From: an uncultured Verrucomicrobiae bacterium | GTDB taxonomy: Bacteria > Verrucomicrobiota > Verrucomicrobiia > Limisphaerales > Palsa-1400 | Direction: 5' to 3' | DNA: 64,000 bases | Assembly (NCBI GenBank): GCA_963702845.1 | Contig: OY969763.1 | Span: 1,504,001 to 1,568,000 of the forward strand | Shown: one piece after another, positions 1 to 64,000 of the stretch | How positions within the stretch are numbered: position 1 is the stretch's first letter | Layout of the letters: each line of letters opens with the position of its first letter | Notes under the pieces: model-generated | What the model was told of the DNA's origin: nothing | Seen by the model: the letters and a program-made list of their open reading frames with translations, nothing else | The model's database searches: none | Program-made: the position numbers and the translations under genes

Positions 1-61
1 GATGCCATTCGGAACAAACCGGCTTGCAATAGGCTCGTTTTCTCGTCATTGTCGCTGCCAG

Positions 62-1426
62 ATGTATCGAGCCCACCGGCGTTTGCAGAGCTGGCGTGGT
101 TTATCCCGCAAGGCACGACGACTCCTGCGAATCGCCGGAGCGTTGGTTTTCCCCCTGATCGTTTCGAGCCTGCTCGCGCCACGTGTTTTTGCTGATGCTC
201 CTGACGAACTGAAAAAAGAGGTGGACCTGCTTCGCGAACAGAACCGGCTGTTGCAGGAACAGGTCAAAGCACAACAGCAGACGATGGATCAGGTGAATCG
301 CCGCATGTCGGACTTGGAGCGGCGGGTTCAGGAAAGTGCTTCGAACCGTGAAAGCGACGACCAGGAAAATCAGAAGAAACGGTTTGCGATCAAGAACGTG
401 ATCATCGGTGGCGAGGGCGGGATCGCATTTTTCGCCGGGGGGCGGGATTCCCAATTTCCGCATAACGAATTTCGCATCGATGAAGCGCGGTTATTTGTTG
501 AGAGCCCGATCATCGAGAACGTCTACTTTTATTCTGAACTCAATCTCACAACGCGCGATGCGTTTGATGAGACGTTTCATCTTGGCGAGATTTATTTGGA
601 TTTCGAAAATCTATCGCGTTTTTGGAATCAGGATGGCCAACTGACGTTACGCTTTGGACGTTTCTACACGCCGTTTGGCGATGAGTATCAGCAGCGGTAT
701 GCCATCGACAATCCGCTGATTTTACATTCCCTGAGTGATATCTGGGGTGTGGACGAAGGGATCGAGATTTTTGGGACATTAAAGAAGGTGAGCTATGCCC
801 TCGCCGTACAGAATGGCGGCATCGAAATGTTGAACGATGCGACGGGTGACAAATCAGTAGCAGGACGAATCGGTTTTGATCCGACTCGCAACCTGCACTT
901 GAGCGCGAGTGCTATGCGCACCGGCAACATCACGTCGCAAGAGTATCTTTCGGCGTTGTGGTTCGGGAATGGGTTTTTCCAACCGCTACCGGGTTCTTCG
1001 GCAACGAAGTTTCACGCGAATCTGTTCGAAGGCGATTTGGAGTATAAGTGGCAGACCGGTCACATCCGCGGTGCTGGCGGTTATGCTTACTGGGCCGACA
1101 ATGATCCGGTGCAACAGCATCATCGCGACATCTATTATTATTATGGCGAGGTGGTGCAGAACTTAACGAAACGGTTTTATGCCGCGGCGCGATTCAGTCA
1201 AATACTCGCTGTGCACGGATATCCGCTGGTCGGCAACACGCCTTTTCCGGAATATTCGGAAGACCTGACGAAGGAATTGTGGCGTCTCAGCATGGGTGTG
1301 GGCTGGCGCTATAACGAACATTTTCTCCTAAAAGCTGATTACAGCTTCGAACGAGGCCGGGAACAAAACGGCGACTCCAGGCATCATGAAGATATGTTTG
1401 GTGCAGAAGCTGCTTTTCAGTTCTGA
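62..1426 (+). CDS. Outer-membrane beta-barrel/porin-like protein with N-terminal coiled coil
   Basis: Signal-like hydrophobic stretch ending VFA-D, Q/E-rich coiled coil, amphipathic beta strands, C-terminal Phe (AEAAFQF). Start uncertain (ORF open from 2). Confidence 0.7.
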   Translation: MYRAHRRLQSWRGLSRKARRLLRIAGALVFPLIVSSLLAPRVFADAPDELKKEVDLLREQNRLLQEQVKAQQQTMDQVNRRMSDLERRVQESASNRESDDQENQKKRFAIKNVIIGGEGGIAFFAGGRDSQFPHNEFRIDEARLFVESPIIENVYFYSELNLTTRDAFDETFHLGEIYLDFENLSRFWNQDGQLTLRFGRFYTPFGDEYQQRYAIDNPLILHSLSDIWGVDEGIEIFGTLKKVSYALAVQNGGIEMLNDATGDKSVAGRIGFDPTRNLHLSASAMRTGNITSQEYLSALWFGNGFFQPLPGSSATKFHANLFEGDLEYKWQTGHIRGAGGYAYWADNDPVQQHHRDIYYYYGEVVQNLTKRFYAAARFSQILAVHGYPLVGNTPFPEYSEDLTKELWRLSMGVGWRYNEHFLLKADYSFERGREQNGDSRHHEDMFGAEAAFQF

Positions 1427-1428
1427 GG

Positions 1429-2105
1429 ATGAATTTGTTCCGTGCTGTGCTGGTGTCGATGGCATTCGTTGTAAGTCTCCGGGCTGGAGATATTTCCGGC
1501 TTTGTACATGCCAAAGGAAAACTCGATGCCACCCAAGAGGCAGCTTCCTCCAATTATCAAAGCCATAAGTTTAAATTTGCCGAAAAGGTGAATTACGACG
1601 AGTTGACCGACTTTATTGTCTACATCGAAGGCAAATTCCCGAATGCCAAAGCGCCGACTGAAGTCAAACGAGTGGTCACGCAAAAGGATGCCACGTTTCA
1701 TCCCCACGTGCTGCCCGTTATGGCGGGGACCAAAGTCGAATGGCCAAACGAGGACGAGATCTTCATAACGTTTTTTCTATTTCCGAATCAAACCCGTTCG
1801 ATCTCGACCTCTATAAGAAAGGACAGACCCCGAAACCGGTCACATTTATGAAGCCGGGCAAGGTCGATGTGTTCTGTTCCATTCACGCGAAGATGTATTG
1901 CATTGTTTTGGTTTTGGATAATCCGTACTTCGCCAGCGCAGATGACAAAGGGCGTTACAAAATGTCTAACGTTCCGGCGGGCACTTACAAAATTACTGCG
2001 TGGCACGAACGTCTACCGAAACTCACACAAGAAATCACCGTTCCCGAAACTGGGATGGTCAAAATGGATTTTATGATGGGAATCAAAAATCTTCCAAAAC
2101 CCTGA
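1429..2105 (+). CDS. Secreted cupredoxin-like / carboxypeptidase-regulatory-like domain protein (frameshift near 1765)
   Basis: ORFs 1429-1851 and 1740-2105 join if one C is restored in ATCTTC(C)ATAAC, giving NEDEIFHNVFS...FCSIHAKM...VPAGTYKITAWHE. Confidence 0.75.
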
Positions 2106-2108
2106 GGC

Positions 2109-4346
2109 ATGTCGCGCTTCAAACTCAATTTCCAGGCAAAGGTGCTCATCCCTGTGGTGGGTGTCCTGGTGTTGTTTTTTGTTGCGACGATGTGGCTGTT
2201 GAATTTGCGTATCGAAAGCCAGCTTCGCAACGAAGCGAGCGAATCGTTGATGAGGGCGCATGCTGTTTTTCAAAAATCCCTCCAGTTGCGCGCGCAGAAT
2301 TTACAGGCGCAGTTCAGCCCTGTGTGCAATCAGGCAAGCTTCATTTCGGTAGTAACAAAAACCGATGCGCAGACTTTGCAGGACTACTTAAGACAAATGC
2401 TCGAAACAGTCACCTCGGACGCGGAGGCCGCGATGTTTTCGGCGGAAGACGGCAAACTGGTTGCAGCAACAAATTTGCAATCGGGGATTCAGCTTAAACG
2501 ATTGCATGGCGTGTGTGTGCCGTCAATTGATCAGGTTTTGGAAGATGGCAAGACCAAGGTCGACGTGGTTCAATTTGACGACAAGTTGTTCAACGTTGTC
2601 AGTATTCCAGCGTTTGATCCCACCAAACGGCTTATGGGCATCCTGACACTCGCAGTTGATCTGGGAAAAGCTGTTTCCGAGTTCAAGCTGCATCCTCACA
2701 GTGAAATTGTTTTTATCGCAAACGACCACATCGTAGCTACAACTTTCAAAACCGCTGACCATGACGCTGCATCACTCGGCTTCTATGTTGATATGTTGGG
2801 CAAACGCGGGTCGGCTCAGGATGCACCGATTCGGAAAGCGCACTTCGTTGGTTTGGCCGATCGCTTCCCACAACTTGGCGGCCAGGGCAGCGCGGGTTAC
2901 TTGCTGCTTTCGTCGTATGACTTCAATTGGACCGAATTTGAAGAAACGCGTCATCTGCTGATTGCCGCAGGCTTGTTCGGCACGATCCTGGGAACAGTTT
3001 TGGTCTGGCTGATTGTGCGGCGCGCAACTCAGCCGTTGCGCGATTTGCGCAATAGCGCAGAGGCGGTGAGCCGCGGTGATTTTTCGCAGCACATCACGAT
3101 TTCATCGACGGACGAACTCGGGCAACTGGCGCACGCGTTCAATCACATGACCGAGAATCTTCAGCGATCGATCAGCGAGCTTGAGACAACGGTGGAAAAG
3201 TTGAAAACGGCCCAGGCGCAGTTGGTGCAAAGTGAAAAGCTTTCGGCCATCGGCGAATTTGTGGCCGGTGTTGCGCATGAATTGAACAATCCGCTGACAA
3301 GCGTCATTGGGTTCACTGAACTGCTGAAGAATTCGGATGTGACCGAGCAAACTCGCGGTTCGCTCAAGCACATCAGCTCGAGCGCCGAGCGTTGTCAGAA
3401 GATTGTCAAAAGCCTGCTGAGTTTCGCGCGCCAACATGCGCCTGAACGCCAATCGGTGAACGTGAATTCAATCGTTGATGCGGTAATCGAGATTCTCGCT
3501 TACGAACTTCGCACCAGTAATATCATCGTGACGACTGATCTTGATCAGAATTTGCCAGCCGTGATTGGCGATGCGCATCAGTTGCAACAGGTGTTCTTGA
3601 ACATGGTCAACAATGCGCGTCAGGCAATCGAGTCGCATCGAACGAGCGGCAATATTCATGTCACGAGTCACCTCGACGGCGACACCGTGCGCGTGCGGTT
3701 CCTCGACGACGGGCCGGGCATCGCTCCAGAAAATGTGAAGAAGCTCTTCACGCCGTTCTTCACGACAAAACCGGTTGGTAAAGGCACTGGACTCGGGTTG
3801 AGTGTTTCATACGGGATGATTAAAGAACACGGCGGCAACATTGTCGTCGACAGCAATCCGGGCAAGAGCACCACATTTACAATTGAATTGCCCGCCGCTA
3901 AAGGCGAAGTCGCTGTTCAAATGGACGCGCCCAAAGCGCCGGCGCAACCAGCTCCCGCTCGCGAGGGCAATGGTCGCAAAATTCTCATTGTGGACGATGA
4001 ACCTTCGATTCTCGAGCTGGTGACCATCGCGCTTCAGATGCACGGATATGAGGTGGACACTTTGTCCGATGGTAAAGCAGCTTTGGAAAAACTCGAGCGT
4101 CATCGCTACGACTTAACGGTGCTCGATTTCAAAATGCCCGGCATGGGCGGCCAGGAAGTTTACAAACACTTGTTGTGCAGCAATCCCGACGCGGCAAGGC
4201 GCGTCTTGTTTATGACCGGTGACGTGCTTGGCGAGAAAACCGAGAATTATCTCAAAGAACACGGTACTCTTTGCGTTTCGAAGCCTTTTACGCTCGATAC
4301 GTTGCGGTCGATGGTGAAGAAGTCACTGGACCAAAGCAAAAATTGA
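2109..4346 (+). CDS. Membrane hybrid sensor histidine kinase (HAMP-HisKA-HATPase-REC)
   Basis: Two TM segments, HAMP (DELGQLAHAFN), H-box AHELNNPL, N box, DDGPGI, GKGTGLGL, receiver ILIVDDE...DFKMPGMGG...KPF. Confidence 0.95.
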   Translation: MSRFKLNFQAKVLIPVVGVLVLFFVATMWLLNLRIESQLRNEASESLMRAHAVFQKSLQLRAQNLQAQFSPVCNQASFISVVTKTDAQTLQDYLRQMLETVTSDAEAAMFSAEDGKLVAATNLQSGIQLKRLHGVCVPSIDQVLEDGKTKVDVVQFDDKLFNVVSIPAFDPTKRLMGILTLAVDLGKAVSEFKLHPHSEIVFIANDHIVATTFKTADHDAASLGFYVDMLGKRGSAQDAPIRKAHFVGLADRFPQLGGQGSAGYLLLSSYDFNWTEFEETRHLLIAAGLFGTILGTVLVWLIVRRATQPLRDLRNSAEAVSRGDFSQHITISSTDELGQLAHAFNHMTENLQRSISELETTVEKLKTAQAQLVQSEKLSAIGEFVAGVAHELNNPLTSVIGFTELLKNSDVTEQTRGSLKHISSSAERCQKIVKSLLSFARQHAPERQSVNVNSIVDAVIEILAYELRTSNIIVTTDLDQNLPAVIGDAHQLQQVFLNMVNNARQAIESHRTSGNIHVTSHLDGDTVRVRFLDDGPGIAPENVKKLFTPFFTTKPVGKGTGLGLSVSYGMIKEHGGNIVVDSNPGKSTTFTIELPAAKGEVAVQMDAPKAPAQPAPAREGNGRKILIVDDEPSILELVTIALQMHGYEVDTLSDGKAALEKLERHRYDLTVLDFKMPGMGGQEVYKHLLCSNPDAARRVLFMTGDVLGEKTENYLKEHGTLCVSKPFTLDTLRSMVKKSLDQSKN

Positions 4347-4364
4347 CCGCTTCGAATTGCCCAC

Positions 4365-4781
4365 CTACTTCGCTCGAAGAAGAAGCACTGGAACGCTAAT
4401 GCTGTGTTGGACGCGGCTCGCCGTTGTGCCGAGAAAAATATCGGCGATAAATCGATGCCCATGCGTGCTCATCGCGACGAGATCGCAGCCTTTGCTCCTG
4501 ATCCATTTGACGATTTCCGTAGCCGGATCGCCATAGGCTAGTTCGGATTCAACTGGGATTCCGGTGGACTGGAAGTCGATTAGGATTTTTTTGAGATAAG
4601 CGTTGTCTTCGTTGATCTCGTTGCTGACGGCGTCGGCGCCATATGTGCGAGCGGCCCAACCGTCGGCGACGTGCAGCAGAACGACCCGACTGCCGGCGAG
4701 TTTCGCCAGGACTTTTACATGCTCGATAATGGGCTTGTCCGTCGCGGTGCCTTCGAGTGTGAGAAGAATTTTGTTATACAC
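4365..4781 (-). CDS. Universal stress protein
   Basis: YNKILL, VVLLHV, GDPATEI, DLVAMSTHG, LGTTASRV...VPVLLLR. Confidence 0.9.
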   Translation of the reverse strand: MYNKILLTLEGTATDKPIIEHVKVLAKLAGSRVVLLHVADGWAARTYGADAVSNEINEDNAYLKKILIDFQSTGIPVESELAYGDPATEIVKWIRSKGCDLVAMSTHGHRFIADIFLGTTASRVQHSISVPVLLLRAK

Positions 4782-4796
4782 GCACCGGCCTTTTTG

Positions 4797-6194
4797 TTAG
4801 CTGCCGAAGATGATGTGCCATGCGGATTTCAGCGACTCGGGCAAACCCCAGACGTCCATCGCGGTGATGATCAACGCACTGGTCCAACCTGCGACCAGCA
4901 GAAACCAGCCAAGTTTCCATGAACCCATCTTGCTCTGTGAACTGGTAAAATGCAAAAGCGGAAACATCGCAAACGGTAGCTGCAGCGCCAGGACGACTTG
5001 GCTCAACGTGAGCAGGTCGTTAACGCTGCTGTCACCACGAAGGCCGATGATTACTATGGCTGGCACAATAGCAGCCAGCCGGGTGATAACGCGACGCAGC
5101 CACGGTTTCATGCGCCAATGCATGAAACCTTCCATCACGACCTGGCCCGCGAGTGTGCCGGTGATCGTGCTGCTTTGGCCGCTTGCGAGCAGGGCGATGA
5201 CGAAGAGCGCGCTGGCCGCAGCCGTGCCAAGTAACGGAGCGAGCGTCAGATATGCGATACGTATCCAATCGCTATCCGCGCTGAACGTCACCGTTCCTCC
5301 GCCCGCAACTGCGACGGTGCTCTTCCCATAAAATACAAGCGCAGCCAAAATTAGAATTGCCGCGTTGACGCAAAATGCGATAGCCAGCGCCACGACAGAG
5401 TCGATGGTGTTAAAGCGAATGGCGTTACGAATCGATGCCGTGTCCTTTTGCAGTTGTCGGCTCTGCACGAGCGCTGAGTGCAGATACAAATTGTGGGGCA
5501 TCACGGTAGCGCCGATAATGCCGATCGCCACGTAGAGCATGCCGGGATGATTCAGGCGTGGATGCGCCAGGGCCGCTCCCATTTCAGCAAAATCTGGTCG
5601 AGTTTGGGGAAGGATAAAAATTTCGATGAAATAACACGCGGCGATTGTCGTAACGAGGAGAAGCACGATCGCCTCCAGTTTGCGCATTCCGAAGCCTTGT
5701 AACGCGAGAAGCAGCAGCACGTCGAGACTCGTGATTATCACCGCCCAGAGCATCGGGATGTGAAACATTAGATTCAGCGCCACCGCGCTGCCGAGAACTT
5801 CGGCGAGGTCACAAGCGGCGATCGCCAGTTCGCAAAACATCCAGTTGGGTAGGCGCGTCCAGCGCGGATACCAATCACGACACGCTTGCGCTAGGTCTTT
5901 GCCAGTCACGACGCCCAGCCGGGCCGAGGTGATCTGCATGAAAATCGCCATGATGCTGGCGAGCGCAACGACCCAGAGCAGGCCGTATTTGAACTGCGCG
6001 CCGGCTGCGAGATCGGTGCCCCAATTGCCCGGGTCCATGTAGCCGACGCTGACAAGAATCGCAGGACCGACGAAAGCCCGCCACTGCTTCCAAAAGCTCG
6101 CCTGATGATGTGGAACGGGAACAGTGCTGTGCATGCCCTCGAGTGAGCGATGCCCAGTGTCTGTAACATTTTGGCCTTCCGCCGAATCTGCCAT
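4797..6194 (-). CDS. mntH: Nramp family Mn2+/Fe2+ transporter
   Basis: Signature motifs VGYMDPGNW, GATVMPHNLYLHS, GQSSTITGTLAGQVVMEGF. Confidence 0.95.
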   Translation of the reverse strand: MADSAEGQNVTDTGHRSLEGMHSTVPVPHHQASFWKQWRAFVGPAILVSVGYMDPGNWGTDLAAGAQFKYGLLWVVALASIMAIFMQITSARLGVVTGKDLAQACRDWYPRWTRLPNWMFCELAIAACDLAEVLGSAVALNLMFHIPMLWAVIITSLDVLLLLALQGFGMRKLEAIVLLLVTTIAACYFIEIFILPQTRPDFAEMGAALAHPRLNHPGMLYVAIGIIGATVMPHNLYLHSALVQSRQLQKDTASIRNAIRFNTIDSVVALAIAFCVNAAILILAALVFYGKSTVAVAGGGTVTFSADSDWIRIAYLTLAPLLGTAAASALFVIALLASGQSSTITGTLAGQVVMEGFMHWRMKPWLRRVITRLAAIVPAIVIIGLRGDSSVNDLLTLSQVVLALQLPFAMFPLLHFTSSQSKMGSWKLGWFLLVAGWTSALIITAMDVWGLPESLKSAWHIIFGS

Positions 6195-6212
6195 TGTAGC
6201 TTTAGATACAAT
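6193..6212. promoter_or_regulatory. MntR-type operator overlapping the mntH start codon
   Basis: ATTGTAGC-TTTA-GATACAAT inverted repeat with one mismatch. Confidence 0.7.
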
Positions 6213-6234
6213 TTGAAGTGTAGAATGTCAAACC

Positions 6235-6256
6235 ATTTGTAGCATAGGTTACAAAT
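6235..6256. promoter_or_regulatory. MntR-type operator in the mntH/mntR divergent region
   Basis: ATTTGTAGC-ATAG-GTTACAAAT, 9-4-9 inverted repeat with one mismatch, same geometry as the enterobacterial MntR box. Confidence 0.75.
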
Positions 6257-6299
6257 TCGACTCTCGACTACAGCTTTGGTTGTGCTAAAAATAATCATC

Positions 6300-6734
6300 A
6301 TGGCACGAGCCAAACAAAAACCTGTTTTGCCGGAGGCAGAGAAATTTCGCCGTTTGCGACGCGATCATTCCGTGGAGATTGCCCAGGATTACGTGGAAGC
6401 GATCGCTGATCTGGTTGCCGAAACCGGGGAGGCGCGTGTGGTAGATTTATCCAAACGTCTCGGGGTAACTCACGTTACGGTGAATCGCACCGTCATGCGA
6501 CTGCAGAAGGCCGGCTTCGTCAGGTCGCAGCCTTATCGCGCGATTTTCCTCACAGACAAGGGGCGAAATCTTGCTGAAATTTGCAAGAGCCGACACGAAA
6601 CAGTGGTGGCATTTCTTCGTTCACTCGGCATTCCGCAACGCGTTGCTGAAATGGATGCTGAAGGAATCGAGCATCACGTCAGTGAGGATACGTTGGCAGC
6701 TTTCAGATCTGTGCTCCGCAGAACCCGAGGTTAA
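6300..6734 (+). CDS. mntR: DtxR/MntR family manganese-dependent regulator
   Basis: QDYVEAI, DLSKRLGVTHVTV (HTH), RHETV, DAEGIEHHVS; divergent from mntH. Confidence 0.92.
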   Translation: MARAKQKPVLPEAEKFRRLRRDHSVEIAQDYVEAIADLVAETGEARVVDLSKRLGVTHVTVNRTVMRLQKAGFVRSQPYRAIFLTDKGRNLAEICKSRHETVVAFLRSLGIPQRVAEMDAEGIEHHVSEDTLAAFRSVLRRTRG

Positions 6735-9133
6735 TAGTTCGGCGGCGTCGTCCAGAGGAGTTGGTAAAACCGTTCTATTGGACTTCCCGGATTGTCGGAA
6801 AGGCTCATCGAATTCGAAGCCGAAGTGAAATTACTGATCGTTGCCCATTGTGCTTCCGACAGGCTGTTCTTGTATTGAAATCGGTAACTGACGAAAGGCG
6901 TGACGTTGCAATACAGATTGACGCTGCTGTTGCTGTTTGTAATTCCCGAAATCTTTGGTGCCCCGATGGCTGGACCTCGCGGTGTGACGTCGGACCACAA
7001 GAACCCGATGCGTAATTCGTCGACCATCATTGTTGCGGGTTGGAAAGTGTTGGTGATTTGATTGCCGCGTTGCAACAGCACGAAGCTTGCGATCTGCCCA
7101 CTTGTGCCGCCGGTGATATCGCTGCCGGTTGTCGCAATTAATGTTGCGCCAGGTGGTGTGTCCTGTCCAAACATGCGCGGGTTCGGATTGATCCACAACG
7201 ACGAGATGTCATCCGTTGAACTGCCGGAGTTAAATTTATAGCTGCCGACAAGAAACAGGGTGTCGTTCGTTGTAAATACGGCGGGGCACCAAACGTAATC
7301 CGAGGAGGTGCTGGAGTTCTTTGCGACCCCGATGTTGTAACCAGAATTGCCGACGGCGCGGGTCAGGATTCTTGTGGCCAGCACGGTTGGAGTGTTTACT
7401 TGGGAAGAGCGTGTATTGTTGAAACCCGCCGTCATTCCGCCATTAGTGCTGAGATTTCCAAGGTCATTAACTTTGAAGGCAAACGAATAGTAGAGCGTGC
7501 CGGTGGTTACGTTTGTGATCAGGTTGAAACGCGCACTTGGGCCCTCAACTGCTCCGAATTGCAGACCATTACCTTTGTAAAGCTGCAGACCTGAAATGGG
7601 CAGATTTCCGAAAACGACCGTCGCCGGTGGCGATGAGCCACTGCCCGCAGCAGACCACCAGTTGCCCGACGAATTCGTGATGTTGGATAATCTTGTACCA
7701 ACAGGATAGCCGAGCGGTTCGTAGATGGCCGGAATGATCACTGATAACTGCAAATCAAAACTCATGTTGGTGCCGCTCAAAGAGTATTGATGGACCTCGG
7801 CTGCAATCGTATTCGTGCCTTCGCGCAGTAGTGCCGGATCGATATTGTAGGTGTGCCATGTTGATTGAAGCGCACTGGCCATGACGGGAGCCAGAATCGT
7901 GTAGGTCGCGTTCGTGTTGAGTCCTTCAGAAATGATTGCGGTTCCGTTCAGGTAAACAATCGCCCCATGGCCGACAACCATTTTCATTATGGCACTGGTC
8001 ATCGCTGCTGTGTTGGTTGCAACGAACCGCGTTCGGAAATATGTCGTGATGATTTTGCTGTTCGCATTGTTGCCGAAGCTCACCACAGTTTGTTCATCGC
8101 CGTCACCGTATCCGAACTGCCCGGTGCCTGTGTTCCAGCCGGAGTCGTTGAAATTCGCCGTGCGCCACGCCACGCCTTGATCTGAACCGTCGTCGAGGTA
8201 TTTCCAATCCAAACCGCCGCCAATTAATTCGATTGGCGGCTGCGGTGCGTCCGTGCTGGTTCGAGGAAAGTACCGCAAGGGCTGGGTGGTCGCGTTATCA
8301 CTAACTGTAAAATATCCGCTGCTGAACGCGTCATAGCCTATGGCCTCTCCGTTCGGTTCACCGTCGGCAACCCCGGTGACTGGAATCGCAACCGGCGTAC
8401 CCGAAAACGCGCTGCTGATCGATTGCCCGTTCGTGCGCAGCCATAGCTTCGCAAAGTTTTCCTGTCGAACAATGATCTCGTTGCCCATCTGAGTGATGTC
8501 CGCTGCATTTGCGACGTCAAACGCAAGCGTCTGCACGAATTTTAAAGTGATCGAGTTGCTGACATCTAACTCGGCTTTCGGCGCCATATAGATTCGACTC
8601 GTGGCGGCCTTTGTCAGAATCCACAAATCGCCGGTTTGCGGATCGACAAACATTGCTTCGGCATTGTTGGTCTGGTCCGGGTAGGTGAGCGTGATCGTGC
8701 GTGCGCCTTTAATCAACGCTGCCGTGACTGGGTTCGTGACGTCGCGTGCATAAACAGCCGGCTCAGGAATTTGATACACTTTGATATGCGCACGTGTCAG
8801 ACCGTTGTCACCGATATCACCAACATAGAGGTAACTGATGTTTGTCACAGGCCCGGGGCCAATCGCGATATCTTCATTGTCCGTGTTTCCCGGAATCCCA
8901 TAAGTGCCGAGCAGGCGGCCTTGTGTGTCGATGGCGTAAACTTCGGCGGGATGGCCTGAGTCATTATGCGTCCACAGCACGGAGTCATTGTTGTGACTGG
9001 CAATAATTCCCGACGCTTCGGACAAACCCGAAATAGTGATGGTGCCATTTGTTATTGGCCCGGTAAAAGCCGGCGCTGCTTCCGATCGGCAGATTAGAAG
9101 GCTAAACAATGCTATAACAAAGTAGCGCGACAC
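6731..9133 (-). CDS. Secreted multidomain protein (EASG...WTHNDSG propeller-like domain, WKYLDDGSDQG beta-sandwich, shared ~240 aa domain, C-terminal tail)
   Basis: 800 aa ORF with signal peptide and recognisable motifs; function unknown. Confidence 0.8.
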   Translation of the reverse strand: MSRYFVIALFSLLICRSEAAPAFTGPITNGTITISGLSEASGIIASHNNDSVLWTHNDSGHPAEVYAIDTQGRLLGTYGIPGNTDNEDIAIGPGPVTNISYLYVGDIGDNGLTRAHIKVYQIPEPAVYARDVTNPVTAALIKGARTITLTYPDQTNNAEAMFVDPQTGDLWILTKAATSRIYMAPKAELDVSNSITLKFVQTLAFDVANAADITQMGNEIIVRQENFAKLWLRTNGQSISSAFSGTPVAIPVTGVADGEPNGEAIGYDAFSSGYFTVSDNATTQPLRYFPRTSTDAPQPPIELIGGGLDWKYLDDGSDQGVAWRTANFNDSGWNTGTGQFGYGDGDEQTVVSFGNNANSKIITTYFRTRFVATNTAAMTSAIMKMVVGHGAIVYLNGTAIISEGLNTNATYTILAPVMASALQSTWHTYNIDPALLREGTNTIAAEVHQYSLSGTNMSFDLQLSVIIPAIYEPLGYPVGTRLSNITNSSGNWWSAAGSGSSPPATVVFGNLPISGLQLYKGNGLQFGAVEGPSARFNLITNVTTGTLYYSFAFKVNDLGNLSTNGGMTAGFNNTRSSQVNTPTVLATRILTRAVGNSGYNIGVAKNSSTSSDYVWCPAVFTTNDTLFLVGSYKFNSGSSTDDISSLWINPNPRMFGQDTPPGATLIATTGSDITGGTSGQIASFVLLQRGNQITNTFQPATMMVDELRIGFLWSDVTPRGPAIGAPKISGITNSNSSVNLYCNVTPFVSYRFQYKNSLSEAQWATISNFTSASNSMSLSDNPGSPIERFYQLLWTTPPNY

Positions 9134-9145
9134 AAAATTGTCGTT

Positions 9146-12100
9146 CTAGTAGGTGGGCGTATTGGTCCAAACGGCGGGTGAACTGTTGGTTCCTTTGCGG
9201 ATGATAAATCCACTGCCTGCGCCGAGAGGCTGATTCGAACCAACGTCGGTTGAGCCCGCGCCGACCTGTCGCCAAGCGCCATTCCAATAGTAATAAACGG
9301 CCGCGGCGGATTTGTTTCGGTTTGTCGCCGCATTATCGAACGTAAGCAACTCATCGGTTCTGTTGCCGGGCAGCGGGCTGGGCGCAAAAGCTCCATTGCT
9401 GACCAGACCCGAATCGTTTAGCGACACGGGCGTCGGCCGCATTAGTGCCGCAGAGTTGTCTTGCTGGTTGGTCGTTGTCGCTTGCAAAACTATCGCAAGT
9501 TTTGACGTAACCACGTTGCCTGCCACGACCAGCACGGTGTTTGTCGTGACGTTGTGGCGCACGATCAAGTAGCTGCTCGGAGCGATAACATCATCATTGT
9601 GATTGGCGATACCCTGACCGACTTGTTTCCAGATGCCGCTGTTGAAAAAGTAAACTTTCGTGGCGCTCAAATTTATACCGGCACTCGTCAGATCGGATGT
9701 GAGCACTTCGGTATTTCGATTGCCGAGAGTAGGGGAGATATTTACGCCCGCGCCATTCGGGAAAATCGTGCCGAGTGTCCAGTACGATTCAATGGCAATT
9801 CCATCGCCCGCATTCACATTGCTGAGCGTGTCGGCCCCAAGGCTCAAGGTCACGGTGTTGCTCGAATTGGCGGTAATTGAAAAGATGCGACCTTCGGCAG
9901 TGCCTGAGGTGAAGCGGACGCAGTAAGTGTTCGATTGTGTTCCCGATGCATAAACAAACTGGTTCGTCACCCAGTTCGGCGAGCCGGCAACGGTGATGAC
10001 GTTTGCCGAACCGGAAGCGACAGTTGCGTAAGTTGCATCGGCGCGCGTAAATGGGACCGATACGAAACTGTCAGAATTTCCGAGAAGTTGGATTTTCAGA
10101 AAACCAGCAGGAGCGCTGGTGGAGTTTCCTGTTGAGATTTGATAGTAGCGTTGGCTGTTCGTGAGCGGGCCATCGACAAGCGTCAGAGAGTTTGAACTCG
10201 CATTAAAAAACCCAATAGTCGTCCCCGCTGGATCTGTCAGGTTGGTTTTATAATCGAACCGATACGTCGCTCCGGTCGCAACAGTCCACGTGCTGCTAAC
10301 GGTGTTGTCGGGATTGACCGAAATACTGGCGAGTTGCGGCGTGGCTGTCGGGATGATCAGGAGCGCGTCTGTGCTCGTATCCGACCCTGCAATATTTGTC
10401 ACCACGACCGAGTAACTCGCAACATCGCCGTAAGTGGCTCCATTGATCGTAAGAGTTGAGGTCGTGGAATTCGCAATACTTACTCCGTTCTTGTGCCATT
10501 GGAAACTGAGCGGTGCGGTGCCGCTCGCCGCAGTGATAAAACTAACGTTTGCTCCCGGAGAAACCGTCTGACTGGCCGGCTGTTGTGTGATGCTTGCCGG
10601 AACATTGACTGTCAGCCCCGCATTCGCGCTTGTTACCGTTCCGGCGACGTTGGTGATCACCACGGAATACGAGCCCGCGTCGCTCGAATCGACGTCTGTC
10701 GCGGTATAGGCCGAACTCGTCGCGTTGGCGATGGGCGACGCGTTGAACCGCCATTGATACGCAAGGGGAGCGGTGCCGCTCGCGTTAACTGTGAAGGTCA
10801 CGTCGGAACTGGCAATCACCGTTTGGCTACCGGGCTGTGTCGAAATAGCCGGAGGCACATTAACAGTAAGTGTCGCCGTCGAGCTGGTGGCCGCACCGGC
10901 GATGTTTGTAACGACTACGAAGTACGAACCGACATTGGCGGGAGTAGCATTTGTGACGGTGTAAGATGACGTCGTTGCGCCCGAGAGCGGCGCACTGTTG
11001 AAATTCCATTGGTAATGCAGCGGCGGTGCTCCCGACGCAGTCACGCTGAAGGATGTTGTGGTTCCGGCGACGACAGTTTTGCTTTGCGGTTGCGCCGTGA
11101 TCGCCGCTGGTGAAACCGGAGTAACGGACGCCCAGTTCGTCCCGATCCTCAGTTCGTCTACTGTCATCGACGCAGGTTCAGCCGAGGATCGTTGCAAATA
11201 AACAAAGCTCGCGATTTGGCTGCTGCTGATATCGTTGCCGTTGGTTGTGGTCAAGTCCGCTGCTGGCGGATTCGCTGACGTAAAACTATTGGTATTCGGA
11301 TTAATCCACATCTGCGCCAGGTCGTTCGTAGCGGTGCCCGAATTGATGGTGTATGCGCCGACAAGAAGCACGGTGTCGGCCGTGGTAAATACGCGCGAAT
11401 CCCACACCCAATCCGCGGTGGTCGATGAATCCTTCGACATTCCGATATTGAAGCCGCCGCTGGCGGTTCTGAGATACAGACGCGTTGCGACTTCAGACGG
11501 TTGTCCCGTTTGCGTGCCGGTTGAATTATTCAACCCAGCAACGAAAACCCCCGAACCGCTCAATCCGGTGAGATCGGTAATTTTGAGCAGATAGGAATAA
11601 TATATGGTGCCTGACGTTTGGGTGGTGCCGGATGGAAATGAAAAACGAACGCTTTTTCCCAGTCCGCCGAAACGAATACTATTTCCAATCGATGCCAAAA
11701 GATTTGTCGTCGTCAAATTACCTGTGCTCGCCTGAATCGAACTGCCGGCAGTGCTCGTGCCGACTTCATCCCACTTGATTCCAATCGGACTGCTTTGCCC
11801 GGCCAAAACAGTTCCGCTCACATAATTGAACGGCTCATAATATGGAAATTTGAAAACGATCGTCAGCGTTGCCACCGCGCTGGTGATGCTCCCGTAAGCG
11901 TTGGTGATGACGACGGTGTAACTCCCCGCATCGTTCGTTAAAGCATTGTTGATACTCAAAGTGGGTGTCGTCGTTCCTGAAACAGTGCCGCCGTCCGCGA
12001 GAATTGTTTGATTCTTAAACCACTGATAGCTCAAGCCATTGCCTGATGCGACGACGCTGAACGTCGACAGCGAACCAGCGGCATCCGTTCGACTCTGTGG

Positions 12101-15100
12101 CTGCGTGACGATCGACGGCGGCAAATCGGCAACTGTCAGTATCGCCTGCTGACTGGTGACGGCGCCGGTAGAGTTGGTTACGATAACTGTATAAGTCCCC
12201 TGGTCCGATTCCGCCACCGAAAGTAATGTCAGATTGCTCGTGCTCGCACCGACGATCGATGCGCCGTCGTTCAAGTTCAGCGCGTTTTTCTGCCAACGAT
12301 AGCTTAACGAAGGCGTGCCGCTTGCGATGACGTGGAACAAAACGTTCGAACCAACGATTGCTCCCTGGCTTTGAGGATGTGCCACGATTCCAGGATCCAA
12401 AACCGCCAATGGGGCAGGGGAACTCGTCACCGAATTGAACGCGTTCGTAACCACGCACTGATACGTTCCTGCGTCCGTCGAGTGAACAATCGCCACGGTC
12501 AGATTCGAACTCGTCGCGCCCGAAATATTTCCGCCGTTGCTGAGTGTCGATCCATTTTTCGTCCACCGAAATGTGATCGGCGTGCTCCCCACGGCGTTCA
12601 CGTTGAACATCGTATTCACGCCGTACGCATTGGTCTGACCGGCAGACTGGCCAATAATGACAACAGGGCCGGAGAAAGTTAGCGTCCCGACCGAACTCGT
12701 CGCGGTCCCGTATGTATTCGAAACAACGACACTATAACTGCCTACTTCCGGCCCTTGAATGGCTCCGAGGGTGAGGATGTCACTCGTGGTTCCCGAAACA
12801 TTACCGCCGTCATTCAGCGGCGCGCCGTTCTTATACCACTTGAAAATCAGCGGCGCAGTCCCGCCACTGGAAACGGTCAAAATCACATTCGTTCCCGTGC
12901 CTGCAGTTTGGCTCGCCGGCTGTTTCGTAATCGTCGGCGGATTATTCCACGGATTTGGTCCCGGCAAATTCTTCGATGCATAAGCATCTTCAAAACTCAG
13001 CAAATCCGTCATCGAAACGTTCGTGTCGCCATTCCCCCAAAGAAATCCGATGAATCCCGGGAAGCCCACGTTGATGGCTCCTTGCGAACGCGCGTTGATC
13101 GCGGTGATCCATTCCGACGCAGAAACACCTGAGCGCCCCCAGGCTGTGCCATTTGTAGTCTGGCCGAAATGTTCTCCCAAAATCAGCCGGCTTTTCGGCA
13201 CGCCGACCGAAGCATAACTCGCAACCGAACTTTGATACTGGTTTTGACAGTAACTGACCGAAAAACCGTTGTTCTTGATTTCCGTTCCGCTTAAATAATT
13301 TTCCACCGCGATGTAAGCATCCCCGATCAACGCCACCCAATTCGACGAGTTGTTCGCGGGATTCGGGAATGGTGCATACATGACCACCGTGTAACCGTAC
13401 GTATTTTTCAACGTGTGCGCCGTGTCGCAGACATATTGTCGATAGCTCGCGTTGACCGGCCATGTGCCAGCCGAAATTTCATTCAAAATCAGCCACGTCG
13501 GTTTCCCGTTGGTTGGGGAATAATTTGACGTCACGTAAGAATCGATGGACGCAGCTTTTTGCGCGCCGGTCATATTCGTCCAGGCCTGGTCGTTAAAGGT
13601 GTTGTAATAAAACGCGAACGAATTGCCGTTGCTAAAAACATCCGCAATGTGATCGTCGCTGCTCAACTCGATATAGTGTCCGTTGGTGCTGAGGAAATTG
13701 AGATGATCGAATTGTGATTGGCAGAGCGACGTCGCGCACCCGCAACAAAAGCCGCTCAGGTCAAACCGCAAATCAGCGACCCGCCGTGCGTTGATTCGAA
13801 ACGCCAGTAACCCGCGATCTGAATCCAATGCAAACAGCCTATCGCCCGCGAACACCACTGTTCCAACCCAGAACCCATTGCCGTTCGTATTCGCAAACGT
13901 CCAGCTATCGAGCAACGCTGGGCTCGCCGGATTCGTGATGCTATAAAGATTCAACTGGTCCGGCCCGTTCCCGGGAACAATTGCCGCCAACAATTTGTTC
14001 GCTGGATCCACGCCAAACGTGCCGAAGTTTGGCAGATTCGTAATCGTCTGGATCGTTGTCGCTGTGAAGTTCGTCGTGTTGTAACTGACCTTCGTCAGCG
14101 GCAAGCCATTGGTCTTTCCCCAAAATGTGTTCGTTGAGTCGAACGCCACAGAAAGTCCGAACGTATTCACTGGAGCGTCGCTGGTGTAAAGCGTCGCACT
14201 AAAATTCGTGCCATTCGCTGTTGTCAGCAGCGATGCTGTGTTCGCTGCTCGCGAGCCAATGAGGATTTGCGTGTTGATGCCCGCCCCGCGCAATGCAAAA
14301 CAATCGCCCACGCGCGATCCATTTGGAAATCCTCCTGTGCCCGAGTACGCAATGGTCGGAACCGTATTCGCGTCAGAGTTCGCCCAACGATAAACCTTGA
14401 AAGGCGCTGACCCCGAAACCGATGTCTGAACATTTGCCGCGTAAATCACTCCATCGCCAGCCACTCCGACACGGTCCAGCAGGAATCCACCCTGAGTCAC
14501 TCCGCTCGTATTTAAAACTTTTTTGAACGCACCCGTGTCCGCATCAATGACGTTGACGCTCAGCCCATCCGTCCCGTGGTGTACGATCACCAACTCGTTG
14601 CTCAGCGCGTTATAGGCCAGACCGCGTTCGACGGCTGATGCTCCCGTCGAAATATACGGCACGCTTCCCGGAGCGATGTTCCACATCGACTCCAAATGCG
14701 TTGAGCCGTTCTGAGAATTCGTTTTGACAGTGAACGCCACATCGGACCAATCCACTGGCGAACCGCTTAGTACCTGCACTCGCACTAGACAATTGGTTCC
14801 CGGCCAAAATGGAACCGTAATCGTGTTCGAACCGTTGTTCGCCACATTATATGCGAGCGAGCGAAACGATTGTCCGCCGTCTGTCGACAAATCGATAGTC
14901 ACGTTCCCGACCGATCCTGTGCTCGACCACGTTACCGTCGCCGTGCTACCCGAAAACCAAAACTCTCCACCATTCGGCGAAGTGACGGTGATGCTGTTCG
15001 TTGGCGTGATCGGCAAGGTCGTATTGAGCGGTCCTCCGTGCGCCGCCTTCGTGATTTGCCCAGCCACCTGCAAATACCAATCGCTCGGCAACGACGTCCC

Positions 15101-16288
15101 ATCGACATTCAAACCGAACATATTCGTATACTGCGGAACGGTCGACATCGTCGGCGCCAACTTATAAATCGCCGTGCCTTCATCGATCTCATCGAACATC
15201 GCGCCGAAGAGCATCTTCGAGCCGATCGACAAACAGTCATATGCCTGTCGCCAATAGAACGAACCCGCCAGTCGCGGCGCGCTGTTCGACGTGCTGCCCG
15301 CGCCATTCAAATTCGCTGAAGAATAACCCGGAAAAATCACCGGCATATAATCGACGTTGTTGCTCACGCACCAGGTCAGGTCCGGCGCAACGATGCTCGA
15401 CTTGAAACTATCGATTTGGCTGGCATTTTGATACCGACCCACCGCCCACGGATTAATAATATCGAACGATTTGTAGACGGTCAGCCAATTCGTGTCCGCT
15501 TGCGCATCATTAATCAACAACCGCCACCAATAAGGCACACCGCCCATCACCGTGCAGCCCGCAGCGTGAAAATTGCTGATGATCGTCAGCGCCTGCGCCG
15601 GTGTATACATCGCGGTAGAGGAGGGAATGTTCGAAAATCCAAGACCCCAGATTCCGACCAGCGGCTTCCCTTTGTGTTTTAAATAACGCGAACTGTTGGT
15701 GATCCCAAGCGTCCCAGTGACATAAGCCCAATCACTTTGCAGATGGCCAATCGCAACATTCGTCGGATCATTTGAAATGTCATATTCAATGCAAAACACG
15801 CGGCCATTTGTTTCCGCTGCGTTCTTCACATTCACCAGAACCTGATTCTTAAGCGCAGTCCAATTCGCATCCGCGAAAACGTCCTTCGTGAACCGCTGCG
15901 CAAAAACACCATCAATCCCATTCGTCTTCATCCACGCAAAATGCCGATTCACCGTCTGGCCGAGATAAGCCGAATAAACCTTTGCCGGTTGACCATTTCC
16001 GAGCGTCAGACCGGTGGGAAACAACTCAGCAGCGGTGAATTCCGTAAGGTCAGGCCAGATGTCATCCACACAATCACTCGTCGAAGGCGCCGTTGCAGAA
16101 TGAGTCCAATGAATGTAACCACCGACCGGATTGCCATCGCCTTGGGCAGCATGCCATCCCTGGTAACCGATGATGAACTTGTTACTGACTGTGGAGTTAT
16201 CGACAGTTTGTGCGGGTGCAGCAACCGTACAGCAAATGAGTACGGCAAAGACGACCAACAAAACCCGTAAACGGGAAAACATCTGCAT
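9146..16288 (-). CDS. Giant secreted protein: GH71/99-like N-terminal domain, propeller, unknown domain, many Ig I-set repeats, C-terminal TIGR02597-like domain
   Basis: GYQGWH...RHFAWM...GIDGVFAQRF...AMFDEIDEGTA; repeated ITxQPxSxT...YQW...DAGSYxVVVTN; C-terminal NSDSFVSVPFTR. Probable start MQMFSRL at 16288. Confidence 0.85.
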   Translation of the reverse strand: MQMFSRLRVLLVVFAVLICCTVAAPAQTVDNSTVSNKFIIGYQGWHAAQGDGNPVGGYIHWTHSATAPSTSDCVDDIWPDLTEFTAAELFPTGLTLGNGQPAKVYSAYLGQTVNRHFAWMKTNGIDGVFAQRFTKDVFADANWTALKNQVLVNVKNAAETNGRVFCIEYDISNDPTNVAIGHLQSDWAYVTGTLGITNSSRYLKHKGKPLVGIWGLGFSNIPSSTAMYTPAQALTIISNFHAAGCTVMGGVPYWWRLLINDAQADTNWLTVYKSFDIINPWAVGRYQNASQIDSFKSSIVAPDLTWCVSNNVDYMPVIFPGYSSANLNGAGSTSNSAPRLAGSFYWRQAYDCLSIGSKMLFGAMFDEIDEGTAIYKLAPTMSTVPQYTNMFGLNVDGTSLPSDWYLQVAGQITKAAHGGPLNTTLPITPTNSITVTSPNGGEFWFSGSTATVTWSSTGSVGNVTIDLSTDGGQSFRSLAYNVANNGSNTITVPFWPGTNCLVRVQVLSGSPVDWSDVAFTVKTNSQNGSTHLESMWNIAPGSVPYISTGASAVERGLAYNALSNELVIVHHGTDGLSVNVIDADTGAFKKVLNTSGVTQGGFLLDRVGVAGDGVIYAANVQTSVSGSAPFKVYRWANSDANTVPTIAYSGTGGFPNGSRVGDCFALRGAGINTQILIGSRAANTASLLTTANGTNFSATLYTSDAPVNTFGLSVAFDSTNTFWGKTNGLPLTKVSYNTTNFTATTIQTITNLPNFGTFGVDPANKLLAAIVPGNGPDQLNLYSITNPASPALLDSWTFANTNGNGFWVGTVVFAGDRLFALDSDRGLLAFRINARRVADLRFDLSGFCCGCATSLCQSQFDHLNFLSTNGHYIELSSDDHIADVFSNGNSFAFYYNTFNDQAWTNMTGAQKAASIDSYVTSNYSPTNGKPTWLILNEISAGTWPVNASYRQYVCDTAHTLKNTYGYTVVMYAPFPNPANNSSNWVALIGDAYIAVENYLSGTEIKNNGFSVSYCQNQYQSSVASYASVGVPKSRLILGEHFGQTTNGTAWGRSGVSASEWITAINARSQGAINVGFPGFIGFLWGNGDTNVSMTDLLSFEDAYASKNLPGPNPWNNPPTITKQPASQTAGTGTNVILTVSSGGTAPLIFKWYKNGAPLNDGGNVSGTTSDILTLGAIQGPEVGSYSVVVSNTYGTATSSVGTLTFSGPVVIIGQSAGQTNAYGVNTMFNVNAVGSTPITFRWTKNGSTLSNGGNISGATSSNLTVAIVHSTDAGTYQCVVTNAFNSVTSSPAPLAVLDPGIVAHPQSQGAIVGSNVLFHVIASGTPSLSYRWQKNALNLNDGASIVGASTSNLTLLSVAESDQGTYTVIVTNSTGAVTSQQAILTVADLPPSIVTQPQSRTDAAGSLSTFSVVASGNGLSYQWFKNQTILADGGTVSGTTTPTLSINNALTNDAGSYTVVITNAYGSITSAVATLTIVFKFPYYEPFNYVSGTVLAGQSSPIGIKWDEVGTSTAGSSIQASTGNLTTTNLLASIGNSIRFGGLGKSVRFSFPSGTTQTSGTIYYSYLLKITDLTGLSGSGVFVAGLNNSTGTQTGQPSEVATRLYLRTASGGFNIGMSKDSSTTADWVWDSRVFTTADTVLLVGAYTINSGTATNDLAQMWINPNTNSFTSANPPAADLTTTNGNDISSSQIASFVYLQRSSAEPASMTVDELRIGTNWASVTPVSPAAITAQPQSKTVVAGTTTSFSVTASGAPPLHYQWNFNSAPLSGATTSSYTVTNATPANVGSYFVVVTNIAGAATSSTATLTVNVPPAISTQPGSQTVIASSDVTFTVNASGTAPLAYQWRFNASPIANATSSAYTATDVDSSDAGSYSVVITNVAGTVTSANAGLTVNVPASITQQPASQTVSPGANVSFITAASGTAPLSFQWHKNGVSIANSTTSTLTINGATYGDVASYSVVVTNIAGSDTSTDALLIIPTATPQLASISVNPDNTVSSTWTVATGATYRFDYKTNLTDPAGTTIGFFNASSNSLTLVDGPLTNSQRYYQISTGNSTSAPAGFLKIQLLGNSDSFVSVPFTRADATYATVASGSANVITVAGSPNWVTNQFVYASGTQSNTYCVRFTSGTAEGRIFSITANSSNTVTLSLGADTLSNVNAGDGIAIESYWTLGTIFPNGAGVNISPTLGNRNTEVLTSDLTSAGINLSATKVYFFNSGIWKQVGQGIANHNDDVIAPSSYLIVRHNVTTNTVLVVAGNVVTSKLAIVLQATTTNQQDNSAALMRPTPVSLNDSGLVSNGAFAPSPLPGNRTDELLTFDNAATNRNKSAAAVYYYWNGAWRQVGAGSTDVGSNQPLGAGSGFIIRKGTNSSPAVWTNTPTY

Positions 16289-16369
16289 GGAAACTGGGCA
16301 GCCACAAGGGTCGCATTTTTGACACGAACCACAAGGCAATTCTCCGCTGCGGAACAAAGCCGGTGGCGT

Positions 16370-16435
16370 GCCTTCTCCCTCTCCTCCCCGTGCGAGACCG
16401 ACGTTCGGCGAGGAGAGGGTTGGGGAGAGGAGGCC
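16370..16435. repeat. REP-like CCCTCTCC...GGAGAGGG palindromic element
   Basis: CCCTCTCCTC (16377) pairs with GAGGAGAGGG (16410), followed by TTGGGGAGAGG. Confidence 0.65.
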
Positions 16436-16495
16436 AATTACTCGCTACCGATACATCCTCGTCACTTCGATCGTTTTCCTGTATTCACTCACCTG

Positions 16496-17449
16496 ATGAA
16501 AAGGTTGGTCTTAATTCTCGCGTTGATCGTTTCCGTTTCCACCTCTGCACTCGCCTGGAGCGGCGCGGGCCATATGGTCATCGCCGGCATTGCCTACAAA
16601 GAGCTTTCGCCCGAAACAAAACTCAAAGTCAACGCCCTCCTCAAATCACATCCCGACTATCACAAATGGACCAATGCCTATTCCGGTGAATCGGCCGGAA
16701 TGGATTTAGACACGTTTGTTTTTCTGCGTTCCAGCACCTGGCCCGATGACATTCGCCGCAAACACAACGACTACGATCATCCCCAGTGGCACTATATCGA
16801 TTACCCCTTGCGCCCAACAAAATTCAAAATGGAAGAACCGCCGTCGCACACCAACGACATCCTCTTTGGCCTGAACGAATCCGAGAAAATACTCGCCGAC
16901 ACCCACGCCACTGCCGAAGCCCGCGCCGCCCATCTATCCTGGGTCGTGCATTTGATTGGCGACATCCATCAACCCTTGCACTGCGCGTCCCTGTTCAGTG
17001 CTGAGTTCCCGAAAGGTGACAAAGGCGGCAACTCATTTTACGTGAAACCGGCCACACGCGGCATCAAACTCCATTCCTTGTGGGACGGCTTGCTCGGCAC
17101 CAAAAACGAGCCGCGCACCCAGTTGAACGAAGCCACCCGCCTTCGCTCCGAACATCCCCATACCGAATGGCCGGAGTTCACGAAGCCGACGACAGACACA
17201 CCGGAACCTGCGACCGCCGACAGACATAAACAATGGAGTCTAGAAGGCAGAACCCTCGCTATCGAAAAAGCCTACTTGCACGGCAAACTCAAAAGCAGCG
17301 CCAAGACTGATCCGGCTGGGACATTGCCGAAGGAGTATTTGAAGGAAGCGAAACTCATTGCCGAAAAACAGGCAGCCGTGGCCGGATATCGTTTAGCGTC
17401 GGATCTAGAGAGCGCGATGCGTGCGGATACAGGTAAGACCATCCAGTGA
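16496..17449 (+). CDS. S1/P1 nuclease, secreted
   Basis: Signal peptide then WSGAGH, WPDDIR, WHYID, HLIGDIHQPLH, DKGGN, LHSLWD, AGYRLA. Confidence 0.93.
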   Translation: MKRLVLILALIVSVSTSALAWSGAGHMVIAGIAYKELSPETKLKVNALLKSHPDYHKWTNAYSGESAGMDLDTFVFLRSSTWPDDIRRKHNDYDHPQWHYIDYPLRPTKFKMEEPPSHTNDILFGLNESEKILADTHATAEARAAHLSWVVHLIGDIHQPLHCASLFSAEFPKGDKGGNSFYVKPATRGIKLHSLWDGLLGTKNEPRTQLNEATRLRSEHPHTEWPEFTKPTTDTPEPATADRHKQWSLEGRTLAIEKAYLHGKLKSSAKTDPAGTLPKEYLKEAKLIAEKQAAVAGYRLASDLESAMRADTGKTIQ

Positions 17450-17590
17450 TTCTTCGGTAACACGCGTGCCAGTTTTTGAATCCGAGGTTCGCCATTAAGA
17501 CCCATGCGTCCGTTGTAAACTAATTGTTTTTGAACCTCCCGCATCTTCTCCCCTTGTCTTGGTGCTTTGGTGGTGAAAATCTCAACTCCG

Positions 17591-17750
17591 ATTCTGTAAT
17601 CCGTAATTTGTAATTTCCGACCAAAAACCCCGCTAGGGGTGCCATATCTATAGAACCCAATCCACATCACCTCCCAATTTATTTTTTGTTGCGGCACTCG
17701 ATGTGCCGCGACAAAAACGCCGCGCATAAACCGCACAACATGGACAATTC
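17591..17750 (+). repeat. ~155 bp structured intergenic element, copy 1
   Basis: Near-copy at 27677-27831; hairpins ACCCC-GCTA-GGGGT and TTTTGTTGCGGCAC-TCGAT-GTGCCGCGACAAAA. Confidence 0.85.
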
Positions 17751-18070
17751 TTTTTTATTCATCCGGCGACTTAGCAAAGTCACTTGGACAACGGCTGGGT
17801 AAGTGGAAATCGTTTTGGTGATCGGAAGAATCTCAAATCCTCTAAAGCTGCGTCAAACCATGTTGATGGATCGTGATAGGACAATTGGCCAATTCGCCGC
17901 GTTCGCACTACTCCGAATACCTCCATTTGCTGAACGCAATCAGCGAGCGTTTTCGAGGTGACAACTTTCAACCGATTACTCACAATTAACGGCGTTTCAG
18001 TTGACTGTAAGTCGTTGCTGACGGTGAAATAAAGGGTGGGCGCCAGTTTTCCCGCCGAAAAACATACCCA

Positions 18071-21000
18071 ATGAAATCGCTCGCTGCATTTGGCCGTTGT
18101 ATCGTCTTGTTTGCGCTTTGTATAAATGGCGTCGTTGCGTTTGCCGCGCCACCGAAACCGGATTTGGCGCTGACGATTACCGCGCTTCCGAGTCCGGCGT
18201 CGGTTGGAGAAATCTTCACTTACAATTTGGCGGTTACCAACATCGGCAACGCATCGGCTACTCAAGTGCATCTGGTCTGCACGCTTTCGTCGAATGCGAC
18301 ATTTTTCAGCGCGACGTTGCCGCAGGGAACCTTCACGCAAAGCAATAACGTAGTCAGTTGTGATATAGGCAGTGTTAGCGGCGGCGCTGGATTCGTGATC
18401 AAGGTCGCGGTGTTCGGACAAAGCGCCGGCACAACTTCAAATTCGGCAACCATCAGCACCGTAGATACGGAATTGAGCCTTGCGAACAATTCTGCGGCGC
18501 AGAACGTGACTGTTTCGCCATTTACTTTTTACCCCGGCCCAAACTTGAACGTCGGGCGCGTTTATCACGTTGGAACGAGTTTGGCCGATGGACGTGTTTT
18601 GTACACTGGCGGACTTTCTTCCGCGACCAGATTGGCGAGCGCGGAGATCTACGATCCGCAAACCCAAACGATGACGCCGACCGGCAACATGAATTTTGCG
18701 CGGAACAGTCATGCCGGCACATTGCTGGCCGACGGAACTGTTTTGATTACTGGCGGTGTCGGCGCGACAACGGCGGCGGAGATTTTCAACCCTGCGACCG
18801 GCGCTTTCACGGTTGTCAGTAACATGAACAACGGACATGTGAACCATACCGCGACGCTGTTGAAAGATGGACGTGTGCTGGTGGAAGGCAACTCGGGTGA
18901 TGCGCCGTTCAACGTCGCTGAAATCTACACGCCAGCACTCCATACGTTCACAAAAATCACGAACAAGAATTATGGAACGTATTACCACAAGGCCTTTCGG
19001 CTGGCGGACGGCAAGGTGCTTTTGCCGGCAGGCGCGGATGGTAACAGTTATTCCGATCAAACTGTTTGCGAGTTCTACGATCCGGTCGCGAACGCGTTTA
19101 CTGCGACGGCGCCGTTGAATTACATGCGGTCGATGTACGGAGGCGTGACGTTGTTGGACGGGCGCATCTTTGTTGCTGGCGGGAATTACGGTTGGCAAAC
19201 GGCGGAATTGTTTAACACCAATTCCCAAACGTGGACGACGTGCACGAACCTAATGACGACGACGCATTATTTCGCGACGGCGTCGCTGCTGCCCGACGGC
19301 AAGGTGCTCGTGGCCGGTTACACGGTTGATACCGATCTTTATGATCCGGTCGCCAACAAATTCCTACGCGCGGCCAAAATGATTTCAGCGCGAAATTATT
19401 TCACAGCGAATTCGCTTCCGGACGGGAGCATTATCTTCGCAGGAGGCGACGGTTATTTGGCGAGCACCGAAATCTATGATGCGGCCCGCACGAAAGCGCC
19501 GCCCGCGCTGTCGGTAAGCGATGCTTCTGTTGTTGAAGGCAATTCCGGTTCGACCAACCTGGTGTTTAATGTGACGCTTTCATCGCCGATGGGAGTGCCC
19601 GTTTCGGTGTATTTTAACAGTGGATTCGGCAGTGCGACCGCTGGGTCTGATTTCGTCGCGACCAATGGAATGCTGGTTTTTGTGCCCGGCGTCACGAACC
19701 AAACCGTTTCCGTTACTGTTTTCGGCGACTTGGATTATGAGGGTGATGAAACTTTGGTGCTCGGTCTCTACAGCCCCAGCAATGCTGTGCTGGACCTTGC
19801 GCACTCGAGTGGCACTGGAACTATTCTCAACGACGATGGGCAACCTTCGATCACGATTGCGCCAGCTTCGCGCTACGAAGGTAATATTGGCACGACCAAC
19901 ATGGTGTTGAACGTGTCCTTATCGGGAGCGTCTTATCAGACGATCACCGTCAATTACGTCACGGTGGATGGGACTGCGACGGCTGGAAGCGATTATGCGG
20001 CGACGAATGGTGTTATTACTTTTCCGCCCGGAACCACCAACCAGACAGTTTCAGTGGTAATTTATGGTGACGTTCAGGTCGAACCAAATGAAACATTCGC
20101 GGTGCAGTTGTCCAATCCGACGAATGCGACGATCGCAACGGCTTCGGCAACGGCAACCATTTTGGATGACGATGGAACACCTGGCTTTATCCATCACTTC
20201 GAGATTGTTTTGCCGTCGGGTCCCATCTACTCGACGGGCCCGACACCGTTCACCATTAATGCGCGCGATTTCGGCGGTGGTATTGCAACAAATTTTTCCG
20301 GGCGGGTTTTGCTGATGGTCGGCTTCGGGGATGAAGCGCCGCAACATTTTGGTTTTGAAGATGGGCAACTCGGCAGTTGGACGCCGACTTACGGCGGCAC
20401 ACAACCGGGGCCGTATGAAATCAAATATTTTAACGTGACCGCCAGCAACGAGTTTTCAATGGCGTTTCGCACCGCCGCCGGTTACGGCACCGACGGGATC
20501 GTGCGGCAGGTGCCGCTCACAGGCGGGCGGCGTTATTTCGTGACGGGCGATTTTGCCGAAAGCAATGAGGGCGGCGGATCAAATGGCGGTGATACGATAG
20601 CAAATCTAATCTTAAACAACTTTACGCTCGGTCAGTATCACTTTGGAGGCGTTAACGGCGGCCAGGTTTTGCGCACTAATTTGGGCGGATACTTTGACGC
20701 ACCTGCGACGACAACTTACCCGCTGGCTTTGCTGTTCAGCCGTGATCCGTGGTCGGAATTATATTCTATTGGCGCCTTCGCGGATGAAGTTGTGATCGGC
20801 GCAGGCGCGATCACGCCGCGTTTCACCGCGCATTTCACCAATGGCGTGTGGTCGGGAACGAATGCGATCGGCGCGCCGGGAACGAACTATGTCCTTTATG
20901 CGAAAGACCTGGAAGGACACATCGGAAACAGTTCCGTCTTCACGGTGCAGCCGGTGGGCGATGTTGTTGTGCGCACGGCGGTGACGCCAATAACGCCGCG

Positions 21001-24000
21001 AGTCGGGTCGAACGTGACAGTCACATTGAACGTTACGAACCTCGGTCCAGGCGCAGCGTCCGGAGTGGTTGTCAGCAATTTGCTCCCGCCTGAATTGCAG
21101 TTCCTTTCCGCCACATCGAGTTCTGGGCCCTGCACCGTTTCGAATGGAGTGCTTTTTTGTAACGTAGGCGATTTGGCGGTAAACCAATCTGCTTTTGTGC
21201 GATTTGACATGCGGCCAGTCACCTTCGGCACGGTCACTAACAACGCCGGCGCATGGCCGATCGGGTTCGACCCACAACCGACCAACAACATTTCCACGAC
21301 AAGCATCGCGATCAGTCCTGCGCTGATTTCTGTTTCAGACGTGAACGTGATGGAAGCGACAAATGCCACGACGAATGCGGTGTTCACCATCACAGTAGGG
21401 GATCCACACTCGGATACGATCACGGTCAACTACGCTACAGCGGACGTGACAGCGACGGCGGGACTGGATTACGTTGCCAGCTCAGGTCAGCTCACCTTTC
21501 CGCCCGGGGTAAGCACGCAGACCGTCAGTGTTGTGGTTTTGGATGACACCTTGGCTGAGGCGACCGAGACTTTTCGGCTTCAACTATCGAGTCCCACAAA
21601 CGCTGCTTTGGCCGGCACCGGTTACGGAACGGCGAGCATCTTGGACAATGGCGATCCCTGGCCGCAAATCTCGATCAACGATATTTCTCTACTCGAAGGC
21701 GACGTTGGGTCGTTCAGCGCTGTGTTCACGGTAACGTTTGATCGCCCGGCTGGATCGGCCATCACTTTGATGTATTCGACGACGAACGGCACGGCCATAT
21801 CTCCTGATGATTATAGCGGCGTGACAAATGCCTCGGTCACGTTTTCTGCCGGACAAACCAATCGGACCATCACCATTTTTACGCGCGGGGATAGGATCAA
21901 TGAACCAGACGAAACATTTACCGTCGCGCTAAGCCTCAGTCCGAACAATCCAAACTCGGGCACATTTACCAAGCGCATCGGAACGTGCACGATTTTGAAC
22001 GACGACGCTGTGCCCGGCAGGCTGGATCATTTTGCCTGGACGGTTTCATCACCGCAGTTTGCAAACCTTCCTTTTGCGGCTTCGCTGATGGCGCAGGACG
22101 CATTTAACAATCCCGCGACCAACTCTTTGACTTCGGTTCCGCTGTCCGCCACGTTCGGCACCAATGGCACGAAAACTACGCTCACGCCAACTTCGGCTTC
22201 CGGTTTTACCAATTCAGTTTGGAATGGCACGATCACGCTTTTCGCAACCAACGCACCGATCGTCTTAGTCGCCAGCAACAGCGCAGGGCAACTCGGTACG
22301 AGTATTCCAATAACTGTGCTGCCGCCGATCGCGACCAGCCTGCAACTGCCCGCAAGCGTGACCGAAGGCGATGGCATACTCGTTAATGGCGGTGCTTTAA
22401 CCGTCGCTACCGCGCGCGGAGTTGACACGACGTTTGCGCTCAGCTCAAGTGACACGTCAGAATTGATCGTGCCGACGAACGTCGTGCTGCTCGCCGGCCA
22501 AACCAACGTTTTGTTCAATTTGACTGTCGTGGACGACGCGACTCTCGATGGAACACATAACGCGACGATTACAGCGAGCACGCCAGGTTACGTCACAAGC
22601 GCCGTTGCCGTTCCGGTGCACGATAACGAAACGGCTTCGTTGTCTGTTTCAGCGCCTGGCAACGTCTCTGAATCGGCAGGCACAGTTACGGGCACAGTGA
22701 CCATCAGTTCGCCTCCCGGCGATTCCGTGCAGGTATTTCTCAATAGCAGCGACACCACGGAAATCCAAGTGCCCGCTTCGATCATCGTGCCGGCCGGCCA
22801 GACCTCCACAACGTTCAACATCACTGTCGTCAATGACATCGAATTGGACGGACCGCAGACGGCGCGCATAACAGCCCATGTTCAGAATTGGACGGATGGA
22901 TTCGCGGACGTCACCGTGGCGGACGACGATACCAACACCGTTTTCGTCGCCTTTTCAGCGCCGGGCGCAACTTTCTTTGAAGGCAGCGGCGCGGTGGCGA
23001 ACGCAACGGTGCGCCTGGGTGGAACCGTGACATCCAACGTGACGGTGTCGCTGACCTCCAGCATGCCAAGTAAGCTCGGCGTGGCTGCGAGCGTGGTTGT
23101 TCCGGCCGGCAGCAACTCTGTTTTGTTGCCGATCACTGTGCCGGATGACTCGAATTTTGATGGCACGCAAACCGTCACGATCACGCCGTCGGCCGCCGGA
23201 TTCTTTTCGATTCCAACGAATGTCACCGTTGCCGACAACGATCTGCATCATTTCAGTTTCAGCCCAATCGCGGCCAGCGTCGAAGCGACGATTCCTTTCA
23301 ACCTGACCGTTTACGCAAAAGACATCAACGACGTCACCATTTCGAATTTTTCCGGCACCGGTCCGTTTACTGCCAGCAACGTCAATGGCCCCATTCCGAT
23401 CTCTGTGTCCGTTCTATCGATGGTGGCAGGCCAATGGTCTGGCACCGTCAGTTTCCCAACTTGGGAATTTTCTGGTGTCCGATTTACCGCCGGCAGCGGC
23501 GGCGCCGCGAGCCAAAGTTCTGCTTTCAACGTCACCCCGCCGAGATTGTCTACGATTAACTGGCCTGCATCCGAATTGGTGTATAGCCCTCTGACCCAGC
23601 GCATCTACGTGAACGCGACTTCGACCGGCAATCTCACGCCCTTGAACCCGTTCCAAATGATATTAGATACCTCCGTGAACATCGGAAGTCTTGGCGGAAA
23701 AATGGTCGTCGCAGATTCTGGTGAATACATCTATCTCGAACGCGGTGGCGGTTACATCACTCGCTTCAATGTCGCGTCGAATGCTGCGGACCTTTTCTGG
23801 AATTGTGGCGCCGCGCAAATTGAGGACATGGCAGCGGTACCCAATTGGCCTACAGCGGTCGCCATCGCCCGAATGGATACTTCAACCAGCCCGCGCACGC
23901 GCGGGACCGTCATTTTCGAAAACAACACTGCTTTGCCCAACGGCGGGGGCGGAAACGTCATCGAATTCGTTTCGCCGACCCGCGCCTACATCTACAATAA

Positions 24001-26053
24001 CGAAACCACCGGCTTCGATTTCCGGCGTTACAACGTCAACAGCAACGGGCTCAACTTCGAAAGCTCCATCGGTCTTTTGTCAGGTTTTGGCGTCAACTTC
24101 TCTTGCCGCGGCGGGTTGGTATTTGCGAGCAGCGGCCAGATCGCGGATGGTGAGCGAGGCATTCAGATTGGCAACAGTCCCTCTGGTATGATGATCGCCG
24201 GCTCGGCGACGGAAGGCCGTTTTTACAGCGTCACTTCAACTCTGCTCACCGCCTGGGACCTGCACACGCTTTTACCTGTAGGAACAATGAGCTACTCCGC
24301 AGTCGGCACGCCGACCGGCAATCTGATCCGCTGGAGCACCAATGGCCTGGCGTTTCGCACAACCAGTTCGCTGGTGGCGATTTTGCGCACGGGTCTCGTG
24401 CCTGCTGGCGCGCCGACGGATTTGCAACTCACAGTGGCCAGCGCCGATCCTTCAGCAAACGTTGGCAGCAATTATGTGTGTACATTCCTGATCTCCAATG
24501 CCGGTCCTAACATCGCGACAAATGTCGTATTTTCACAGACTTTGCCTTCCGTCGCGAGTCTCGTTTTGGTTTCCAGCCCGGGCAGCGCGACGGCAACAGT
24601 TTCTGGCGGGTTCGTTTGCACGATTCCTTCAATCGCGCCAGGCGCGGCAACTCCGGTGTCGGTGACATTGAGACCGGTTAAACCGGGTGTGATGGGCTGG
24701 CGAGTCGGCGTGACCAGTGGCACCGCCGATCCCGATCTGAGTAACAACCGTCTTTCACTCAGCGCCGCTGTAACTTTCGTCACGGGTTACGATTCGATAA
24801 CTGAATTCGCGCTGCCGGCAAACGACCTCGCTTGGGATGCCGTCCATGGAACCGTTTGTGCGAGCGTTCCCAACGCAAATTGGCTGCTTGGCAATTCGAT
24901 CGTGACGTTTAATCCGCTGACCGGTGCCTATCCTTCGTTGATTGCGACCGCCACCGAGCCGAACAAATTGGCGATTGCAGATAATGGCCAGTATCTCTAC
25001 TCCTCGCTCGGTTCAGAGGCCAGCATTCAGCGCATCAACCTGGTAACGCGCGTTGCCGACCTGAAATTCCCGACCGGCTATAACGGCGTCAACGACATGC
25101 AAGTAATGCCGGGTCATGCCGAGGTCCTGGCGGCAACAGTTCATACAACAGTTGCGATTTACGACAACGGTGTGATTCGGCCGAATGTTCTTTCACCGAC
25201 ACCTTATAATTTCGGTTACGCCCTTGAATTTGGCGCGACCAGCAATCGGCTGTATGCGACCTTCCCAACTGGATTCCGGCGCATCGATGTAAACGCAAAC
25301 GGCGCAACTTCGCTGGATGACAACTATTCGCTGCTGCCCTACACATTTTCTTACGACATAAATTACAGCGGCAACCGTGTCTATACCGCAGGCGGGATTG
25401 TCATCGATCCTGAAAACGAGACGGTTCTGACGACACTTCCGTACAGTGGGCTTGTGGTTGGTGATGCTGCGGGCGGTCATACATACTTTCTAACAACTTC
25501 CGGCAGCACAGCGGTAATGCATGTGCTGGATTTACCGTCATACACCGAACTGAAAACCGTTACGATCACGAACATCTCCGGTACCTGCGCGAGCCTCGTT
25601 CGCTGGGGAGCAGACGGATTGGCGTTCCGCACAACCGGCGGCCAAGTGTTTCTTGTTCGCACAACAGCGGCGGACGATCGGGACTGGGATGGTATGGCGG
25701 ATTCGTGGGAAATTGCGCATTTCGGCTCGATCAACGCGCCAGGCGGCGGGCCAAACGATGACCCCGACGGCGATGGGATGACTAATCTCGACGAGTTCCG
25801 CGCCGGCACAGATCCCAAGGACGCCCAAAGCGCGCTGCACATTAGCGCTATTAAGGCGGTGGCCGGGCAATTGCGTGTGAGTTTTCCGACAGTTGTCGGC
25901 AAGAAGTATCGCGTTGAACGCAGTGCAAGTCTTAATGTTGGAAGCTGGAGCATAGTTGCCGATAACGTGGCCGGCACAGGAGACAGTATTGAAATCGCAA
26001 GTTCGCCTCTCACCAACTCTCCTACCTTTTTGCGGTTGACCTTGCTTCCGTGA
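18071..26053 (+). CDS. Giant surface protein: DUF11, Kelch propeller, Calx-beta repeats, further propellers, DxDxDG motifs, C-terminal tail
   Basis: 2660 aa ORF; Kelch repeats (HTATLLKDGRVLV), Calx-beta (DGTATAGSDY...EPNETF), DUF11 (DLALT...NLAVTNIG), DPDGDGMTNLDEFRAGTDP. Confidence 0.9.
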   Translation: MKSLAAFGRCIVLFALCINGVVAFAAPPKPDLALTITALPSPASVGEIFTYNLAVTNIGNASATQVHLVCTLSSNATFFSATLPQGTFTQSNNVVSCDIGSVSGGAGFVIKVAVFGQSAGTTSNSATISTVDTELSLANNSAAQNVTVSPFTFYPGPNLNVGRVYHVGTSLADGRVLYTGGLSSATRLASAEIYDPQTQTMTPTGNMNFARNSHAGTLLADGTVLITGGVGATTAAEIFNPATGAFTVVSNMNNGHVNHTATLLKDGRVLVEGNSGDAPFNVAEIYTPALHTFTKITNKNYGTYYHKAFRLADGKVLLPAGADGNSYSDQTVCEFYDPVANAFTATAPLNYMRSMYGGVTLLDGRIFVAGGNYGWQTAELFNTNSQTWTTCTNLMTTTHYFATASLLPDGKVLVAGYTVDTDLYDPVANKFLRAAKMISARNYFTANSLPDGSIIFAGGDGYLASTEIYDAARTKAPPALSVSDASVVEGNSGSTNLVFNVTLSSPMGVPVSVYFNSGFGSATAGSDFVATNGMLVFVPGVTNQTVSVTVFGDLDYEGDETLVLGLYSPSNAVLDLAHSSGTGTILNDDGQPSITIAPASRYEGNIGTTNMVLNVSLSGASYQTITVNYVTVDGTATAGSDYAATNGVITFPPGTTNQTVSVVIYGDVQVEPNETFAVQLSNPTNATIATASATATILDDDGTPGFIHHFEIVLPSGPIYSTGPTPFTINARDFGGGIATNFSGRVLLMVGFGDEAPQHFGFEDGQLGSWTPTYGGTQPGPYEIKYFNVTASNEFSMAFRTAAGYGTDGIVRQVPLTGGRRYFVTGDFAESNEGGGSNGGDTIANLILNNFTLGQYHFGGVNGGQVLRTNLGGYFDAPATTTYPLALLFSRDPWSELYSIGAFADEVVIGAGAITPRFTAHFTNGVWSGTNAIGAPGTNYVLYAKDLEGHIGNSSVFTVQPVGDVVVRTAVTPITPRVGSNVTVTLNVTNLGPGAASGVVVSNLLPPELQFLSATSSSGPCTVSNGVLFCNVGDLAVNQSAFVRFDMRPVTFGTVTNNAGAWPIGFDPQPTNNISTTSIAISPALISVSDVNVMEATNATTNAVFTITVGDPHSDTITVNYATADVTATAGLDYVASSGQLTFPPGVSTQTVSVVVLDDTLAEATETFRLQLSSPTNAALAGTGYGTASILDNGDPWPQISINDISLLEGDVGSFSAVFTVTFDRPAGSAITLMYSTTNGTAISPDDYSGVTNASVTFSAGQTNRTITIFTRGDRINEPDETFTVALSLSPNNPNSGTFTKRIGTCTILNDDAVPGRLDHFAWTVSSPQFANLPFAASLMAQDAFNNPATNSLTSVPLSATFGTNGTKTTLTPTSASGFTNSVWNGTITLFATNAPIVLVASNSAGQLGTSIPITVLPPIATSLQLPASVTEGDGILVNGGALTVATARGVDTTFALSSSDTSELIVPTNVVLLAGQTNVLFNLTVVDDATLDGTHNATITASTPGYVTSAVAVPVHDNETASLSVSAPGNVSESAGTVTGTVTISSPPGDSVQVFLNSSDTTEIQVPASIIVPAGQTSTTFNITVVNDIELDGPQTARITAHVQNWTDGFADVTVADDDTNTVFVAFSAPGATFFEGSGAVANATVRLGGTVTSNVTVSLTSSMPSKLGVAASVVVPAGSNSVLLPITVPDDSNFDGTQTVTITPSAAGFFSIPTNVTVADNDLHHFSFSPIAASVEATIPFNLTVYAKDINDVTISNFSGTGPFTASNVNGPIPISVSVLSMVAGQWSGTVSFPTWEFSGVRFTAGSGGAASQSSAFNVTPPRLSTINWPASELVYSPLTQRIYVNATSTGNLTPLNPFQMILDTSVNIGSLGGKMVVADSGEYIYLERGGGYITRFNVASNAADLFWNCGAAQIEDMAAVPNWPTAVAIARMDTSTSPRTRGTVIFENNTALPNGGGGNVIEFVSPTRAYIYNNETTGFDFRRYNVNSNGLNFESSIGLLSGFGVNFSCRGGLVFASSGQIADGERGIQIGNSPSGMMIAGSATEGRFYSVTSTLLTAWDLHTLLPVGTMSYSAVGTPTGNLIRWSTNGLAFRTTSSLVAILRTGLVPAGAPTDLQLTVASADPSANVGSNYVCTFLISNAGPNIATNVVFSQTLPSVASLVLVSSPGSATATVSGGFVCTIPSIAPGAATPVSVTLRPVKPGVMGWRVGVTSGTADPDLSNNRLSLSAAVTFVTGYDSITEFALPANDLAWDAVHGTVCASVPNANWLLGNSIVTFNPLTGAYPSLIATATEPNKLAIADNGQYLYSSLGSEASIQRINLVTRVADLKFPTGYNGVNDMQVMPGHAEVLAATVHTTVAIYDNGVIRPNVLSPTPYNFGYALEFGATSNRLYATFPTGFRRIDVNANGATSLDDNYSLLPYTFSYDINYSGNRVYTAGGIVIDPENETVLTTLPYSGLVVGDAAGGHTYFLTTSGSTAVMHVLDLPSYTELKTVTITNISGTCASLVRWGADGLAFRTTGGQVFLVRTTAADDRDWDGMADSWEIAHFGSINAPGGGPNDDPDGDGMTNLDEFRAGTDPKDAQSALHISAIKAVAGQLRVSFPTVVGKKYRVERSASLNVGSWSIVADNVAGTGDSIEIASSPLTNSPTFLRLTLLP

Positions 26054-26147
26054 TAAAAACCAAAGTTGGCATTTGATTGACTTCTGAATTCGTCTCGGTC
26101 AAAACCGTGACGCACAACCTCAACGGGGTGGTTCGCCTCTTTGGTTT

Positions 26148-27654
26148 ATGATGAAACGAATATTTTGTCTTATAATACTCGGCTCGGGATGCCTGACGCA
26201 GTCAGTCAACGCCGCCACATTTTTCTCCTTCACCAGTTCAGCCAGCGCTTGGATCGGCGGTGGCAAAACAACGAACATTACGGGCGTTACTGCCAGTCAC
26301 ACGGGAAGTCTGGGTGCCTATACCGATTCGGTGCATCTCGCCGGCGGCGGATATGAGCTGGTCATTGTTGGACCGGCCTTGGCCACGCCACTGGTTGGTT
26401 TTTATCCAAACGCTACTCGATGGCCATTCATGGGCTCGGGGCCAGGCTTGGACTTCAACTCGCCCGGTCGCGGCGACAACACCCTCTCAGGTTGGTTCAA
26501 TGTGTTGCAGGCAGACTATGACGTGTCCGGACAGCCGACCGCCTTCGCCGTGGATTTTGTGCAATTTGACGAAACCAACACAAACGCGTGGAATCGGGGA
26601 AGCGTTCGATTCAACTCCGACATCCCGGCGCCTGGTCCGGTGCCATCAACGGTCATTAGTAACATGGTTACGACCAACGGTATCATCCAATTCACATTGA
26701 CCGGCCCTCCGACTACCAACTGCATCGTTCAAGTATCATCTAACCTCGTGGCATGGACACCGCTGATGACCAATGCAATTTCACCCGTCGGATTGCTCGC
26801 CATCTCCGACTCCGGTGCGACTAGTCAAGCGACCCGTTTTTATCGAGTTACATACGCGCCGAGCGGAGGCAGCGGAGGCGGTAACGGATCCAACGACCAA
26901 TTCGCTAATCGCATCCAAATTCTATCCGCTGGCGGAACCGTAATCGGATCGAATACAACCGCCACCATCGAAACCGGCGAACCGAATCACGGCGGCGCAC
27001 CCGGTGGCAAATCGGTGTGGTGGACCTGGACGGCACCGGCGAGCGGCATCGTTTCCGTCACTACGGACGGCAGGACTCTTTGATACCACCCTCGGAGTTT
27101 ATACGGGCACGACGGTTTCCAGCCTGACGTCCATCGTCCAGGACGACGAAGGCGGCGTGGGCTCTTGCAGCCGCGTTATCTTTACCGCAACCGCCGGCGT
27201 CACGTATCAGATCGCCGTCGATGGCTACTACGGCGCAAGCGGCACCATCGCCTTGACCCTGAAGCCCGGCCTCTTGAACGATGCTTTTGCTAACCGGCTG
27301 CAATTGACGGGAACCTACGATTACGTTAACGGATGCAACATAGGCGCGACTCGGGAGGCGAATGAACCGTTTCATTATTCGTCAACGGGTGGTCAATCCG
27401 TCTGGTGGCAGTGGCAGGCCCCGCTAACCGGCACCGTTACCATCTCCACCTCCGGTAGCAATTTTGATACAATCTTGGCGGCTTATACCGGGACATCGCT
27501 GACCAGCCTTTCGTTGGTCGCCAACAGCGACGATTACGGCGGATATGCGACAAGCCAGATCAGTTTCACCGCCACCGCTGGAACGGTCTACAAGATTGCA
27601 GTGGACGGTTACGGTACGGCATCCGGGGTTATCGCCTTGGTTTTGCAGCAGTGA
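26148..27654 (+). CDS. Secreted protein with two NDxFANR/PPC-like modules (frameshift near 27075)
   Basis: ORFs 26148-27083 and 27004-27654 join: SVWWTWTAP...TTDG|FDTTLGVYTG, repeated intact downstream as TSGSNFDTILAAYTG. Confidence 0.8.
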
Positions 27655-27676
27655 TGGTGGAGATCAAAGATTTTGT

Positions 27677-27831
27677 ATTCTGTAATCTTTGCTTTGTCGT
27701 TCCGACGAAAACCCCGCTAGGGTTGCCATGTCTATAGAACCCAATCCGCCCATCTTCCAATTATTTTTGTCGTGGCACTCGATGTGCCGCGACAAAACGC
27801 CGCGCATAAATCACACACCATGTAACGATTC
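27677..27831 (+). repeat. ~155 bp structured intergenic element, copy 2
   Basis: Direct repeat of 17591-17750. Confidence 0.85.
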
Positions 27832-28114
27832 AATAAAGAGTGAGCAGATTTGATTTCCACACCGGCCCTAATGGGTGACCCCTTTTTTGGCGCAGGAAAG
27901 CCTCGGCGAGTGATCTCCGTCAGTTTCGATCCGGGCTATAAGTTGTGTAAAAAGTTGGGGCTGACCCCGGGACGACCGTCCCCGCACGTAAAGCTACGCC
28001 CAGCGCGGCATCTAAATCGTCCTCGCCCTCGATTTAGGACATTTCGGGAGCCGTCCGCTGCCCCGCTTTCCCCTTTCCGGTTTCGCCGAGTTCCTGCAAC
28101 ATTGCCGCACACGT

Positions 28115-29659
28115 ATGCTCAAATACTCGTTGGCGATCGTTCTGCTCTTGTGCGCTCTCCCTCCCTCACATGCCGAACCCGTCAAACCGCTCACGAAACT
28201 CAAGCCCGAAGAGCGTTCCTACCGGCTCGCCGGCGATGCCCGCAACGTCCAACTCTATCGCGATGGCCTCCGGGCCGTGCTGCAATACATGGACTCTCGC
28301 GATGATCTCTTCCCGCGTGTGCCTGTCCAAAAATCTCGCCTGCTGCTCCGTGAAGAAAAAGAGGCGGTGTGGAATACCTGGGAGCGATTTTTGGATTATC
28401 TGATGGCGTTGGAATCACTCGAACAATACCACTCGCAATTCGCGCGGTTAAAAGGGACGGAAAAGGAGGATTCGTTCCTGATCGACTACACGGCCCTGCT
28501 CGCCCGCTACCGCGCGGCGCTCGAGTTTATCGAACGTGCCGACAAGAATCCGGAACTGCACAAAGTTCTCAACGATCCTGTGCCGGAACTCGGTCTGTCC
28601 GGAGGGACGTATGCCGGCCTCAAATTCAAACACTTGAACATCGCAATCGCCACTCAGTTCGCCGCCCGCGAGGTCTTGATGAAGACCTTCACCGGGGAAC
28701 GCCAACCGGCTTTGCGCAAGGCGATCGCCGCCGATTCCGCTTACATCTGGCGCGCGGGCACGCCCAAAGGCGAAATCCTCACCGCGAAAAACGCCCTCAA
28801 GATGATCCAGGACGGCACCCAGACCGCCTGGCTCCCGATCCAGACCGGCGTCTCCGAATGGATGGGTCATACCAAAGTCTATCGGCCCAAGGAATGTCTC
28901 ATCACTCCGGCGCAAATCCGCGGACTTCAATCACAGCTCCAACCGGGTGACGTCCTCCTGGAACGACGCGAATGGTATCTTTCGAATATTGGCCTGCCGG
29001 GATTCTGGTCGCATGCGGCGCTTTACATCGGCACTCCGAAGGAACGGCACACATACTTTGGAGACGACCAAACCAGCACGTGGGTCAAACAGCGCGGCGA
29101 GGCGAGTGGCCAGCTTGAGCAGTTGCTTCTTTCGACCTGCACTTCCGATGGCCGATGCCAACTCACTAACCAAACCTCCTCCTCGTCCGAACCGATACGC
29201 ATCCTTGAAGCCATCGGCGAAGGGGTCTCATTCAAGTCACTCGAACATTCCGCCGCCTGCGATTCGCTCGTGGTTCTCCGCCCGCGCCTGCCTAAAACAG
29301 AGAAAGCGCTGGCGCTGTTTCGCGCTTTCCACTACGCCGGACGGCCGTACGACTTCGATTTCGACTTTTCAACCGACGCGAAATTGGTCTGCACCGAACT
29401 GGTCTACAAATCCTACGAACCATCGACGGGCTGCACCGGCCTCAAATTCCCGCTGGTCGAAATGCTCGGTCGGCAGGTCACTCCCGCCAACGAACTGGCA
29501 AAGCAGTTCGACGCTCAATTTGGAACCGTGGACCAGCAGTTTGATGTCGTGGCTTTTCTGGATGGGAACGAAAAGCAGAAAAAAGCGGTTTCGGCGTCGG
29601 TGGACGAATTTCGACAGACCTGGAAACGGCCCAAATGGCACGTTTTTGTGCAGAAATAG
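28115..29659 (+). CDS. YiiX/YebB-like permuted papain-like (NlpC/P60) amidase
   Basis: PGDVLL...FWSHAALYIG (His first), YDFDFDF...LVCTELVYKSY (Cys last); signal peptide. Confidence 0.88.
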   Translation: MLKYSLAIVLLLCALPPSHAEPVKPLTKLKPEERSYRLAGDARNVQLYRDGLRAVLQYMDSRDDLFPRVPVQKSRLLLREEKEAVWNTWERFLDYLMALESLEQYHSQFARLKGTEKEDSFLIDYTALLARYRAALEFIERADKNPELHKVLNDPVPELGLSGGTYAGLKFKHLNIAIATQFAAREVLMKTFTGERQPALRKAIAADSAYIWRAGTPKGEILTAKNALKMIQDGTQTAWLPIQTGVSEWMGHTKVYRPKECLITPAQIRGLQSQLQPGDVLLERREWYLSNIGLPGFWSHAALYIGTPKERHTYFGDDQTSTWVKQRGEASGQLEQLLLSTCTSDGRCQLTNQTSSSSEPIRILEAIGEGVSFKSLEHSAACDSLVVLRPRLPKTEKALALFRAFHYAGRPYDFDFDFSTDAKLVCTELVYKSYEPSTGCTGLKFPLVEMLGRQVTPANELAKQFDAQFGTVDQQFDVVAFLDGNEKQKKAVSASVDEFRQTWKRPKWHVFVQK

Positions 29660-29940
29660 CCCACGTTTTTTGGTCGCACCGGATATGCGAGACGTTGCCG
29701 GAGCGCGCGCTTGCTTTGGGCGATTTTCGTCAGACCAAACGTCATTCGTTGTAATGATTGCTGCGATGGTATTCTTGATGTTCACAGTCCCGGGCAGTTT
29801 AAATATTGCAGTCATAGCAAACAGTGAGGATCGAACTCGCTCAAATAAATATCACAATATCATTAACTGACCCTGGTTTGACCGCTCCTCTTGCACTTTT
29901 CGTGCGTATAAGTCGGTGCGTATTCTCGTTTGTGAACCAA

Positions 29941-32658
29941 TCAAGGCTGTTCAATGGCGCGGTAATATCTTTGTGATAATCCAGTCGGAGGCATATCCGT
30001 AAAATCAATTGGGCCAATTGTAGGCGGATTAGTAAAAACGGGTTCCCATTTCACCAGATCTGAGGAAGCGAGGATCGTCACCGGATTGACGCCGGAGGAA
30101 CCGGTCAAATGCATTTGGACAGAGCCATTCGTTGTCAGGAAATTGTAAGTGGGGATATTAAAAATCAGCGCAGGAACGTTGAGGCTCATTAACGGACTGC
30201 TCAAGGAACCCACAGCGTTGCTGACTATCACGCGATAGATTCCGGAATTGGTCCAGCCAACGTTTGCCAACACCAGTGCTGAATTTGTCGCTCCCGGGAT
30301 ATTTGTTCCATTGAATTGCCATTGGTAAGTTGCCAGCCTCAAATTCAGAGCCCCGGGCGTGAACACGACGGTTTCACCAGCGGCAGCCGTTCTCCTGAAT
30401 GGTTTCCCAATCATCGCGATGTTGTGCGCGCTGCCGGCAAAGATCGATTCGATATTGGTTGTAGAAGGCGGAACCGAGCATTGATTAAAATTTGTATTTC
30501 CCCACGCAATCACAGAGCCATCGTCCCGCAAAGCCAAAAAGTGACCGTCACCTCCTGCAATGGAAACGATGTTCGTGGCAGCGGTGGGAACATTCGTCAA
30601 GCCATCGTAATTCAGCCCCCACGCAATCACAGAGCCATCATCCCGCAAAGCCAGACTGGCATATTGTGCAGTGCAAATAGCGATGAAGTTTGTCTCGGAT
30701 GGCGGAACCAGCGCCGGTGTGCCCCATTGCACCAAACTGCCATTGGCCTTCAAAGCCAATGAATTATCTCCTCTGGTTGATAATAACATGACGCTGTTGG
30801 CGAAGGCAGACACAGTGGTTCCCACACCCCACTGGACAATTTGGCCATTCGACAGAAGTGCCTGGCTAAAGTGAGAACCGGCTGCGACCGCGACGGCGGT
30901 TGAAATTGCTGGCACATTGGTTTGTCCGGATGAGTTGTCGCCCCAGGCCACGACGGTTCCATTTGTTTTTAACGCCAGACTGTGTGTTTCGCCTTCCGCA
31001 ACAGCAAAAACAGTTGCCCCCATCAACGGCACCGTATTTTGATTAAAAGTGTTATCACCCCAGGCGACCACGGTGCCATCGTTACGCAGGGCCAGGCTGT
31101 GATCCCCGCCACAGGCAATGGAAACTGCATTCGTTGCATCGGCCGGAATCGAAAGTTGCCCCGATGAATTGTCACCCCATGTGACCATCCGGCTGATGAC
31201 CAAATCAGCCACAAGTCCAGTGAATGATCCGTAAGAATTGCTCACTGCCAGATTTAAAATACCGGAGTCTTCGTAAGCCGTCGGATCAAAACAGACTGTT
31301 GATGAAGTCGCTCCGCTGATTCGGCTTCCGTCCGCCAAATCATTTCCATTCAATTGCGACTGAAAATTTAAAGGTCCGTCGCCTGCGACAGTCACCGGCA
31401 AGCAAAGGGGTGTTCCGACAACGGCGTTACGTTGTGTCGGCATCGGCATTAAAAAATAAGGTGAAGCCAACACGGTCAAATTGATAGCGGCGCCTGTCGC
31501 TGTTCCCGCAACATTGCTCACAACCAACGTGTAAGCGCCTGCATTTGTCATCTGCACATTTGCGAGCCTTAGCCATCGACCGGTCGCGCCGGAAATAAGG
31601 GAACCCTCCTGATACCACTGGAACTGTAACGGATATGTTCCACCCAAAACTGGCGTCAATAATGTCTCGCTGCCGACATGAACTGTTACGGTTTGATTCT
31701 GCACACGGATATACGGCGCGCCGGATCTCACCATCGCCAAATCATGACCTTCACCGCTGGAAATACTTGCGACATTACCGAGTCCAATCGGAACATTGGT
31801 AGCATTAATAAATCCGGCGTGGACATTTGTGATGCCGGCGTAATTCATGCCCCACGCGACGACGTGCCCATCAGACAACTGCGCCATGCTGTGTCCCCAT
31901 CCCGCTGAAATGGCAACCGCATTGGTTACGGAACCGGGCACAGTGCATTGTCCGTAGGTATTATCACCCCACGCCACAACGCTGCCGTCAGATCTCAATG
32001 CGAGACAATGTTCAAACCCGGCGGCAATGGCAACGACGTTGGTCGCAGAAGACGGCACTACGCTTTGCGAACCCCACGCAATAATGCTGCGGTCGGAACG
32101 CAGCGCGAGATTATGATAGTAACCGGATGCGATCGCGATGACGTCGGTCAAATTGGTCGGAACATTCGCTTGCCCATAACCATTGTTACCCCAGGCAACA
32201 ACCGTTCCGTCAGACCGCAAGGCAACGCTGTGCGCTGCGCCAGCGGACACGGCGACAACATTCAACACCGCAGCAGGTACATTGGTCTGTCCATCCGCGT
32301 TAAGCCCCCAGGCGACGACAGAGCCATCATTCAGTAAAGCAAGACTGTGGTCGCGGCCGGCGGCAATGGCCTTAGCATTGGTGGCGCCTGGCGGCACATT
32401 GGTTTGGCCGTTCCTATTTTTGCCCCAGGCGATGACAGAGCCATCCTGCTGGAGAACTACGCTGTGAAAACCGCCCGCAGCAACCGCAATTGGATTAGCA
32501 ATGCCAGGGACGACGTCGCACTGCTTGTTAAAATTGTCGCCCCAGGCAATGACATCCTGAGAGTAACCTGAATGGCTGGATAAAAGCAAAATAGCCAACG
32601 CCATTTTTCCATAAGCTCCGCCCATTTTTGGTTTGGCGCTTGTTCTCATCGCCATCAC
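29941..32658 (-). CDS. Secreted RCC1-repeat protein with Ig domains
   Basis: Many [28 protein letters not shown] repeats in two blocks, plus Ig I-set modules. Confidence 0.92.
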
Positions 32659-33479
32659 GGATACGGCTGGCCCTGTGAGGTGCTGTCATCTTCAGACATG
32701 CTATAGCGGTCGTACCAGTTTGTAGTCTTTATAAATTCGCTATGCCCATCGGCACAAACTACGTTCGCCCCTTCGAGACCGTGTGCAGCCAAAGGATTCG
32801 GCGCATTTTCATGGTAGGGTGCGTGAAGTTCTAATGTATCCACAATAGTAAAAATATCGGACGGTCCGGAAATGGTTCCTCTAATTTTTAAATTGGCAGT
32901 CGAGTTGTTTAGATGATTTTGCACGCTTGTCAGCGTCTTACGGGGAAAGTAACCGAGGTTGTAAGTATGCCAAAAACCATAAACTTCGTAGCTATGGCCG
33001 TTGGTGCTATACTTGTCTCTCGCCTTGGTTGTGAGATCGGTCAATGGTTTGAGAATTACGTTGTTATAAGCAATAGCTGATATTACGTCTCCTCGAACGT
33101 TATTCATTGTTGCCGGACAGACAAATGTTTGGAGCGTGGTAACATAAGCGTTCGAGTTTCCTTGAACCCCATGCAGCCAGTTTAAATCGTCATCGGCCAT
33201 TTGGGTCTGCGTTCCATTTCCATTCGTGCTGTTGCTTGCGAATGTTCCGGTCAGACTGCCCAAAGGACCTAGAAAAATGGATTTACCTTGAGCATGATCC
33301 GCCGCGAACATTTGCTGACCAAAGCCCATTTGCTTTAAATTATTCAGGCAGGCAAATTTCAGCGAATTTGATTTCGTCTTGGCCGCGGCCGGTAAGATCA
33401 GCACCACTAGAATCGCGATGCAGGCGATGACAACGAGCAGCTCAATCAGAGTAAACGCTTTAGTAAGTTTTGAGCGCAT
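32655..33479 (-). CDS. Prepilin N-terminal cleavage/methylation protein with H-X9-DG motif
   Basis: [45 protein letters not shown] overlap with the RCC1 gene. Confidence 0.92.
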
Positions 33480-33595
33480 GATTACTCTGACTGAATATTT
33501 TATTCCGCCGCAGGCGTCGAGGTTTAATAATAATCGTGAGCCTTGTCACGATCCTAATTCTGCCGAATGACGGTTGGTGAAATTTCGCTTAAATC

Positions 33596-33829
33596 TCAGC
33601 CGAGCGCGGCAATTTTCTCGCGACCTCGCATCGTTGGCCCAGCGACAGCCGGTGTGGGAACAGTCGCCTGCGCCAATTCCGCCGGAGCGTCTGACGTGAT
33701 CCAGCGGATCGCTTTCCATGAACCCATTTCCAATCGGGAATCGGCGCCGTATTCGGTTTTCAAGTGGAACTGCACCACGTCAAATTGCAACGGGCCGACT
33801 GCGGCGAGCAACGGGACCCGTTGCGCCGA
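33596..33829 (-). pseudogene. prfC: Fragment of peptide chain release factor 3 C-terminus
   Basis: AQRVPLLAAVGPLQFDVVQFHLKTEYGADSRLE...WKAIRW resembles the RF3 C-terminal GAVGxLQFxVV...EYG motif; no 5' part. Confidence 0.75.
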
Positions 33830-34210
33830 TACGCATCCTTGAAGCCATCGGCGAAGGGCGCTGTTTCGCGCTTTCCACTACGCCGGACGGCCGTACGACT
33901 TCGATTTCGACTTTTCAACCGACGCGAAATTGGTCTGCACCGAACTGGTCTAAAAATCCTACGAACCATCGACGGGCTGCACCGGCCTCAAATTCCCGCT
34001 GGTCGAAATGCTCGGTCGGCAGGTCACTCCCGCCAACGAATTGGCCAGACAGTTCGACGCTCAATTTGGAACCGGTGGATCAGCAGTTTGATGTCGTGGC
34101 GTTTCTGGATGGGAACGAAAAGCAGAAAAAAGCGGTTTTGGCGTCGGTGGACGAATTTCGACAGACCTGGAAACGGCCCAAATGGCACGTTTTTGTGCAG
34201 AAATAGCCCA
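33826..34210 (+). pseudogene. Degenerate duplicate of the 3' end of the YiiX-like gene (29192-29663)
   Basis: Near-identical DNA with an ~87 bp deletion, a TAC>TAA change, a 1-bp insertion and a few substitutions. Confidence 0.92.
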
Positions 34211-34214
34211 AAAT

Positions 34215-35093
34215 TCATAGTCCAGCGTAAACGAGCCTGATAAAGAACGCTGGATTGATCACAAATTGTCCCCATTTTTCATCCAAGGCGGCTGAAGGTT
34301 TCGCGGCAATCACTTCGTCCAGCGACTTGCCCTGTCGTTTCAGCGCAGCGACGTTGTCTCGCGCCGTAACTAGCATGTTGCGAAACTCAATCAGCTGTGA
34401 ACGCGTTCCTACGGGACCATGGCCGGGAACCACAATGGTTTTGTCAGTGGTACGTTCGATTGCCTTGTCGGCCCATTTGATTGCGTCATTGATGTTGCCG
34501 CCATCTTGATTATCAATAAATGGGTAGTTGCCATTCCAGAACGTATCCCCGAGCGCCAATAAATCCGCCTTTTCAAAATAGACTGACAGGTCTCCATCTG
34601 TATGGCCGGGACCATAATGGTTTACCTGAATCGTGTCCCCTGCAAAGATGAATGTCGTGCTGTCATCTACGAGTATTGTGGGGCGCGCACCAGCCGGTAG
34701 CCGGGGCATGGTCCAGTTCCAATCGTCGACGTGAGTATCCTGCGACAAGTATTTCAGTGTGTTCGGGTGCGCAATAATGGTTGCCCCCGAGTCATGCAGC
34801 CATCCATTTCCATCAGTATGGTCCCAGTGCCAATGCGTGTTCACTACATATGTCACGGGTGTAGGGCCGATCTCATTGAGCGCGGCTCTCACTTTAGCTT
34901 CCGATGCGCTGATTCCAGCATCAACCAAAAACCTCCCATGATCGCCTGACAGGACGACGATATTGGCACCCGATCCCATCAACACGCTGACATTTCCACG
35001 CAATGTTTGCGTAACGATGTCTCCTTCTGCTCTGCGTAAATAGTGGGCTCCAGCGCCGGTGCTGAAGTAATCCTGCTTTGGTTCGGTATTCAT
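34215..35093 (-). CDS. MBL-fold metallo-hydrolase (cyclase-like)
   Basis: LVDAG, NTHWHWDHTDGN, GHTDGD, LGD, VPGHG. Confidence 0.92.
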   Translation of the reverse strand: MNTEPKQDYFSTGAGAHYLRRAEGDIVTQTLRGNVSVLMGSGANIVVLSGDHGRFLVDAGISASEAKVRAALNEIGPTPVTYVVNTHWHWDHTDGNGWLHDSGATIIAHPNTLKYLSQDTHVDDWNWTMPRLPAGARPTILVDDSTTFIFAGDTIQVNHYGPGHTDGDLSVYFEKADLLALGDTFWNGNYPFIDNQDGGNINDAIKWADKAIERTTDKTIVVPGHGPVGTRSQLIEFRNMLVTARDNVAALKRQGKSLDEVIAAKPSAALDEKWGQFVINPAFFIRLVYAGL

Positions 35094-35311
35094 CTCAATT
35101 CCTCTTTTCTAAGTTCCGCTTACTGTCTCAGCTTAGCAGGAGTAATCACTCGATGCCACGACATGGATGCGCCAATTTCGGACATCGCTGACCGATAGGA
35201 ATTTGCTTTTTTGTACGCCGCCGCGGTGGAGGATTTCCCTTAGTGCGTTTACGTAATGATGAATAAAATATTTCTTAAGGGACGGCTCGTTTTAAACGAA
35301 ATCAAAAGAAA

Positions 35312-35345
35312 CTCGCCGCCGATGTGGATTCACACCGGCGGCGAG
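35312..35345 (-). terminator. Rho-independent terminator
   Basis: CTCGCCGCCGATGTG-GATT-CACACCGGCGGCGAG hairpin followed on the minus strand by TTTCTTTT, 20 bp after the stop at 35366. Confidence 0.75.
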
Positions 35346-35365
35346 CACAATCTCACTAGATCAGC

Positions 35366-36100
35366 CTATGGATTGGAAGGCTCGGTAGAGGGCGAACTCG
35401 AAGCATCCGAATCGCTCGATGGTGAGGTCGAAGCGCCGGAACTACTCGGCGACGTGCTTGTTCCTGTTGGCTTGGCTGATTGAGTTGACGTGCTTGATTG
35501 CGGGGTCGTCGTGTTTGAACTGCTGGGTGGCGTTGTCTTCTGCTGATAAAGCTGTTGCTGTTGCTGATTCAACTCCTGTTGTTGCCTGCTCAAAGCCTGC
35601 TGTTGCCTAATCAGTGCCTGTTGTTGCTTATTCAGTTGCTGTACCCTGATCAGTTCCTGCTCTTGTTGCTTATTCATTTCTTGTTGCGTAATCAGGTCGC
35701 GCTCTTGTTGAGTCAATTGCTGCTGTTGATTGTTGAACTGCTGCTGTAGCTGGTCGAGCTGCTGCTGTTGCTGATTCAATGTCTGCGCCGGTTGATGGTA
35801 TGCCACAGTGCCAGACTGATATCGCGTCTGTGATTGATTACTCTGCTGAGGTTGAATGCTCTGCTGAGGTTGCTGAGATTGCGTAGTGCCGCTGGGCTGA
35901 ACCCAGGTCGCACCAGAAGATTCTTGAATCGTTTGGCGGTTGCGATACCCCGGTAACCAACCGTTGGCCTCGCTTGCAGGCGAATAGGTCGTTTTCGATG
36001 TGGTCTGATCCTGCTGGCGCGACGACCAGCAACCTGACAACAGCAACAATGTAGCGGTTCCGCAGAGAACCGTCCCGGTATGTTTGTAAATTTTGTTCAT
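35366..36100 (-). CDS. Gln-rich coiled-coil lipoprotein
   Basis: Lipobox LLSG-C, poly-Q heptads, Ser/Thr/Pro-rich tail. Confidence 0.75.
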   Translation of the reverse strand: MNKIYKHTGTVLCGTATLLLLSGCWSSRQQDQTTSKTTYSPASEANGWLPGYRNRQTIQESSGATWVQPSGTTQSQQPQQSIQPQQSNQSQTRYQSGTVAYHQPAQTLNQQQQQLDQLQQQFNNQQQQLTQQERDLITQQEMNKQQEQELIRVQQLNKQQQALIRQQQALSRQQQELNQQQQQLYQQKTTPPSSSNTTTPQSSTSTQSAKPTGTSTSPSSSGASTSPSSDSDASSSPSTEPSNP

Positions 36101-36270
36101 TGGTTTATCTCCGGGAACGACTTTCTAAAAAATCTCGGTTTTGCGCAATCAGACAAAGAACCGGTTGCGGCATCAGTGGCCGTCGTAACGGCTCTAGGGG
36201 AACGGGAGGTCAGGGATTCTGGCAAAAATTCATTTCTTCATCCCTCACTTCCGGCCAAAATACTTTGCCC

Positions 36271-36480
36271 ATGGCGCAAAAACGAACGAACTACTCCGCA
36301 TTCATCTGCATCGCGCTGGTTCTCGCCGTCTTTTTTGTGTTCTGACAAGTGCTCGCGCGCGACTTGGTCAATTGCGACGACCTCGGCTACATCACCAATA
36401 ATCAAAACATTCATCATGGACTCACGCTCGAGAGCGTGAAATGGACGTTCACAACTGGTCCCTCGATCAACTGGCAACTG
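36271..36480 (+). pseudogene. N-terminal remnant of a TMTC-like (GT-C/TPR) membrane protein
   Basis: MAQK...ICIALVLAVFFVF*QV...LVNCDDLGYITNNQNIHHGLTLESVKWTFTTG..NW, with an in-frame TGA at 36343. Confidence 0.65.
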
Positions 36481-36765
36481 ATAGGAATCTGCTTTTTGTA
36501 CAGCTGGCGCGGTAGAGGCTGAGGTCGGTGGGGACACAGACGAGATCGTTGGCGCGCAACAGTCGCAGCGGTTGTCGCCGAAGGCCACCCGCGGCGTTTT
36601 TTCGCCGGCGTGCGTCGTCATTGCGGTGGCAAGGATCAGCAGGGCAAGGCGACGATTTTAAATATGCAGATGGATTCTTCGGATGTGTGAGTGAATAGGA
36701 TATCAGGAACAAATTCCTTCTTCATCGCTACCACCCGTTGATTGTGCAGAAACGCTTCATGCTCA

Positions 36766-37854
36766 TTACATCCACGCCGAGATTCGGCGACAGGCAAAAC
36801 GTAACAGCGGATTGCGGAAATAGATCATGGCCGGAGGCAGCAACTGCGGCCTCCCTCCAAATCCCATTTTGAAGGAATCGTAATGATGTTGCTGCGCTTC
36901 GGTCAGCGGTTTACCTGCTAGCAAAGCTTCGGCTAACGGCCGCGCCACCCCGGCAAAATCAAAGTAAGTGCAACCGAGCTCATACGCTTTCTGCATCGAG
37001 TGATGGGTTAAGATGACATTCGGTTCTTGTTTGGCGTGCTGACCGTTCCACCCTTTTTTCCACGTCGTGAAACGTTTGCCGAATTTTAAATCAAGCGTCG
37101 CCGCAACCATTTCCCCCTGGCAAACGGCGAAGGCAAGTCGGGATTCGCCGTGCTTGCCGAACGCTTGTACCAGTTCCGTCAACGCTTCAAGGGTGGGAGG
37201 ATTGGGATGCACGCCTTGCCGCTGGCAGGAAGACACCATCAAGTCAAAAAAAACGGGAAGGTCCGCGTCGCTGCCCTCGTGGATTTTAACGCCCAGGCGC
37301 TGGGCTTTGCGGATGTCGCCGCGGCGGCTTCCTCTTAACCTTGCTTCCCACGCCCCCGGCGGGCCGGAAAGATCAACCCACAACGTAGCGTCGATGACAT
37401 TCAACATACGGTTGCGGGCAAACCCGCGGTTTTGCAGTGCGTCCACCAGTGCAGGGCTGTGATCCGGCGGTTGAGCGACGATTGCAATGAGTCGATGTGA
37501 TCGGGTTAGCCCGATCAAAACATCCAAAGCGAAAGATTCTAGTTCCACGACAGCTGGGGACAGAGCTGGACCTTTGCTTACATATCCAACTCTCCCGAGA
37601 CGGGTCGATTTCCAAAGCATTTGAAAGCCGCCCACAATTCCTCCTTCCTGCTCCAGCGTCACACGCAAGCATTGCCAGCCCTGGCTCTGTTTGGACTGCG
37701 ACCAGGCGCTTGATTGCTGAAACTGTCCGACGGAATCACTCCGGAGAAAATCATCCCAGGCATCGTTCTCAAATGCCGTGGAAAGCGAAGCATTGACCGT
37801 CCGGCCTTGAATCACGCGGGAAGCGAGAAGTGATGGATGCTGTGGCGAAGTCAT
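36766..37854 (-). CDS. FemAB/FemX-like GNAT peptidyl transferase
   Basis: WDDFL...FQQSSAW, YVSKGP, TLWVDLS, IRKAQRLGV, FDFAG, FKMGFGG; ATGA overlap with the upstream gene. Confidence 0.82.
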   Translation of the reverse strand: MTSPQHPSLLASRVIQGRTVNASLSTAFENDAWDDFLRSDSVGQFQQSSAWSQSKQSQGWQCLRVTLEQEGGIVGGFQMLWKSTRLGRVGYVSKGPALSPAVVELESFALDVLIGLTRSHRLIAIVAQPPDHSPALVDALQNRGFARNRMLNVIDATLWVDLSGPPGAWEARLRGSRRGDIRKAQRLGVKIHEGSDADLPVFFDLMVSSCQRQGVHPNPPTLEALTELVQAFGKHGESRLAFAVCQGEMVAATLDLKFGKRFTTWKKGWNGQHAKQEPNVILTHHSMQKAYELGCTYFDFAGVARPLAEALLAGKPLTEAQQHHYDSFKMGFGGRPQLLPPAMIYFRNPLLRFACRRISAWM

Positions 37855-38726
37855 GTCCCGGGGCCAGCCGTTCCGTGAAGAATCGCGTATTGCCGATTCA
37901 GACAATATTTGAGAACCCAACTTATCACAGGGCTAAGCTGCAGTTTTGAAGGCTTGCGAACGAGTTTCGCACCACGCATCAAATAATAATTATCCATACC
38001 ATTTCCGTCCTGGTAGCGGCGGACAAAGATTTGTTCAATTCCCGGAGTTCGGCCGGCTGCCTCGCGCAAGGTGTGGAACATCAGCTCACCAGCCCCCTGT
38101 TGCATTGCTTTTGTTTGACTGAAGAAGGTTGCGTAGAGGAGCGTCGCGTCCACCAAATAGGAAATCGAAATCGACGTCAAACCACTGCAATCGTAAGCCC
38201 CGAGGATCAGCGTCTTCGGTTGTTGGAGCAGCGTGGCGGCCCATTGGCAAAAGACAGCCTTGCGTCGCCGAGCTGACATATATTGATAGCCGGTTCGGCT
38301 GTAAAATGACGAGTAAGCCGCAAAGCCCTGGTCCTGAAGTTCGCCGAGATTCCGGACCACTCGAATCTCCATTTTTTTCGCAGCGGCATTGATCAAGCGC
38401 CGTCGGTTGTGGCTTAATTGCCAAAGCGCATATCCCCGCAGATCATCCAGCATCAGAAAGCTCGTCGTGGAGTTGGCCTCGCGCTCATCGGCAACCACAT
38501 ATTGGAATCCGCTGCATAAAGCCCGCGGCAATTCCGTTTCTCCAGGAGCATAGGCCTCGTACGGAAGCAACGGACGGAAAAAATTCTTCCGCGACCGTGT
38601 CCAGTAAACGCGCCCCACCTTTTCAACCCTGTCCCCTAGGGCGGCTCGGGCGGCGGCGTACTCTTCCACCGTCATTTGTTCGGGCTGGATCACCGTGGGA
38701 GCAACTGCTGGAATTTGTGCGTTCAA
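37851..38726 (-). CDS. GNAT-like hypothetical protein
   Basis: 291 aa ORF coupled to the FemAB-like gene; LSHNRRRLINAA resembles an Acetyltransf_6 motif. Confidence 0.65.
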   Translation of the reverse strand: MNAQIPAVAPTVIQPEQMTVEEYAAARAALGDRVEKVGRVYWTRSRKNFFRPLLPYEAYAPGETELPRALCSGFQYVVADEREANSTTSFLMLDDLRGYALWQLSHNRRRLINAAAKKMEIRVVRNLGELQDQGFAAYSSFYSRTGYQYMSARRRKAVFCQWAATLLQQPKTLILGAYDCSGLTSISISYLVDATLLYATFFSQTKAMQQGAGELMFHTLREAAGRTPGIEQIFVRRYQDGNGMDNYYLMRGAKLVRKPSKLQLSPVISWVLKYCLNRQYAILHGTAGPGT

Positions 38727-38940
38727 CGGAAGTTCGGTTTCTATCCAGACAGTTTGCCAAGGTCTGAAACGCCGTGTAAAGCAGCTGTGGTAATAAAGTT
38801 GAGTCCAATGAAGGCAATCTCATACCTCTTGCTATCGCGATGCGATACCAACCCGCGGATTCACGGCGGATGTTTCAGTGTTTGGGGCACACGTTCTAAA
38901 AAGCCCTTACATTTTCATCAAGCGGCTACATAGCGTTCAA

Positions 38941-39008
38941 AAGTCAAAAAAGGTCAACTAAAGGAAGTAAAAGGCAACAAAATCAGATTTTTTCAGTTTT
39001 AACAGTTT
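38941..39008. repeat. 10-bp phased A-rich array
   Basis: aagtcaaaaa/aggtcaacta/aaggaagtaa/aaggcaacaa followed by tcagattttt/tcagttttaa/cagttttc. Confidence 0.6.
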
Positions 39009-39104
39009 TCAAAATCCCTTCAGTTTGACCACATGGAGGGTGTTTGGTTTGGCGCGGTCATATAGCGAAGCGCGTCGGCGGCGTCATCGCCGCCAGCTCC
39101 TCGC
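39009..39104 (-). pseudogene. Terminase large subunit C-terminal remnant A
   Basis: GAGGDDAADALRYMTA(fs)KPNTLHVVKLKGF*. Confidence 0.75.
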
Positions 39105-39179
39105 ATAAAATTCGAAACGAACTCAAAAGCTCAAATACAGATAAACCGCGAACTACGCGAAATATGCGAAAGGGTTTTT

Positions 39180-39366
39180 CATCGGCGCTGTGCGCGGTTG
39201 ATCGAGTGCCTGACGGCATTGCAGTACCGATCCGGCTCGGCCTGAGGATGTGGACAAAGTTGACGAAGAGGATGGAATCGGCGGAGACGACGCGGCGGAT
39301 GCGTTGAGGTATATGGTGGCGACGAAGTCGCGCGTAGTGGTTCAACGGAAGTTGAGGGGGTTGTGA
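39180..39366 (+). pseudogene. Terminase large subunit C-terminal remnant B
   Basis: HRRCARLIECLTALQY(fs)DPARPEDVDKVDEEDGIGGDDAADALRYMVATKSRVVVQRKLRGL*, with a TerL nuclease-type C..LI..L...D...DALRY motif. Confidence 0.8.
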
Positions 39367-39372
39367 ACTGGC

Positions 39373-39396
39373 GCCCAACACTCCAACCTCAGCGCA
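39373..39396 (-). other. Right half of an attC-like site
   Basis: Minus strand GCGCTGAGGTTGGAGTGTTGGGC ends in GTTRRRY just after the TIR stop and resembles the right arm at 44192-44213. Confidence 0.5.
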
Positions 39397-39408
39397 TGAT
39401 GATGCTCT

Positions 39409-40100
39409 TCATTCAAGGGGCCATCGAATCGGGTCAATGTCGCGCCGCTCAGCCCGCAGCTTGGCGATGATCTCATCGTAGTCGTGGTCCAGGACTACCG
39501 CCCTAACCTCTCCACGGACGGAGCGAACTGCCTCTAGGTTCTGCTCATAGAGTGTCGGATCGACGTAAAAGGTGCCGTCCCATCCGAGCGCAGACAAAAT
39601 ATCCCCGACTATGTAAATATCTTTCAGAGGATGTTGGCGTGCCTCGAGTGCGAGGCTCTGTTTTGGTATTCCGTGTGCAACGCCAGCAAGATACATGAGA
39701 GACTCGTAGTAGCGGTCGGTCGAGAAATCCAAGTAGATGCGATCCCGGAGCCATGCAGGAGGCGTCACTGATTCGAGCAAGAGAGGCAACACTACCTTGC
39801 TGCTTGTCTGCTTCTCCTTGGCGAACGCACTCGCCAATTCATCTTGGCACCATTCTGAATCCACAGACTTGGGCGAGAGCACAATTGCGACAAATTTTGA
39901 CGCATCCAGTCCGCGGCCAATTGAACGATGCAATGAATCGCCAACCTCTAGTTCCCATTCGTCAAACCAGACGTCGATTCCAAGACGCTGAGGTCGAGAA
40001 CAAGCTTGCGTGCGAATTCTTTGTCCTTGGAACTGTGACTCACGAATACATGAGGCTTCCGATCAGGATGACTCTCAAATGTTGGGCGTGCTACTGCCAT
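39409..40100 (-). CDS. TIR domain protein 1 (frameshift near 39991)
   Basis: MAVARP...VFVSHSSKDKEFARKLVLDL|QRLGIDVWFDEWELEVGDSL...IVLSPKSVDSEWCQDEL; one C missing. Confidence 0.85.
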
Positions 40101-40157
40101 AGGGGGCCGAGCCGGACGGGCCGCTGGTCAGAGGGGGCGTGAGCTTCCCAAAAAAAG

Positions 40158-40186
40158 TTGACAAACCGGCGTTGCGGCGCTAATCG
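40158..40186 (+). promoter_or_regulatory. Sigma70-type promoter of the FRG gene
   Basis: TTGACA-N17-TAATCG. Confidence 0.55.
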
Positions 40187-40279
40187 CACAAGGAAACTCT
40201 CCATCTTTAACGATTACTTATGGGGTTCGGTGGAAAGTTGTCATATATATATATAGCGCTAAAACGCACATCAACATTT

Positions 40280-41038
40280 ATGAATGATGGAATTACCTCA
40301 GGAGCTTGGACAGAGTTCCTCAACAAGATCAGAAAAGCAAAAAGCGCCTTAGGAAATCCAGATACGCTTTGGTATCGCGGTCATCCGAACTCTCAGTTTT
40401 ATCTGCTTGCCAATTTGCTCAGATATGAAAACGGGATCGAGAAGGAGCAGCAGCTATTCAATAGTTTTCAGAAGTTTGCTGACAGGATTTTGAAGCGTCG
40501 AGAGAGCGAATGGGAGACTCTTTTTGAGATGCAGCACTATGGCGTGCCAACTCGCTTGCTTGATTGGACGGAGACGTTTGGCATAGCGCTTTTCTTCGCC
40601 GCGACATATAACCAATCGCACCATCCCGACAAAGATGCGGCTGTTTACTTACTGAATCCTGTAGCTTTGAACAAAATTAGTGGAATCAACAAAGTTTATC
40701 GCGTGCCAAAAGATGAGGCCCGCTTCGGCTACACCAAAATCTATTGGCAGCAGGATCCATTCGCGGCCACCGCACCGATTGCCATCGAGCCTATTTTTAT
40801 TAATGATCGGATGTTGGCGCAGCGAGGTATGTTCACGGTTCATCACGACCAGATTGAGCCAATCGAAGAGCAATTCCCCAATGCCATCAAGAAGGTTATA
40901 CTGCCAAATAACGTCATCCCGGCAGCTCTAGAGTTTTTGGACCTTTCCAATATCACTCGGTATTCTGTGTTCCCAGATATTGCCGGCATCGCTGGCTATC
41001 TGAAGGGGACATCTGGGCTGGTTCCTCGATGGAAATGA
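40280..41038 (+). CDS. FRG domain protein 1
   Basis: WYRGH, MQHYGVPTRLLDWT, ALFFA, RMLAQRGMF, SVFPD. Confidence 0.92.
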   Translation: MNDGITSGAWTEFLNKIRKAKSALGNPDTLWYRGHPNSQFYLLANLLRYENGIEKEQQLFNSFQKFADRILKRRESEWETLFEMQHYGVPTRLLDWTETFGIALFFAATYNQSHHPDKDAAVYLLNPVALNKISGINKVYRVPKDEARFGYTKIYWQQDPFAATAPIAIEPIFINDRMLAQRGMFTVHHDQIEPIEEQFPNAIKKVILPNNVIPAALEFLDLSNITRYSVFPDIAGIAGYLKGTSGLVPRWK

Positions 41039-41115
41039 CAAACGCTCATAATTGCGGCGTTCAAAGCGGAGTCCAGAGGTTGCAAATCTCTGGCGTTCCG
41101 CCTTGTGGCGCGACA

Positions 41116-41203
41116 GGGGGATGGGGGGCGGCGGATGCGCTGCGGTGTTTGGTCGCGACGAAGCTGCGTGTCATCATGCAACGGAAGTTGAGGGGGGCTC
41201 TAA
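41116..41203 (+). pseudogene. Terminase large subunit C-terminal remnant C
   Basis: AADALRCLVATKLRVIMQRKLRG(L*), DNA clearly similar to 39290-39366. Confidence 0.8.
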
Positions 41204-41204
41204 G

Positions 41205-41385
41205 CGTTAGCACGCGGGGACTAGTGTCTATCTCTGCATCAACCAAACCGGCATCTTTCATCAGCGCAATCTGGTACGCCTCGCTGGGTGTTTGCGCCCA
41301 ATATCGCCCGTACCTCGCTGTCTTCAAAATCACGCGCCTCGGCCTTCTGAAGTATCTGCCGCACCAATTCCATGTCGCGTTTCAT
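41205..41385 (-). pseudogene. Truncated DUF2513-like gene
   Basis: MKRDMELVRQILQKAE...(fs) AYQIALMKDAGLVDA, cut off at terminase remnant C. Confidence 0.7.
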
Positions 41386-41401
41386 CGTAGTGTCCTGTGA
41401 G

Positions 41402-42310
41402 TTAATGATTCTCGTTCTCCTGGTCAATTTCTGCCAAAAGTAGCTCAATCACGTAGCTCCCAAGTTCCGTAGTTGTGTATCTCTGCCGATTCTCCAACCA
41501 TACAACGTCATCCGATATCAGGAAGGTTGGCGTAAAATGAGATTGTCTCAGTATTTTGAAGGGGTCGCTCTTGGAGATGCTCAATGTGAGTACCGATGCG
41601 TCATTATAAATGCCTCCCAAGCCGTGGAGTTCAACGAGCAGCGTCAAGCCGTGTCTTGCTCGCAACAAAATTTGTAACAGAGAGCCTTGTCCATGAAACG
41701 TGAGCCGTAACGACGCATGGGATTTGGAGATTTCTTCGGCTGTGCGTTGTACGGAACGGGATAATTCTGCGAACGCAGCCTGCACAAGAGAGACTCCTGC
41801 TTCGCTTTGTGACAGTCGCTCGTTGTTTTCCTTTTCCCGTAGATTGGCATCGACTGTTTTCGCTCGTTCAAGGGCCTTCGAAGGTTGGCTAACGCTTATC
41901 TTGCGTTCGGCAACGTCAATTGCGCGCTGAATCTCGAGGACAACACGGTCGATGCCATCGTTGGCGTTGACGGCCAGCCGGCCCGCAAGAATTGGCGAGA
42001 ATTTTCGGACGCCATCGAAAGCAATGTTTTTCCACACCGGCAGGATTACTTTTCGATTGGTCTCTTCCAGGGCAAAAAATCCATCGAGCTCATTTTGCGG
42101 CCATTTTTTTTGAAAAAACGCCGGACTCAAAACTACGACGCCGTAGTCGCATGATCGCAAGCCCTCGTTGATCTTTCCAGAAAGGCTGTCGCCAATCGTC
42201 AGCACGTATTTGTCGAACCAGACTTCATATATTGTTCTTAGACGGGCCGCCAATGGAGCAACGAAGTCCTGATCTTCCCAAGCGTAGCTGACGAATATAC
42301 GCGTCTTCAT
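41402..42310 (-). CDS. TIR domain protein 2 with unknown C-terminal domain
   Basis: IFVSYAWED, VWFD...IGDSL..KINEGL..CDYGVVVLSP..F.KKWPQNEL, ILPVW. Confidence 0.92.
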   Translation of the reverse strand: MKTRIFVSYAWEDQDFVAPLAARLRTIYEVWFDKYVLTIGDSLSGKINEGLRSCDYGVVVLSPAFFQKKWPQNELDGFFALEETNRKVILPVWKNIAFDGVRKFSPILAGRLAVNANDGIDRVVLEIQRAIDVAERKISVSQPSKALERAKTVDANLREKENNERLSQSEAGVSLVQAAFAELSRSVQRTAEEISKSHASLRLTFHGQGSLLQILLRARHGLTLLVELHGLGGIYNDASVLTLSISKSDPFKILRQSHFTPTFLISDDVVWLENRQRYTTTELGSYVIELLLAEIDQENENH

Positions 42311-42321
42311 CCTGTCAAAGG

Positions 42322-42609
42322 TTAAGCTGACTTAAGGTGGAAGATTATAGCGTCCGATAGGCTCAGCGTTCCAAGATAAGCGAGTCCAAGGGAATCCACT
42401 AAGGCTTCAAGGTGTTCCAATTGCGGCGGTGTGTTCGGTATTTTTTTGGCGAGTTCATCGCCTTTGCCCATGAACTTGATTCTAGATTCGTCGAGGGGTA
42501 TTCCGATGGCCTGCGACTCAAACCTTTGGATTATCAGGTGATTGTCCTCCGAATCCCATTCTTGGGTTATTTGCTTATCGCTGACATTAACGCACGCGGT
42601 GATCTTCAT
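42322..42609 (-). CDS. Hypothetical protein (95 aa)
   Basis: ORF ends 11 bp before TIR2; preceded on the minus strand by TTGACA-N17-CAGCCT-GAGGA-ATG. Confidence 0.55.
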   Translation of the reverse strand: MKITACVNVSDKQITQEWDSEDNHLIIQRFESQAIGIPLDESRIKFMGKGDELAKKIPNTPPQLEHLEALVDSLGLAYLGTLSLSDAIIFHLKSA

Positions 42610-42669
42610 TCCTCAGGCTGTGCGTCTTTGGCTGAAGCTGTCAAGTAACCGTTAGCATCTTGTGACGCG

Positions 42670-42772
42670 AACCCTGTCAAAATGTTTTTGTACAGAAAAA
42701 TGGCGCGTAGGGGCGAGGTGGGGCGTGGGCTTCAAAGGGCTTCGGAAAATTTTTCAAAAACAGGTGGTAAAA
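42670..42772. repeat. Conserved-end phased-array element, copy 1 (3 x 10 bp)
   Basis: AACCCTGTCAAAA..TTTTT..ACAGAAAAA [ggcgcgtagg ggcgaggtgg ggcgtgggct] CTTCGGAAAATTTTTCAAAAACAGGTGGTAAAA. Confidence 0.85.
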
Positions 42773-42886
42773 CTCGGGCGTGCGAGGAATTGGAGATTTT
42801 GAGATTTGAGATTTGAAATGGCGGGCGCGAAGTGCGCGAAGGGGCGAAGTCGTTAGCAGATAGCGAATAGCAGATAAATGGAGTCC

Positions 42887-42925
42887 GATAACGCAGCGTA
42901 TCCGCTGTGACTCAATCGCCCACCT
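42887..42925 (-). pseudogene. Highly degenerate terminase C-terminal remnant D
   Basis: ggtgggcgattgagtcacagcggatacgctgcgttat reads as GGD(D)TADTLRY when indels are allowed. Confidence 0.5.
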
Positions 42926-43268
42926 AAACAAATCGTGCAACATGATATCAGGCAACGCTCCACTTACCGCCGCGTTTTTCCAAAACTGCAGTCAGCATCG
43001 CAGAGTGCGCCCAGGGGCCGACGCCTGACCGAGGTTTGAAGGATCGGCGCGCAAGGCAGATGGATGTTGCCGTTGATCGTCGATCGGCAACGCAGCGATG
43101 CGTTTTCTTCGGCCAACTCTTTCGGCGTCGGGTTGCGGCCGGTATTTTGTTCAACGCGCAAGGGACTCTGCAGGAAGCGCGCCACCTATAAAACCCTTGT
43201 TCGCGTATTAAAAATATGTGCACAGTTGTCACATATTAATTGTCTAGGCCACTGCGCACACTTTCTTT

Positions 43269-44132
43269 ATGACCTACAAATACGATTTAGCCATTTCATT
43301 CGCAGGAGAGCAGCGTAGTCTGGCAGACACATTTGCGCGGCGCTTGGACGCATCTGGATATTCAGTCTTCTACGATGAGTTTCAACAAGCCGAGTTGTGG
43401 GGGCGAGACTTGTCGGTTGCCCTGAGCAGTGTCTATTCGCAGGAAGCCCGCTACTGCTTGATTGTGCTTTCCAAGGATTACGTGGCGAAGCCGTGGACCA
43501 ACCACGAACGCCAAAGTGCGATATCGCAGTTCATCCAACGCCGTAGGGACTACATCCTCTGCCTCAAAGTCGAAGACATTGAGTTGCCGGGTTTCCCAGC
43601 GGTCAACGGCTACATCTCTCTTGATCGATTCGACGTAGAAGCCATTTACAAGCTCCTCCTCCAAAAGCTTGGGCGCCCGGACCACGAAAACCAAGTTTCC
43701 CATCTCGACCCCGGCGACAGCGCAATTGCCCAACAGGTTATCGAGGCGTGTTTTCGACGCGCCATCTACACCCGAATGGATTCCGAGATCGACATGCGCT
43801 CCATGTATTACTCAATCGGAAAGGCCCTCGGCACGGTACAGCAACTGACGGCGCGGATTCGCGATCAGGCCCTCCAACATGCCTGTGGCGAGATCATTAT
43901 AGCTCTCGACGAAATAGAGCGCGCCCAGACTCGCTCTGATGCTGGAGTGTCGAATCACCTCCCACAACCCATCCGGCAGCAACTCGACCTAAGCAAACAA
44001 AAGGTTGTTCGCCTGCTTCTTGAGATCCGTCGCGCTACTAAGATTCCGATGCAGTTACCCTTCGCAATCCAGACCGACCATTTTTGGGGACCAGAGGAAG
44101 CCGATCAAAAACCGCGAGAGAACGCTGCCTAA
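43269..44132 (+). CDS. TIR domain protein 3 with helical C-terminal domain
   Basis: YDLAISFAGEQR, GYSVFYD...LWGRDL, YCLIVLSKDY..KPWTNHE. Confidence 0.92.
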   Translation: MTYKYDLAISFAGEQRSLADTFARRLDASGYSVFYDEFQQAELWGRDLSVALSSVYSQEARYCLIVLSKDYVAKPWTNHERQSAISQFIQRRRDYILCLKVEDIELPGFPAVNGYISLDRFDVEAIYKLLLQKLGRPDHENQVSHLDPGDSAIAQQVIEACFRRAIYTRMDSEIDMRSMYYSIGKALGTVQQLTARIRDQALQHACGEIIIALDEIERAQTRSDAGVSNHLPQPIRQQLDLSKQKVVRLLLEIRRATKIPMQLPFAIQTDHFWGPEEADQKPRENAA

Positions 44133-44142
44133 ACAATCGCGA

Positions 44143-44213
44143 GCCCAACCATCGTGCTGCGGTTGCCAGCCACGCGACCCGTGGGTCGCGCCGCTGAACT
44201 TGGGTCGTTAGCC
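44143..44213 (+). other. Integron attC-like site
   Basis: GCCCAAC (RYYYAAC) 10 bp after the TIR3 stop, internal CGCGACCC-GT-GGGTCGCG hairpin, ends GCTGAACTTGGGTCGTTAGCC (GTTRRRY-like); 71 bp. Confidence 0.65.
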
Positions 44214-44270
44214 CTCGTTCACAACCCCGTCGGCTGCATTGTTTAGGTCAATCTGGTCGGTGGAAATGAA

Positions 44271-46301
44271 TTATTCTCCTTTGCCCTTTCGGGCCTTTAT
44301 CACGTTGTCAACCTCCTCAAGGATTCCCATTTGTGCGCACGTCTTCCGAAAATATGCATTCTGCAAGGTGAGGTTGAACTGGTTCGACAGGTTCACCGCG
44401 TCAGTGAACCAAGGTAGCGTCGCTGCGTGCGGGGCATCCGTGTAGAAGCTCAAAATCATGCCCATCAAGTAACAAAACTCCGGTTCGAAAGCCGGGATCT
44501 TATCGACGACTTTGTCCACGTTCGACTCAATCTCCTCGCGAATCCGTAACAACATCTGTTTGTCTGTCGATGGGTCTTGGAATCCGACCATCAGGATCTT
44601 GAGATACTCCACGATGGTTTCAAGGTACTGCGGGACCCGATTGAGATCGGAGTAGTAATTCCCGGCTTCCTGGATGTGGCGAAAAGCCTCCAGAAAATCC
44701 TGGTGCTTTCTGGCGCCAATGGCGATGGCGAGCGCGCTAAGCGCCAAGAGGTGTGGCTCATGGTACTTTTGGGCGAGGCACCTCGCCCGGGCGGCATCAT
44801 CCAGGCCCGACGCAAGCACGGCGGGGTTGGAGTCGCGGAATTTGATCATGGCCCTGCGACTGAGCAGTTGAGAAAGCCGAGGTTCGTCCCACTCCCGTTC
44901 CATTTCGTAGATCGCGCGGTCCAGATACACCATCACATCGGCAAAATATACCAAGGCGTAAAAGGAATAGTAGTAGATGACATCGGCCCATTCGGTGGTG
45001 GTGGGCTGCCTGCGAAACAGGTCAGTCAGGCTTTTCGGAAAATCTTTGAAGAGGACGGGATTCGCGTTGTACGTCTGCACCAGGGCGAGCAACCCCAGCG
45101 TTTCCGGAGATGTGTTCCGCTCGTGGTGGAGGTTAAGCTTTGCAGGATTCGTCAGATATTGTTGAACTCCGTCCGGGGTTTCACCGAACGGAACCTGGAC
45201 GATGCTGACTTCTATGGCTTGGGCGCGTTGCACCTTGTTCTGGAAATTGAACGCGTACGACCGGCCATGATTAAGGAGAAATCGTTCCAGAGAATCGGTC
45301 TTGTAGTCCATCTGCTGCCGTTCTTTCCAGACCCGGTCGTAGAGGTACCGGGCGGCTGCCTCGTCCCCGTTCGCTTCCGCCAAAGCGAACATCATATTCG
45401 CCGCATCCATCGGGTTGAGAGCTTGAATCTTCTCCCGCAACCGTTCCGCAAGAGTTCGGAGTTCCCGATTCGGTGGCACAAACGGAGAACAGGGAATCGA
45501 GGCGTCCGTCAGTCTCGCTTCCAGGAACGTCGTCGCGTCCGCCTCGACAGCAGTGGCCTTTTCGGGGCCATAAAGGGCGATCAGTTCCCTGATGCTGTCC
45601 CGGACGCGGGTCGCAGGCTGGTGCAGAAAAGTGAATCCTCTCGCAAACAAAGCGGCGTCACGGAACCCCAAATAGTTCAGATTGTCATCGAAATCGGCGC
45701 CGGAAAACCCGGCAAACAGAAACAGGTGCTCGCTCAGCAAAGACGCCAATGCCCGTTCCAAGCTCCTGGCCCGGCCCTTAAGCCGTTGCTTGCGCGTGTC
45801 CACCATCGATTCGGGCGAGGAGCAACAGCCGTGGATCTTGATGACCGGAATCTCGCCGGGGGGCTGCTGCTCGAAGGCATTGAAATCCGCTTCGTTAATC
45901 AACGCACGAAACGGAACGCGCGCGTCGACAAATGCACGTTCGAAGTTCTGGTCAAAATTGGTCGTCACCACAGCTCTTATGAGCCCCGTGCGGGCTCCAT
46001 TGGCGGTATAATGATGGAAGGCATTGTAGAAGTCTGAGTCTACAACGGTGAGCAGGTCGAAGTATTTCATACCTACGCGTTCCACCATCACCTGCGCTTG
46101 ATAATCCGGAGGAAAGGCATATTGCTTTCTTTTCGCTTTGATATGACCGAACACATCGCCACGAACCCGGTCCGGCAGGTTGTAAGGGGTCATCCTGTCC
46201 CAAAGCGCCTCCAATATGGCATCGTTCAGGTCGAACCACCCCGGCAGAGAGGCAGGGGGCCCAACCGAGCAACCCGCACCAGCGAAGATCACAAGGCTCA
46301 T
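44271..46301 (-). CDS. SIR2-like (SIR2_2) domain protein with TPR-like helical C-terminus
   Basis: VIFAGAGCS...LPGW, VTTNFD, IKIHG, FAGFSGAD; helical repeats after about aa 300. Confidence 0.88.
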   Translation of the reverse strand: MSLVIFAGAGCSVGPPASLPGWFDLNDAILEALWDRMTPYNLPDRVRGDVFGHIKAKRKQYAFPPDYQAQVMVERVGMKYFDLLTVVDSDFYNAFHHYTANGARTGLIRAVVTTNFDQNFERAFVDARVPFRALINEADFNAFEQQPPGEIPVIKIHGCCSSPESMVDTRKQRLKGRARSLERALASLLSEHLFLFAGFSGADFDDNLNYLGFRDAALFARGFTFLHQPATRVRDSIRELIALYGPEKATAVEADATTFLEARLTDASIPCSPFVPPNRELRTLAERLREKIQALNPMDAANMMFALAEANGDEAAARYLYDRVWKERQQMDYKTDSLERFLLNHGRSYAFNFQNKVQRAQAIEVSIVQVPFGETPDGVQQYLTNPAKLNLHHERNTSPETLGLLALVQTYNANPVLFKDFPKSLTDLFRRQPTTTEWADVIYYYSFYALVYFADVMVYLDRAIYEMEREWDEPRLSQLLSRRAMIKFRDSNPAVLASGLDDAARARCLAQKYHEPHLLALSALAIAIGARKHQDFLEAFRHIQEAGNYYSDLNRVPQYLETIVEYLKILMVGFQDPSTDKQMLLRIREEIESNVDKVVDKIPAFEPEFCYLMGMILSFYTDAPHAATLPWFTDAVNLSNQFNLTLQNAYFRKTCAQMGILEEVDNVIKARKGKGE

Positions 46302-46391
46302 ATTTGTTTCATTAACTTCCTTTGAGGGCGCCGGCGGGAGGAAGGCGTCGCTCGATCCTCGAAAAGCGGTATCGCACGATGATCGTTCTAA

Positions 46392-47924
46392 TCAAGGGAT
46401 CCCAAACGTGATTAAATTCGCGGGATTGAACAGGATTGGCTGGCGGCCGATCGCCGCTTGAGACGGAATAACTTCTGTGGAAAAAATTTCCCGGAATCGG
46501 TTGAAGTCAAACATCAATCGCGGATTGTAAATCATTTTAAAATAATCACGGACGCTCTTAATCTTCTTGCGGAAATCCGGTTTGAGGAGCTCGTTCAGAT
46601 CCGGTCGAAGCGCGCGCCGGAGAGCGTCGAACGAAACATAACCCTTGGACCCGCAGCCATCGACGGCAGCAAAGCCCGCTTCCATGCCCGGTCCGCAGAA
46701 ATCAGCAAAGATCTTCATCTGGGTCCCACGGTCGGTGGTGCGAGCAAGGCCGTAGGCCATCAGTCCAATCGCGCCGCCACACGCCGTCGCGATTTCATCG
46801 TCGGAGTAAGGCAACCTTCGCATCCCGTTCCAAATAAGCCTAAGTGTGTCACAGAGAGTGTCCGCAGAGAGACTGTTGGCAGTCAACGGAACCGGAAGCG
46901 GTTGAACCATCCAATCAACCGCTTTGTTGCGGATCGTTCGATCGCTGCGCAAGACCTGTTGAACGCCGTACGTCACAGCCTGTTGTAGATCCCGCGGTGA
47001 CGTAATGGGTCTCAAGTTCAAACGCATGAGCGGCCCTTTTGTATCGTGGTACTTTTCGTCAATGGCCGCTCCCCATGGCTGGAGCTGCGATGGAGTCCAT
47101 GAATCGAGCGGAACCAGTATTTCTGGATTCAAAAACGCCTGTTCGTAGAAGCCGTTCGGAAAACTGTTCCACTTTACATAACTTCCTCCGGGGCCACCGT
47201 CCGCGCGCGACTTCGTCACCCATTCTCGCATTTGTTCATTGGAGAAAGTTAAATTCTCCAGGTCAAAGTACTGATCCAGCAATTGTTCGAGTGCACTCTT
47301 GTGCGCGGGATAGATGTCTTCCTTTGTGGGAAACGGTGGCGGACCAGTTCGGGGAAACACAATACGGTCCATGGGAAAATCAACCTCCCAATTATAAGTT
47401 GCGTAGATAAAAACACCATGCTGTGCCTGCAAGCGCCAGAGATTTCGGACGTCGAGCGTAATCAATTCGATGGCCGCGCCACGACGTTCATCCAAATCCT
47501 TCATTACGTCCCATACTTCCATCAACTCGCGCGTATCGAGGCAATAAATACATGCCGGGTGTTCGTCCGGCGCGGCTGTGGTGTCGGTGGCAAAAAAGCC
47601 AGCCACCCCGGGCTCGGTAGTGAAGTCAATGTAGCGGGTGGGGACGCCATAATGTTGGAGGATGGCAAAAAAGTTGTGCACAGAAGCCGCATCTTGCAAG
47701 TAGCGCAACGTCTCGTGATCGGCCAACCACTTATAGAACATTCTAATCCGGCGGTTGTAATGCTCCAAATCCGCGGGTTGCCACTGCGTTTGACGACGCA
47801 AAATCGAGGAGTGCGGCGGCCAGTCACGTACCTGTCCCCGAAACCAGTCATAGCGTCCCTCCTGCTTAAACTGCTGGGCCATTTCAACGGCTCTTTCTAC
47901 CGAATCAACTTCAAACGTTTCCAT
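46392..47924 (-). CDS. FRG domain protein 2 with long C-terminal extension
   Basis: WFRGQ, LQHYGVPTRYIDFT, AGFFA, RLQAQHGVF. Confidence 0.88.
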   Translation of the reverse strand: METFEVDSVERAVEMAQQFKQEGRYDWFRGQVRDWPPHSSILRRQTQWQPADLEHYNRRIRMFYKWLADHETLRYLQDAASVHNFFAILQHYGVPTRYIDFTTEPGVAGFFATDTTAAPDEHPACIYCLDTRELMEVWDVMKDLDERRGAAIELITLDVRNLWRLQAQHGVFIYATYNWEVDFPMDRIVFPRTGPPPFPTKEDIYPAHKSALEQLLDQYFDLENLTFSNEQMREWVTKSRADGGPGGSYVKWNSFPNGFYEQAFLNPEILVPLDSWTPSQLQPWGAAIDEKYHDTKGPLMRLNLRPITSPRDLQQAVTYGVQQVLRSDRTIRNKAVDWMVQPLPVPLTANSLSADTLCDTLRLIWNGMRRLPYSDDEIATACGGAIGLMAYGLARTTDRGTQMKIFADFCGPGMEAGFAAVDGCGSKGYVSFDALRRALRPDLNELLKPDFRKKIKSVRDYFKMIYNPRLMFDFNRFREIFSTEVIPSQAAIGRQPILFNPANLITFGIP

Positions 47925-47971
47925 AAAAGTGAAGTGGACTTGCAGGACTGGTGATGTGGCGATCCTCCCGA

Positions 47972-48802
47972 TTAACGTTTTGGCGGTGGAGGCGGATTTG
48001 GCGCACCAGGATTGCCGGCTGTCGGTCCGGGCGATTGCGGATTGGGACCGGGAGCAGGCTGGCTGGAGTTCGCGGTTTGCGGCACGGCATCAGCGCCAGA
48101 CTTCGGTTTCACGAAGAACACGTCAGCGATGTCTTTGAGTTTCAATACGGCGTTTTCACTGAACAGGCCGATCAGCGCTGCCAGAGCGCAAAAACCGAAC
48201 GGGCTGGTTTCACTAAAATTTGCCGTTGGCGAAAAGAAGCCGCCGCGAACGACAAAGTAAAAGATCGCGGCCAATCCTAATCCCATGAAAGGTCTCAAGT
48301 AATAATACAACAACCAGCTCGTCACAAAGCCACGGTTGCCCACATACCATGAAATTGACCGTAGAGCATGAACACAAGCTCCAAGCGCCCCCGCCAGGAG
48401 GACGAGCACAAAAAGCCGGGCGTCGTTGTACAGGACGAATTTCCGCCAAAACAGGCTGGCTTGCTGTGGGTCGTAATAGATGCTTTCTTCCCGCTCGGCA
48501 CCTTCACCAATCTTCGAGCCTTGAGTGTCATTACTGGTCGGAGATGTTATCCCGGGCGGAGGGACGCCGGAGGATTGCGCGTTGGTGGACGGGCCATGAA
48601 TCTGACTGGACTCAACGCGTTTGAGTCCACTGGGGGTCGGCCGAGGCCAAAGCGCGATAAAACAGTATACAATCAAAACAACGAGTAACGCGTAGGTGAT
48701 GCAAAGCAGCGCAAGATCGCCGACGGAGGCGAGCTCTTTTCCTGGTCCCTGGCCGGGTTTGAACACCGTAGGCGGGGGAGGGCCATATGATGGCGCGTTC
48801 AT
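47972..48802 (-). CDS. Four-TM membrane protein with Pro-rich tails
   Basis: LAGALGACVH...YVGNR...W..YY.LRP..G...A...Y...RGG, GLFS..A..KL; probable start MNAPSY. Confidence 0.75.
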   Translation of the reverse strand: MNAPSYGPPPPTVFKPGQGPGKELASVGDLALLCITYALLVVLIVYCFIALWPRPTPSGLKRVESSQIHGPSTNAQSSGVPPPGITSPTSNDTQGSKIGEGAEREESIYYDPQQASLFWRKFVLYNDARLFVLVLLAGALGACVHALRSISWYVGNRGFVTSWLLYYYLRPFMGLGLAAIFYFVVRGGFFSPTANFSETSPFGFCALAALIGLFSENAVLKLKDIADVFFVKPKSGADAVPQTANSSQPAPGPNPQSPGPTAGNPGAPNPPPPPKR

Positions 48803-48809
48803 AAGCGGT

Positions 48810-49007
48810 TCAGGATTGTTTCCAAAGTCGCAACGTCCACCCGTGCCATTCGGGTTCCGAGCTGTCCACGCGCTCAAGCGTTCCGATATCTTCCTTGTTC
48901 CATACAAGCAAGCACGCGTTTAGCGCGAGACGGCGGTCGTCAGCGCTTTTTGCGACGCGGCCAATGCTGGCTTCGTCGGTCATCCACAGGTCGGCAGTAT
49001 CGCTCAT
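48810..49007 (-). CDS. Small hypothetical protein (65 aa)
   Basis: Fills the gap between two co-oriented genes (15 bp and 7 bp spacers). Confidence 0.45.
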   Translation of the reverse strand: MSDTADLWMTDEASIGRVAKSADDRRLALNACLLVWNKEDIGTLERVDSSEPEWHGWTLRLWKQS

Positions 49008-49022
49008 AGTTTTTTTTGTGTT

Positions 49023-50159
49023 TTAGAACATTGCGTTTGTGTAAAAATGAACGGCTCCCTTTTCAGCACCGGTTTTAGCCGCATCGTTGTTGAGTTTCTT
49101 CAACTTCGCTTGGGCATCCTTTTGAAACTGTTCCAATTCAAGTTTGCGAGCTGCAGGCAATGCTGGTTGAGTGAGTTCTGCCGCGATCGCGTTTGCGTTA
49201 GAACGCAAAATTGCCCGGTACCGGCCAAATTCGTTATAATCTTTGGGAGCTGCGGCATTGACCACCGTGCTTTGCAGATTATGAGCAGCGGGTGGTGGAG
49301 GTGTAGTGAACTGAAGATAGGAGGCAGGGATAAACGAGCCAAGATTATTGAGGGCATCGACCTGTTCTTTCGCGCGAGGGTCGCCGTTAGCAGCGGCGGC
49401 CTGCAAGCGCGAATAGACATGGTTCAAAATCGTTTCATCGTGGATAGCGGAATCCGTGCGCGTGCCAACAGCGCCGGAAATCGCCATGGAATCGAGGGCG
49501 GCCTTTATCTGCGGGTTTCCCGCTGCGATTTCGGCGGCTTTGCCTGTGGCAAAGGATTGTTTTATGCGCACACCACCGTTGTTCGGGAAATTGGTGGTAA
49601 TGCCTGTTTCATTGGTGGTTGAATTGACGGTAATATCGGCATATACGGACCGGACTTCCGCCTCGGACTCTTCGACAGGTATGATCGTGCCCTCCACCCG
49701 TTTATACCCGAGCAGAAACGTGGGACTTACGTCCTGTTTGCCCGCAGAAATCTTCAGCCCGAAACTTGTATCGGTCACGAAGAAGAGCGGATCTTGGCCG
49801 GTGGTTGAATTCCTGCATGGACAGCCCGCCCCGGCGTCAGCAACCGGAGGCGTAGAACGAGCAGCGATTTGCGCGGCTTTGCCGGTAGCAAACGTCTGGC
49901 GAATCGTGTATTTGGGCGGAAACCATTTCATGTCCGCATCGAGGCCGCCGTAAACAGAGTACGGATCGCCAGTGGTGCTGCGTGGGACGATGGCGCCTTC
50001 GTATCGGCTAGTAGAGAGGGAGACTTTGTCGGGCATTTGGGCTGTGCCCGACACTTCCATACCGATGGATGTTTTCGTTGCGAAGAAGAGGCGGGGAGCG
50101 CATCCGGTATGGATCAGAAGCCCCAAACAGATTATTGCATTTGCGATTATTGTTTTCAA
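49023..50159 (-). CDS. Putative lipoprotein with internal duplication
   Basis: Signal ending HTG-C; repeated motifs LFFxTxTSxG...R.EG.I.P...SVY...I.Q.FATGKAA. Confidence 0.75.
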   Translation of the reverse strand: MKTIIANAIICLGLLIHTGCAPRLFFATKTSIGMEVSGTAQMPDKVSLSTSRYEGAIVPRSTTGDPYSVYGGLDADMKWFPPKYTIRQTFATGKAAQIAARSTPPVADAGAGCPCRNSTTGQDPLFFVTDTSFGLKISAGKQDVSPTFLLGYKRVEGTIIPVEESEAEVRSVYADITVNSTTNETGITTNFPNNGGVRIKQSFATGKAAEIAAGNPQIKAALDSMAISGAVGTRTDSAIHDETILNHVYSRLQAAAANGDPRAKEQVDALNNLGSFIPASYLQFTTPPPPAAHNLQSTVVNAAAPKDYNEFGRYRAILRSNANAIAAELTQPALPAARKLELEQFQKDAQAKLKKLNNDAAKTGAEKGAVHFYTNAMF

Positions 50160-50788
50160 TGAGATGTAATGGAGTGGATTGAATAGTTGAAGTCGGGAAC
50201 TGACGGAGAAAAATTATATTCGACATCGCCGCTGACGTTCTCATCGAGAACGGTCGTCAAGGTCGTTTTCGAGATACCGATTTTGAGGTTAGGGTCGGCA
50301 TTGGCGACGCGAAGGCAGCCGCCCTTGACGCTGTTCACAAGAAGCCGCACGTGATTGTTCTCGCGCGGGATGCGGTAATGGACGAAGCCCAAATACCAGC
50401 CGTTGACATTGCCAAAGCCGAAGCCCGAGGGCGCGAGAAAACGGTTGGTGGCAGAATTAGAGAGCACGAATCCGCGCGCCTGCTGTTGCCAACCTAATGC
50501 GGCTTCGATTCCCACCGGAATGACGGCAAGATCAAACGGGGCGGTTTGGGTCTTTTCCTTGGCCAAAACCGTTCTGTAGTCCAAGGGTCTCAATTCGACG
50601 GTGTGACGGGACAGTCCCATCGACCAGGTATCGCCGGCGGCTGATTCGAATCGAAAGGCACAGCCGGCGCAGGAAGTTACAACTAGAAGCAGGCTGAAAA
50701 TAGAAGCTTTGGTGAAAGCAACCGACCGGAACGGGGTTGCTGTTCTGGATGAAAACCGATTGCTACATTTTCTCCGCTCATCACTCAT
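50156..50788 (-). CDS. Putative lipoprotein
   Basis: LLLVVTSCAGC lipobox-like segment; 4-bp overlap with the next gene; start uncertain. Confidence 0.55.
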   Translation of the reverse strand: MSDERRKCSNRFSSRTATPFRSVAFTKASIFSLLLVVTSCAGCAFRFESAAGDTWSMGLSRHTVELRPLDYRTVLAKEKTQTAPFDLAVIPVGIEAALGWQQQARGFVLSNSATNRFLAPSGFGFGNVNGWYLGFVHYRIPRENNHVRLLVNSVKGGCLRVANADPNLKIGISKTTLTTVLDENVSGDVEYNFSPSVPDFNYSIHSITSH

Positions 50789-51119
50789 TCCGTAAGCTCC
50801 GGTTTCAGTATTGCTGACAACAATACGCCATCGACAGGTCGAGCCCGTCCTGATTGTCGATCCGCCTCGCTGACATTCTAGGTATTTTGACAATCGTTCG
50901 CCCGTGAATATGCATTGCTGTATTTGACTGCGCGCGGACGTTAACAACGAATGCACGGAATAGGCAAGAGTTTAATTGACAGCCTTTGCTTATGCATCGA
51001 AACCGGAGATATCAGGTTACTGATTTTCGGTTCTATGTTATTATTCTAGTCTGTTTCTTAATCAGACAGCCACTGAGACGAAATTGCGGTCAAATACGGT
51101 GGGGGTTACATACGCGATA

Positions 51120-51326
51120 TCATTCGTTGGTTTTGACCAAACGGATATCCATGACATCATCGGGATTGAAAGCTTCATCGGTTTGACAATCTTCACCGTT
51201 GAACACTAATGCGTTCTCAATGAGATGATTGTTTTTCAGGACCAAGGTTACCCTCTGGTAACCCATTCCCGACTCGGGCATCTGTGCCAGACGCTGGCTC
51301 CAGAATTTGTTGAGGCGGATGATCAT
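51120..51326 (-). CDS. Small PExGMGYQ-motif protein (putative antitoxin/partner)
   Basis: MIIRLNKFWSQRLAQMPESGMGYQRV...; starts 1 bp after the upstream stop. Confidence 0.75.
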   Translation of the reverse strand: MIIRLNKFWSQRLAQMPESGMGYQRVTLVLKNNHLIENALVFNGEDCQTDEAFNPDDVMDIRLVKTNE

Positions 51327-51327
51327 C

Positions 51328-52095
51328 TTATCTGTCCGGGATGGTCGTTGGTCCGGCAACTGTGCCATCGGGCAGCCCCAGAACAAAGATCACTTCTTCA
51401 CCACCTCCGGGCTGATTGTTAGCGGGTTGCACAGTTCCACGTTTAACCTCCGAATCCTTCGCCGGTGAGATAGTGAACACGTTGCTTGCCGGCTTGCTGT
51501 TTGGCAGCGCATATCGTGCGACCGCATCTGTTCCGGTACGAACGTGCGCATCCGCGTCCTGCTTTGTCGTCGCGAACGTTCCCGGAGTAAGGCCTTTGCC
51601 TGAAGTGACGCGTATGTCGTTGGCGTACTGCGAAAAGCGTTTAAATATTTCGTTTTCTACGGTCAATGTAACCGGGGCTGTTTCAGCAGCCGCGCTTTTA
51701 GCACATAAGGAAAAGTTCTGGGCTTCCGCGAGTAAGGTGGTGCGCGTATTTCCCAATGCGTAACTGGCCTGACTTTCTTTCCGGTTTGCCAGAACTCGGA
51801 ATTTCTCGTTTGCGAAGACTACTTGGCGCACTCCTTTCAGCGTTTCGGGTTCGCGGGGTATAAGTGTTACATTCTTTACTATCAACCTCGATTTCCTCGC
51901 CTCGGTAAGGATGTAATTCCAATTTCCGAACATGTGGTAAGGGTAATCGTCCCGTTTCAAAAAAACCTGGCTGTTGACTACTATTCCTGATTCTGTTCCA
52001 CCGGTGTTCAAAGTGGCGATCACCTTTTGGTAGCCCATGCGATACTCAGGTTGTTTAGACAACCAATATTCCAACCATCCTTCTAGTGGCAGCAT
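51328..52095 (-). CDS. PExxMGYQ N-terminal domain plus C-terminal TNT-like toxin domain
   Basis: QPEYRMGYQKV; C-terminal FKRFS...GTFAT...RYALP...GTVQPANNQPGGGEEV. Confidence 0.7.
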   Translation of the reverse strand: MLPLEGWLEYWLSKQPEYRMGYQKVIATLNTGGTESGIVVNSQVFLKRDDYPYHMFGNWNYILTEARKSRLIVKNVTLIPREPETLKGVRQVVFANEKFRVLANRKESQASYALGNTRTTLLAEAQNFSLCAKSAAAETAPVTLTVENEIFKRFSQYANDIRVTSGKGLTPGTFATTKQDADAHVRTGTDAVARYALPNSKPASNVFTISPAKDSEVKRGTVQPANNQPGGGEEVIFVLGLPDGTVAGPTTIPDR

Positions 52096-52297
52096 GGGGA
52101 GTTGATAAGCGCGTGCGTACGATAACGCAATCCGTTTTCGCGAGATTTCGACGCTCATGCGGCGACAGCGTTCTTAAAGCGAGTACGACTAACGAAGGGA
52201 CATTGACAGTCACGGACGATCATGGGAACGAATTATTACGGGGACGCTTTCGCGTGGCCGCTGGGCTAATTTCTGTAACCCCTTCGGGGTATTTCAA

Positions 52298-52419
52298 AAC
52301 CCTGTCAAAAGTTTTTGCACAGAAAAATGGCGTGCAGGGGCGTTGTGGTGCGCGGCGAGGCGTGCTGGTGCGTGGTGGGTTTTGAGCTTCGGAGGAATTT
52401 TCAAAAACATGTGATAAAA
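52298..52419. repeat. Conserved-end phased-array element, copy 2 (5 x 10 bp)
   Basis: Same ends as 42670; units ggcgtgcagg ggcgttgtgg tgcgcggcga ggcgtgctgg tgcgtggtgg. Confidence 0.88.
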
Positions 52420-52444
52420 AGGTTCGCGTGAGTGCGACCAGGAA

Positions 52445-52568
52445 AACCCTGTCAAAACTTTTTTTCACAGAAAAACTGCATGTCCGTGCATGTTCCTGCA
52501 ACTCCCTGCATGTTGGTGCATGTCGGTTTAGGGACTTCGGAAAAATTCTCAAAAACATGTGCTAGAAA
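52445..52568. repeat. Conserved-end phased-array element, copy 3 (5 x 10 bp, different unit)
   Basis: Same ends; units tgcatgtccg tgcatgttcc tgcaactccc tgcatgttgg tgcatgtcgg. Confidence 0.88.
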
Positions 52569-52727
52569 TCTACGCATGAAAAAGAACCATCAGTTTATCA
52601 AGAGGCCGGCGAAGCCGGTGGCGCATCCACAGTCGAATAAGCAAGCTGCGGATTCTCAACGCAAACGTGCCGCACAGAATAGGGTGCAAGTCGGCCAGTG
52701 TGAGCCATCTTCAAAAAACTGCCCGAA

Positions 52728-52767
52728 TGTCGCATGGTTTCGCTTTGTTTCGCGTGGCTTCGCTAGA
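52728..52767. repeat. 10-bp phased array (TCGC core)
   Basis: tgtcgcatgg tttcgctttg tttcgcgtgg cttcgctaga. Confidence 0.7.
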
Positions 52768-52890
52768 CGCCTGGCGGCGAAACTCTCACACTATACACAC
52801 ATGAAAGAGACATCGCGTTCGACCAACTACCTGTCGCGCCGAAGTCAGACGCAGGCGGATCAACCCTCAACCATTAACTTGTTTTAACCA

Positions 52891-53262
52891 ATGCATTCTA
52901 CAGACACAAAATCAAAGTTCCTCGAGTTCCGCGGCAAAGGCTGGAGCCTTGCCCGCATCGCAAAACAAATCGATGTCAGCGTCCGCACCTTGGCCGACTG
53001 GAACCAGCAACACCGCCAGGAAATACGCACGCTCCGCGCCATCGATATCGAAGCTCTTCAGGAAAAGTTTCTCGCCACCCACGAGCAGGAGCTCAGTTCT
53101 CTCACCGCCCAACTCCAGCGCATCGAGCAAGCGATCGGCGACAGCAAACTCCAATTCGTCGAAACTAAAGACTTATTCCGACTGGCTGCCGTGACCCGCG
53201 CCGAAATCCGCAAAGTCATCATACCCACGGAGCCGGATGATAAATCGCATGCACAAAACTAA
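52891..53262 (+). CDS. Small HTH protein with coiled-coil C-terminus
   Basis: GWSLARIAKQIDVSVRTLADW HTH motif. Confidence 0.82.
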   Translation: MHSTDTKSKFLEFRGKGWSLARIAKQIDVSVRTLADWNQQHRQEIRTLRAIDIEALQEKFLATHEQELSSLTAQLQRIEQAIGDSKLQFVETKDLFRLAAVTRAEIRKVIIPTEPDDKSHAQN

Positions 53263-53265
53263 AAT

Positions 53266-53636
53266 TGCATCGTTTCTGCATCATTTTTGCATCATTTCCC
53301 AAATGGAGGCCGTTACAAAATCCAGCGGCGGTCACGTTTGGTCACGTTCGGTCATGTTCAGTCATCTTTGGTCACGCGCGCCCATTGCTTGCGTCCTTCT
53401 TGTCGCGCCGGAGCGCCGCGGGAAGGCGGACGCGCCCGTCGCGCAAAATCCATTACCGGTCAAATTCGGTAAAGAAAAGGTAAAGAAACAGTAAAGTTTT
53501 GCCCCTCGTAAAATGAACACGGTTCAAACGAAAAAACGTACAGAAAATGTACAGAGAGGTTCAGTTTTCGGTTCACGCCTGAAAAACCGTGAAAAAGGTA
53601 ACGGGAGGTAATCAGAAGTAATCGGAGGTAATCCGT
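53266..53636. repeat. Cluster of five different 10-11 bp phased arrays
   Basis: TGCATC x3 (53266, period 11); GTCAC/T x5 (53331, period 10); GTAAAG x3 (53469, period 11); GTACAG/GTTCA x4 (53538); GTAA x4 (53597, period 10). Confidence 0.82.
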
Positions 53637-53678
53637 GCTATGCTGCGTTCAACCCAAATCACTCATCACTCATCACGT

Positions 53679-55178
53679 TCAATTTTCGCCGGGGTCGGTT
53701 TTCCAGGGCTTTTGGTTGAAATCGGATTGGGGCAGGCGGTCGGGGATGTTGATTTTGGGCAGGTAGGTTGCGAGGTGTTTTTTGATGGGCAGGCTTTCAG
53801 GTTTGGAGGCGATGTTGGTCCATTCCTTTGGGTCGGCTTGTTCGTCGTAGAGTTCTTCATCGCCGTTGGCGTAGCGAATGTAGCGCCATTGATCGGTGCG
53901 GACAGCGTGATTGTTCGGCCCGTAGGTGCTGATGGCGGGACGGTCCCACGGGGCTTCTGGATTTTTTAGCAGCCCAATGAAGCTGATGCCTTCGAGAGTG
54001 TTCGGGGTTTGCAGCCCGCACAGTTCCGTCATGGTTGGGTAAATATCCAGGAAACTGACGATGCGGGAACAGCGCTGGTTGGGTTTAGTCAGGCCGGGGA
54101 CGACGAACGCGAGCGGGACGTGGGTGGCTTCTTCCCAGAGGACGTGTTTTTGCCAGTGCAACTTTTCGCCGAGGTGCCAACCGTTATCGCTCCAGAGTAC
54201 GATGAGTGTGTTGGTGGCATATGGGCTTTTGTCAAAGGCGTCGAGCACGCGGCCGACGCAGGCGTCGGAGAAGCTGCACGTGGCCAGATAAGCTTGCACG
54301 GCGCTTTTCCAAAGATGGTTGGTGACAATCATCTGGTGGTTGCCGGCTTTGAGGCCCGGCGCCTGGTTGGCCCAGAGTTTTCCGGTCGGCGGCAAATCGG
54401 AAACGTCATCTTCTTTTATTTCCGGCAAAACGATTTTGTCGAGCGGATGCATGTCGAAATATTTTTGCGGGACACGCAAGGGGATGTGCGGTTTGAAAAA
54501 ACCGACAGCGAGGAAGAGCGGACGATCATTGGTTTCGGCCAGATGACGCACGGCCCAGTTGGCGATTTTCATGTCCGACATCTGGTCGTCGGTGGCGGGG
54601 AGCGGTCCCCAGCCGAACGGCTTTTTCTTCGCGTCCGGATCGCGCGGCGCTTTGACGTCGTCGAGGGGAATTGGAAAGTATTCCTCCCACGATTTGGGAT
54701 CCGAGCTGTGATTTTGGATGTCGAAAACCTTGCCGCCGCCGAGCACGCGATAACCATTGGCGCGAAAGTATTGTGGGAGCGTCACCACATTGGGAATGAA
54801 TTTGCGAAAGCGATGTTGGTTGCCATAGACGCCGGTGGTGGATGGCCGCAGGCTCGTGACCAGCGCGATCCGCGACGGATTGCAGAGGGGCGCGGCGCAG
54901 TAGGCATGGGTGAAGAGCATGCCGCGTTTGGCGAGGCGATCGATGTTCGGTGTGCTGGCCTGCGGATGAACGCCGAGCGCGCCGACCCAACAGTTCATAT
55001 CATCAACGGCGATGAAGAGGACGTTTGGCTTCGTCGCCGCGTGAATTGAAACCGCAAGCAGCAGCAGGAGAATGGAGACGGCGTGAACCGCCCGTTTGAC
55101 GGCTATGGCTGGAAAGTGGCGAGAACGTTGGTGCACTGAGCAGAACGTAATATCTGATTCGCCCGTTTGACAATACAT
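53679..55178 (-). CDS. Sulfatase (S1, iduronate-2-sulfatase-like)
   Basis: PNVLFIAVDDM, TPNIDRLA, CNPSR, KPHIP, SDNGWHLGEK, EELYD...DPKEW; start uncertain. Confidence 0.93.
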   Translation of the reverse strand: MYCQTGESDITFCSVHQRSRHFPAIAVKRAVHAVSILLLLLAVSIHAATKPNVLFIAVDDMNCWVGALGVHPQASTPNIDRLAKRGMLFTHAYCAAPLCNPSRIALVTSLRPSTTGVYGNQHRFRKFIPNVVTLPQYFRANGYRVLGGGKVFDIQNHSSDPKSWEEYFPIPLDDVKAPRDPDAKKKPFGWGPLPATDDQMSDMKIANWAVRHLAETNDRPLFLAVGFFKPHIPLRVPQKYFDMHPLDKIVLPEIKEDDVSDLPPTGKLWANQAPGLKAGNHQMIVTNHLWKSAVQAYLATCSFSDACVGRVLDAFDKSPYATNTLIVLWSDNGWHLGEKLHWQKHVLWEEATHVPLAFVVPGLTKPNQRCSRIVSFLDIYPTMTELCGLQTPNTLEGISFIGLLKNPEAPWDRPAISTYGPNNHAVRTDQWRYIRYANGDEELYDEQADPKEWTNIASKPESLPIKKHLATYLPKINIPDRLPQSDFNQKPWKTDPGEN

Positions 55179-55559
55179 TTGGCTTTGGGGCGGCGACTAT
55201 GTAGTTCACAGCACGGAAATTGATGCGTAGGTGCGTCGGCAGGAGGGTTGTAGGAAGTGATTTTAGAATTCGTCTTCATCGGTGGTGATTTTGGAACTGT
55301 GCTTGGTTGCGAATCCATTGGGATGGTGGGGTTTTTGTATGAAAAGGAAGTAGCATCTTGTCAACGTATGGTAGTGACAACCTAATCGTATCTTGTAGGA
55401 CAAGTTGGTGAACTGCTACAGACGGGTCGGGGTTTCCATCACTCTGCGCTACGGAAAGCTCTTGTTGTGCGCGCGTGAACGGAGGTAAAAGCGAGGATAG
55501 TCACTCTGCCGGAACGAGTCGTTCAAAGTTGAGCTGAGCGGTTCGTTCGGGAAGAGAGG

Positions 55560-58500
55560 ATGGGAAACGGCAAAAAACATTTTAATGTTATGACCTCAAA
55601 CAATTGCAAAATACGGTTAGGTTCGGTCCACAAAGTTTCAGTTCTTTGGTCCTTTGTGGCCACACTGTTTTTGTGCCAAGCCGCAATGGGCCAGCAGTGT
55701 GATTTTTATCCGATCGCTCTTTCCGCGCAGCAGCTTTCGAATGCGGCGCCGGGAACGGTTTTGAACGACATTTATAACGGATCGGCGCCAGGTAACTTCG
55801 GGTGGATGAGCTGGGGCGGCAGTCCCAGCGAACCGGCGCTTGTTGCCAGTTTGACAGCGCCCGGGAACAGTTCGACTTATGTGAATCCCGATAATCGCGC
55901 GGATCACCAGATCTCGATTGGCGATTGGGTTTCGGCCAAACCCGGCCTCTCGAATAGCAAAGGCGTTCGTGATGCGCTTGACGCTTTGAAGTCGGTGGAT
56001 ATTACGGTGCCGGTTTGGGATTTGACACGCGGGTCCGGTGATCATGCCGCGTATCGAGTGGCGAATTTCGCGCGGATGCGATTGCTGAGTTATCAGTTGC
56101 CGGGACAAAATCGGATCAGTGCGCGGTTCCTCGGCCTAACGACCTGCGGCAGCCTCAATCTTGCGCCTGTGGTCAATGCCGGAGCTGATGTGGCGGGCAC
56201 TGTTCATTCTTTCCCGGTTACGTTCACACTCAATGGCTCGGTGAGCGACGATGGATTGCCGGCGGGCGGCACGCTGACGAGTTCATGGAGCGTGCTCAGC
56301 GGGCCAGGGACAGTGGTGTTTGCCAACAGCCACGCACCAGTGACGAGCGCCACGTTCAGCAGCGAGGGTGTTTTTGTGCTGCAACTGAGCGCCAGTGATG
56401 GCGCATTGTCATCCAGCGACACGGCGGTAGTAACGATCAACCGCACGAATCAGGCGCCGCACGCGATGGCGCAATCGGTCGCCACGGATGAAGATACGGC
56501 GGCAAATATTTTATTGGGAGGGAATGATCCGGATGGTGACTCGCTGACGTTTCAGGTGGTAGGGCTTCCGCAGTTTGGAACTTTGAGCGGCACGCCGCCG
56601 AACGTTGTTTACACGCCTAAACCCGATTACAACGGATCGGATAGTTTCACGTTTAAGGTGAACGATGGGCAATTGGATTCGGCACCGGCGACGGTGAGTA
56701 TCGCGATTCGGCCGGTGAACGATGCGCCGGTGGCGGATTCAATTTCGGTCACGAATAATGAGAACGCGACGGCGACAATCACGCTGAGCGGGTCGGATGT
56801 GGAAGGCAGTGCGTTGACGTATGTGCTGTTGACGTCGCCAGCGCACGGGACGTTGAACGTCGGGCCGGGCACGTTGGGTTCAGCTCAATTAACTTATACG
56901 CCGTCGGCGAACTTTACCGGGACTGATTCTTTTACTTTCAAGGCCAATGATGGTGAGTTGGATTCCGTGCCTGCGACTGTTTCGATCACGGTTTTGGCCG
57001 TTAATCAGCCGCCGGATGTTGATGCCGGGCCGGACCAAATCGTGAGTGAGCCGACGAATACAGTCGTTTTGGCGGGTGTGGTGACGGATGACAATTTTGC
57101 CGGGAATTCGGTGACTGTGCAATGGAGCAAAGTTTCCGGACCGGGTGAGGTGACGTTTACGAATGCGACTTCACGCATTACTAGCGCGACGTTCAGCCAG
57201 ACTGGCGTTTATGTGCTGCGGCTCACGGCGACGGATGGGCAGTTTGAAGGCAGTGATGACGTGCAAATCACCGTCAATGCCGCACCAGTGGTGAATGCTG
57301 GTGACAGTCAAACGATCACGTTGCCGGATGTTGCTACGCTCAATGGTTCGGCGAGTGACGATGGGCTTCCGGTTGGGAGTGTGTTGAGTATGTCGTGGGA
57401 TAAGGTTAGTGGCCCCGGCGCGGTAGTGTTTGGCGATGTGCACTCGGCGGCGACGACGGCGTCATTTAACGAGAGCGGTGTTTATGTGCTGCGGTTGACT
57501 GCGAACGATTCGCTGGTGAATCGCAGCAGCGATGTGACTGTGACGGTGAATCATGCGCCCGTCGTGGATGCGGGTTCGGATCAGTTGGTCACAACTCTGC
57601 AGACGGTTTTGAACGGGACGCTGTTCGACGACGGGTTGCCGAACGGCACGTTGACGACGTCGTGGAGCCAAATCTCCGGGCCGGGCTCCGCTACTTTTGA
57701 CAACGTCAATAGCGCGGCGACCAGCGTCACGTTTAGCACGAGTGGCGTTTATGTCTTGCAACTGACTGCAGACGATTCGTTGGCGCAAAGTTCTGCGCAG
57801 GTGACTATTTCCGTGGATGGTGCGCCGGTTGTGAGTGTGACGAGTGATTCGCCGGTAAATTTTGGCAGCGCGGTAACGTTGAGCGGGACCGCAACGGATG
57901 ACGGGTTGCCCAACGGTTCTACGCTCACGTATTTATGGAGTCAGGTGAGTGGACCGGGCGTTGTGACTTTTGCTGATGCGACAGCTTCGCAGACGACTGC
58001 GTCGTTCAGCGACTCGGGAACCTATGTAATGCAATTGACCGCGAGCGACTCGTTGCTGACAGCGTCGGCGAACGTGACTGTGATTGTGAATGGAGCACCG
58101 ACAGTCAGCGCCGGAGCAAACCAAACTGTTACTCTGCCGCAATCGGCAACGCTCAATGGGTCTGTCAGCGATGACGGGCTGCCTTACGGGAGCGTGACGG
58201 TGAATTGGACGAAGGTGAGTGGCCCCGGTTCGGTGATGTTTGGAGATGCTGCTTCGGCGATTACGACGGCGTCGTTTTCGGGTTCTGGAATTTACGTTCT
58301 TCGTTTGACCGCGAATGACGGGCTGACGAACAGCAGCAGTGATGTGACCGTGATTGCGAATAGCGCGCCAACCGTCAATGCGGGTTCGGATCAGGTGGTC
58401 ACAAATCTGCAAGCCGTCCTCACTGGTTCGGTGGCGGATGACGGTTTGCCGAACGGCACGGTGACGAGTTCGTGGACAGAAGTTTCCGGGCCCGGCGTGG

Positions 58501-61500
58501 CTACGTTTGCAAATAGCAGCAGTCCTGCGACGACGGTGACGTTCAGTGCAACTGGAGTCTATGTCCTGCGACTGACCGCCGATGATTCGCTCGCACAGAG
58601 TTCTGCCCAAATCACGATTGTGGTGGACGGCGCACCACTGGTGAGCGCGACGAGTGATTCGCCAATTAATTTGCCAAAAACCGCGACGGTGAGTGCTACG
58701 GTAAGTGATGATGGGGTCCCGGTGGGTGCAACGCTGACGCACGTTTGGACTAAGATCAGCGGGCCGGGCGGAATGAGTTTTGAAGATCCAACGGCGTTGC
58801 AGACCACGGCTTCGTTTAGCCAGTCGGGAACTTACGTTGTTCAATTTTCTGCCAGCGATTCGTTGCTGACGACCGCGACAAATCTGACTCTGCTCGTGAA
58901 CGCGGCGCCGACGGTTAGTGTCAGCACGAATCAGGCTGTGAATTTTCCGAGTAGCGTGAACCTGTCGGGCTCTGTAACTGACGATGGCATTCCGCAGGGC
59001 GCGCCGATCACTATAACCTGGAGTCAGGTGAGTGGACCGGGGACTGTTTCGTTCTCAAACGTTCATTCGACCTCAACCGCGGCGACGGCCAGCGCAGGTG
59101 GCATTTATGTGCTGCGCCTGACTGCCGATGATACGCTCGCGACGAATAGTGCGGACATGACGGTGAAATTTAATCGCGCTCCAGTGGCGCAAGCGCAGTC
59201 GATCAGTGCTTCGGAAGGACAGGCGTCTTCTATAACTTTGTTGGGAGTGGATGCGGACGGTGATGCGCTTCAATTCGTCGTTACGCAACAGCCATTGCTT
59301 GGTGCGCTGACAGGAACCGCGCCGAATCTGGTATACACATCATACGCCGGTGCATACGGCGCTGACAGTTTTCAATTTTACGTGACTGACGGAATGCTAA
59401 CGTCGGCGGTGGCGACGGTTTCGATTCAAGTTACCCCGATTTCACGCGGCCGCACTTACACTCTCAACAGCGATTTCCAAGAGGGTAACATCGTTAATCT
59501 TCAGGCAACCACCGACCAATTGCAGCTGTTGCGGGCAGGAACGGGTTCGTGGACAGTCGTTTTCGATTCAGGATTGCTCAATGCACCATGGGCGGGGTTG
59601 TCGTGGGACGCCCTCGTTCCAAATGATGGCGCTCTTTCGGTTTCTGTCGCGATCAGCCAGGACGGGACAAGCTTTTCACCGCTGCAGCCCATCACGCTCG
59701 AAACCTCTCAACCAAACAACACCGGCCGGTATTTGAAGGTGGTAGTGAATTTTGTTCCAGCAACTTCGGGTGAAAGTCCGACTTTGCAGGACCTGAATAT
59801 TGGGACGGTCGGATGGCCGGTGCCGACGGCGGTTCCGCAGTGGCAAATTACCGCTGGCGATGATATCAGCGCCTTTTGGCCAGACGCGGTGCCATTGAAG
59901 GGCGTGATTTGGCGCAGCCCGCATAACATTGCCGTCAATCCGGCCATTCAATGGTCGCTACTCAGCGGACCGGGGACCGTCACATTTGATAACGCGACGA
60001 ATCTTCAACCGTCGGTTCGCTTCAGCACAAATGGCACCTATCAACTCCGCATTACCGCGAACAACAACGGCGACATCAAGACCGATGACGTGACGATTTC
60101 GACTACTGTATTCAATCGCGCGCCAGTGGTGAATGCTGGACCGAATTTGTTTGTGCATGATTCCACGGGCACGGCTGTAATGCAGGGCAGTGCGAGTGAT
60201 GACGGATTGCCGCTCACAAGCACGCTGAAAATTGCCTGGACGCAGTTGTTCGGTCCTGGGACGACAACGTTTGCCAACTCCAACAGCCCGACCACGTCGG
60301 CCACGTTTAGCACGAATGGCATTTACGTTTTGCAGCTCTCGGGAGATGACGGTCAGTTTGTTACCAAAGCAATCACAACGGTTCGAGTCGGTGTGGTCTG
60401 CACGGTCGATTCTCTTGCTGGGCTTGAAGCATGGTGGCAAGCGAACGGTACTGGCGTTGATGCTGTGAATGGTAACCAGGCAGTTCTTGAGACTGGCGCC
60501 AATTACGCCCAGGGAAAAGTCGGTGGCGCGTTCAATTTCGATGGTGTTAACGCACGTGTCGCGGTTGCCGCTAATTCGCATATTGATCTCGCCAAGGTGA
60601 GCAATCCTGGATTTTCCCTCGAATTTTGGATCAATCCCAGCAGTTTGCTCAACGGCACTGTTTTGGGCTGGACGAATGGAGTTCGGTTCGAACGTGTCGG
60701 CGGAAGCGCGGCCGGAGACACGTTGCGCTTTTATGTCAGTGGAACGAACAGCGGTCAATTTGTGGATTCGGCGCGTAACTGGTCCACCGCAGCAACTCTG
60801 AACAAGTGGTATCATTATGCAGCCACTTACGACAGCGCATCGGGTGTAGCGAAAGTTTACGTTAACGGTGTGCTGCAGAATTCGGCGGTTGTTGGCACGA
60901 CCACCTTGTCGACAAGCGCTGAGTTTTACATGGGACAGGTTGCGGGAGCTGCCGGTGCGTTCAAAGGTCAACTCGATGAAATCAGTTTGTATGGCCGCGC
61001 GCTGGATCCTGAGGAGATTTACAACATCTTCGCTTCCGACGCTGCTGGCAAATGTCCGCTCGATGCCAATCAGGCGCCAGTCGTCGATGCCGGGCCCGAT
61101 TTGTTCCTCAAAGGCATTCCTGCCGCGGCAACTTTGAACGGCAAGGCGCTTGATGATGGGCTGCCGATGGGTTCTTCGTTGCACATCCAATGGAGCAAGT
61201 TAACCGGCCCGGGAACCGTCACGTTTGGCAGTCCGAATTCTGCGGTGACATCGGCGACATTCAGCACCAACGGCGTTTACGTCCTCCAATTGGCGGCTGA
61301 TGACTGGGATATTCTCACGACGAGCCTTGTTGAGGTGCGCGTGGAAACTTTGTGCACGATCGATGACCCGCAAGGGCTGGTGGCCTGGTGGACGGGGAAC
61401 AATAACGATTTGGAAATGCTCCATGGATACGATGCCGTCCAGGGCAGTGGGGAAACCTATACAAACGGCAAAGTGGCTTCGGCGTTCGGTTTCAATGGCA

Positions 61501-64000
61501 CGAACAGTTACGTGTTGGATGCCCGCGCAGAGCAATTACGACGTCGGGTCGAGCGCCGCAGGTTTTTCGCTGGAGTTTTGGATGAACCCTAATTCGTTTC
61601 AGAATTCAGTGTCCTGGGTTGGGCCAATGGTGTTCGTGTGGACCGCATTAGTTGCCGGCAGCGCGGCGGGTGACAGTTTGCGTTTCATTTGTGGGTGGCA
61701 CAAACAGTGGTCAATTTTTGGCTGGCTCAACGTCCGTGGCCGACTACTGCGACATTGAACCAATGGTATCATATCGCGCTCACTTACGACCGCACGTTGG
61801 GACAGGCGAAGATTTATACCAATGGCGTGTCTATTCGCCACTGGAACGGTCGGCAAGCAACGTGTTGAGCACGGCAGGAGATTTTTATCTCGGCCAGGTT
61901 CCCGGTTCGCCCGGGTTCTTCAGCGGCGGCCTCGACGAAATCAGCATTTACAAACGTCCGCTCAATCCTGAGGAAGTTTACAGCGTGTTTACATCGGGCA
62001 GCGCGGGTAAGTGTCCGAATGACGTGAATGACCCGCCGATCGTTTATGCTGGCGCGGATCTGTTCGTTCGCGGTGTTCCGGGAACGGCGACGCTGAATGG
62101 CCAGGTGATTGATGACAAGTTGCCGTTCGGTTCGAGTGTGCGGTCGCAGTGGAGTAAATTCAGCGGCCCCGGCACGGTGACATTTGCTGATCCGAGCGCG
62201 CTAACAACCACCGCGACGTTCAGCACCAATGGCGTTTATGTCTTGCAGTTGACAGCGGACGACGGGGAAGCGCAAGACAGCGATTTGGTCGAAGTGCGCG
62301 TTGAAACATTATGCACCGTGGAACATCCGCAGGGGTTGGCTGCCTGGTGGCCGGGTAACGGAGCGTCGGATGATTTGGTAAATGGCTATCATGCGTTGTT
62401 GGGCAGCGGCACAACTTACACCAATGGCAAAGTGGCTTCGGCTTTTAGTTTCAACGGCGTGAATAACTATGTGTGGATGCCGGCCCAATCCAATTACGAT
62501 GTCGGGTCGAGCGCGGCTGGGTTTACGCTGGAGTTTTGGATGAACCCCAATTCGTTGCAGAACACGAGTGTCCTTGGTTGGGCCAATGGCGTTCGTGTCG
62601 ACCGCACCAGCTCCGGCAGCGCGGCTGGTGACACTTTGCGCTTCTATGTCACTGGCACGAACAGTGGGCAATTTTTGCTGGCCGCGCGTCCATGGGCGAC
62701 TACTGCGACACTAAATCAGTGGTATCACATCGCGCTTACTTACGACCGTGCGTCGGGACAGGCCAAGGCTTATACAAACGGCGTGTTGTTGGCGACGGTA
62801 ACGGTCGGAACCAATGTGATGAGCACGGCAGGAGATTTTTATCTCGGCCAGGTGCCGGGATTGTCTGGATTCTTCAGCGGCGGCCTCGACGAAATCAGCA
62901 TTTATAAACGGCCGCTCAGTCCAGAGGAGGTCTACAATGTCTTCACCTCAGGCAGTGCCGGCAAATGTCCGGATAATAATAACCAAGCGCCGGTCGTCTA
63001 CGCCGGCCCAGATCAGACGCTTTTTCAACCACTAACATGGCGACGCTCAGTGGCTTCGTTAGCGATGATGGGTTGCCAGCCGGCTCCACGCTGCGCATGC
63101 AATGGAGCCAAATTGCCGGTCCGGGCGTGGTGAGTTTTAACAATTCGAATTCAGCGGCAACAACAGCCAGCTTTAGCAGCAACGGCGTTTACGTGCTGCA
63201 ATTGACAGCCGATGACAGCGAGGTGCGGAGCAGCAGCACGATGCAGGTCCGTGTGGGCGTTCCGTGCACTGTTAGCGATCCATCGGGATTAGTTGCATTT
63301 TGGCCGGGCAATGGCACGTCGGATGATGTGATAAATGGCTATCATGCGCAGTTGGGTAGCGGCACAACTTACACCAACGGCAAAGTCGCTTCGGCTTTTA
63401 GTTTTAACGGCGTGAACAACTTCGTGTGGATGCCGGCCCAGACCAATTACGATGTCGGTCCGAGCGCGACCGGTTTTTCGCTTGGAGTTTTGGATGAACC
63501 CCAATTCGTTCCAGAACGCGAATGTTCTTGGTTGGAATAATGGCGTCCGTGTCGACCGCGTCACTTCTGGCAGCCAGGCGGGTGACACTTTGCGCTTCGT
63601 TTTAGGCGGCACGAACAGCGGGCAATTTGTGCTCGGCGCGCGTCCTTGGGCGATTACTGCGTCGCTAAATCAGTGGTATCACATCGCGCTTACCTACGAC
63701 CGCGCATCGGGACTGGCGAAGGTCTATACGAATGGCGTGTTGTTAGCCACGGCAACGATCAGAGGCAGCGTGTTGAGCACGGCAGGTGATTTTTATCTCG
63801 GAAATATTCCGAGCGCGGCTGGGTTCTTTAGCGGCGGACTGGATGAAATCAGTTTGTACAATCGGCCGCTCGCCTTGTCTGAAATTCAGGCGATTTTCGG
63901 TGCAGGCGCTTCCGGCAAGTGCATCACGCAACCGAATCGCCCGCCATTTGTCTTCGCTGGCGGTAATCGCACGATCTATTTGCCAACGAATTCCGTCACG
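55560..64000 (+). CDS. Giant secreted protein: N-terminal GNFGW domain, Big_9-like, PKD/K319L-like and LamG repeats; frameshifted, continues past the window
   Basis: Repeats NxAPVVxAG...DDGLP...WSKVSGPG...GVYVLxLTA and LamG (WYHIALTYD...LDEISIY); ORFs 55560-61592, 61652-63133 and 63037-63540 are pieces of one gene. Confidence 0.88.

Follow-up and report, generated by a model that had tools for sequence, protein, structure and literature searches.

A probable accessory-gene island laid out like the terL–portal cargo hotspot of a resident temperate phage family

Judged from its sequence, the region 38941..53640 of the window (the whole 64,000-nucleotide stretch analysed, from an uncultured Verrucomicrobiae bacterium) is probably a chromosomal accessory-gene island with the cassette layout of the terL–portal cargo hotspot of a resident temperate phage family. 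It is a variant of known phage gene-shuffling hotspots and not the new system proposed in a preliminary description: the layout is borrowed from the resident phages, with stubs of the terminase gene terL recurring at the edges of gene cassettes that can probably be exchanged. The island has kept this layout and lacks phage structural genes; its known-type cargo comprises three TIR genes, two FRG genes and one SIR2 gene (Table 1).

Table 1. Features of the island and its edges (window positions).
Feature	Position	Strand	Evidence
Lrep, ~90-nt dispersed repeat	38815..38920	+	BLASTN
Period-10 array (CAAAAGGCAA, 4.5 copies)	38938..38993	.	TRF; just beyond the stop-codon end of T_C
T_C, degenerate terL 3′ stub (GAGGDDAADALRYMTA...)	39009..39101	-	nhmmer E 2.7e-11; tblastn; motif search
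T_A, terL 3′ stub	39175..39366	+	nhmmer 39268-39366, E 4e-25, extended by BLAST
TIR-domain gene fragment, 174 aa	39409..39933	-	Pfam TIR_2 E 5.9e-14; PADLOC PDC-S66 E 7.8e-10
FRG-domain gene, 272 aa	40220..41038	+	Pfam FRG E 1.1e-19; PDC-S15 E 3.8e-42
H, hairpin repeat GGAGTCCAGAGGTTGCAAATCTCTGGCGT	41065..41102	+	15 genomic copies
T_B, terL 3′ stub of H–T composite type	41128..41201	+	nhmmer E 1.3e-14; begins at GGDD codons
TIR gene, 302 aa	41402-42310	-	TIR_2 E 1.8e-21; PDC-S66 E 9.5e-44; ThsB model E 7.4e-23
95-aa gene upstream of the 302-aa TIR gene	42322-42609	-	ORF
Solitary R1 unit of the HTH/array element, then period-7 and period-9 arrays	42670..42850	+	Repeat search (families D1, D5, D6), TRF, BLASTN
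P, promoter/operator-like repeat with palindrome ATATGTGCACAGTTGTCACATAT	43160..43262	+	39 genomic copies
TIR gene, 287 aa	43269..44132	+	TIR_2 E 7.5e-15; PDC-S66 E 1.7e-14
SIR2-like gene, 676 aa	44271..46301	-	SIR2_2 E 1.5e-16
Second FRG-domain gene, 510 aa	46392..47924	-	FRG E 1.5e-13; PDC-S15 E 5.1e-20
Five ORFs without family (311-aa proline-rich membrane protein, 378-aa putative lipoprotein, 266-, 88- and 276-aa ORFs)	47972..52158	-	
R-element, discrete dispersed repeat	52281..53633	+	BLASTN
HTH gene, 123 aa	52891..53262	+	HTH_23 and Terminase_5 matches below Pfam cut-offs

Intact terL, which the preliminary description had proposed to look for, does exist in the genome: seven full-length genes (476–527 aa) were located. 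Five of them lie in prophages in the order TerS–TerL, 4–15 kb of variable cargo, portal–scaffold–capsid (Pfam, PHROGs), and TerS–TerL, gap, portal is also the order in other assemblies (loci L025, L038 and L041). Within the gap, each cargo gene faces backward, with T, a stub made of the last 50–190 nt of terL, at its 3′ side and the repeats P and H at its 5′ side; terL's own 3′ end is the first T of the array. The same flanks hold different genes, or none, in related phages. The site is empty in assembly G002 (L025), where the hairpin begins 6 nt past the terL stop codon, and filled in a related prophage of the present genome (G000), where the terL stop codon and H are separated by a 448-nt cassette made up of P and a small membrane gene in reverse orientation. 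In two sister prophages terL is shared at 88% and H–T at 94%, but at neither cassette position are their genes related. The P–H–T composite recurs at r1717k, r4294k, r2361k and r2817a, and H–T alone is found at T_B in the window; in all of these the stub starts identically, at the GGDD codons. In G002 a decayed T follows H, with GCGTTGCGGTA still present.

Judging from this comparative anatomy, in which flanks repeat, enclosed genes differ among related phages and an empty site exists, recombination between the repeated flanks would swap, add and delete cassettes. This would involve both homologous exchange and crossing-over within the short matching sequence GGAGGCGACG that lies at the GGDD codons, and excised mini-circles are a possible route. 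The T stubs at the island edges would be what remained of terL once the rest of the phage was lost.

All 15 copies of H precede an intact or decayed terL stub. The repeat is an inverted one (CCAGAG-9 nt-CTCTGG) and is not followed by a T-run. P ends 7–25 nt upstream of start codons (in the window, 7 nt ahead of that of the 287-aa TIR gene), and an ORF of at least 60 aa follows it in 37 of its 39 copies, against 63% of 5000 random positions; a sigma-70 consensus scan found no promoter in it. The palindrome-bearing P and the hairpin H are likely to be what had earlier been described as attC-like sites.

Stubs were identified by nhmmer with a nucleotide profile that covers the final 100 nt of terL and was derived from 16 copies in the genome. 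It gave three significant matches in the window (T_A, T_B and T_C; next best 42887-42909 on the minus strand, E 0.22), and a six-frame motif search of 38500-54000 returned the same three and none further, so that three of the four TerL remnants originally described stand and the fourth was not found by either search. T_C and T_A lie head to head. T_A contains one frameshift, covers TerL residues about 404–464, terminates at the terL stop codon and has no hairpin upstream; T_B is 81% identical to it over 69 nt. The genome as a whole contains 21 terL 3′ ends, namely the seven full-length genes and 14 stubs, every one of which is 3′-terminal; a full TerL query found no N-terminal or middle fragment above threshold, one weak 28-residue match aside (E 9.6e-4). 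In the last 28 codons of T_A, 10 synonymous and 2 non-synonymous differences separate it from its nearest full-length terL, and the synonymous:non-synonymous differences between stubs and their nearest intact terL are 10:2, 9:2, 10:2 and 10:3. The differences are mainly synonymous, and we therefore take the stubs to have been cut from distinct functional alleles. A portal 5′ stub is also present (genome 808325-808411, residues 2–30, 79% identical); the hotspot's opposite flank, too, can thus persist by itself. The supposed phage origin of the remnants, and their recurrence elsewhere, hold good: stubs occur across the genome, in two genomes of the same genus and in two other Verrucomicrobiota assemblies, and are not peculiar to this region.

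The island itself contains no capsid, portal or integrase gene (Pfam on 17 ORFs), as had been noted at the outset, and no replication gene. When all ORFs of the seven terL loci were compared with it by tblastn, no phage genes other than terL 3′ ends were found, short repeat matches aside. The sulfatase gene bordering the island has an orthologue (86% identical) in G002, beside which lie genes for the portal, scaffold and capsid of a phage belonging to the same family. Typical converging genes are found in the window at T_A and T_B only: the TIR fragment, which covers only TIR_2 profile positions 42–111, converges on T_A, and both the 302-aa TIR gene and the 95-aa gene converge on T_B. Several observations count against the explanation by hotspot cassettes. 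The FRG gene on the plus strand ahead of H–T_B and the entire 43–52 kb part have no T or H flanks, and 10 of the 14 stubs are neither in a prophage nor near a tRNA gene. The left breakpoints all fall inside the last 50–190 nt of terL in the present genome (within 430 nt in L035), a tighter spread than random erosion predicts.

The stubs might instead be scars left at attachment sites by small integrative elements with the terL 3′ end as their target, each bringing a replacement 3′ end in the manner of tRNA-targeting islands. A tyrosine integrase, supplied in trans or from larger elements, would recombine H–T (attP-like) with terL or an earlier stub, and islands would grow by accretion at stubs. 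In locus L023 of genome G001 a tyrosine integrase gene (7159-8475) ends about 250 nt ahead of a stub (8725-8838), and a DUF262/HEC-06 defence gene comes after that stub; the adjacency of integrase and stub fits a site-specific model better than hotspot cassettes. The identical starting point of the stubs in H–T composites, the shape of H, which resembles a core site, the stubs at island edges and the 1.8 kb bracketed by the direct repeats T_A and T_B are also consistent with it. However, no integrase or other recombinase occurs near any of the 14 stubs of the present genome (20 kb loci), and the four integrase homologues are located where prophages end, with a tRNA gene about 1–31 kb away in three cases. 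The stub lengths vary, divergence begins 10–50 nt to the right of H and not within its spacer, and the cassette at the filled site was inserted without duplicating T or H. We regard this origin as unlikely.

Alternatively, the stubs may be no more than what erosion left of dead prophages, with no special recombination system, deletions having trimmed terL down to the piece adjoining a selected cargo gene. The portal 5′ stub would fit, as would the position of the G002 sulfatase orthologue beside phage genes, and the island-edge stubs vary in length and lack H. We nevertheless regard erosion as unlikely. Stubs are also found inside the prophages pp1716 and pp4295, behind an intact terL and with the full TerS-to-capsid order kept; these are 82–87% identical to the adjacent terL 3′ end, and not copies of it. 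Moreover, the P–H–T composite recurs with an identical junction, terL stubs number 14 and portal stubs only one, fragments of other phage genes are absent from the island, and islands lie away from the tRNA genes, where prophage integrases are located.

The HTH gene, rightly noted in the preliminary description, belongs to the R-element. The element contains this gene and six period-10/11 arrays; its canonical unit is 52444-53633 (1190 nt), and the window adds an extra R1 unit (52297-52431). It matches genome 812345-813534 with 91% identity across 1192 nt, and its ends are discrete, the right end being common to four copies. There are 13 copies or fragments in the genome, surrounded by ordinary host genes, and 11 of these are at least 78 kb from any terL end. 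We therefore take the HTH gene and most of the phased arrays to make up a multi-copy element of their own, 1.19 kb long, which happens to lie at the edge of the island, and not to be, as had been claimed, parts of one dispersed element with the TerL remnants. The right end of the element is directly abutted by an inverted Lrep in four other loci; in the window Lrep is at the opposite side of the island, and BLASTN places copies of it at genome 862794, 876634, 1164781, 2353507, 2941162, 3895563 and 4344031. The HTH protein is predicted to form an HTH of three helices and, after it, a helix of 43 residues (model pLDDT 85.5). Its best fold matches are generic LuxR/GerE-type HTH domains (E above 0.2), and its 83 homologues come from Verrucomicrobiota metagenomes, most of them on contigs of less than 2 kb. 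It probably binds the arrays of its own element.

Where about ten phased arrays had been reported, TRF confirmed eight of period 10/11 (at 38938, 52476, 52730, 53266, 53329, 53468, 53533 and 53608), together with three of period 7/9 (39147, 42789 and 42825). Their confinement to 15 kb holds inside the window, elsewhere in which period-10/11 rows reach at most 2.1 copies, but not in the genome, which has 276 period-10/11 arrays of at least 2.5 copies, with differing motifs, besides the terL ends and R-element copies counted above. As described, one remnant runs into an array: T_C ends at 39009, with the period-10 array just beyond. Phased arrays lie no more than 300 nt from only three of the 21 terL ends. 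Two of the six stub-bearing chromosomal islands (the window and L005) do adjoin an R-element, and three terL ends next to non-phage DNA have period-10 arrays, so that some link between arrays and terL ends may exist.

The original reading was of one satellite- or GTA-like element with arrays as packaging or protein-binding sites. On such a reading the terL 3′ ends, too, would be packaging (pac-like) or protein-binding sites, the HTH protein would serve as a small-terminase-like recogniser and defence genes would be mobilised in phage particles. A period-10 array does follow each terL end that abuts non-phage DNA (L006, L012 and T_C), and the GTAATCAGAA array of the R-element also occurs after the terL stop codon in L006 and in G002 (L030). 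The HTH protein matches Terminase_5 weakly (E 0.0019) and one TerS-like ORF by BLASTP (E 0.004), and an R2 fragment and arrays flank a second TerS-like gene (genome 5404.5-5405.1 kb). When profiles were compared, however, 31 sequences of the HTH family and 13 of the phages' TerS gave a probability of 1.8% over 25 HTH columns, with no similarity beyond the HTH motif. In the seven intact genes the terL 3′ end is not more conserved at the nucleotide level than the rest of the gene (identity at third positions 0.44–0.46, as elsewhere), the remaining 18 of the 21 terL ends have no array, and the island lacks capsid, portal, replication and integrase genes. With the R-element mostly far from T and array motifs differing across the genome, we consider such an element very unlikely.

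The TIR, FRG and SIR2 cargo most likely represents NAD-depleting or abortive-infection defences. Six of the 13 island ORFs match PADLOC models, whereas among ORFs neighbouring stubs elsewhere known defence models match 2 of 205 (1 of 150, plus 1 marginal of 55). Since the terL 3′ end recurs as a flank of variable cargo, the term "homology anchor" suits it; that it anchors defence genes in particular is not supported elsewhere. Two findings thus tell against the original proposal: neighbours of the remnants are not enriched for defence genes, and the arrays and HTH family are distributed independently of TerL. The 95-aa ORF has no family match, and the five ORFs to its right at 47972..52158, which may belong to the island or to the host backbone, have no Pfam, PADLOC, PHROGs or NCBIfam match and were not found in three relatives, all incomplete genomes.

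The island resembles Thoeris in that its TIR genes match the ThsB model and a SIR2-domain gene adjoins a TIR gene (PADLOC, NCBIfam). Unlike in Thoeris, the SIR2 protein matches ThsA models via its SIR2 domain only (E 3e-8; PDC-S65 and PDC-S25 models likewise, E about 1e-8), no SLOG/STALD domain was detected, and the best matches of the island are the PADLOC candidate single-gene systems PDC-S66, PDC-S15 and PDC-S65.

Integrons are arrays of single-gene cassettes separated by imperfect-palindrome attC sites, anchored at one fixed site, with a common Pc promoter and an IntI-type integrase. The anchored array of single-gene cassettes with repeated imperfect palindromes is similar, and fits the attC-like impression; here, however, each cassette has its own promoter-like element and the repeats are composites of about 250 nt. 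With neither an IntI-type integrase nor attC sites, the island is not an integron. Integrative elements that target tRNA or tmRNA genes enter the 3′ end of the gene and duplicate it, and the direct repeats of one gene's 3′ end at island edges, with tandem accretion, recall these. The target here would instead be a phage gene, and an integrase adjoins a stub in one locus only, in another genome.

The closest analogues appear to be prophage defence hotspots and the PeSL regulatory cassettes of T4-type phages. In P2-like and P4-like elements, a fixed site between core phage genes is reported to hold fast-changing cargo that includes anti-phage genes (Rousset et al. 2022, PMC9122126). The hotspot described here likewise has variable cargo at a fixed position between conserved core genes. 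It differs from those hotspots in its terL–portal position, in the repeated flanks that divide the cargo, in the scarcity of known defence genes beside stubs outside the window and in that the island has lost its phage. In the hyperplastic regions of T4-type phages, PeSL (promoter-early stem-loop) units flank non-essential genes, which are inserted, deleted or replaced between units in related phages; the exchange is attributed to recombination between the repeats, and mini-circles are reported (Arbiol et al. 2010, PMC2839356). The present repeat differs in having three parts, one of them a piece of an essential structural gene, the terL 3′ end. P does not fit the sigma-70 consensus scan and H has no T-run, so that promoter and terminator roles here are putative; the phages that carry the repeat are temperate phages of Verrucomicrobiota, and the arrays are found at phage-free chromosomal sites as well. 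The likeness to PeSL lies in short repeated promoter-like and stem-loop units placed around swappable genes, here in verrucomicrobial phages.

The window (bases 1504001-1568000 of one 6.03 Mb contig) was searched with a DNA profile built on the final 100 nt of terL, the large terminase gene. Three matches were significant, at 39268-39366 (+), 41128-41201 (+) and 39101-39009 (-), the fourth-best having an E value of 0.22, and a six-frame motif search recovered the same three. It is therefore clear that three of the four terL remnants claimed in the preliminary description are real; the fourth is not borne out. The peptide ...GGDDAADALRYMVATKSRVVVQRKLRGL-stop is encoded at 39241-39366. We refer to truncated terL 3′ ends as stubs (T), those in the window being T_A, T_B and T_C.

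Genome-wide, the profile identifies 21 terL 3′ ends, of which seven close open frames of 476-527 aa and 14 are stubs, with frames of 26-182 aa. The long genes are large terminase according to both Pfam and PHROGs, and a small terminase gene (phrog_6299) comes before every one of them, so that the intact TerL loci that were to be looked for have been located. With a full TerL query, all fragments in this genome (G000) proved to be C-terminal save one weak 28-residue match. Ten of the 14 stubs occur at phage-free sites (the window, L002, L005, L007, L008 and L011), two are inside prophages, and two lie beside the TerS-TerL pair of locus L006. Stubs at phage-free or partly assembled sites are also found in the same-genus relatives G001 and G002 and in two other assemblies (L035, L045).

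The stubs are not duplicates of the terL genes beside them. Relative to the nearest intact terL, synonymous and non-synonymous differences number 10:2 for T_A and 9:2, 10:2 and 10:3 for three others; since these differences are mostly synonymous, the stubs were cut from other functional alleles and are little decayed. A main rival explanation is that stubs are left by the plain erosion of dead prophages. A second main rival is a packaging-site role. Sliding-window identity among the seven intact genes revealed no unusual nucleotide conservation of the terL 3′ end, and this ordinary conservation argues against a hidden cis-acting site, which we therefore disfavour.

Five of the seven intact terL genes sit in prophages. 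The five G000 prophages have the order replication genes (PD-(D/E)XK nuclease, PIF1 helicase, primase-polymerase/D5 and AAA_25), TerS, TerL, a gap of 4-15 kb, portal (DUF4055, phrog_145), scaffold and major capsid, with the gap containing mostly small ORFs on the opposite strand. Other Verrucomicrobiota assemblies (L025, L038 and L041) have the same order of TerL, backward ORFs and portal, with a gap of 2.9-4.7 kb, and the position of the hotspot between two conserved core genes is thus confirmed in intact phages. Integrase homologues are located at the far prophage ends, and for three of these a tRNA gene lies no more than about 1-31 kb away. In the prophage hotspots at L009:979-2916 and L034, L004:3959-4453 and L033:901-1368, small genes occur in runs, every one of them preceded by a copy of the repeat P described below. 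Several of these small genes belong to immunity types of polymorphic toxins (Imm32, Imm53, Imm50); no toxin gene is present in their vicinity.

At L006 and L012, TerS-TerL occurs alone beside host genes. The pairs lacking any other structural gene are L006:8197-10530 (-), L030:1745-4158 (-) and L012:9076-11258 (-); in all three, period-10 arrays come next, and host genes follow. In a same-genus genome (L030) the L006 arrangement is kept beside the same DUF1501 gene, and so may represent a retained relic or a domesticated terminase. A portal 5′ stub (residues 2-30, 79% identical) was found at genome 808325-808411 (L013:5326-5412, +), where it comes after a P repeat and a period-10 array and mirrors the terL stubs. 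This indicates that the hotspot's other flank, too, can persist on its own.

Two short repeats accompany the terL ends. The hairpin H, GGAGTCCAGAGGTTGCAAATCTCTGGCGT, is 30 nt long and occurs 15 times in the genome; it adjoins P, a palindrome-bearing repeat of approximately 70 nt, of which 39 copies pass the threshold used. The end of P lies 7-25 nt ahead of a start codon, and an ORF of at least 60 aa follows 37 of the 39 copies, compared with 63% of 5000 random positions. A scan of P for the sigma-70 consensus gave no match, and by eye its half-site spacing is unlike that of a LexA-type box. H was considered as a tRNA-Cys fragment (loop UUGCAAA), an idea dropped on grounds of position, the sole tRNA-Cys gene being at 2.457 Mb, far from any H; ARAGORN found no tRNA genes in the window or in 12 loci.

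Reading along terL, the order is terL (T), a backward gene with a backward P, H-T, another backward gene with a backward P, a decayed H-T, and so forth, so that every cargo gene is bounded by T on the 3′ side and by P-H on the 5′ side. All five H-T composites (r1717k, r4294k, r2361k and r2817a elsewhere, and T_B in the window) have a stub that starts at the GGDD codons. At these codons about 10 nt (GGAGGCGACG) are common to terL and the sequence after solitary H copies, and in G002 the sequence after H is still legible as a decayed T. On the basis of this common start and the decayed T, H-T looks like a single ancestral unit.

Comparison of related phages indicates that the cargo varies while the flanks stay conserved. 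In a G002 phage (L025), whose TerL is 87% identical to that of prophage pp135, H starts 6 nt past the terL stop; at the same spot pp135 has a 448-nt cassette, consisting of a reversed small membrane gene and P, so that L025 provides the empty site corresponding to the filled cassette. In the sister prophages pp1716 and pp4295, terL is 88% and H-T 94% alike, and the genes at both cassette positions are unrelated. Replacement, insertion and deletion of genes between repeats are thus all seen among related genomes, as in PeSL-like cassettes (promoter/stem-loop cassettes, discussed below). Repeat anatomy and genome comparison accordingly support the proposal that captured genes repeatedly have the terminase 3′ end beside them as an anchor.

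Site-specific integration into the terL 3′ end, the third main rival, is favoured by a tyrosine integrase beside a stub in G001. At this locus (L023:7159-9967) the integrase is followed by the stub and then by a gene of DUF262/HEC-06 type (E 8.7e-94) that is truncated where the contig ends. No other stub has a recombinase next to it: no integrase adjoins any G000 stub, and the ORFs of the island and the 20 kb regions surrounding stubs in G000 contain no integrase at all, and hence no IntI beside an attI, as an integron would have. A PF10136 site-specific recombinase lies near a G002 stub, and no homologue was found in G000. A 1.7 kb IS110-family (RNA-guided) insertion sequence is present in six copies, including L008:8660-9811 (-) and L033:2698-3849 (+). 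One copy exactly adjoins a terL stub at its stop codon, and a second is inside the pp1716 hotspot; targeting of the terL stop by this element was rejected, since only one of the six copies abuts a stub and the flanks of the others are unrelated.

The features of the island at 38.9-53.6 kb are listed in the table. The remnant described as running into an array does so, T_C leading straight into a period-10 array, and the region at 44-52 kb contains no T, H or P.

Table. Terminase stubs, repeats and genes of the island and its borders
Feature	Position in window	Strand	Remarks
FemAB/GNAT-type genes	36766-38726	-	left border of the 38.9-53.6 kb island
T_C	39101-39009	-	head to head with T_A; runs into period-10 array 38938-38993
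T_A	39175-39366	+	then converging TIR fragment
TIR-domain gene, N-terminus truncated	39409-39933	-	ORF and family scan
FRG-domain gene	40220-41038	+	ORF and family scan
H and T_B	41065-41102, 41128-41201	+	then converging TIR gene with 95-aa partner
TIR-domain gene	41402-42310	-	ORF and family scan
P	43160-43262	+	upstream of third TIR gene
TIR-domain gene	43269-44132	+	ORF and family scan
SIR2-like gene	44271-46301	-	ORF and family scan
FRG-domain gene	46392-47924	-	ORF and family scan
Five ORFs without any family, putative island members	47972-52158	-	family scans
HTH gene, 123 aa	52891-53262	+	ORF and family scan
Sulfatase gene	53679-55178	-	right border of the island

Pfam, PHROGs and tblastn agree with the earlier observation that the island has no capsid, portal or integrase gene, and replication genes are likewise absent. 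None of the hallmarks of a satellite (PICI, P4-like or PLE) or GTA was found at 38.9-53.6 kb, namely an integrase of its own, replication genes, packaging-redirection genes or a head-tail cluster. The terL stubs are the sole phage genes, and unlike the hotspot of intact prophages, the locus is not inside a phage. An Rfam scan of 36-56 kb gave one sRNA match, at chance level. Synteny with three relatives (67-81% complete) matched on the sulfatase side only: the left flank and the genes at 47.9-52.2 kb had no match, and no empty island site was obtained. In G002, the neighbours of the sulfatase orthologue include genes for portal, scaffold and capsid from this phage family, and we therefore conclude that this neighbourhood hosted such a phage in the genus. 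There, at L031 (G002:C534) 262-5301, capsid, scaffold and portal genes and a WYL/WCX regulator gene precede the orthologue. Outside the island, at window 35366-36100 (-), tandem repeats of 21 and 42 nt (TRF rows 35559-35773) encode a putative lipoprotein of 244 aa that is rich in glutamine.

Six of the 13 island ORFs match PADLOC models, mainly of candidate single-gene systems: PDC-S66 (TIR), PDC-S15 (FRG) and PDC-S65/S25 (SIR2). As regards Thoeris, which pairs ThsA (a SIR2 or TM effector with a SLOG sensor) with ThsB (TIR), one TIR gene matches the ThsB model (E 7e-23), and the SIR2 gene matches ThsA models via its SIR2 domain only (E 3e-8); for these genes no NCBIfam equivalog passes its cut-off. 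By comparison, only one of 150 ORFs beside other terL ends and stubs has a PADLOC match at E 1e-5 or better, this being the DUF262/HEC-06 gene after the G001 stub, and in five further assemblies one of 55 ORFs matches, marginally (ShosT, E 8e-6). From the 161 candidates for the set of 150, 11 were left out (seven from L023, three from L007, one from L011), and one open-ended ORF was added. The left-out L023 ORFs and one L007 ORF had Pfam calls (no family, or one unrelated to defence, for six; tyrosine integrase for one), and the other three proved to be host-type genes on a later scan. Some cargo genes are of the immunity-protein types Imm32, Imm50 and Imm53, and most have no family. The expected enrichment of known defence genes beside the remnants is thus not evident outside the window, and with so few matches and most cargo lacking a family, the anchor appears tied to variable cargo generally and not specifically to known defence genes.

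The HTH gene belongs to a discrete repeat of 1.19 kb (R-element, 52444-53633), which is 91% identical to genome 812345-813534, with a 100% identical HTH ORF. Further copies lie at 876802-877728, 1163151-1164747, 2104811-2105457, 2353638-2354472 and 3332711-3333639, and four copies have a common right end. The 123-aa HTH gene lies between array-rich non-coding arms; two copies lack the ORF alone and keep the non-coding parts, in this respect resembling non-autonomous derivatives of a mobile element. No transposase was found. Copies of the R-element are surrounded by ordinary host genes, and for the 812 kb copy no empty site was obtained, the relatives' contigs breaking at the repeat. Homologues of the HTH protein number 83; all of them come from metagenomes of Verrucomicrobiota type, and most lie on contigs shorter than 2 kb, as expected because the repeat breaks assemblies. 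The predicted structure (pLDDT 85.5) is an HTH followed by a long helix, and in Foldseek its fold matches only generic HTH domains; a PDB sequence search gave nothing, and the only PHROGs match is a family of unknown function (E 7.7e-4). Identification of the protein as TerS was rejected, since Terminase_5 (E 0.0019) is below cut-off, BLASTP is weak, the fold matches are generic, and hhalign against the phages' TerS gives a probability of 1.8%.

Of the 13 R-element copies or fragments, 11 are at least 78 kb from any terL end, the exceptions being the window and L005; the suggested co-occurrence of terL ends with the HTH family is therefore not found. The genome contains 276 period-10/11 arrays of at least 2.5 copies, clustered at R-element copies and other intergenic sites, with period 10 over-represented compared with periods 8, 11 and 12. 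Intergenic clusters of differing arrays are located at genome 1022811-1025142, 843373-843670, 4978942-4979225, 5404039-5404287, 4658673-4659083 and 3530925-3531376, and are unlinked to terL or the HTH gene. A phased array lies within 300 nt of only three of the 21 terL ends, all three abutting non-phage DNA. Given these distances and the lack of other phage genes, the single satellite- or GTA-like system envisaged in the preliminary description, uniting stubs, arrays and HTH gene, finds no support; three of the remnants and the anchor idea are supported, so that the original observation is confirmed in part.

Lrep, a repeat of about 90 nt that often abuts the R-element, is found here at 38815-38920, on the opposite side of the island from its usual place, and two stubs lie head to head at 39009-39366, separated by 73 nt. 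These positions and orientations suggest that the island was inverted in comparison with L005 or underwent a rearrangement of greater complexity.

How the cassettes move, and by what route they pass from phage to chromosome, we infer from sequence comparisons. One reading, which we consider rather unlikely, is an integrase-free, integron-like cassette system run by a temperate verrucomicrobial phage family. Here P-H-T, comprising an operator-bearing promoter, the hairpin and the last ~90 nt of terL, would be the unit of recombination and expression; the end of the essential terminase gene would be the fixed docking site; and excised mini-circle cassettes would dock at any terL allele or chromosomal stub. 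If true, this would explain why the stubs resemble freshly cut functional alleles and why TIR, FRG and SIR2 genes build up at phage-free chromosomal sites.

Should the anchor reading be right, an array of swappable genes is anchored on the end of an essential phage gene, and the same repeated flanks mark accessory genes both in phages and in phage-free islands of a little-studied phylum. The terL stub, hairpin and promoter-like repeat then provide a sequence handle for phage-borne cargo in Verrucomicrobiota, most of which consists of small proteins of unknown function missed by known defence models. It also provides an example in which to study the departure of hotspot cargo from the phage and its establishment in the host genome.

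Our literature search, which was limited and is not proof of absence, found no published account in which stubs of the terL 3′ end flank cassettes. Among mechanisms already described, the closest is that of the PeSL regulatory cassettes of T4-type phages, where genes are shuffled between repeated promoter/stem-loop cassettes and mini-circles are formed (PMC2839356); the closest described setting is the prophage defence hotspot (PMC9122126). Because both PeSL shuffling and prophage defence hotspots have already been described, we do not regard the finding as a new kind of system.

Follow-up and report, generated by a model that had tools for sequence, protein, structure and literature searches.

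Why do the ends of a terminase gene, and little else of it, lie in both orientations between accessory genes of a bacterial chromosome? The question is raised by positions 39009-42925 of a 64,000-nucleotide stretch of DNA (the window) from an uncultured Verrucomicrobiae bacterium of the order Limisphaerales, in which a first-pass annotation had reported four terL ends (A to D) and proposed the repeated import of units joining a gene to a TerL end.

Three of these ends were recovered with an nhmmer model of the 3' ends of the seven intact terL genes (T1 to T7). Remnant A (39009..39101, minus strand; E=1e-11) comprises the last ~31 codons of a terL of the T4/T7 type, a stand-alone pair, and carries one frameshift, a 1-nt deletion, its tail KLKGF* being read in the shifted frame. 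Remnant B (39175..39366, plus strand; E=2e-39) holds the last ~64 codons of an element-type terL, with a +1 frameshift and the tail KLRGL*, and forms the left flank of a first cargo slot; its identity is settled by the 85% identity that it shares with intact T1. Remnant C (41128..41203, plus strand; E=5e-9), the left flank of a second slot, consists of the last ~25 codons of terL joined behind a hairpin, M1; it had been drawn from 41116, but the bases upstream of it (41066-41127) are M1 and a short repeat, not terL. The different tails of A and B had been taken to indicate diverged parents, and a phylogeny of the remnants agrees: A groups with T4 and T7 (support 99/95, on long branches), B falls with the T1 group, and the remnants together require at least three origins. 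The parent gene of the remnants matches the PHROG terL family, a PDB sequence search with T1 gave zero matches, and the C-terminal motif of the remnants (DxxDALRY) presumably carries a nuclease aspartate. The fourth end did not hold up in the same way: D (42887..42909, minus strand; ADTLRY) is a 23-nt match, not significant alone (E=75 genome-wide), which 240 background matches equal in score (~0.16 per 4 kb), 45 of the 240 covering the part of the model to which D aligns. A six-frame search for the peptide pattern AD[ATS]LR[YC] gives 21 occurrences, five of them, besides D, at sites without other terL similarity. As a borderline match, D is a plausible terL trace.

The convergent accessory genes described next to B and C are both present. 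B adjoins a frameshifted TIR-domain gene on the minus strand (39409..~40100; Pfam TIR_2, PADLOC PDC-S66), which spans two frames with the frameshift near 39990 and is followed by an FRG-domain gene (40220..41038, plus strand; Pfam FRG, PADLOC PDC-S15, E=4e-42) that probably starts at the ATG at 40280. This first slot is closed on its right by M1 (41066..41095, plus strand), normally the first element past the terL stop. C adjoins a truncated DUF2513-like cargo fragment (41239..41400, minus strand; Pfam PF10711, E=0.005, below cut-off) and a second TIR-domain gene (41402..42310, minus strand; Pfam TIR_2, PADLOC PDC-S66, ThsB-like). Further along, an attI-like repeat (43181..43252, plus strand), present in 73 copies genome-wide at E<1e-3, ends at a GTT-like core, after which a small gene follows, and a third TIR-domain gene identified with Pfam and PADLOC (43269..44132, plus strand) shows a cassette-like layout with a degenerate attC-like end (44143..44214, plus strand), whose end boxes are unpaired in the lowest-energy fold (z=-2.1 for 44126-44214). 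Behind the stop of A lie repeats of 10-bp period without cargo (38940..39000, minus strand), with one match in the genome (3324680-3324734) and of the same kind as those behind T4 and T7. At other loci, the cargo consists mostly of small unannotated ORFs.

The 3' polarity of the terL remnants is real. All 14 remnants in this genome, which also holds the seven intact terL genes, derive from the last 48-200 nt of the gene. Counted per 90-nt model window inward from the terL stop, non-intact matches number 15, 11, 4, 2 and 0 (E<=0.05), and elsewhere along terL there are a single strong internal fragment (550657, E=7e-8) and scattered matches at E>=0.0017. The first-pass annotation had named a missing TerL match, or remnants equally common from other parts of the gene, as evidence against its reading; the pieces are terL, and remnants of its other parts are rare. 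In 400 other genomes of the order, with this genome (G000) left out, 56 of 129 C-terminal terL matches fall in short frames versus 7 of 81 N-terminal ones, in a hand tally that uses open frames of <300 aa as a proxy, takes in a few contig-edge and frameshifted genes and includes kin that are not independent. A 60-residue terL-tail query detected cargo-bearing islands in 69 of 401 genomes, ~20 of these 69 having no N-terminal match. In a mirror control covering portal, capsid, scaffold and exonuclease genes, no remnants of the last three were found, and the portal gene yielded a single remnant, of its 5' end, which lies next to an attI-like site at 808325. Searches of literature listings, which covered mostly open-access papers, showed no report of recurrent terL 3' remnants.

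Such polarity might arise if imprecise, pac-like cuts by the terminase fell close to the end of the gene that encodes it, the free ends then being captured by recombination. The 14 to 1 ratio of terL 3' to portal 5' remnants fits this proposal, and the accessible text of PMC9122126 speculates on a similar role of cos ends at P2/P4 hot spots; however, the end points are not fixed (48-200 nt in this genome) and the last 30 terL codons show no excess of synonymous conservation (0.52 vs 0.42-0.52), and we consider this origin improbable. Alternatively, the remnants could be kept for a function of their own, as a terminator, an RNA element or a decoy peptide for terminase-sensing defences, in line with the recurrence of their position opposite convergent defence-like genes. 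The frameshifts in A and B and the variable length of the remnants speak against this, as does the lack of a synonymous constraint or an Rfam match, and sigma-70 promoter and terminator scans of the repeat gave counts not above shuffles. A cis-element inside the terL end is rejected on the last three of these grounds, and we judge retention for function highly improbable.

We attribute the 3' polarity to position, because the terL end borders a cargo slot. The parent elements, which are head-only and phage-like, encode an integrase, a resolvase, an exonuclease, a primase-helicase, TerS, TerL, portal, scaffold, major head and adaptor proteins, with zero matches to tail genes among the 18 element ORFs scanned. 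Their cargo slot is bounded exactly by the terL stop on one side and, on the other, by the conserved hairpin M1, a covarying structure with compensatory changes in 2 of 10 pairs across nine sequences. The empty allele, with M1 within ~10 nt of the terL stop, is seen in locus L003 and in 8 of the 49 intact loci listed, the remainder of which carry a different hairpin (6) or unrelated DNA (35). A same-strand M1 lies within -300 to +3000 nt of 12 of the 14 remnants (0.46% at random), and an attI-like repeat within 3 kb of 10 of the 14 (4.6% at random). The first-pass annotation had missed this slot, with the terL stop on one side and M1 closing the other, and the fact that most 5' junctions run from element backbone to terL.

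At eight of the 14 remnants the 5' junction is to backbone DNA normally found downstream of terL, with at least four donor sites involved and a microhomology overlap of 4-11 nt at six of these eight junctions; at the other six remnants (A, B, 398725, 2817455, 3447096 and 3667419) the sequence joined to the 5' end is not element backbone but host repeats, a promoter leader or unplaced DNA. The position of the junction within terL varies from -48 to -200, with no fixed end point. Furthermore, tandem slots, each composed of a terL end, cargo and hairpin and differing in their cargo, which are also known from other lineages, lie behind intact terL at T2, T5 and L047 (three slots), and tandem remnants also occur in L061, L212, L246, L266 and L290. 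The junction repeat itself has spread, being identical at 91 of 94 positions between the T2 and T5 arrays and 92.6% identical over 148 nt within L047. Differences between the remnants and the resident terL fall mostly on third codon positions (0.17/0.08/0.28, against 0.13/0.03/0.34 in the control). The last 90 nt of intact terL genes have identities of 0.87 (T2/T5) and 0.79 (T3/T6), inside the spread of other windows, and these comparisons give no clear sign that intact terL ends have been replaced. None of 67 viral-contig loci has a second tandem copy within 6 kb (17 of the 21 close ones are intact), so most arrays may be chromosomal dead ends.

An intact gene with a same-strand copy of its 3' end behind it, as at T2, T5 and L047, is also what site-specific integration into terL would leave if it displaced the 3' end, in the manner of helper-embedded satellites or tRNA-targeting islands. 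The inserts (0.3-2.6 kb), however, lack an integrase, no integron integrase exceeds the TIGR02249 cut-off in this genome (G000), and the variable junctions largely refute integration at a fixed site, making this scenario a very remote one.

On balance, we consider it probable that the remnants are the left flank of the cargo slot between the terL stop and M1, likely duplicated by out-of-register recombination, the terL end being likely copied along as recombination adds or moves cargo. In this scenario, DNA from downstream of the slot would be fused again to the final 50-200 bases of a related terL. If two related elements cross over at a short microhomology, one product would keep an intact terminase and gain an extra slot, while the reciprocal product, a truncated terminase, would be lost, and this loss would result in 3' polarity. 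The composite repeat of hairpin and terL end would next be a likely homology handle for further cargo swaps, and modules in host DNA, such as those in the window, would likely be pieces of arrays moved by illegitimate recombination or left once the rest was deleted. No parental pair was found, and no empty host site was identified in genomes G001-G003, where synteny is lost or contigs are too short. Of the repeated import first proposed, the units and their several parents are borne out, but import into host loci, for which no empty site was found, is not.

The same remnants could instead result from decay with hitch-hiking: once complete elements or terminase pairs had integrated, deletions would have pared them down while sparing useful cargo, together with the flank closest to it. 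The earlier argument that decay should not keep the same piece was too strong, since decay that keeps cargo also keeps its nearest flank. Consistent with decay, the lengths of 38 fragments fall off continuously over a range of about 30-145 codons, a remnant in G001 (L002) lies 243 bp behind an integrase gene, the islands at 398k and 2360k retain further interval pieces, 27 of 70 close metagenome loci lack the 5' part, and G070 has seven remnants and zero intact copies among those scored. Yet decay alone makes neither the downstream-to-terL junctions nor extra slots behind an intact terL. Moreover, intact elements are located at tRNA or tmRNA genes, whereas the seven remnant islands lie 18-100 kb from any such gene and contain no integrase, TerS or replication remains of the five elements, except for the T4 pair. 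We regard decay as an unlikely source.

The terL-tail slots are a variant of the phage cargo hot spot and resemble the PeSL cassettes of T4-type phages. In the accessible text of PMC2839356, the PeSLs of phages RB49 and phi1 are ~100-bp stem-loop repeats flanking variable ORFs, promoter-terminator elements with demonstrated mini-circles, and integrase-free recombination inserts or excises the cargo. Direct repeats around different ORFs are found here too (T2, T5, L047), but the present repeat is a coding gene end fused to a hairpin and made several times independently. The anti-phage hot spots of P2/P4 lie between rep and portal or beside cos (PMC9122126, accessible text) and are likewise small, high-turnover loci with defence-like cargo, flanked on both sides by conserved parts of a phage-like element; the terL-M1 slot is a small variable locus with empty and filled alleles, and its cargo in the window matches PADLOC candidate models of putative, predicted defence-like function. 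Unlike them, the terL slot lies between terL and a non-coding hairpin, and its flank is duplicated and has spread to host loci; duplicated gene ends are not described for P2/P4 in the accessible text. Temperate and defective prophages undergo relaxed homologous recombination (PMC3945230, accessible text), which resembles the present case in exchange over short diverged homology between co-resident elements, but here the products are out of register and no Rad52-like recombinase was identified among the same 18 element ORFs.

As in phage CALINs (PMC9892861) and delta-attI cassettes (PMC12901181), so far as their accessible texts describe them, many cargo genes here end in attI-like and attC-like sequences although an integrase is missing from their vicinity, but the unit with its terL end is larger than a cassette and is not delimited by att sites. 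Of 301 genomes of the order, 105 carry an integron integrase; as the mover it is rejected, none exceeding the cut-off in this genome. The attI-like repeat model had zero matches in 20 intI loci, where a resemblance by eye is confined to the last ~20 nt, and a strict finder detected no cassette-associated attC in six regions. Helper-embedded satellites, according to the accessible text of PMC10111431, also use late genes, terminase included, as landing places, but such satellites carry an integrase gene and rely on fixed att sites, whereas the present units have neither their own integrase nor a fixed att core in the late gene.

A bolder extension, which we hold to be doubtful, is that the units of terL end, cargo and hairpin are integrase-free cassettes that excise as circles via the hairpin-to-terL junction, travel in element heads and, through one crossover within the terL end, enter any related element or remnant again. 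Chromosomal remnants would then be docking sites from which defence islands start and expand throughout the order. If true, the tails would constitute a homology-driven analogue of the integron made from coding sequence. Under out-of-register duplication of the slot flank, a route from the cargo slot of phage-like elements to chromosomal defence islands would become traceable, each terL tail marking and dating a cargo hand-over and naming the parent lineage. The tail is also a cheap probe for mining unannotated accessory genes in Verrucomicrobiota. Short leftovers of terL ends beside accessory and defence-like genes recur in this bacterium and its relatives.

Translation in all six frames, together with a DNA model built on the seven intact ends of the terminase large-subunit gene (terL), identified terL ends lacking the rest of the gene (remnants) at window positions 39009-39101 (A, reverse strand), 39175-39366 (B, forward strand) and 41128-41203 (C, forward strand). 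The first-pass annotation had claimed a fourth such end, D, which stays unproven with a 23-nt match at E=75. PHROGs assigned the parent gene to the terminase large subunit, whose closing DxxDALRY motif we take to contain a nuclease aspartate.

The window-bearing genome G000 (6.03 Mb, one contig) harbors seven intact terL genes (T1-T7) and, at E<0.01, 14 remnants with 5' ends 48-200 nt upstream; 13 run to the terL stop and one stops 11 nt short. Sliding 90-nt terL models elicited 15, 11, 4, 2 and 0 non-intact matches going inward from the stop, and one strong internal fragment. Run against 400 other genomes of the order, a query made of the C-terminal 60 aa returned 129 matches, 56 of them in short open frames (under 300 aa, tallied by hand), compared to 81 and 7, respectively, for an N-terminal 60-aa query. 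By both analyses remnants from other parts of the gene are rare, and not equally frequent as would have refuted the first-pass annotation. G070, another genome of the order, presented seven remnants and no intact copies among those scored. The 3' polarity is real and general across the order, and is explained by the position of the terL end. As a mirror control, we searched other phage genes: a portal 5' remnant (codons 2-30; G000 808057-808411) mirrors the terL tails beside an attI-like site, a helicase query gave two N-terminal pieces, and no fragments of capsid, scaffold or exonuclease genes were found. Separately, a terL piece with its own ATG at the start (codons -82 to -60; G000 2362107-2362175) adjoins a convergently oriented cargo gene, upstream of an array of two slots.

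Five intact terL genes reside in integrated elements at tRNA or tmRNA genes; T4 and T7 are stand-alone pairs with the small-subunit gene (TerS) amid host genes. The 18 ORFs scanned in the head-only element E1 include integrase, resolvase, exonuclease, primase-helicase, TerS, TerL, portal, scaffold, major head and adaptor genes, and no tail gene. A 30-nt hairpin (M1; 15 copies, two compensatory pairs in 9 sequences) lies at most about 10 nt after the terL stop in locus L003; of 49 intact loci, 8 show this arrangement, 6 have a different hairpin and 35 have unrelated DNA. Since differing small genes occupy the interval between stop and M1 of T1, T2, T3 and T5, and M1 directly follows the stop in the empty allele, this border is a cargo slot. 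Two intact genes carry direct duplications of their own end just behind the stop, of the last 21 nt at locus L045 and of about 10 nt at L049.

The remnants are flanks of such slots. A same-strand M1 falls within -300 to +3000 nt of 12 of the 14 (random, 0.46%), and an attI-like repeat within 3 kb of 10 (random, 4.6%); the typical host-located module comprises, in order, a terL end, a convergent gene, an attI-like site and M1. In the window, B, a TIR gene, an FRG gene and M1 form a single slot and C begins the next, while repeats and no cargo lie behind the stop of A. The window cargo matched Pfam TIR, FRG and SIR2 as well as PADLOC candidate models; another defence-like pair, at window 44271-47924, consists of a SIR2-like gene and a further FRG gene.

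Upstream of 8 of the 14 remnants lies backbone DNA normally found downstream of terL. These joints derive from at least four donor sites, enter terL at positions -129, -94, -87/-84, -75 and -48, and show 4-11 nt of overlap in six of the eight; at the other six remnants the junction is with host repeats, a promoter leader or unplaced DNA. The backbone-to-terL joint type arose separately in L047, where an intact terL is accompanied by two extra slots and three cargos, and in L266. Once formed, a joint is spread as a unit, given the 91/94 identity between those of the T2 and T5 arrays. Insertions and repeats also adjoin some tails: at G000 3665664-3667421 (L110), a 1.76-kb insertion bearing a transposase, presumably of the IS110 family judging from the protein start, sits in attC-like sequence directly behind a remnant and is 98.6% identical to one within element E5. 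In G070, a REP-like palindromic repeat fused to the terL tail was amplified as a whole, giving six or seven loci (L088-L093), and REP-like repeats also occur upstream of B and of G000 positions 398926 and 3447248.

The remnants share 80-87% identity with their nearest resident terL, differ mostly at third positions and require at least three origins. A groups with T4/T7 on long branches and four others make up a group that lacks a resident parent, so several terL parents contributed.

We infer that extra slots originated by out-of-register crossover between related elements, which would yield an intact terL plus an extra slot; the reciprocal product would have its terminase killed, so that only 3' ends would accumulate. 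Prophages are documented to recombine across short stretches of diverged homology (PMC3945230). No recombinase for such exchange was identified in the 18 E1 ORFs. Modules may have reached host loci by transfer, or may have been left there by trimming of decaying elements, the latter suggested by a G001 remnant 243 bp behind an integrase gene and by remnant lengths that fall off smoothly, as trimming predicts; against this, tRNA genes are 18-100 kb away from the remnant islands, which in G000 hold no integrase remains. Empty host sites were not found in G001-G003, where synteny was lost or contigs were too short.

None of 67 loci on viral contigs had a tandem copy within 6 kb, and of the 21 close ones 17 were intact, whereas 27 of 70 close metagenome loci were truncated; the arrays may therefore be scars and not a functioning system. 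We saw no clear evidence of replaced ends in intact terL genes. A cis-element in the terL tail was made unlikely by the absence of synonymous constraint, promoter and terminator counts at shuffle level and no Rfam match. It is unlikely that terL tails serve as docking sites for circles.

The terL-tail slots are real, order-wide and explained by position, and represent a variant of the known cargo hot spot or cassette type. The arrays resemble PeSL cassettes (PMC2839356), their setting the P2/P4 hot spot (PMC9122126) and their cargo that of integrons (PMC9892861). A helper-embedded satellite (PMC10111431) was rejected, with junctions varying and inserts lacking an integrase. The literature searched, including the portion available of bioRxiv 10.1101/2024.10.15.618418, gave no account of recurrent terL tails.

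No integron integrase scored above the TIGR02249 cut-off in G000, though 105 of 301 relatives encode one; a model of the attI-like repeat had no match at 20 intI loci. This repeat, of about 70 nt, occurs at 73 G000 sites (E<1e-3) chromosome-wide, upstream of small genes (one copy at window 43181-43252), and its upstream flanks comprise several families of captured sequence. A perfect 27-nt palindrome recurs at about 28 G000 sites (e.g., 124640, 2816476, 3667650 and window ~17770) ahead of TerS-like and other genes; cassette-like genes often lie on its opposite side. At window 52297-53633, an HTH gene with a weak Terminase_5 match, upstream repeats and 10-bp tandem repeats has at least six related copies genome-wide, and its leader has 54 nt in common with the E1 portal leader. 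Lastly, the 3' end (29192-29663) of the gene at window 28115-29659 is duplicated at 95-98% identity about 4.5 kb downstream (33826-34210), the two copies bracketing two other genes in another gene-end duplication around cargo.

Follow-up and report, generated by a model that had tools for sequence, protein, structure and literature searches.

A repeated element with a phased 10-bp array as a probable activator-dependent promoter of tailless phage-like elements in the Pedosphaerales

What role does a short DNA element play whose two ends are fixed while the repeats between them are exchanged? Three such copies occur in the window, the whole stretch of 64,000 nucleotides of a Pedosphaerales genome analyzed here, and the initial annotation described them as a specificity cassette comparable to parC, origin or pac sites. 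We found all three copies with both flanks where they had been placed (42670, 52298 and 52445), with copies 2 and 3 in tandem, 147 bp apart, and with similarities above chance in blastn against the genome (E=3.4e-11 for copy 1 versus copy 2, E=1.4e-9 for copy 2 versus copy 3). The described architecture was confirmed as well: fixed A/T-tract arms enclose three, five and five units on one helix face, which are of the GGCG type in copies 1 and 2 and of the TGCATG type in copy 3, for which TRF gave a repeat period of 10. The repeated element is 135 bases long, and copy 1 is two turns shorter than usual (Table 1).

Table 1. Positions of the element copies and neighboring features in the window
Feature	Position	Strand	Description
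Copy 1	42669..42784	+	GTCAA 42676-42680 (inverted TTGAC); three 10-bp units 42700-42729
Copy 1, right end	TA at 42768	+	Extended -10 TGG-TAAAAC; spacing 92 bp
Copy 2	52297..52430	+	GTCAA at 52304; five units 52327-52376
Copy 2, right end	52415	+	TGA-TAAAAA; spacing 111; GTG 7 nt past hexamer
Copy 3	52444..52578	+	GTCAA at 52451; five TGCATG-type units 52475-52524
Copy 3, right end	52563	+	TGC-TAGAAA; spacing 112; ATG 7 nt past hexamer
Leader, copy 3 to HTH gene	52576..52890	+	Contains second 10-bp array, 52730-52764
123-aa protein gene	52891..53262	+	N-terminal helix-turn-helix (HTH), then long helices
Tail of dispersed HTH unit	53266..53633	+	Five more 10-11-bp repeat arrays, distinct unit each
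Terminase large-subunit 3' stub	39175..39367	+	
Cargo	39409..52158		Three TIR, two FRG and one SIR2-like domain genes; others without Pfam match
Separate ~65-bp repeat	43177..43243		

The family extends beyond these three copies, with at least 24 in the genome (20 nhmmer matches and four found by eye). The genome also harbors five integrated elements with att repeats at tRNA or tmRNA genes. The annotated element P1 encodes integrase, repressor, excisionase, primase, the terminase subunits TerS and TerL, portal, scaffold, capsid and adaptor proteins, and no tail gene was matched among the 18 P1 proteins scanned. Relatives in the order were reached via protein anchors; blastn of copies 2-3 against 300 genomes of the order gave two marginal matches, and the scaffold query matched 53 of 301 genomes. 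Portal and scaffold loci comprised the best 30 matches per search plus hand-picked regions, and the 53 portal regions that remained after removal of the too-short L113 were reduced to 47 distinct loci by taking out five duplicates and the slicing artefact L154. Among the matches listed, the element lies upstream of the portal gene at 32 of the 47 loci and upstream of the scaffold gene at 15 of 34, two of these 15 having been part of the training set of the nhmmer profile. It occurs at none of the 16 scaffold genes that abut an upstream gene (among the matches listed, abutting judged by eye). Three scaffold promoters directly follow the portal stop codon with no intervening cargo, so that interruption does not explain every occurrence. 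A portal search of IMG/VR returned one weak match, GenBank phages contained nothing matching 52290-52585, and we found no prior description in a search of mainly open-access literature.

The anatomy of the element is that of an unusual promoter. Its left end is a bottom-strand TTGAC, reading GTCAA, which lies at -123 to -130 in the 32 portal-upstream regions. An extended -10 (TG-n-TA) is present in 31 of these 32, with the TA 12-13 nt before the start codon in 27 of the 31; the start codon is leaderless and the element has no ribosome-binding site. The T at hexamer position 6 is found in 18 of 32 portal promoters and missing in 14, and this usual last T of the -10 is absent from all three window copies. 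Between the two ends, the core of five 10-bp units keeps a fixed phase and spans roughly -54 to -100, a position that overlaps neither the -35 nor the -10 and lies outside the polymerase footprint on its upstream side. The exact 10-bp period that had been noted from the window was borne out by 32 pooled cores, in which lag-10 identity was 0.426 versus 0.275 in shuffles (z=15.5) and lags 9 and 11 fell under background; six of 38 regions were left unanchored by the pattern, and three of the 32 rows, copy 1 among them, were anchored on a wrong GTCAA (true spacings 92, 124 and 124). The distance from the inverted TTGAC to the -10 is quantized in whole helical turns (92, 110-116, 122-125 and 133 bp). 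In each of the 12 pairs the scaffold promoter exceeds its portal partner in length; the difference is about one turn in 11 pairs and two turns in the other. Folding of the RNA from the three copies was no better than in shuffles (z -0.14, -0.47 and -1.63), and Rfam covariance models run over 40000-56000 gave no match overlapping any copy at E<=5.

The inverted TTGAC is not the -35 of a promoter in the opposite direction. A TA 16-18 nt beyond it occurs in 0 of 32 portal promoters, and we reject a leftward promoter or a divergent sigma70 pair. Forward TTGAC is likewise absent from the inverted-type portal promoters (0/32) and from the element in a scan of 52150-53700. Five other portal regions carry a forward TTGAC 17-18 nt before the TA, never together with the inverted site or the TG. 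Orientation and phase of the core are retained in them: phase 7-8 holds 12 of 13 motifs, compared with 55 of 61 at 6-8 in the comparison cores. We therefore reject an origin of this type by inversion as well as an invertible switch. It appears at five places on the portal tree, at least four of them forced by well-supported branches; the five cases could reflect exchange of a single kind of promoter and need not be independent origins. Neither type was recognized in 10 of the 47 portal regions (among the matches listed). A genome-wide motif scan found no clear case of the layout at host genes. Many tRNA promoters, inspected by eye, have the ordinary form TTGNN-17-TAnnnT.

We conclude that, in tailless integrated phage-like elements of the Pedosphaerales, the element is probably an activator-dependent promoter that serves the portal and scaffold genes and also some excisionase genes. 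Judged from the sequence, transcription would proceed from the element, and the location of the array upstream of the polymerase footprint suggests activation rather than repression. Binding of an element-specific protein to the five 10-bp units, all on one helix face, would activate the leaderless, extended -10 promoter, which lacks a normal -35. The bound array could also bend the DNA and thereby enable the far-upstream inverted TTGAC site to take part. In a bolder version, conceivable but on balance unlikely, a U-turn of the array would reverse the bottom-strand TTGAC and present it as a -35 to sigma70 region 4, with the extended -10 opening on the other arm. Such a split promoter would fit the data because the TTGAC lacks an associated -10, shifts by whole turns only, is absent wherever a forward -35 is present (5/5), and in portal promoters lies near the calculated mirror image of the -35 across the array center; scaffold promoters fit less well. 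If a TerS ring reads the array, the packaging protein would double as a late activator. Standard promoter models do not account for an invariant inverted TTGAC spaced in whole turns, and if it does serve as a looped-in -35, this would be a new way of building a bacterial promoter.

The part of the sequence that is specific to each element is the core. Portal and scaffold cores share more 5-mers within an element (0.233) than across elements (0.101; 12 pairs, 0 of 20,000 permutations as high), so the proposed exchangeable specificity holds between elements. The arms show no comparable within-element k-mer excess. By position they are slightly more alike within elements (0.39 vs 0.33 and 0.38 vs 0.32, p 0.003-0.007), and part of the core concordance may therefore stem from shared ancestry or gene conversion. 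The cores do not co-vary with the neighboring 123-aa HTH protein: identical HTH proteins at genome positions 812791 and 1556891 are preceded by different cores, and the relative G027 has the element with no HTH homologue detected. The leading candidate for the binder, weakly indicated by sequence comparison, is the element's own terminase small subunit, a putative HTH reader of the array. Core similarity correlates weakly with similarity of the TerS recognition helix (Mantel r 0.17-0.32, p 0.008-0.065, n=16 or 14; partial Mantel r 0.12-0.30, p 0.011-0.127), with a helix window that was picked post hoc. The core is common to P1 and P3 although their TerS helices differ, and P3 and G172 have the same TerS helix but different cores. 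No Ltr-like gene was matched among the 18 P1 proteins scanned.

The same weak co-variation would also suit a pac site overlapping a promoter. A TerS ring would wrap the array and the A-tract arms, TerL would cleave close by, and dispersed copies accompanied by a TerS-like HTH gene would divert packaging toward cargo of the chromosome. TerS and TerL are the sole genes present in 14 of 14 elements with early regions. Of the 54 members of the family to which the HTH protein of the window unit belongs, 28 match a terminase-small-subunit profile, weakly (best E 1.7e-7), further 10-bp arrays follow terL at genome positions 2814199 and 6002578, and the pac of SPP1 has direct repeats and spans promoters (PMC4737164). 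However, the element recurs up to three times per integrated element, each copy tied to a start codon; it is replaced by a plain promoter at five loci; none was seen by eye in six terS-upstream regions; and the unit HTH and the TerS of the integrated elements do not align (hhalign probability 0.1%). In addition, the SF6 TerS domain showed little repeat specificity (PMC4737164). We thus regard a pac function as unlikely.

An operator block, at which a repressor or an Apl/Cox-type excisionase would silence the promoter, is improbable in our view. The element does sit between the repressor and excisionase genes in three elements of the genome, and similar hexamers, two or three in number and spaced by 10 bp, were seen by eye near attR of two elements, P1 and P3. 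Apl is described as binding direct repeats one turn apart between early promoters and bending DNA (PMC7498355). Yet the array lies upstream of -54, clear of the -35 and -10, P2 and P5 have the promoter with no excisionase homologue detected, and nine of 12 excisionase-upstream regions lack the full element (by eye), the early-switch copy being present in the P1/P3/P4 lineage and absent in most others.

It is still more doubtful that the element is a site of recombination or the end of a mobile element (att, IS or cassette end) and sets cargo insertion, its promoter look being incidental. The copies cease abruptly to be homologous 7-9 nt left of GTCAA, where unrelated cargo adjoins. In sister elements, the segment from portal to scaffold differs by cargo together with the element, and 9.5 kb of the window cargo is flanked by direct copies; module shuffling by recombination is reported for PeSL cassettes (PMC2839356). 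Against this, no target duplication flanks any of the five units inspected, the units have no transposase, and neither the fixed start-codon spacing nor the swap for ordinary promoters would be expected. No true terminal inverted repeat was found either; the statement of the initial annotation to this effect is nearly right, the arms of copy 2 forming a 13/17 pseudo-inverted match from their A/T tracts (by eye). Homologous exchange between copies may occur as a side effect. Finally, a parC-like partition centromere or replication-origin iterons, as first suggested, would share the phased 10-bp direct repeats and AT-rich flanks, but no partition or initiator gene follows the element, which instead precedes capsid genes several times per integrated element with promoter anatomy at a fixed start-codon distance, and this origin or partition role is hardly credible.

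With an activator-dependent promoter as the preferred reading, the window itself can be interpreted. The terL stub, the cargo and copy 1 repeat the order terL, cargo, element that is found before portal genes, and the three copies are likely relics of an interval from terL through cargo to portal, the promoter now heading a dispersed HTH mini-unit. Copy 1 is followed by a frame of only nine codons and is therefore likely a decayed or orphan promoter. A 103-codon frame in the leader was rejected as a gene because third-position bias is inconsistent among its three copies, and the leader is thus likely non-coding. Seven homologues of the 123-aa HTH protein occur in the genome, all of them outside the five intact elements. 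Fold comparison matched it to HTH proteins only (best Z 7.2; Z 5.8 at rmsd 8.2 for G20c TerS), and we found no match in BFVD at E<=0.001, no sequence match in the PDB and no relative in IMG/VR. Three portal promoters of the genome also have the separate ~65-bp repeat, immediately upstream of the element and oriented oppositely to it.

The element probably controls the late genes of a family of tailless integrated elements that is widespread in the Pedosphaerales. Its dozens of natural variants, each combining the conserved frame with an element-specific array, make the specificity between activator and array testable by a simple reporter. Induction of resident elements could, as the dispersed copies suggest, also affect HTH units and defence-like cargo of the chromosome.

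Among known systems, the Ltr-activated terS promoters of Gram-positive siphophages offer the best analogy. Their activators, Ltr (RinA/ArpU/LtrC), recognize direct repeats of phage-specific sequence that precede the late promoter, a single promoter before terS and right behind the ltr gene (PMC3753634). The element, too, has direct repeats upstream of a probable late promoter for packaging or head genes, and their sequence is specific to the phage or element, here by sequence comparison of 12 pairs. It differs in lying before portal, scaffold and sometimes xis instead of behind ltr and before terS, and in its leaderless start, its exact 10-bp period and its invariant inverted TTGAC at whole-turn spacing. 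Direct repeats at phage promoters, bound by a small DNA-bending protein, are also known from the Cox boxes of P2. In coliphage 186, a similarly small DNA-bending protein, Apl, cooperatively reads its array and represses, the array overlapping early promoters and att (PMC7498355). The spacing of one helical turn at phage promoters is common to both, whereas the array of our element stands upstream of its promoter and mostly at head genes. The PeSL cassettes of T4-type phages combine a consensus -35/-10 promoter, a stem-loop and a Shine-Dalgarno sequence (PMC2839356). They resemble the element as repeated promoter cassettes bordering variable cargo or modules, but the latter has no forward -35, significant fold or ribosome-binding site. 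The SPP1 pac spans the terS promoters once per genome (PMC4737164). The SPP1/SF6 type of pac shares direct repeats and bent DNA over a packaging-module promoter, together with the presence of an HTH small terminase; unlike it, the element recurs within an integrated element and was not seen at terS in the regions inspected. Capsid-forming PICIs are integrated, carry capsid and terminase genes and are apparently tailless. The elements that host the promoter described here are alike in all these respects, but they are cargo-rich, measure 29-58 kb and reside in Verrucomicrobiota.

The three copies of the element in the window were borne out at the places, and with the flanks and cores, claimed for them in the initial annotation, and their likeness exceeds chance (blastn E 1.4e-9 and 3.4e-11). 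The pooled cores repeat with a period of 10, not 9 or 11 (lag-10 identity 0.426 vs 0.275, z=15.5). The first unit starts 25-26 nt after GTCAA, the units are built around (T/G)GCRYG or TTCGYG, and the third is frequently weak. Iterated nhmmer yielded 20 matches in the 6.03-Mb genome, and four further, diverged copies were recognized by eye upstream of prophage genes. By relatives of the adjacent gene, the host belongs to Verrucomicrobiota, and its order is taken to be Pedosphaerales/Limisphaerales. Neither Rfam nor the GenBank phages contained a match, and literature searches found no earlier description of the element.

Two genomic contexts emerged. First, the element heads a dispersed unit of 1.2-1.35 kb, in which it is followed by a leader, a 123-aa HTH gene and five more arrays of 10-11-bp repeats. 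Second, it lies within five integrated phage-like elements (P1-P5), each 29-58 kb long and flanked by directly repeated tRNA/tmRNA 3' ends, where it precedes the portal gene in four of five, the scaffold gene in three of five and the excisionase gene in all three with a detected one. One of these elements encodes, according to PHROGs, an integrase, repressor, excisionase, exonuclease, helicase, primase, TerS, TerL, portal, scaffold, major capsid and adaptor; tail genes had no match among its 18 scanned proteins. The window shows the order found before portal genes, with a terL end, cargo including genes with TIR, FRG and SIR2-like domains, and then the element. Several more terL 3' stubs occur elsewhere in the genome. 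Further features are listed in the table.

Coordinates of the element and of associated features
Feature	Location	Remark
Element copies 1-3 (+)	window 42669..42784, 52297..52430, 52444..52578	
Dispersed unit	window 52297-53633	
terL end	window 39175-39367	
Phased A-rich array, 10 bp	window 38940-38985	just left of terL stub
REP-like hairpin	window 52250-52292	adjoins copy 2 on left; similar hairpins left of several other copies
TTCGC-type array	window 52730-52764	in HTH-unit leader
Same TTCGC-type array	G000:C1:141900-141955	before P4 portal gene, which is without element
terS-terL pairs outside the five full elements	G000:C1:2814199-2816187, 6002578-6004682	10-bp repeat array after each
Array right behind HTH gene	window 53266-53633; loci L013-L051	
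Second head type	G000:C1:2104481-2104810, 2550914, 3260289	many copies at 3.12-3.26 Mb
GTCAA, T and A tracts, five GTGCAG units	L048:2292-2383	upstream of HTH gene, Thermoleophilia record
Direct repeat, ~350 bp	window 29311-29663, 33857-34210	95-98% identity, around 4.2-kb stretch
Large repetitive surface-protein-like gene	window 55560-64000	broken at 61592; ~954-bp units then go on in other frames

Matches to the portal and scaffold queries were found in 41 and 53, respectively, of 301 genomes of the order, and loci were drawn from the best 30 per search and hand-picked regions. Counted from the start codon, GTCAA stands at -123 to -130 in 32 of 47 distinct portal-upstream regions. TG-n-TA is found in 31 of these, and in 27 the TA precedes the start codon by 12-13 nt, an arrangement that corresponds to an extended -10 box serving a leaderless transcript. 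The -10 hexamer ends in T in 18 of the 32. Among copies of the element in general, the inverted TTGAC lies 92, 110-116, 122-125 or 133 bp from the -10 TA. The element precedes scaffold in 15 of 34 loci, three times right after the portal stop with no cargo between, and in none of the 16 loci where, judged by eye, another gene abuts the scaffold start. By this layout the element is likely a promoter.

The left end, TTGAC(A/G) on the bottom strand, resembles host -35 boxes. In five portal promoters a forward TTGAC lies 17-18 nt upstream of the TA, and the inverted site and the TG extension occur in none of them; ten portal regions match neither type. Core orientation and phase relative to the TA are the same in both types, so the forward type did not arise by inversion. 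On the portal tree this type is scattered over five positions, and well-supported branches force at least four of them; these cases could be non-independent through whole-promoter swaps. An extended -10 is able to replace a -35; the anomaly is that the upstream inverted site vanishes where a forward -35 is present. An ordinary activator site, or what is left of a divergent promoter, would account for the inverted site as well as a split promoter, in which a DNA U-turn would present the inverted hexamer as a -35 of normal polarity. In portal promoters, the hexamer (calculated at -127 to -122) is nearly the mirror image of the -35 box across the centre of the array (about -99 to -54), a fit that is looser at scaffold promoters; we consider the split promoter, with its predicted geometry and hypothetical steric side, improbable. 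A leftward sigma70 promoter is ruled out, since none of the 32 portal promoters has a TA 16-18 nt beyond the bottom-strand TTGAC.

Across 12 elements with both promoters, the portal and scaffold cores of one element share 0.233 of 5-mers, versus 0.101 across elements (shuffled partners 0.081; 0/20,000 permutations as high), which supports, between elements, the changeable specificity previously proposed for the core. The arms have no within-element k-mer excess (0.061 vs 0.068) and a small positional one (p 0.003-0.007). Because spacings differ in 12/12 pairs, portal and scaffold promoters are old paralogues with jointly altered cores, which is what a single element-specific protein reading both would predict.

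As far as can be judged from sequence, the neighbouring 123-aa HTH protein is not this binder, because different cores precede identical proteins, none of its seven genes lies inside the five integrated elements, and no homologue was detected in a relative's genome (G027) that has the promoters. TerS and TerL are present in 14/14 elements with early regions, and excisionase in 12. Core similarity weakly follows the TerS recognition helix (Mantel r 0.17-0.32, p 0.008-0.065; partial Mantel r 0.12-0.30, p 0.011-0.127; n=16 or 14), and does not follow the rest of TerS. Since the helix window was chosen after the pattern was seen, and clear exceptions exist among elements, TerS as putative reader is a lead only. 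The helix is highly variable between elements, with conserved flanking residues.

Judged by eye, the array right behind the HTH gene seems to track the protein clade, in that several close homologues (at least 49% identity) are followed by TGCA/TGCC 11-mers and several distant ones by GGTAAA 11-mers; these tail arrays may be sites of the HTH protein itself. Other HTH copies follow a second head type, which also begins at CCTGTCAA and has a sigma70-like promoter and then three hairpins with GGT loops; an orthologous site in another relative (G002) has the phased-repeat head instead. The similar layout in the Thermoleophilia record suggests that the design may extend beyond Verrucomicrobiota.

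Anatomy, position, phasing and co-variation are thus the observed side of the promoter reading. Mechanistically, a small protein would bind the units cooperatively on one DNA face, at about -54 to -100, and bend the DNA together with the A/T tracts, and binding to the array would activate a promoter without a -35. A packaging role remains a rival, because SPP1 pac overlaps promoters and repeats (PMC4737164). Apl exemplifies how one-turn repeats are read (PMC7498355), and PeSLs are repeated promoter cassettes at cargo borders, but require a consensus -35 and a stem-loop (PMC2839356), both of which the element lacks. The nearest functional precedent is offered by the Ltr activators, a family of proteins that bind direct repeats specific to each phage and switch on late operons (PMC3753634); the element falls outside this type because it is not located before terS behind an ltr gene. 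We conclude that it is probably a variant of repeat-activated phage late promoters, marked by one anomalous conserved feature.
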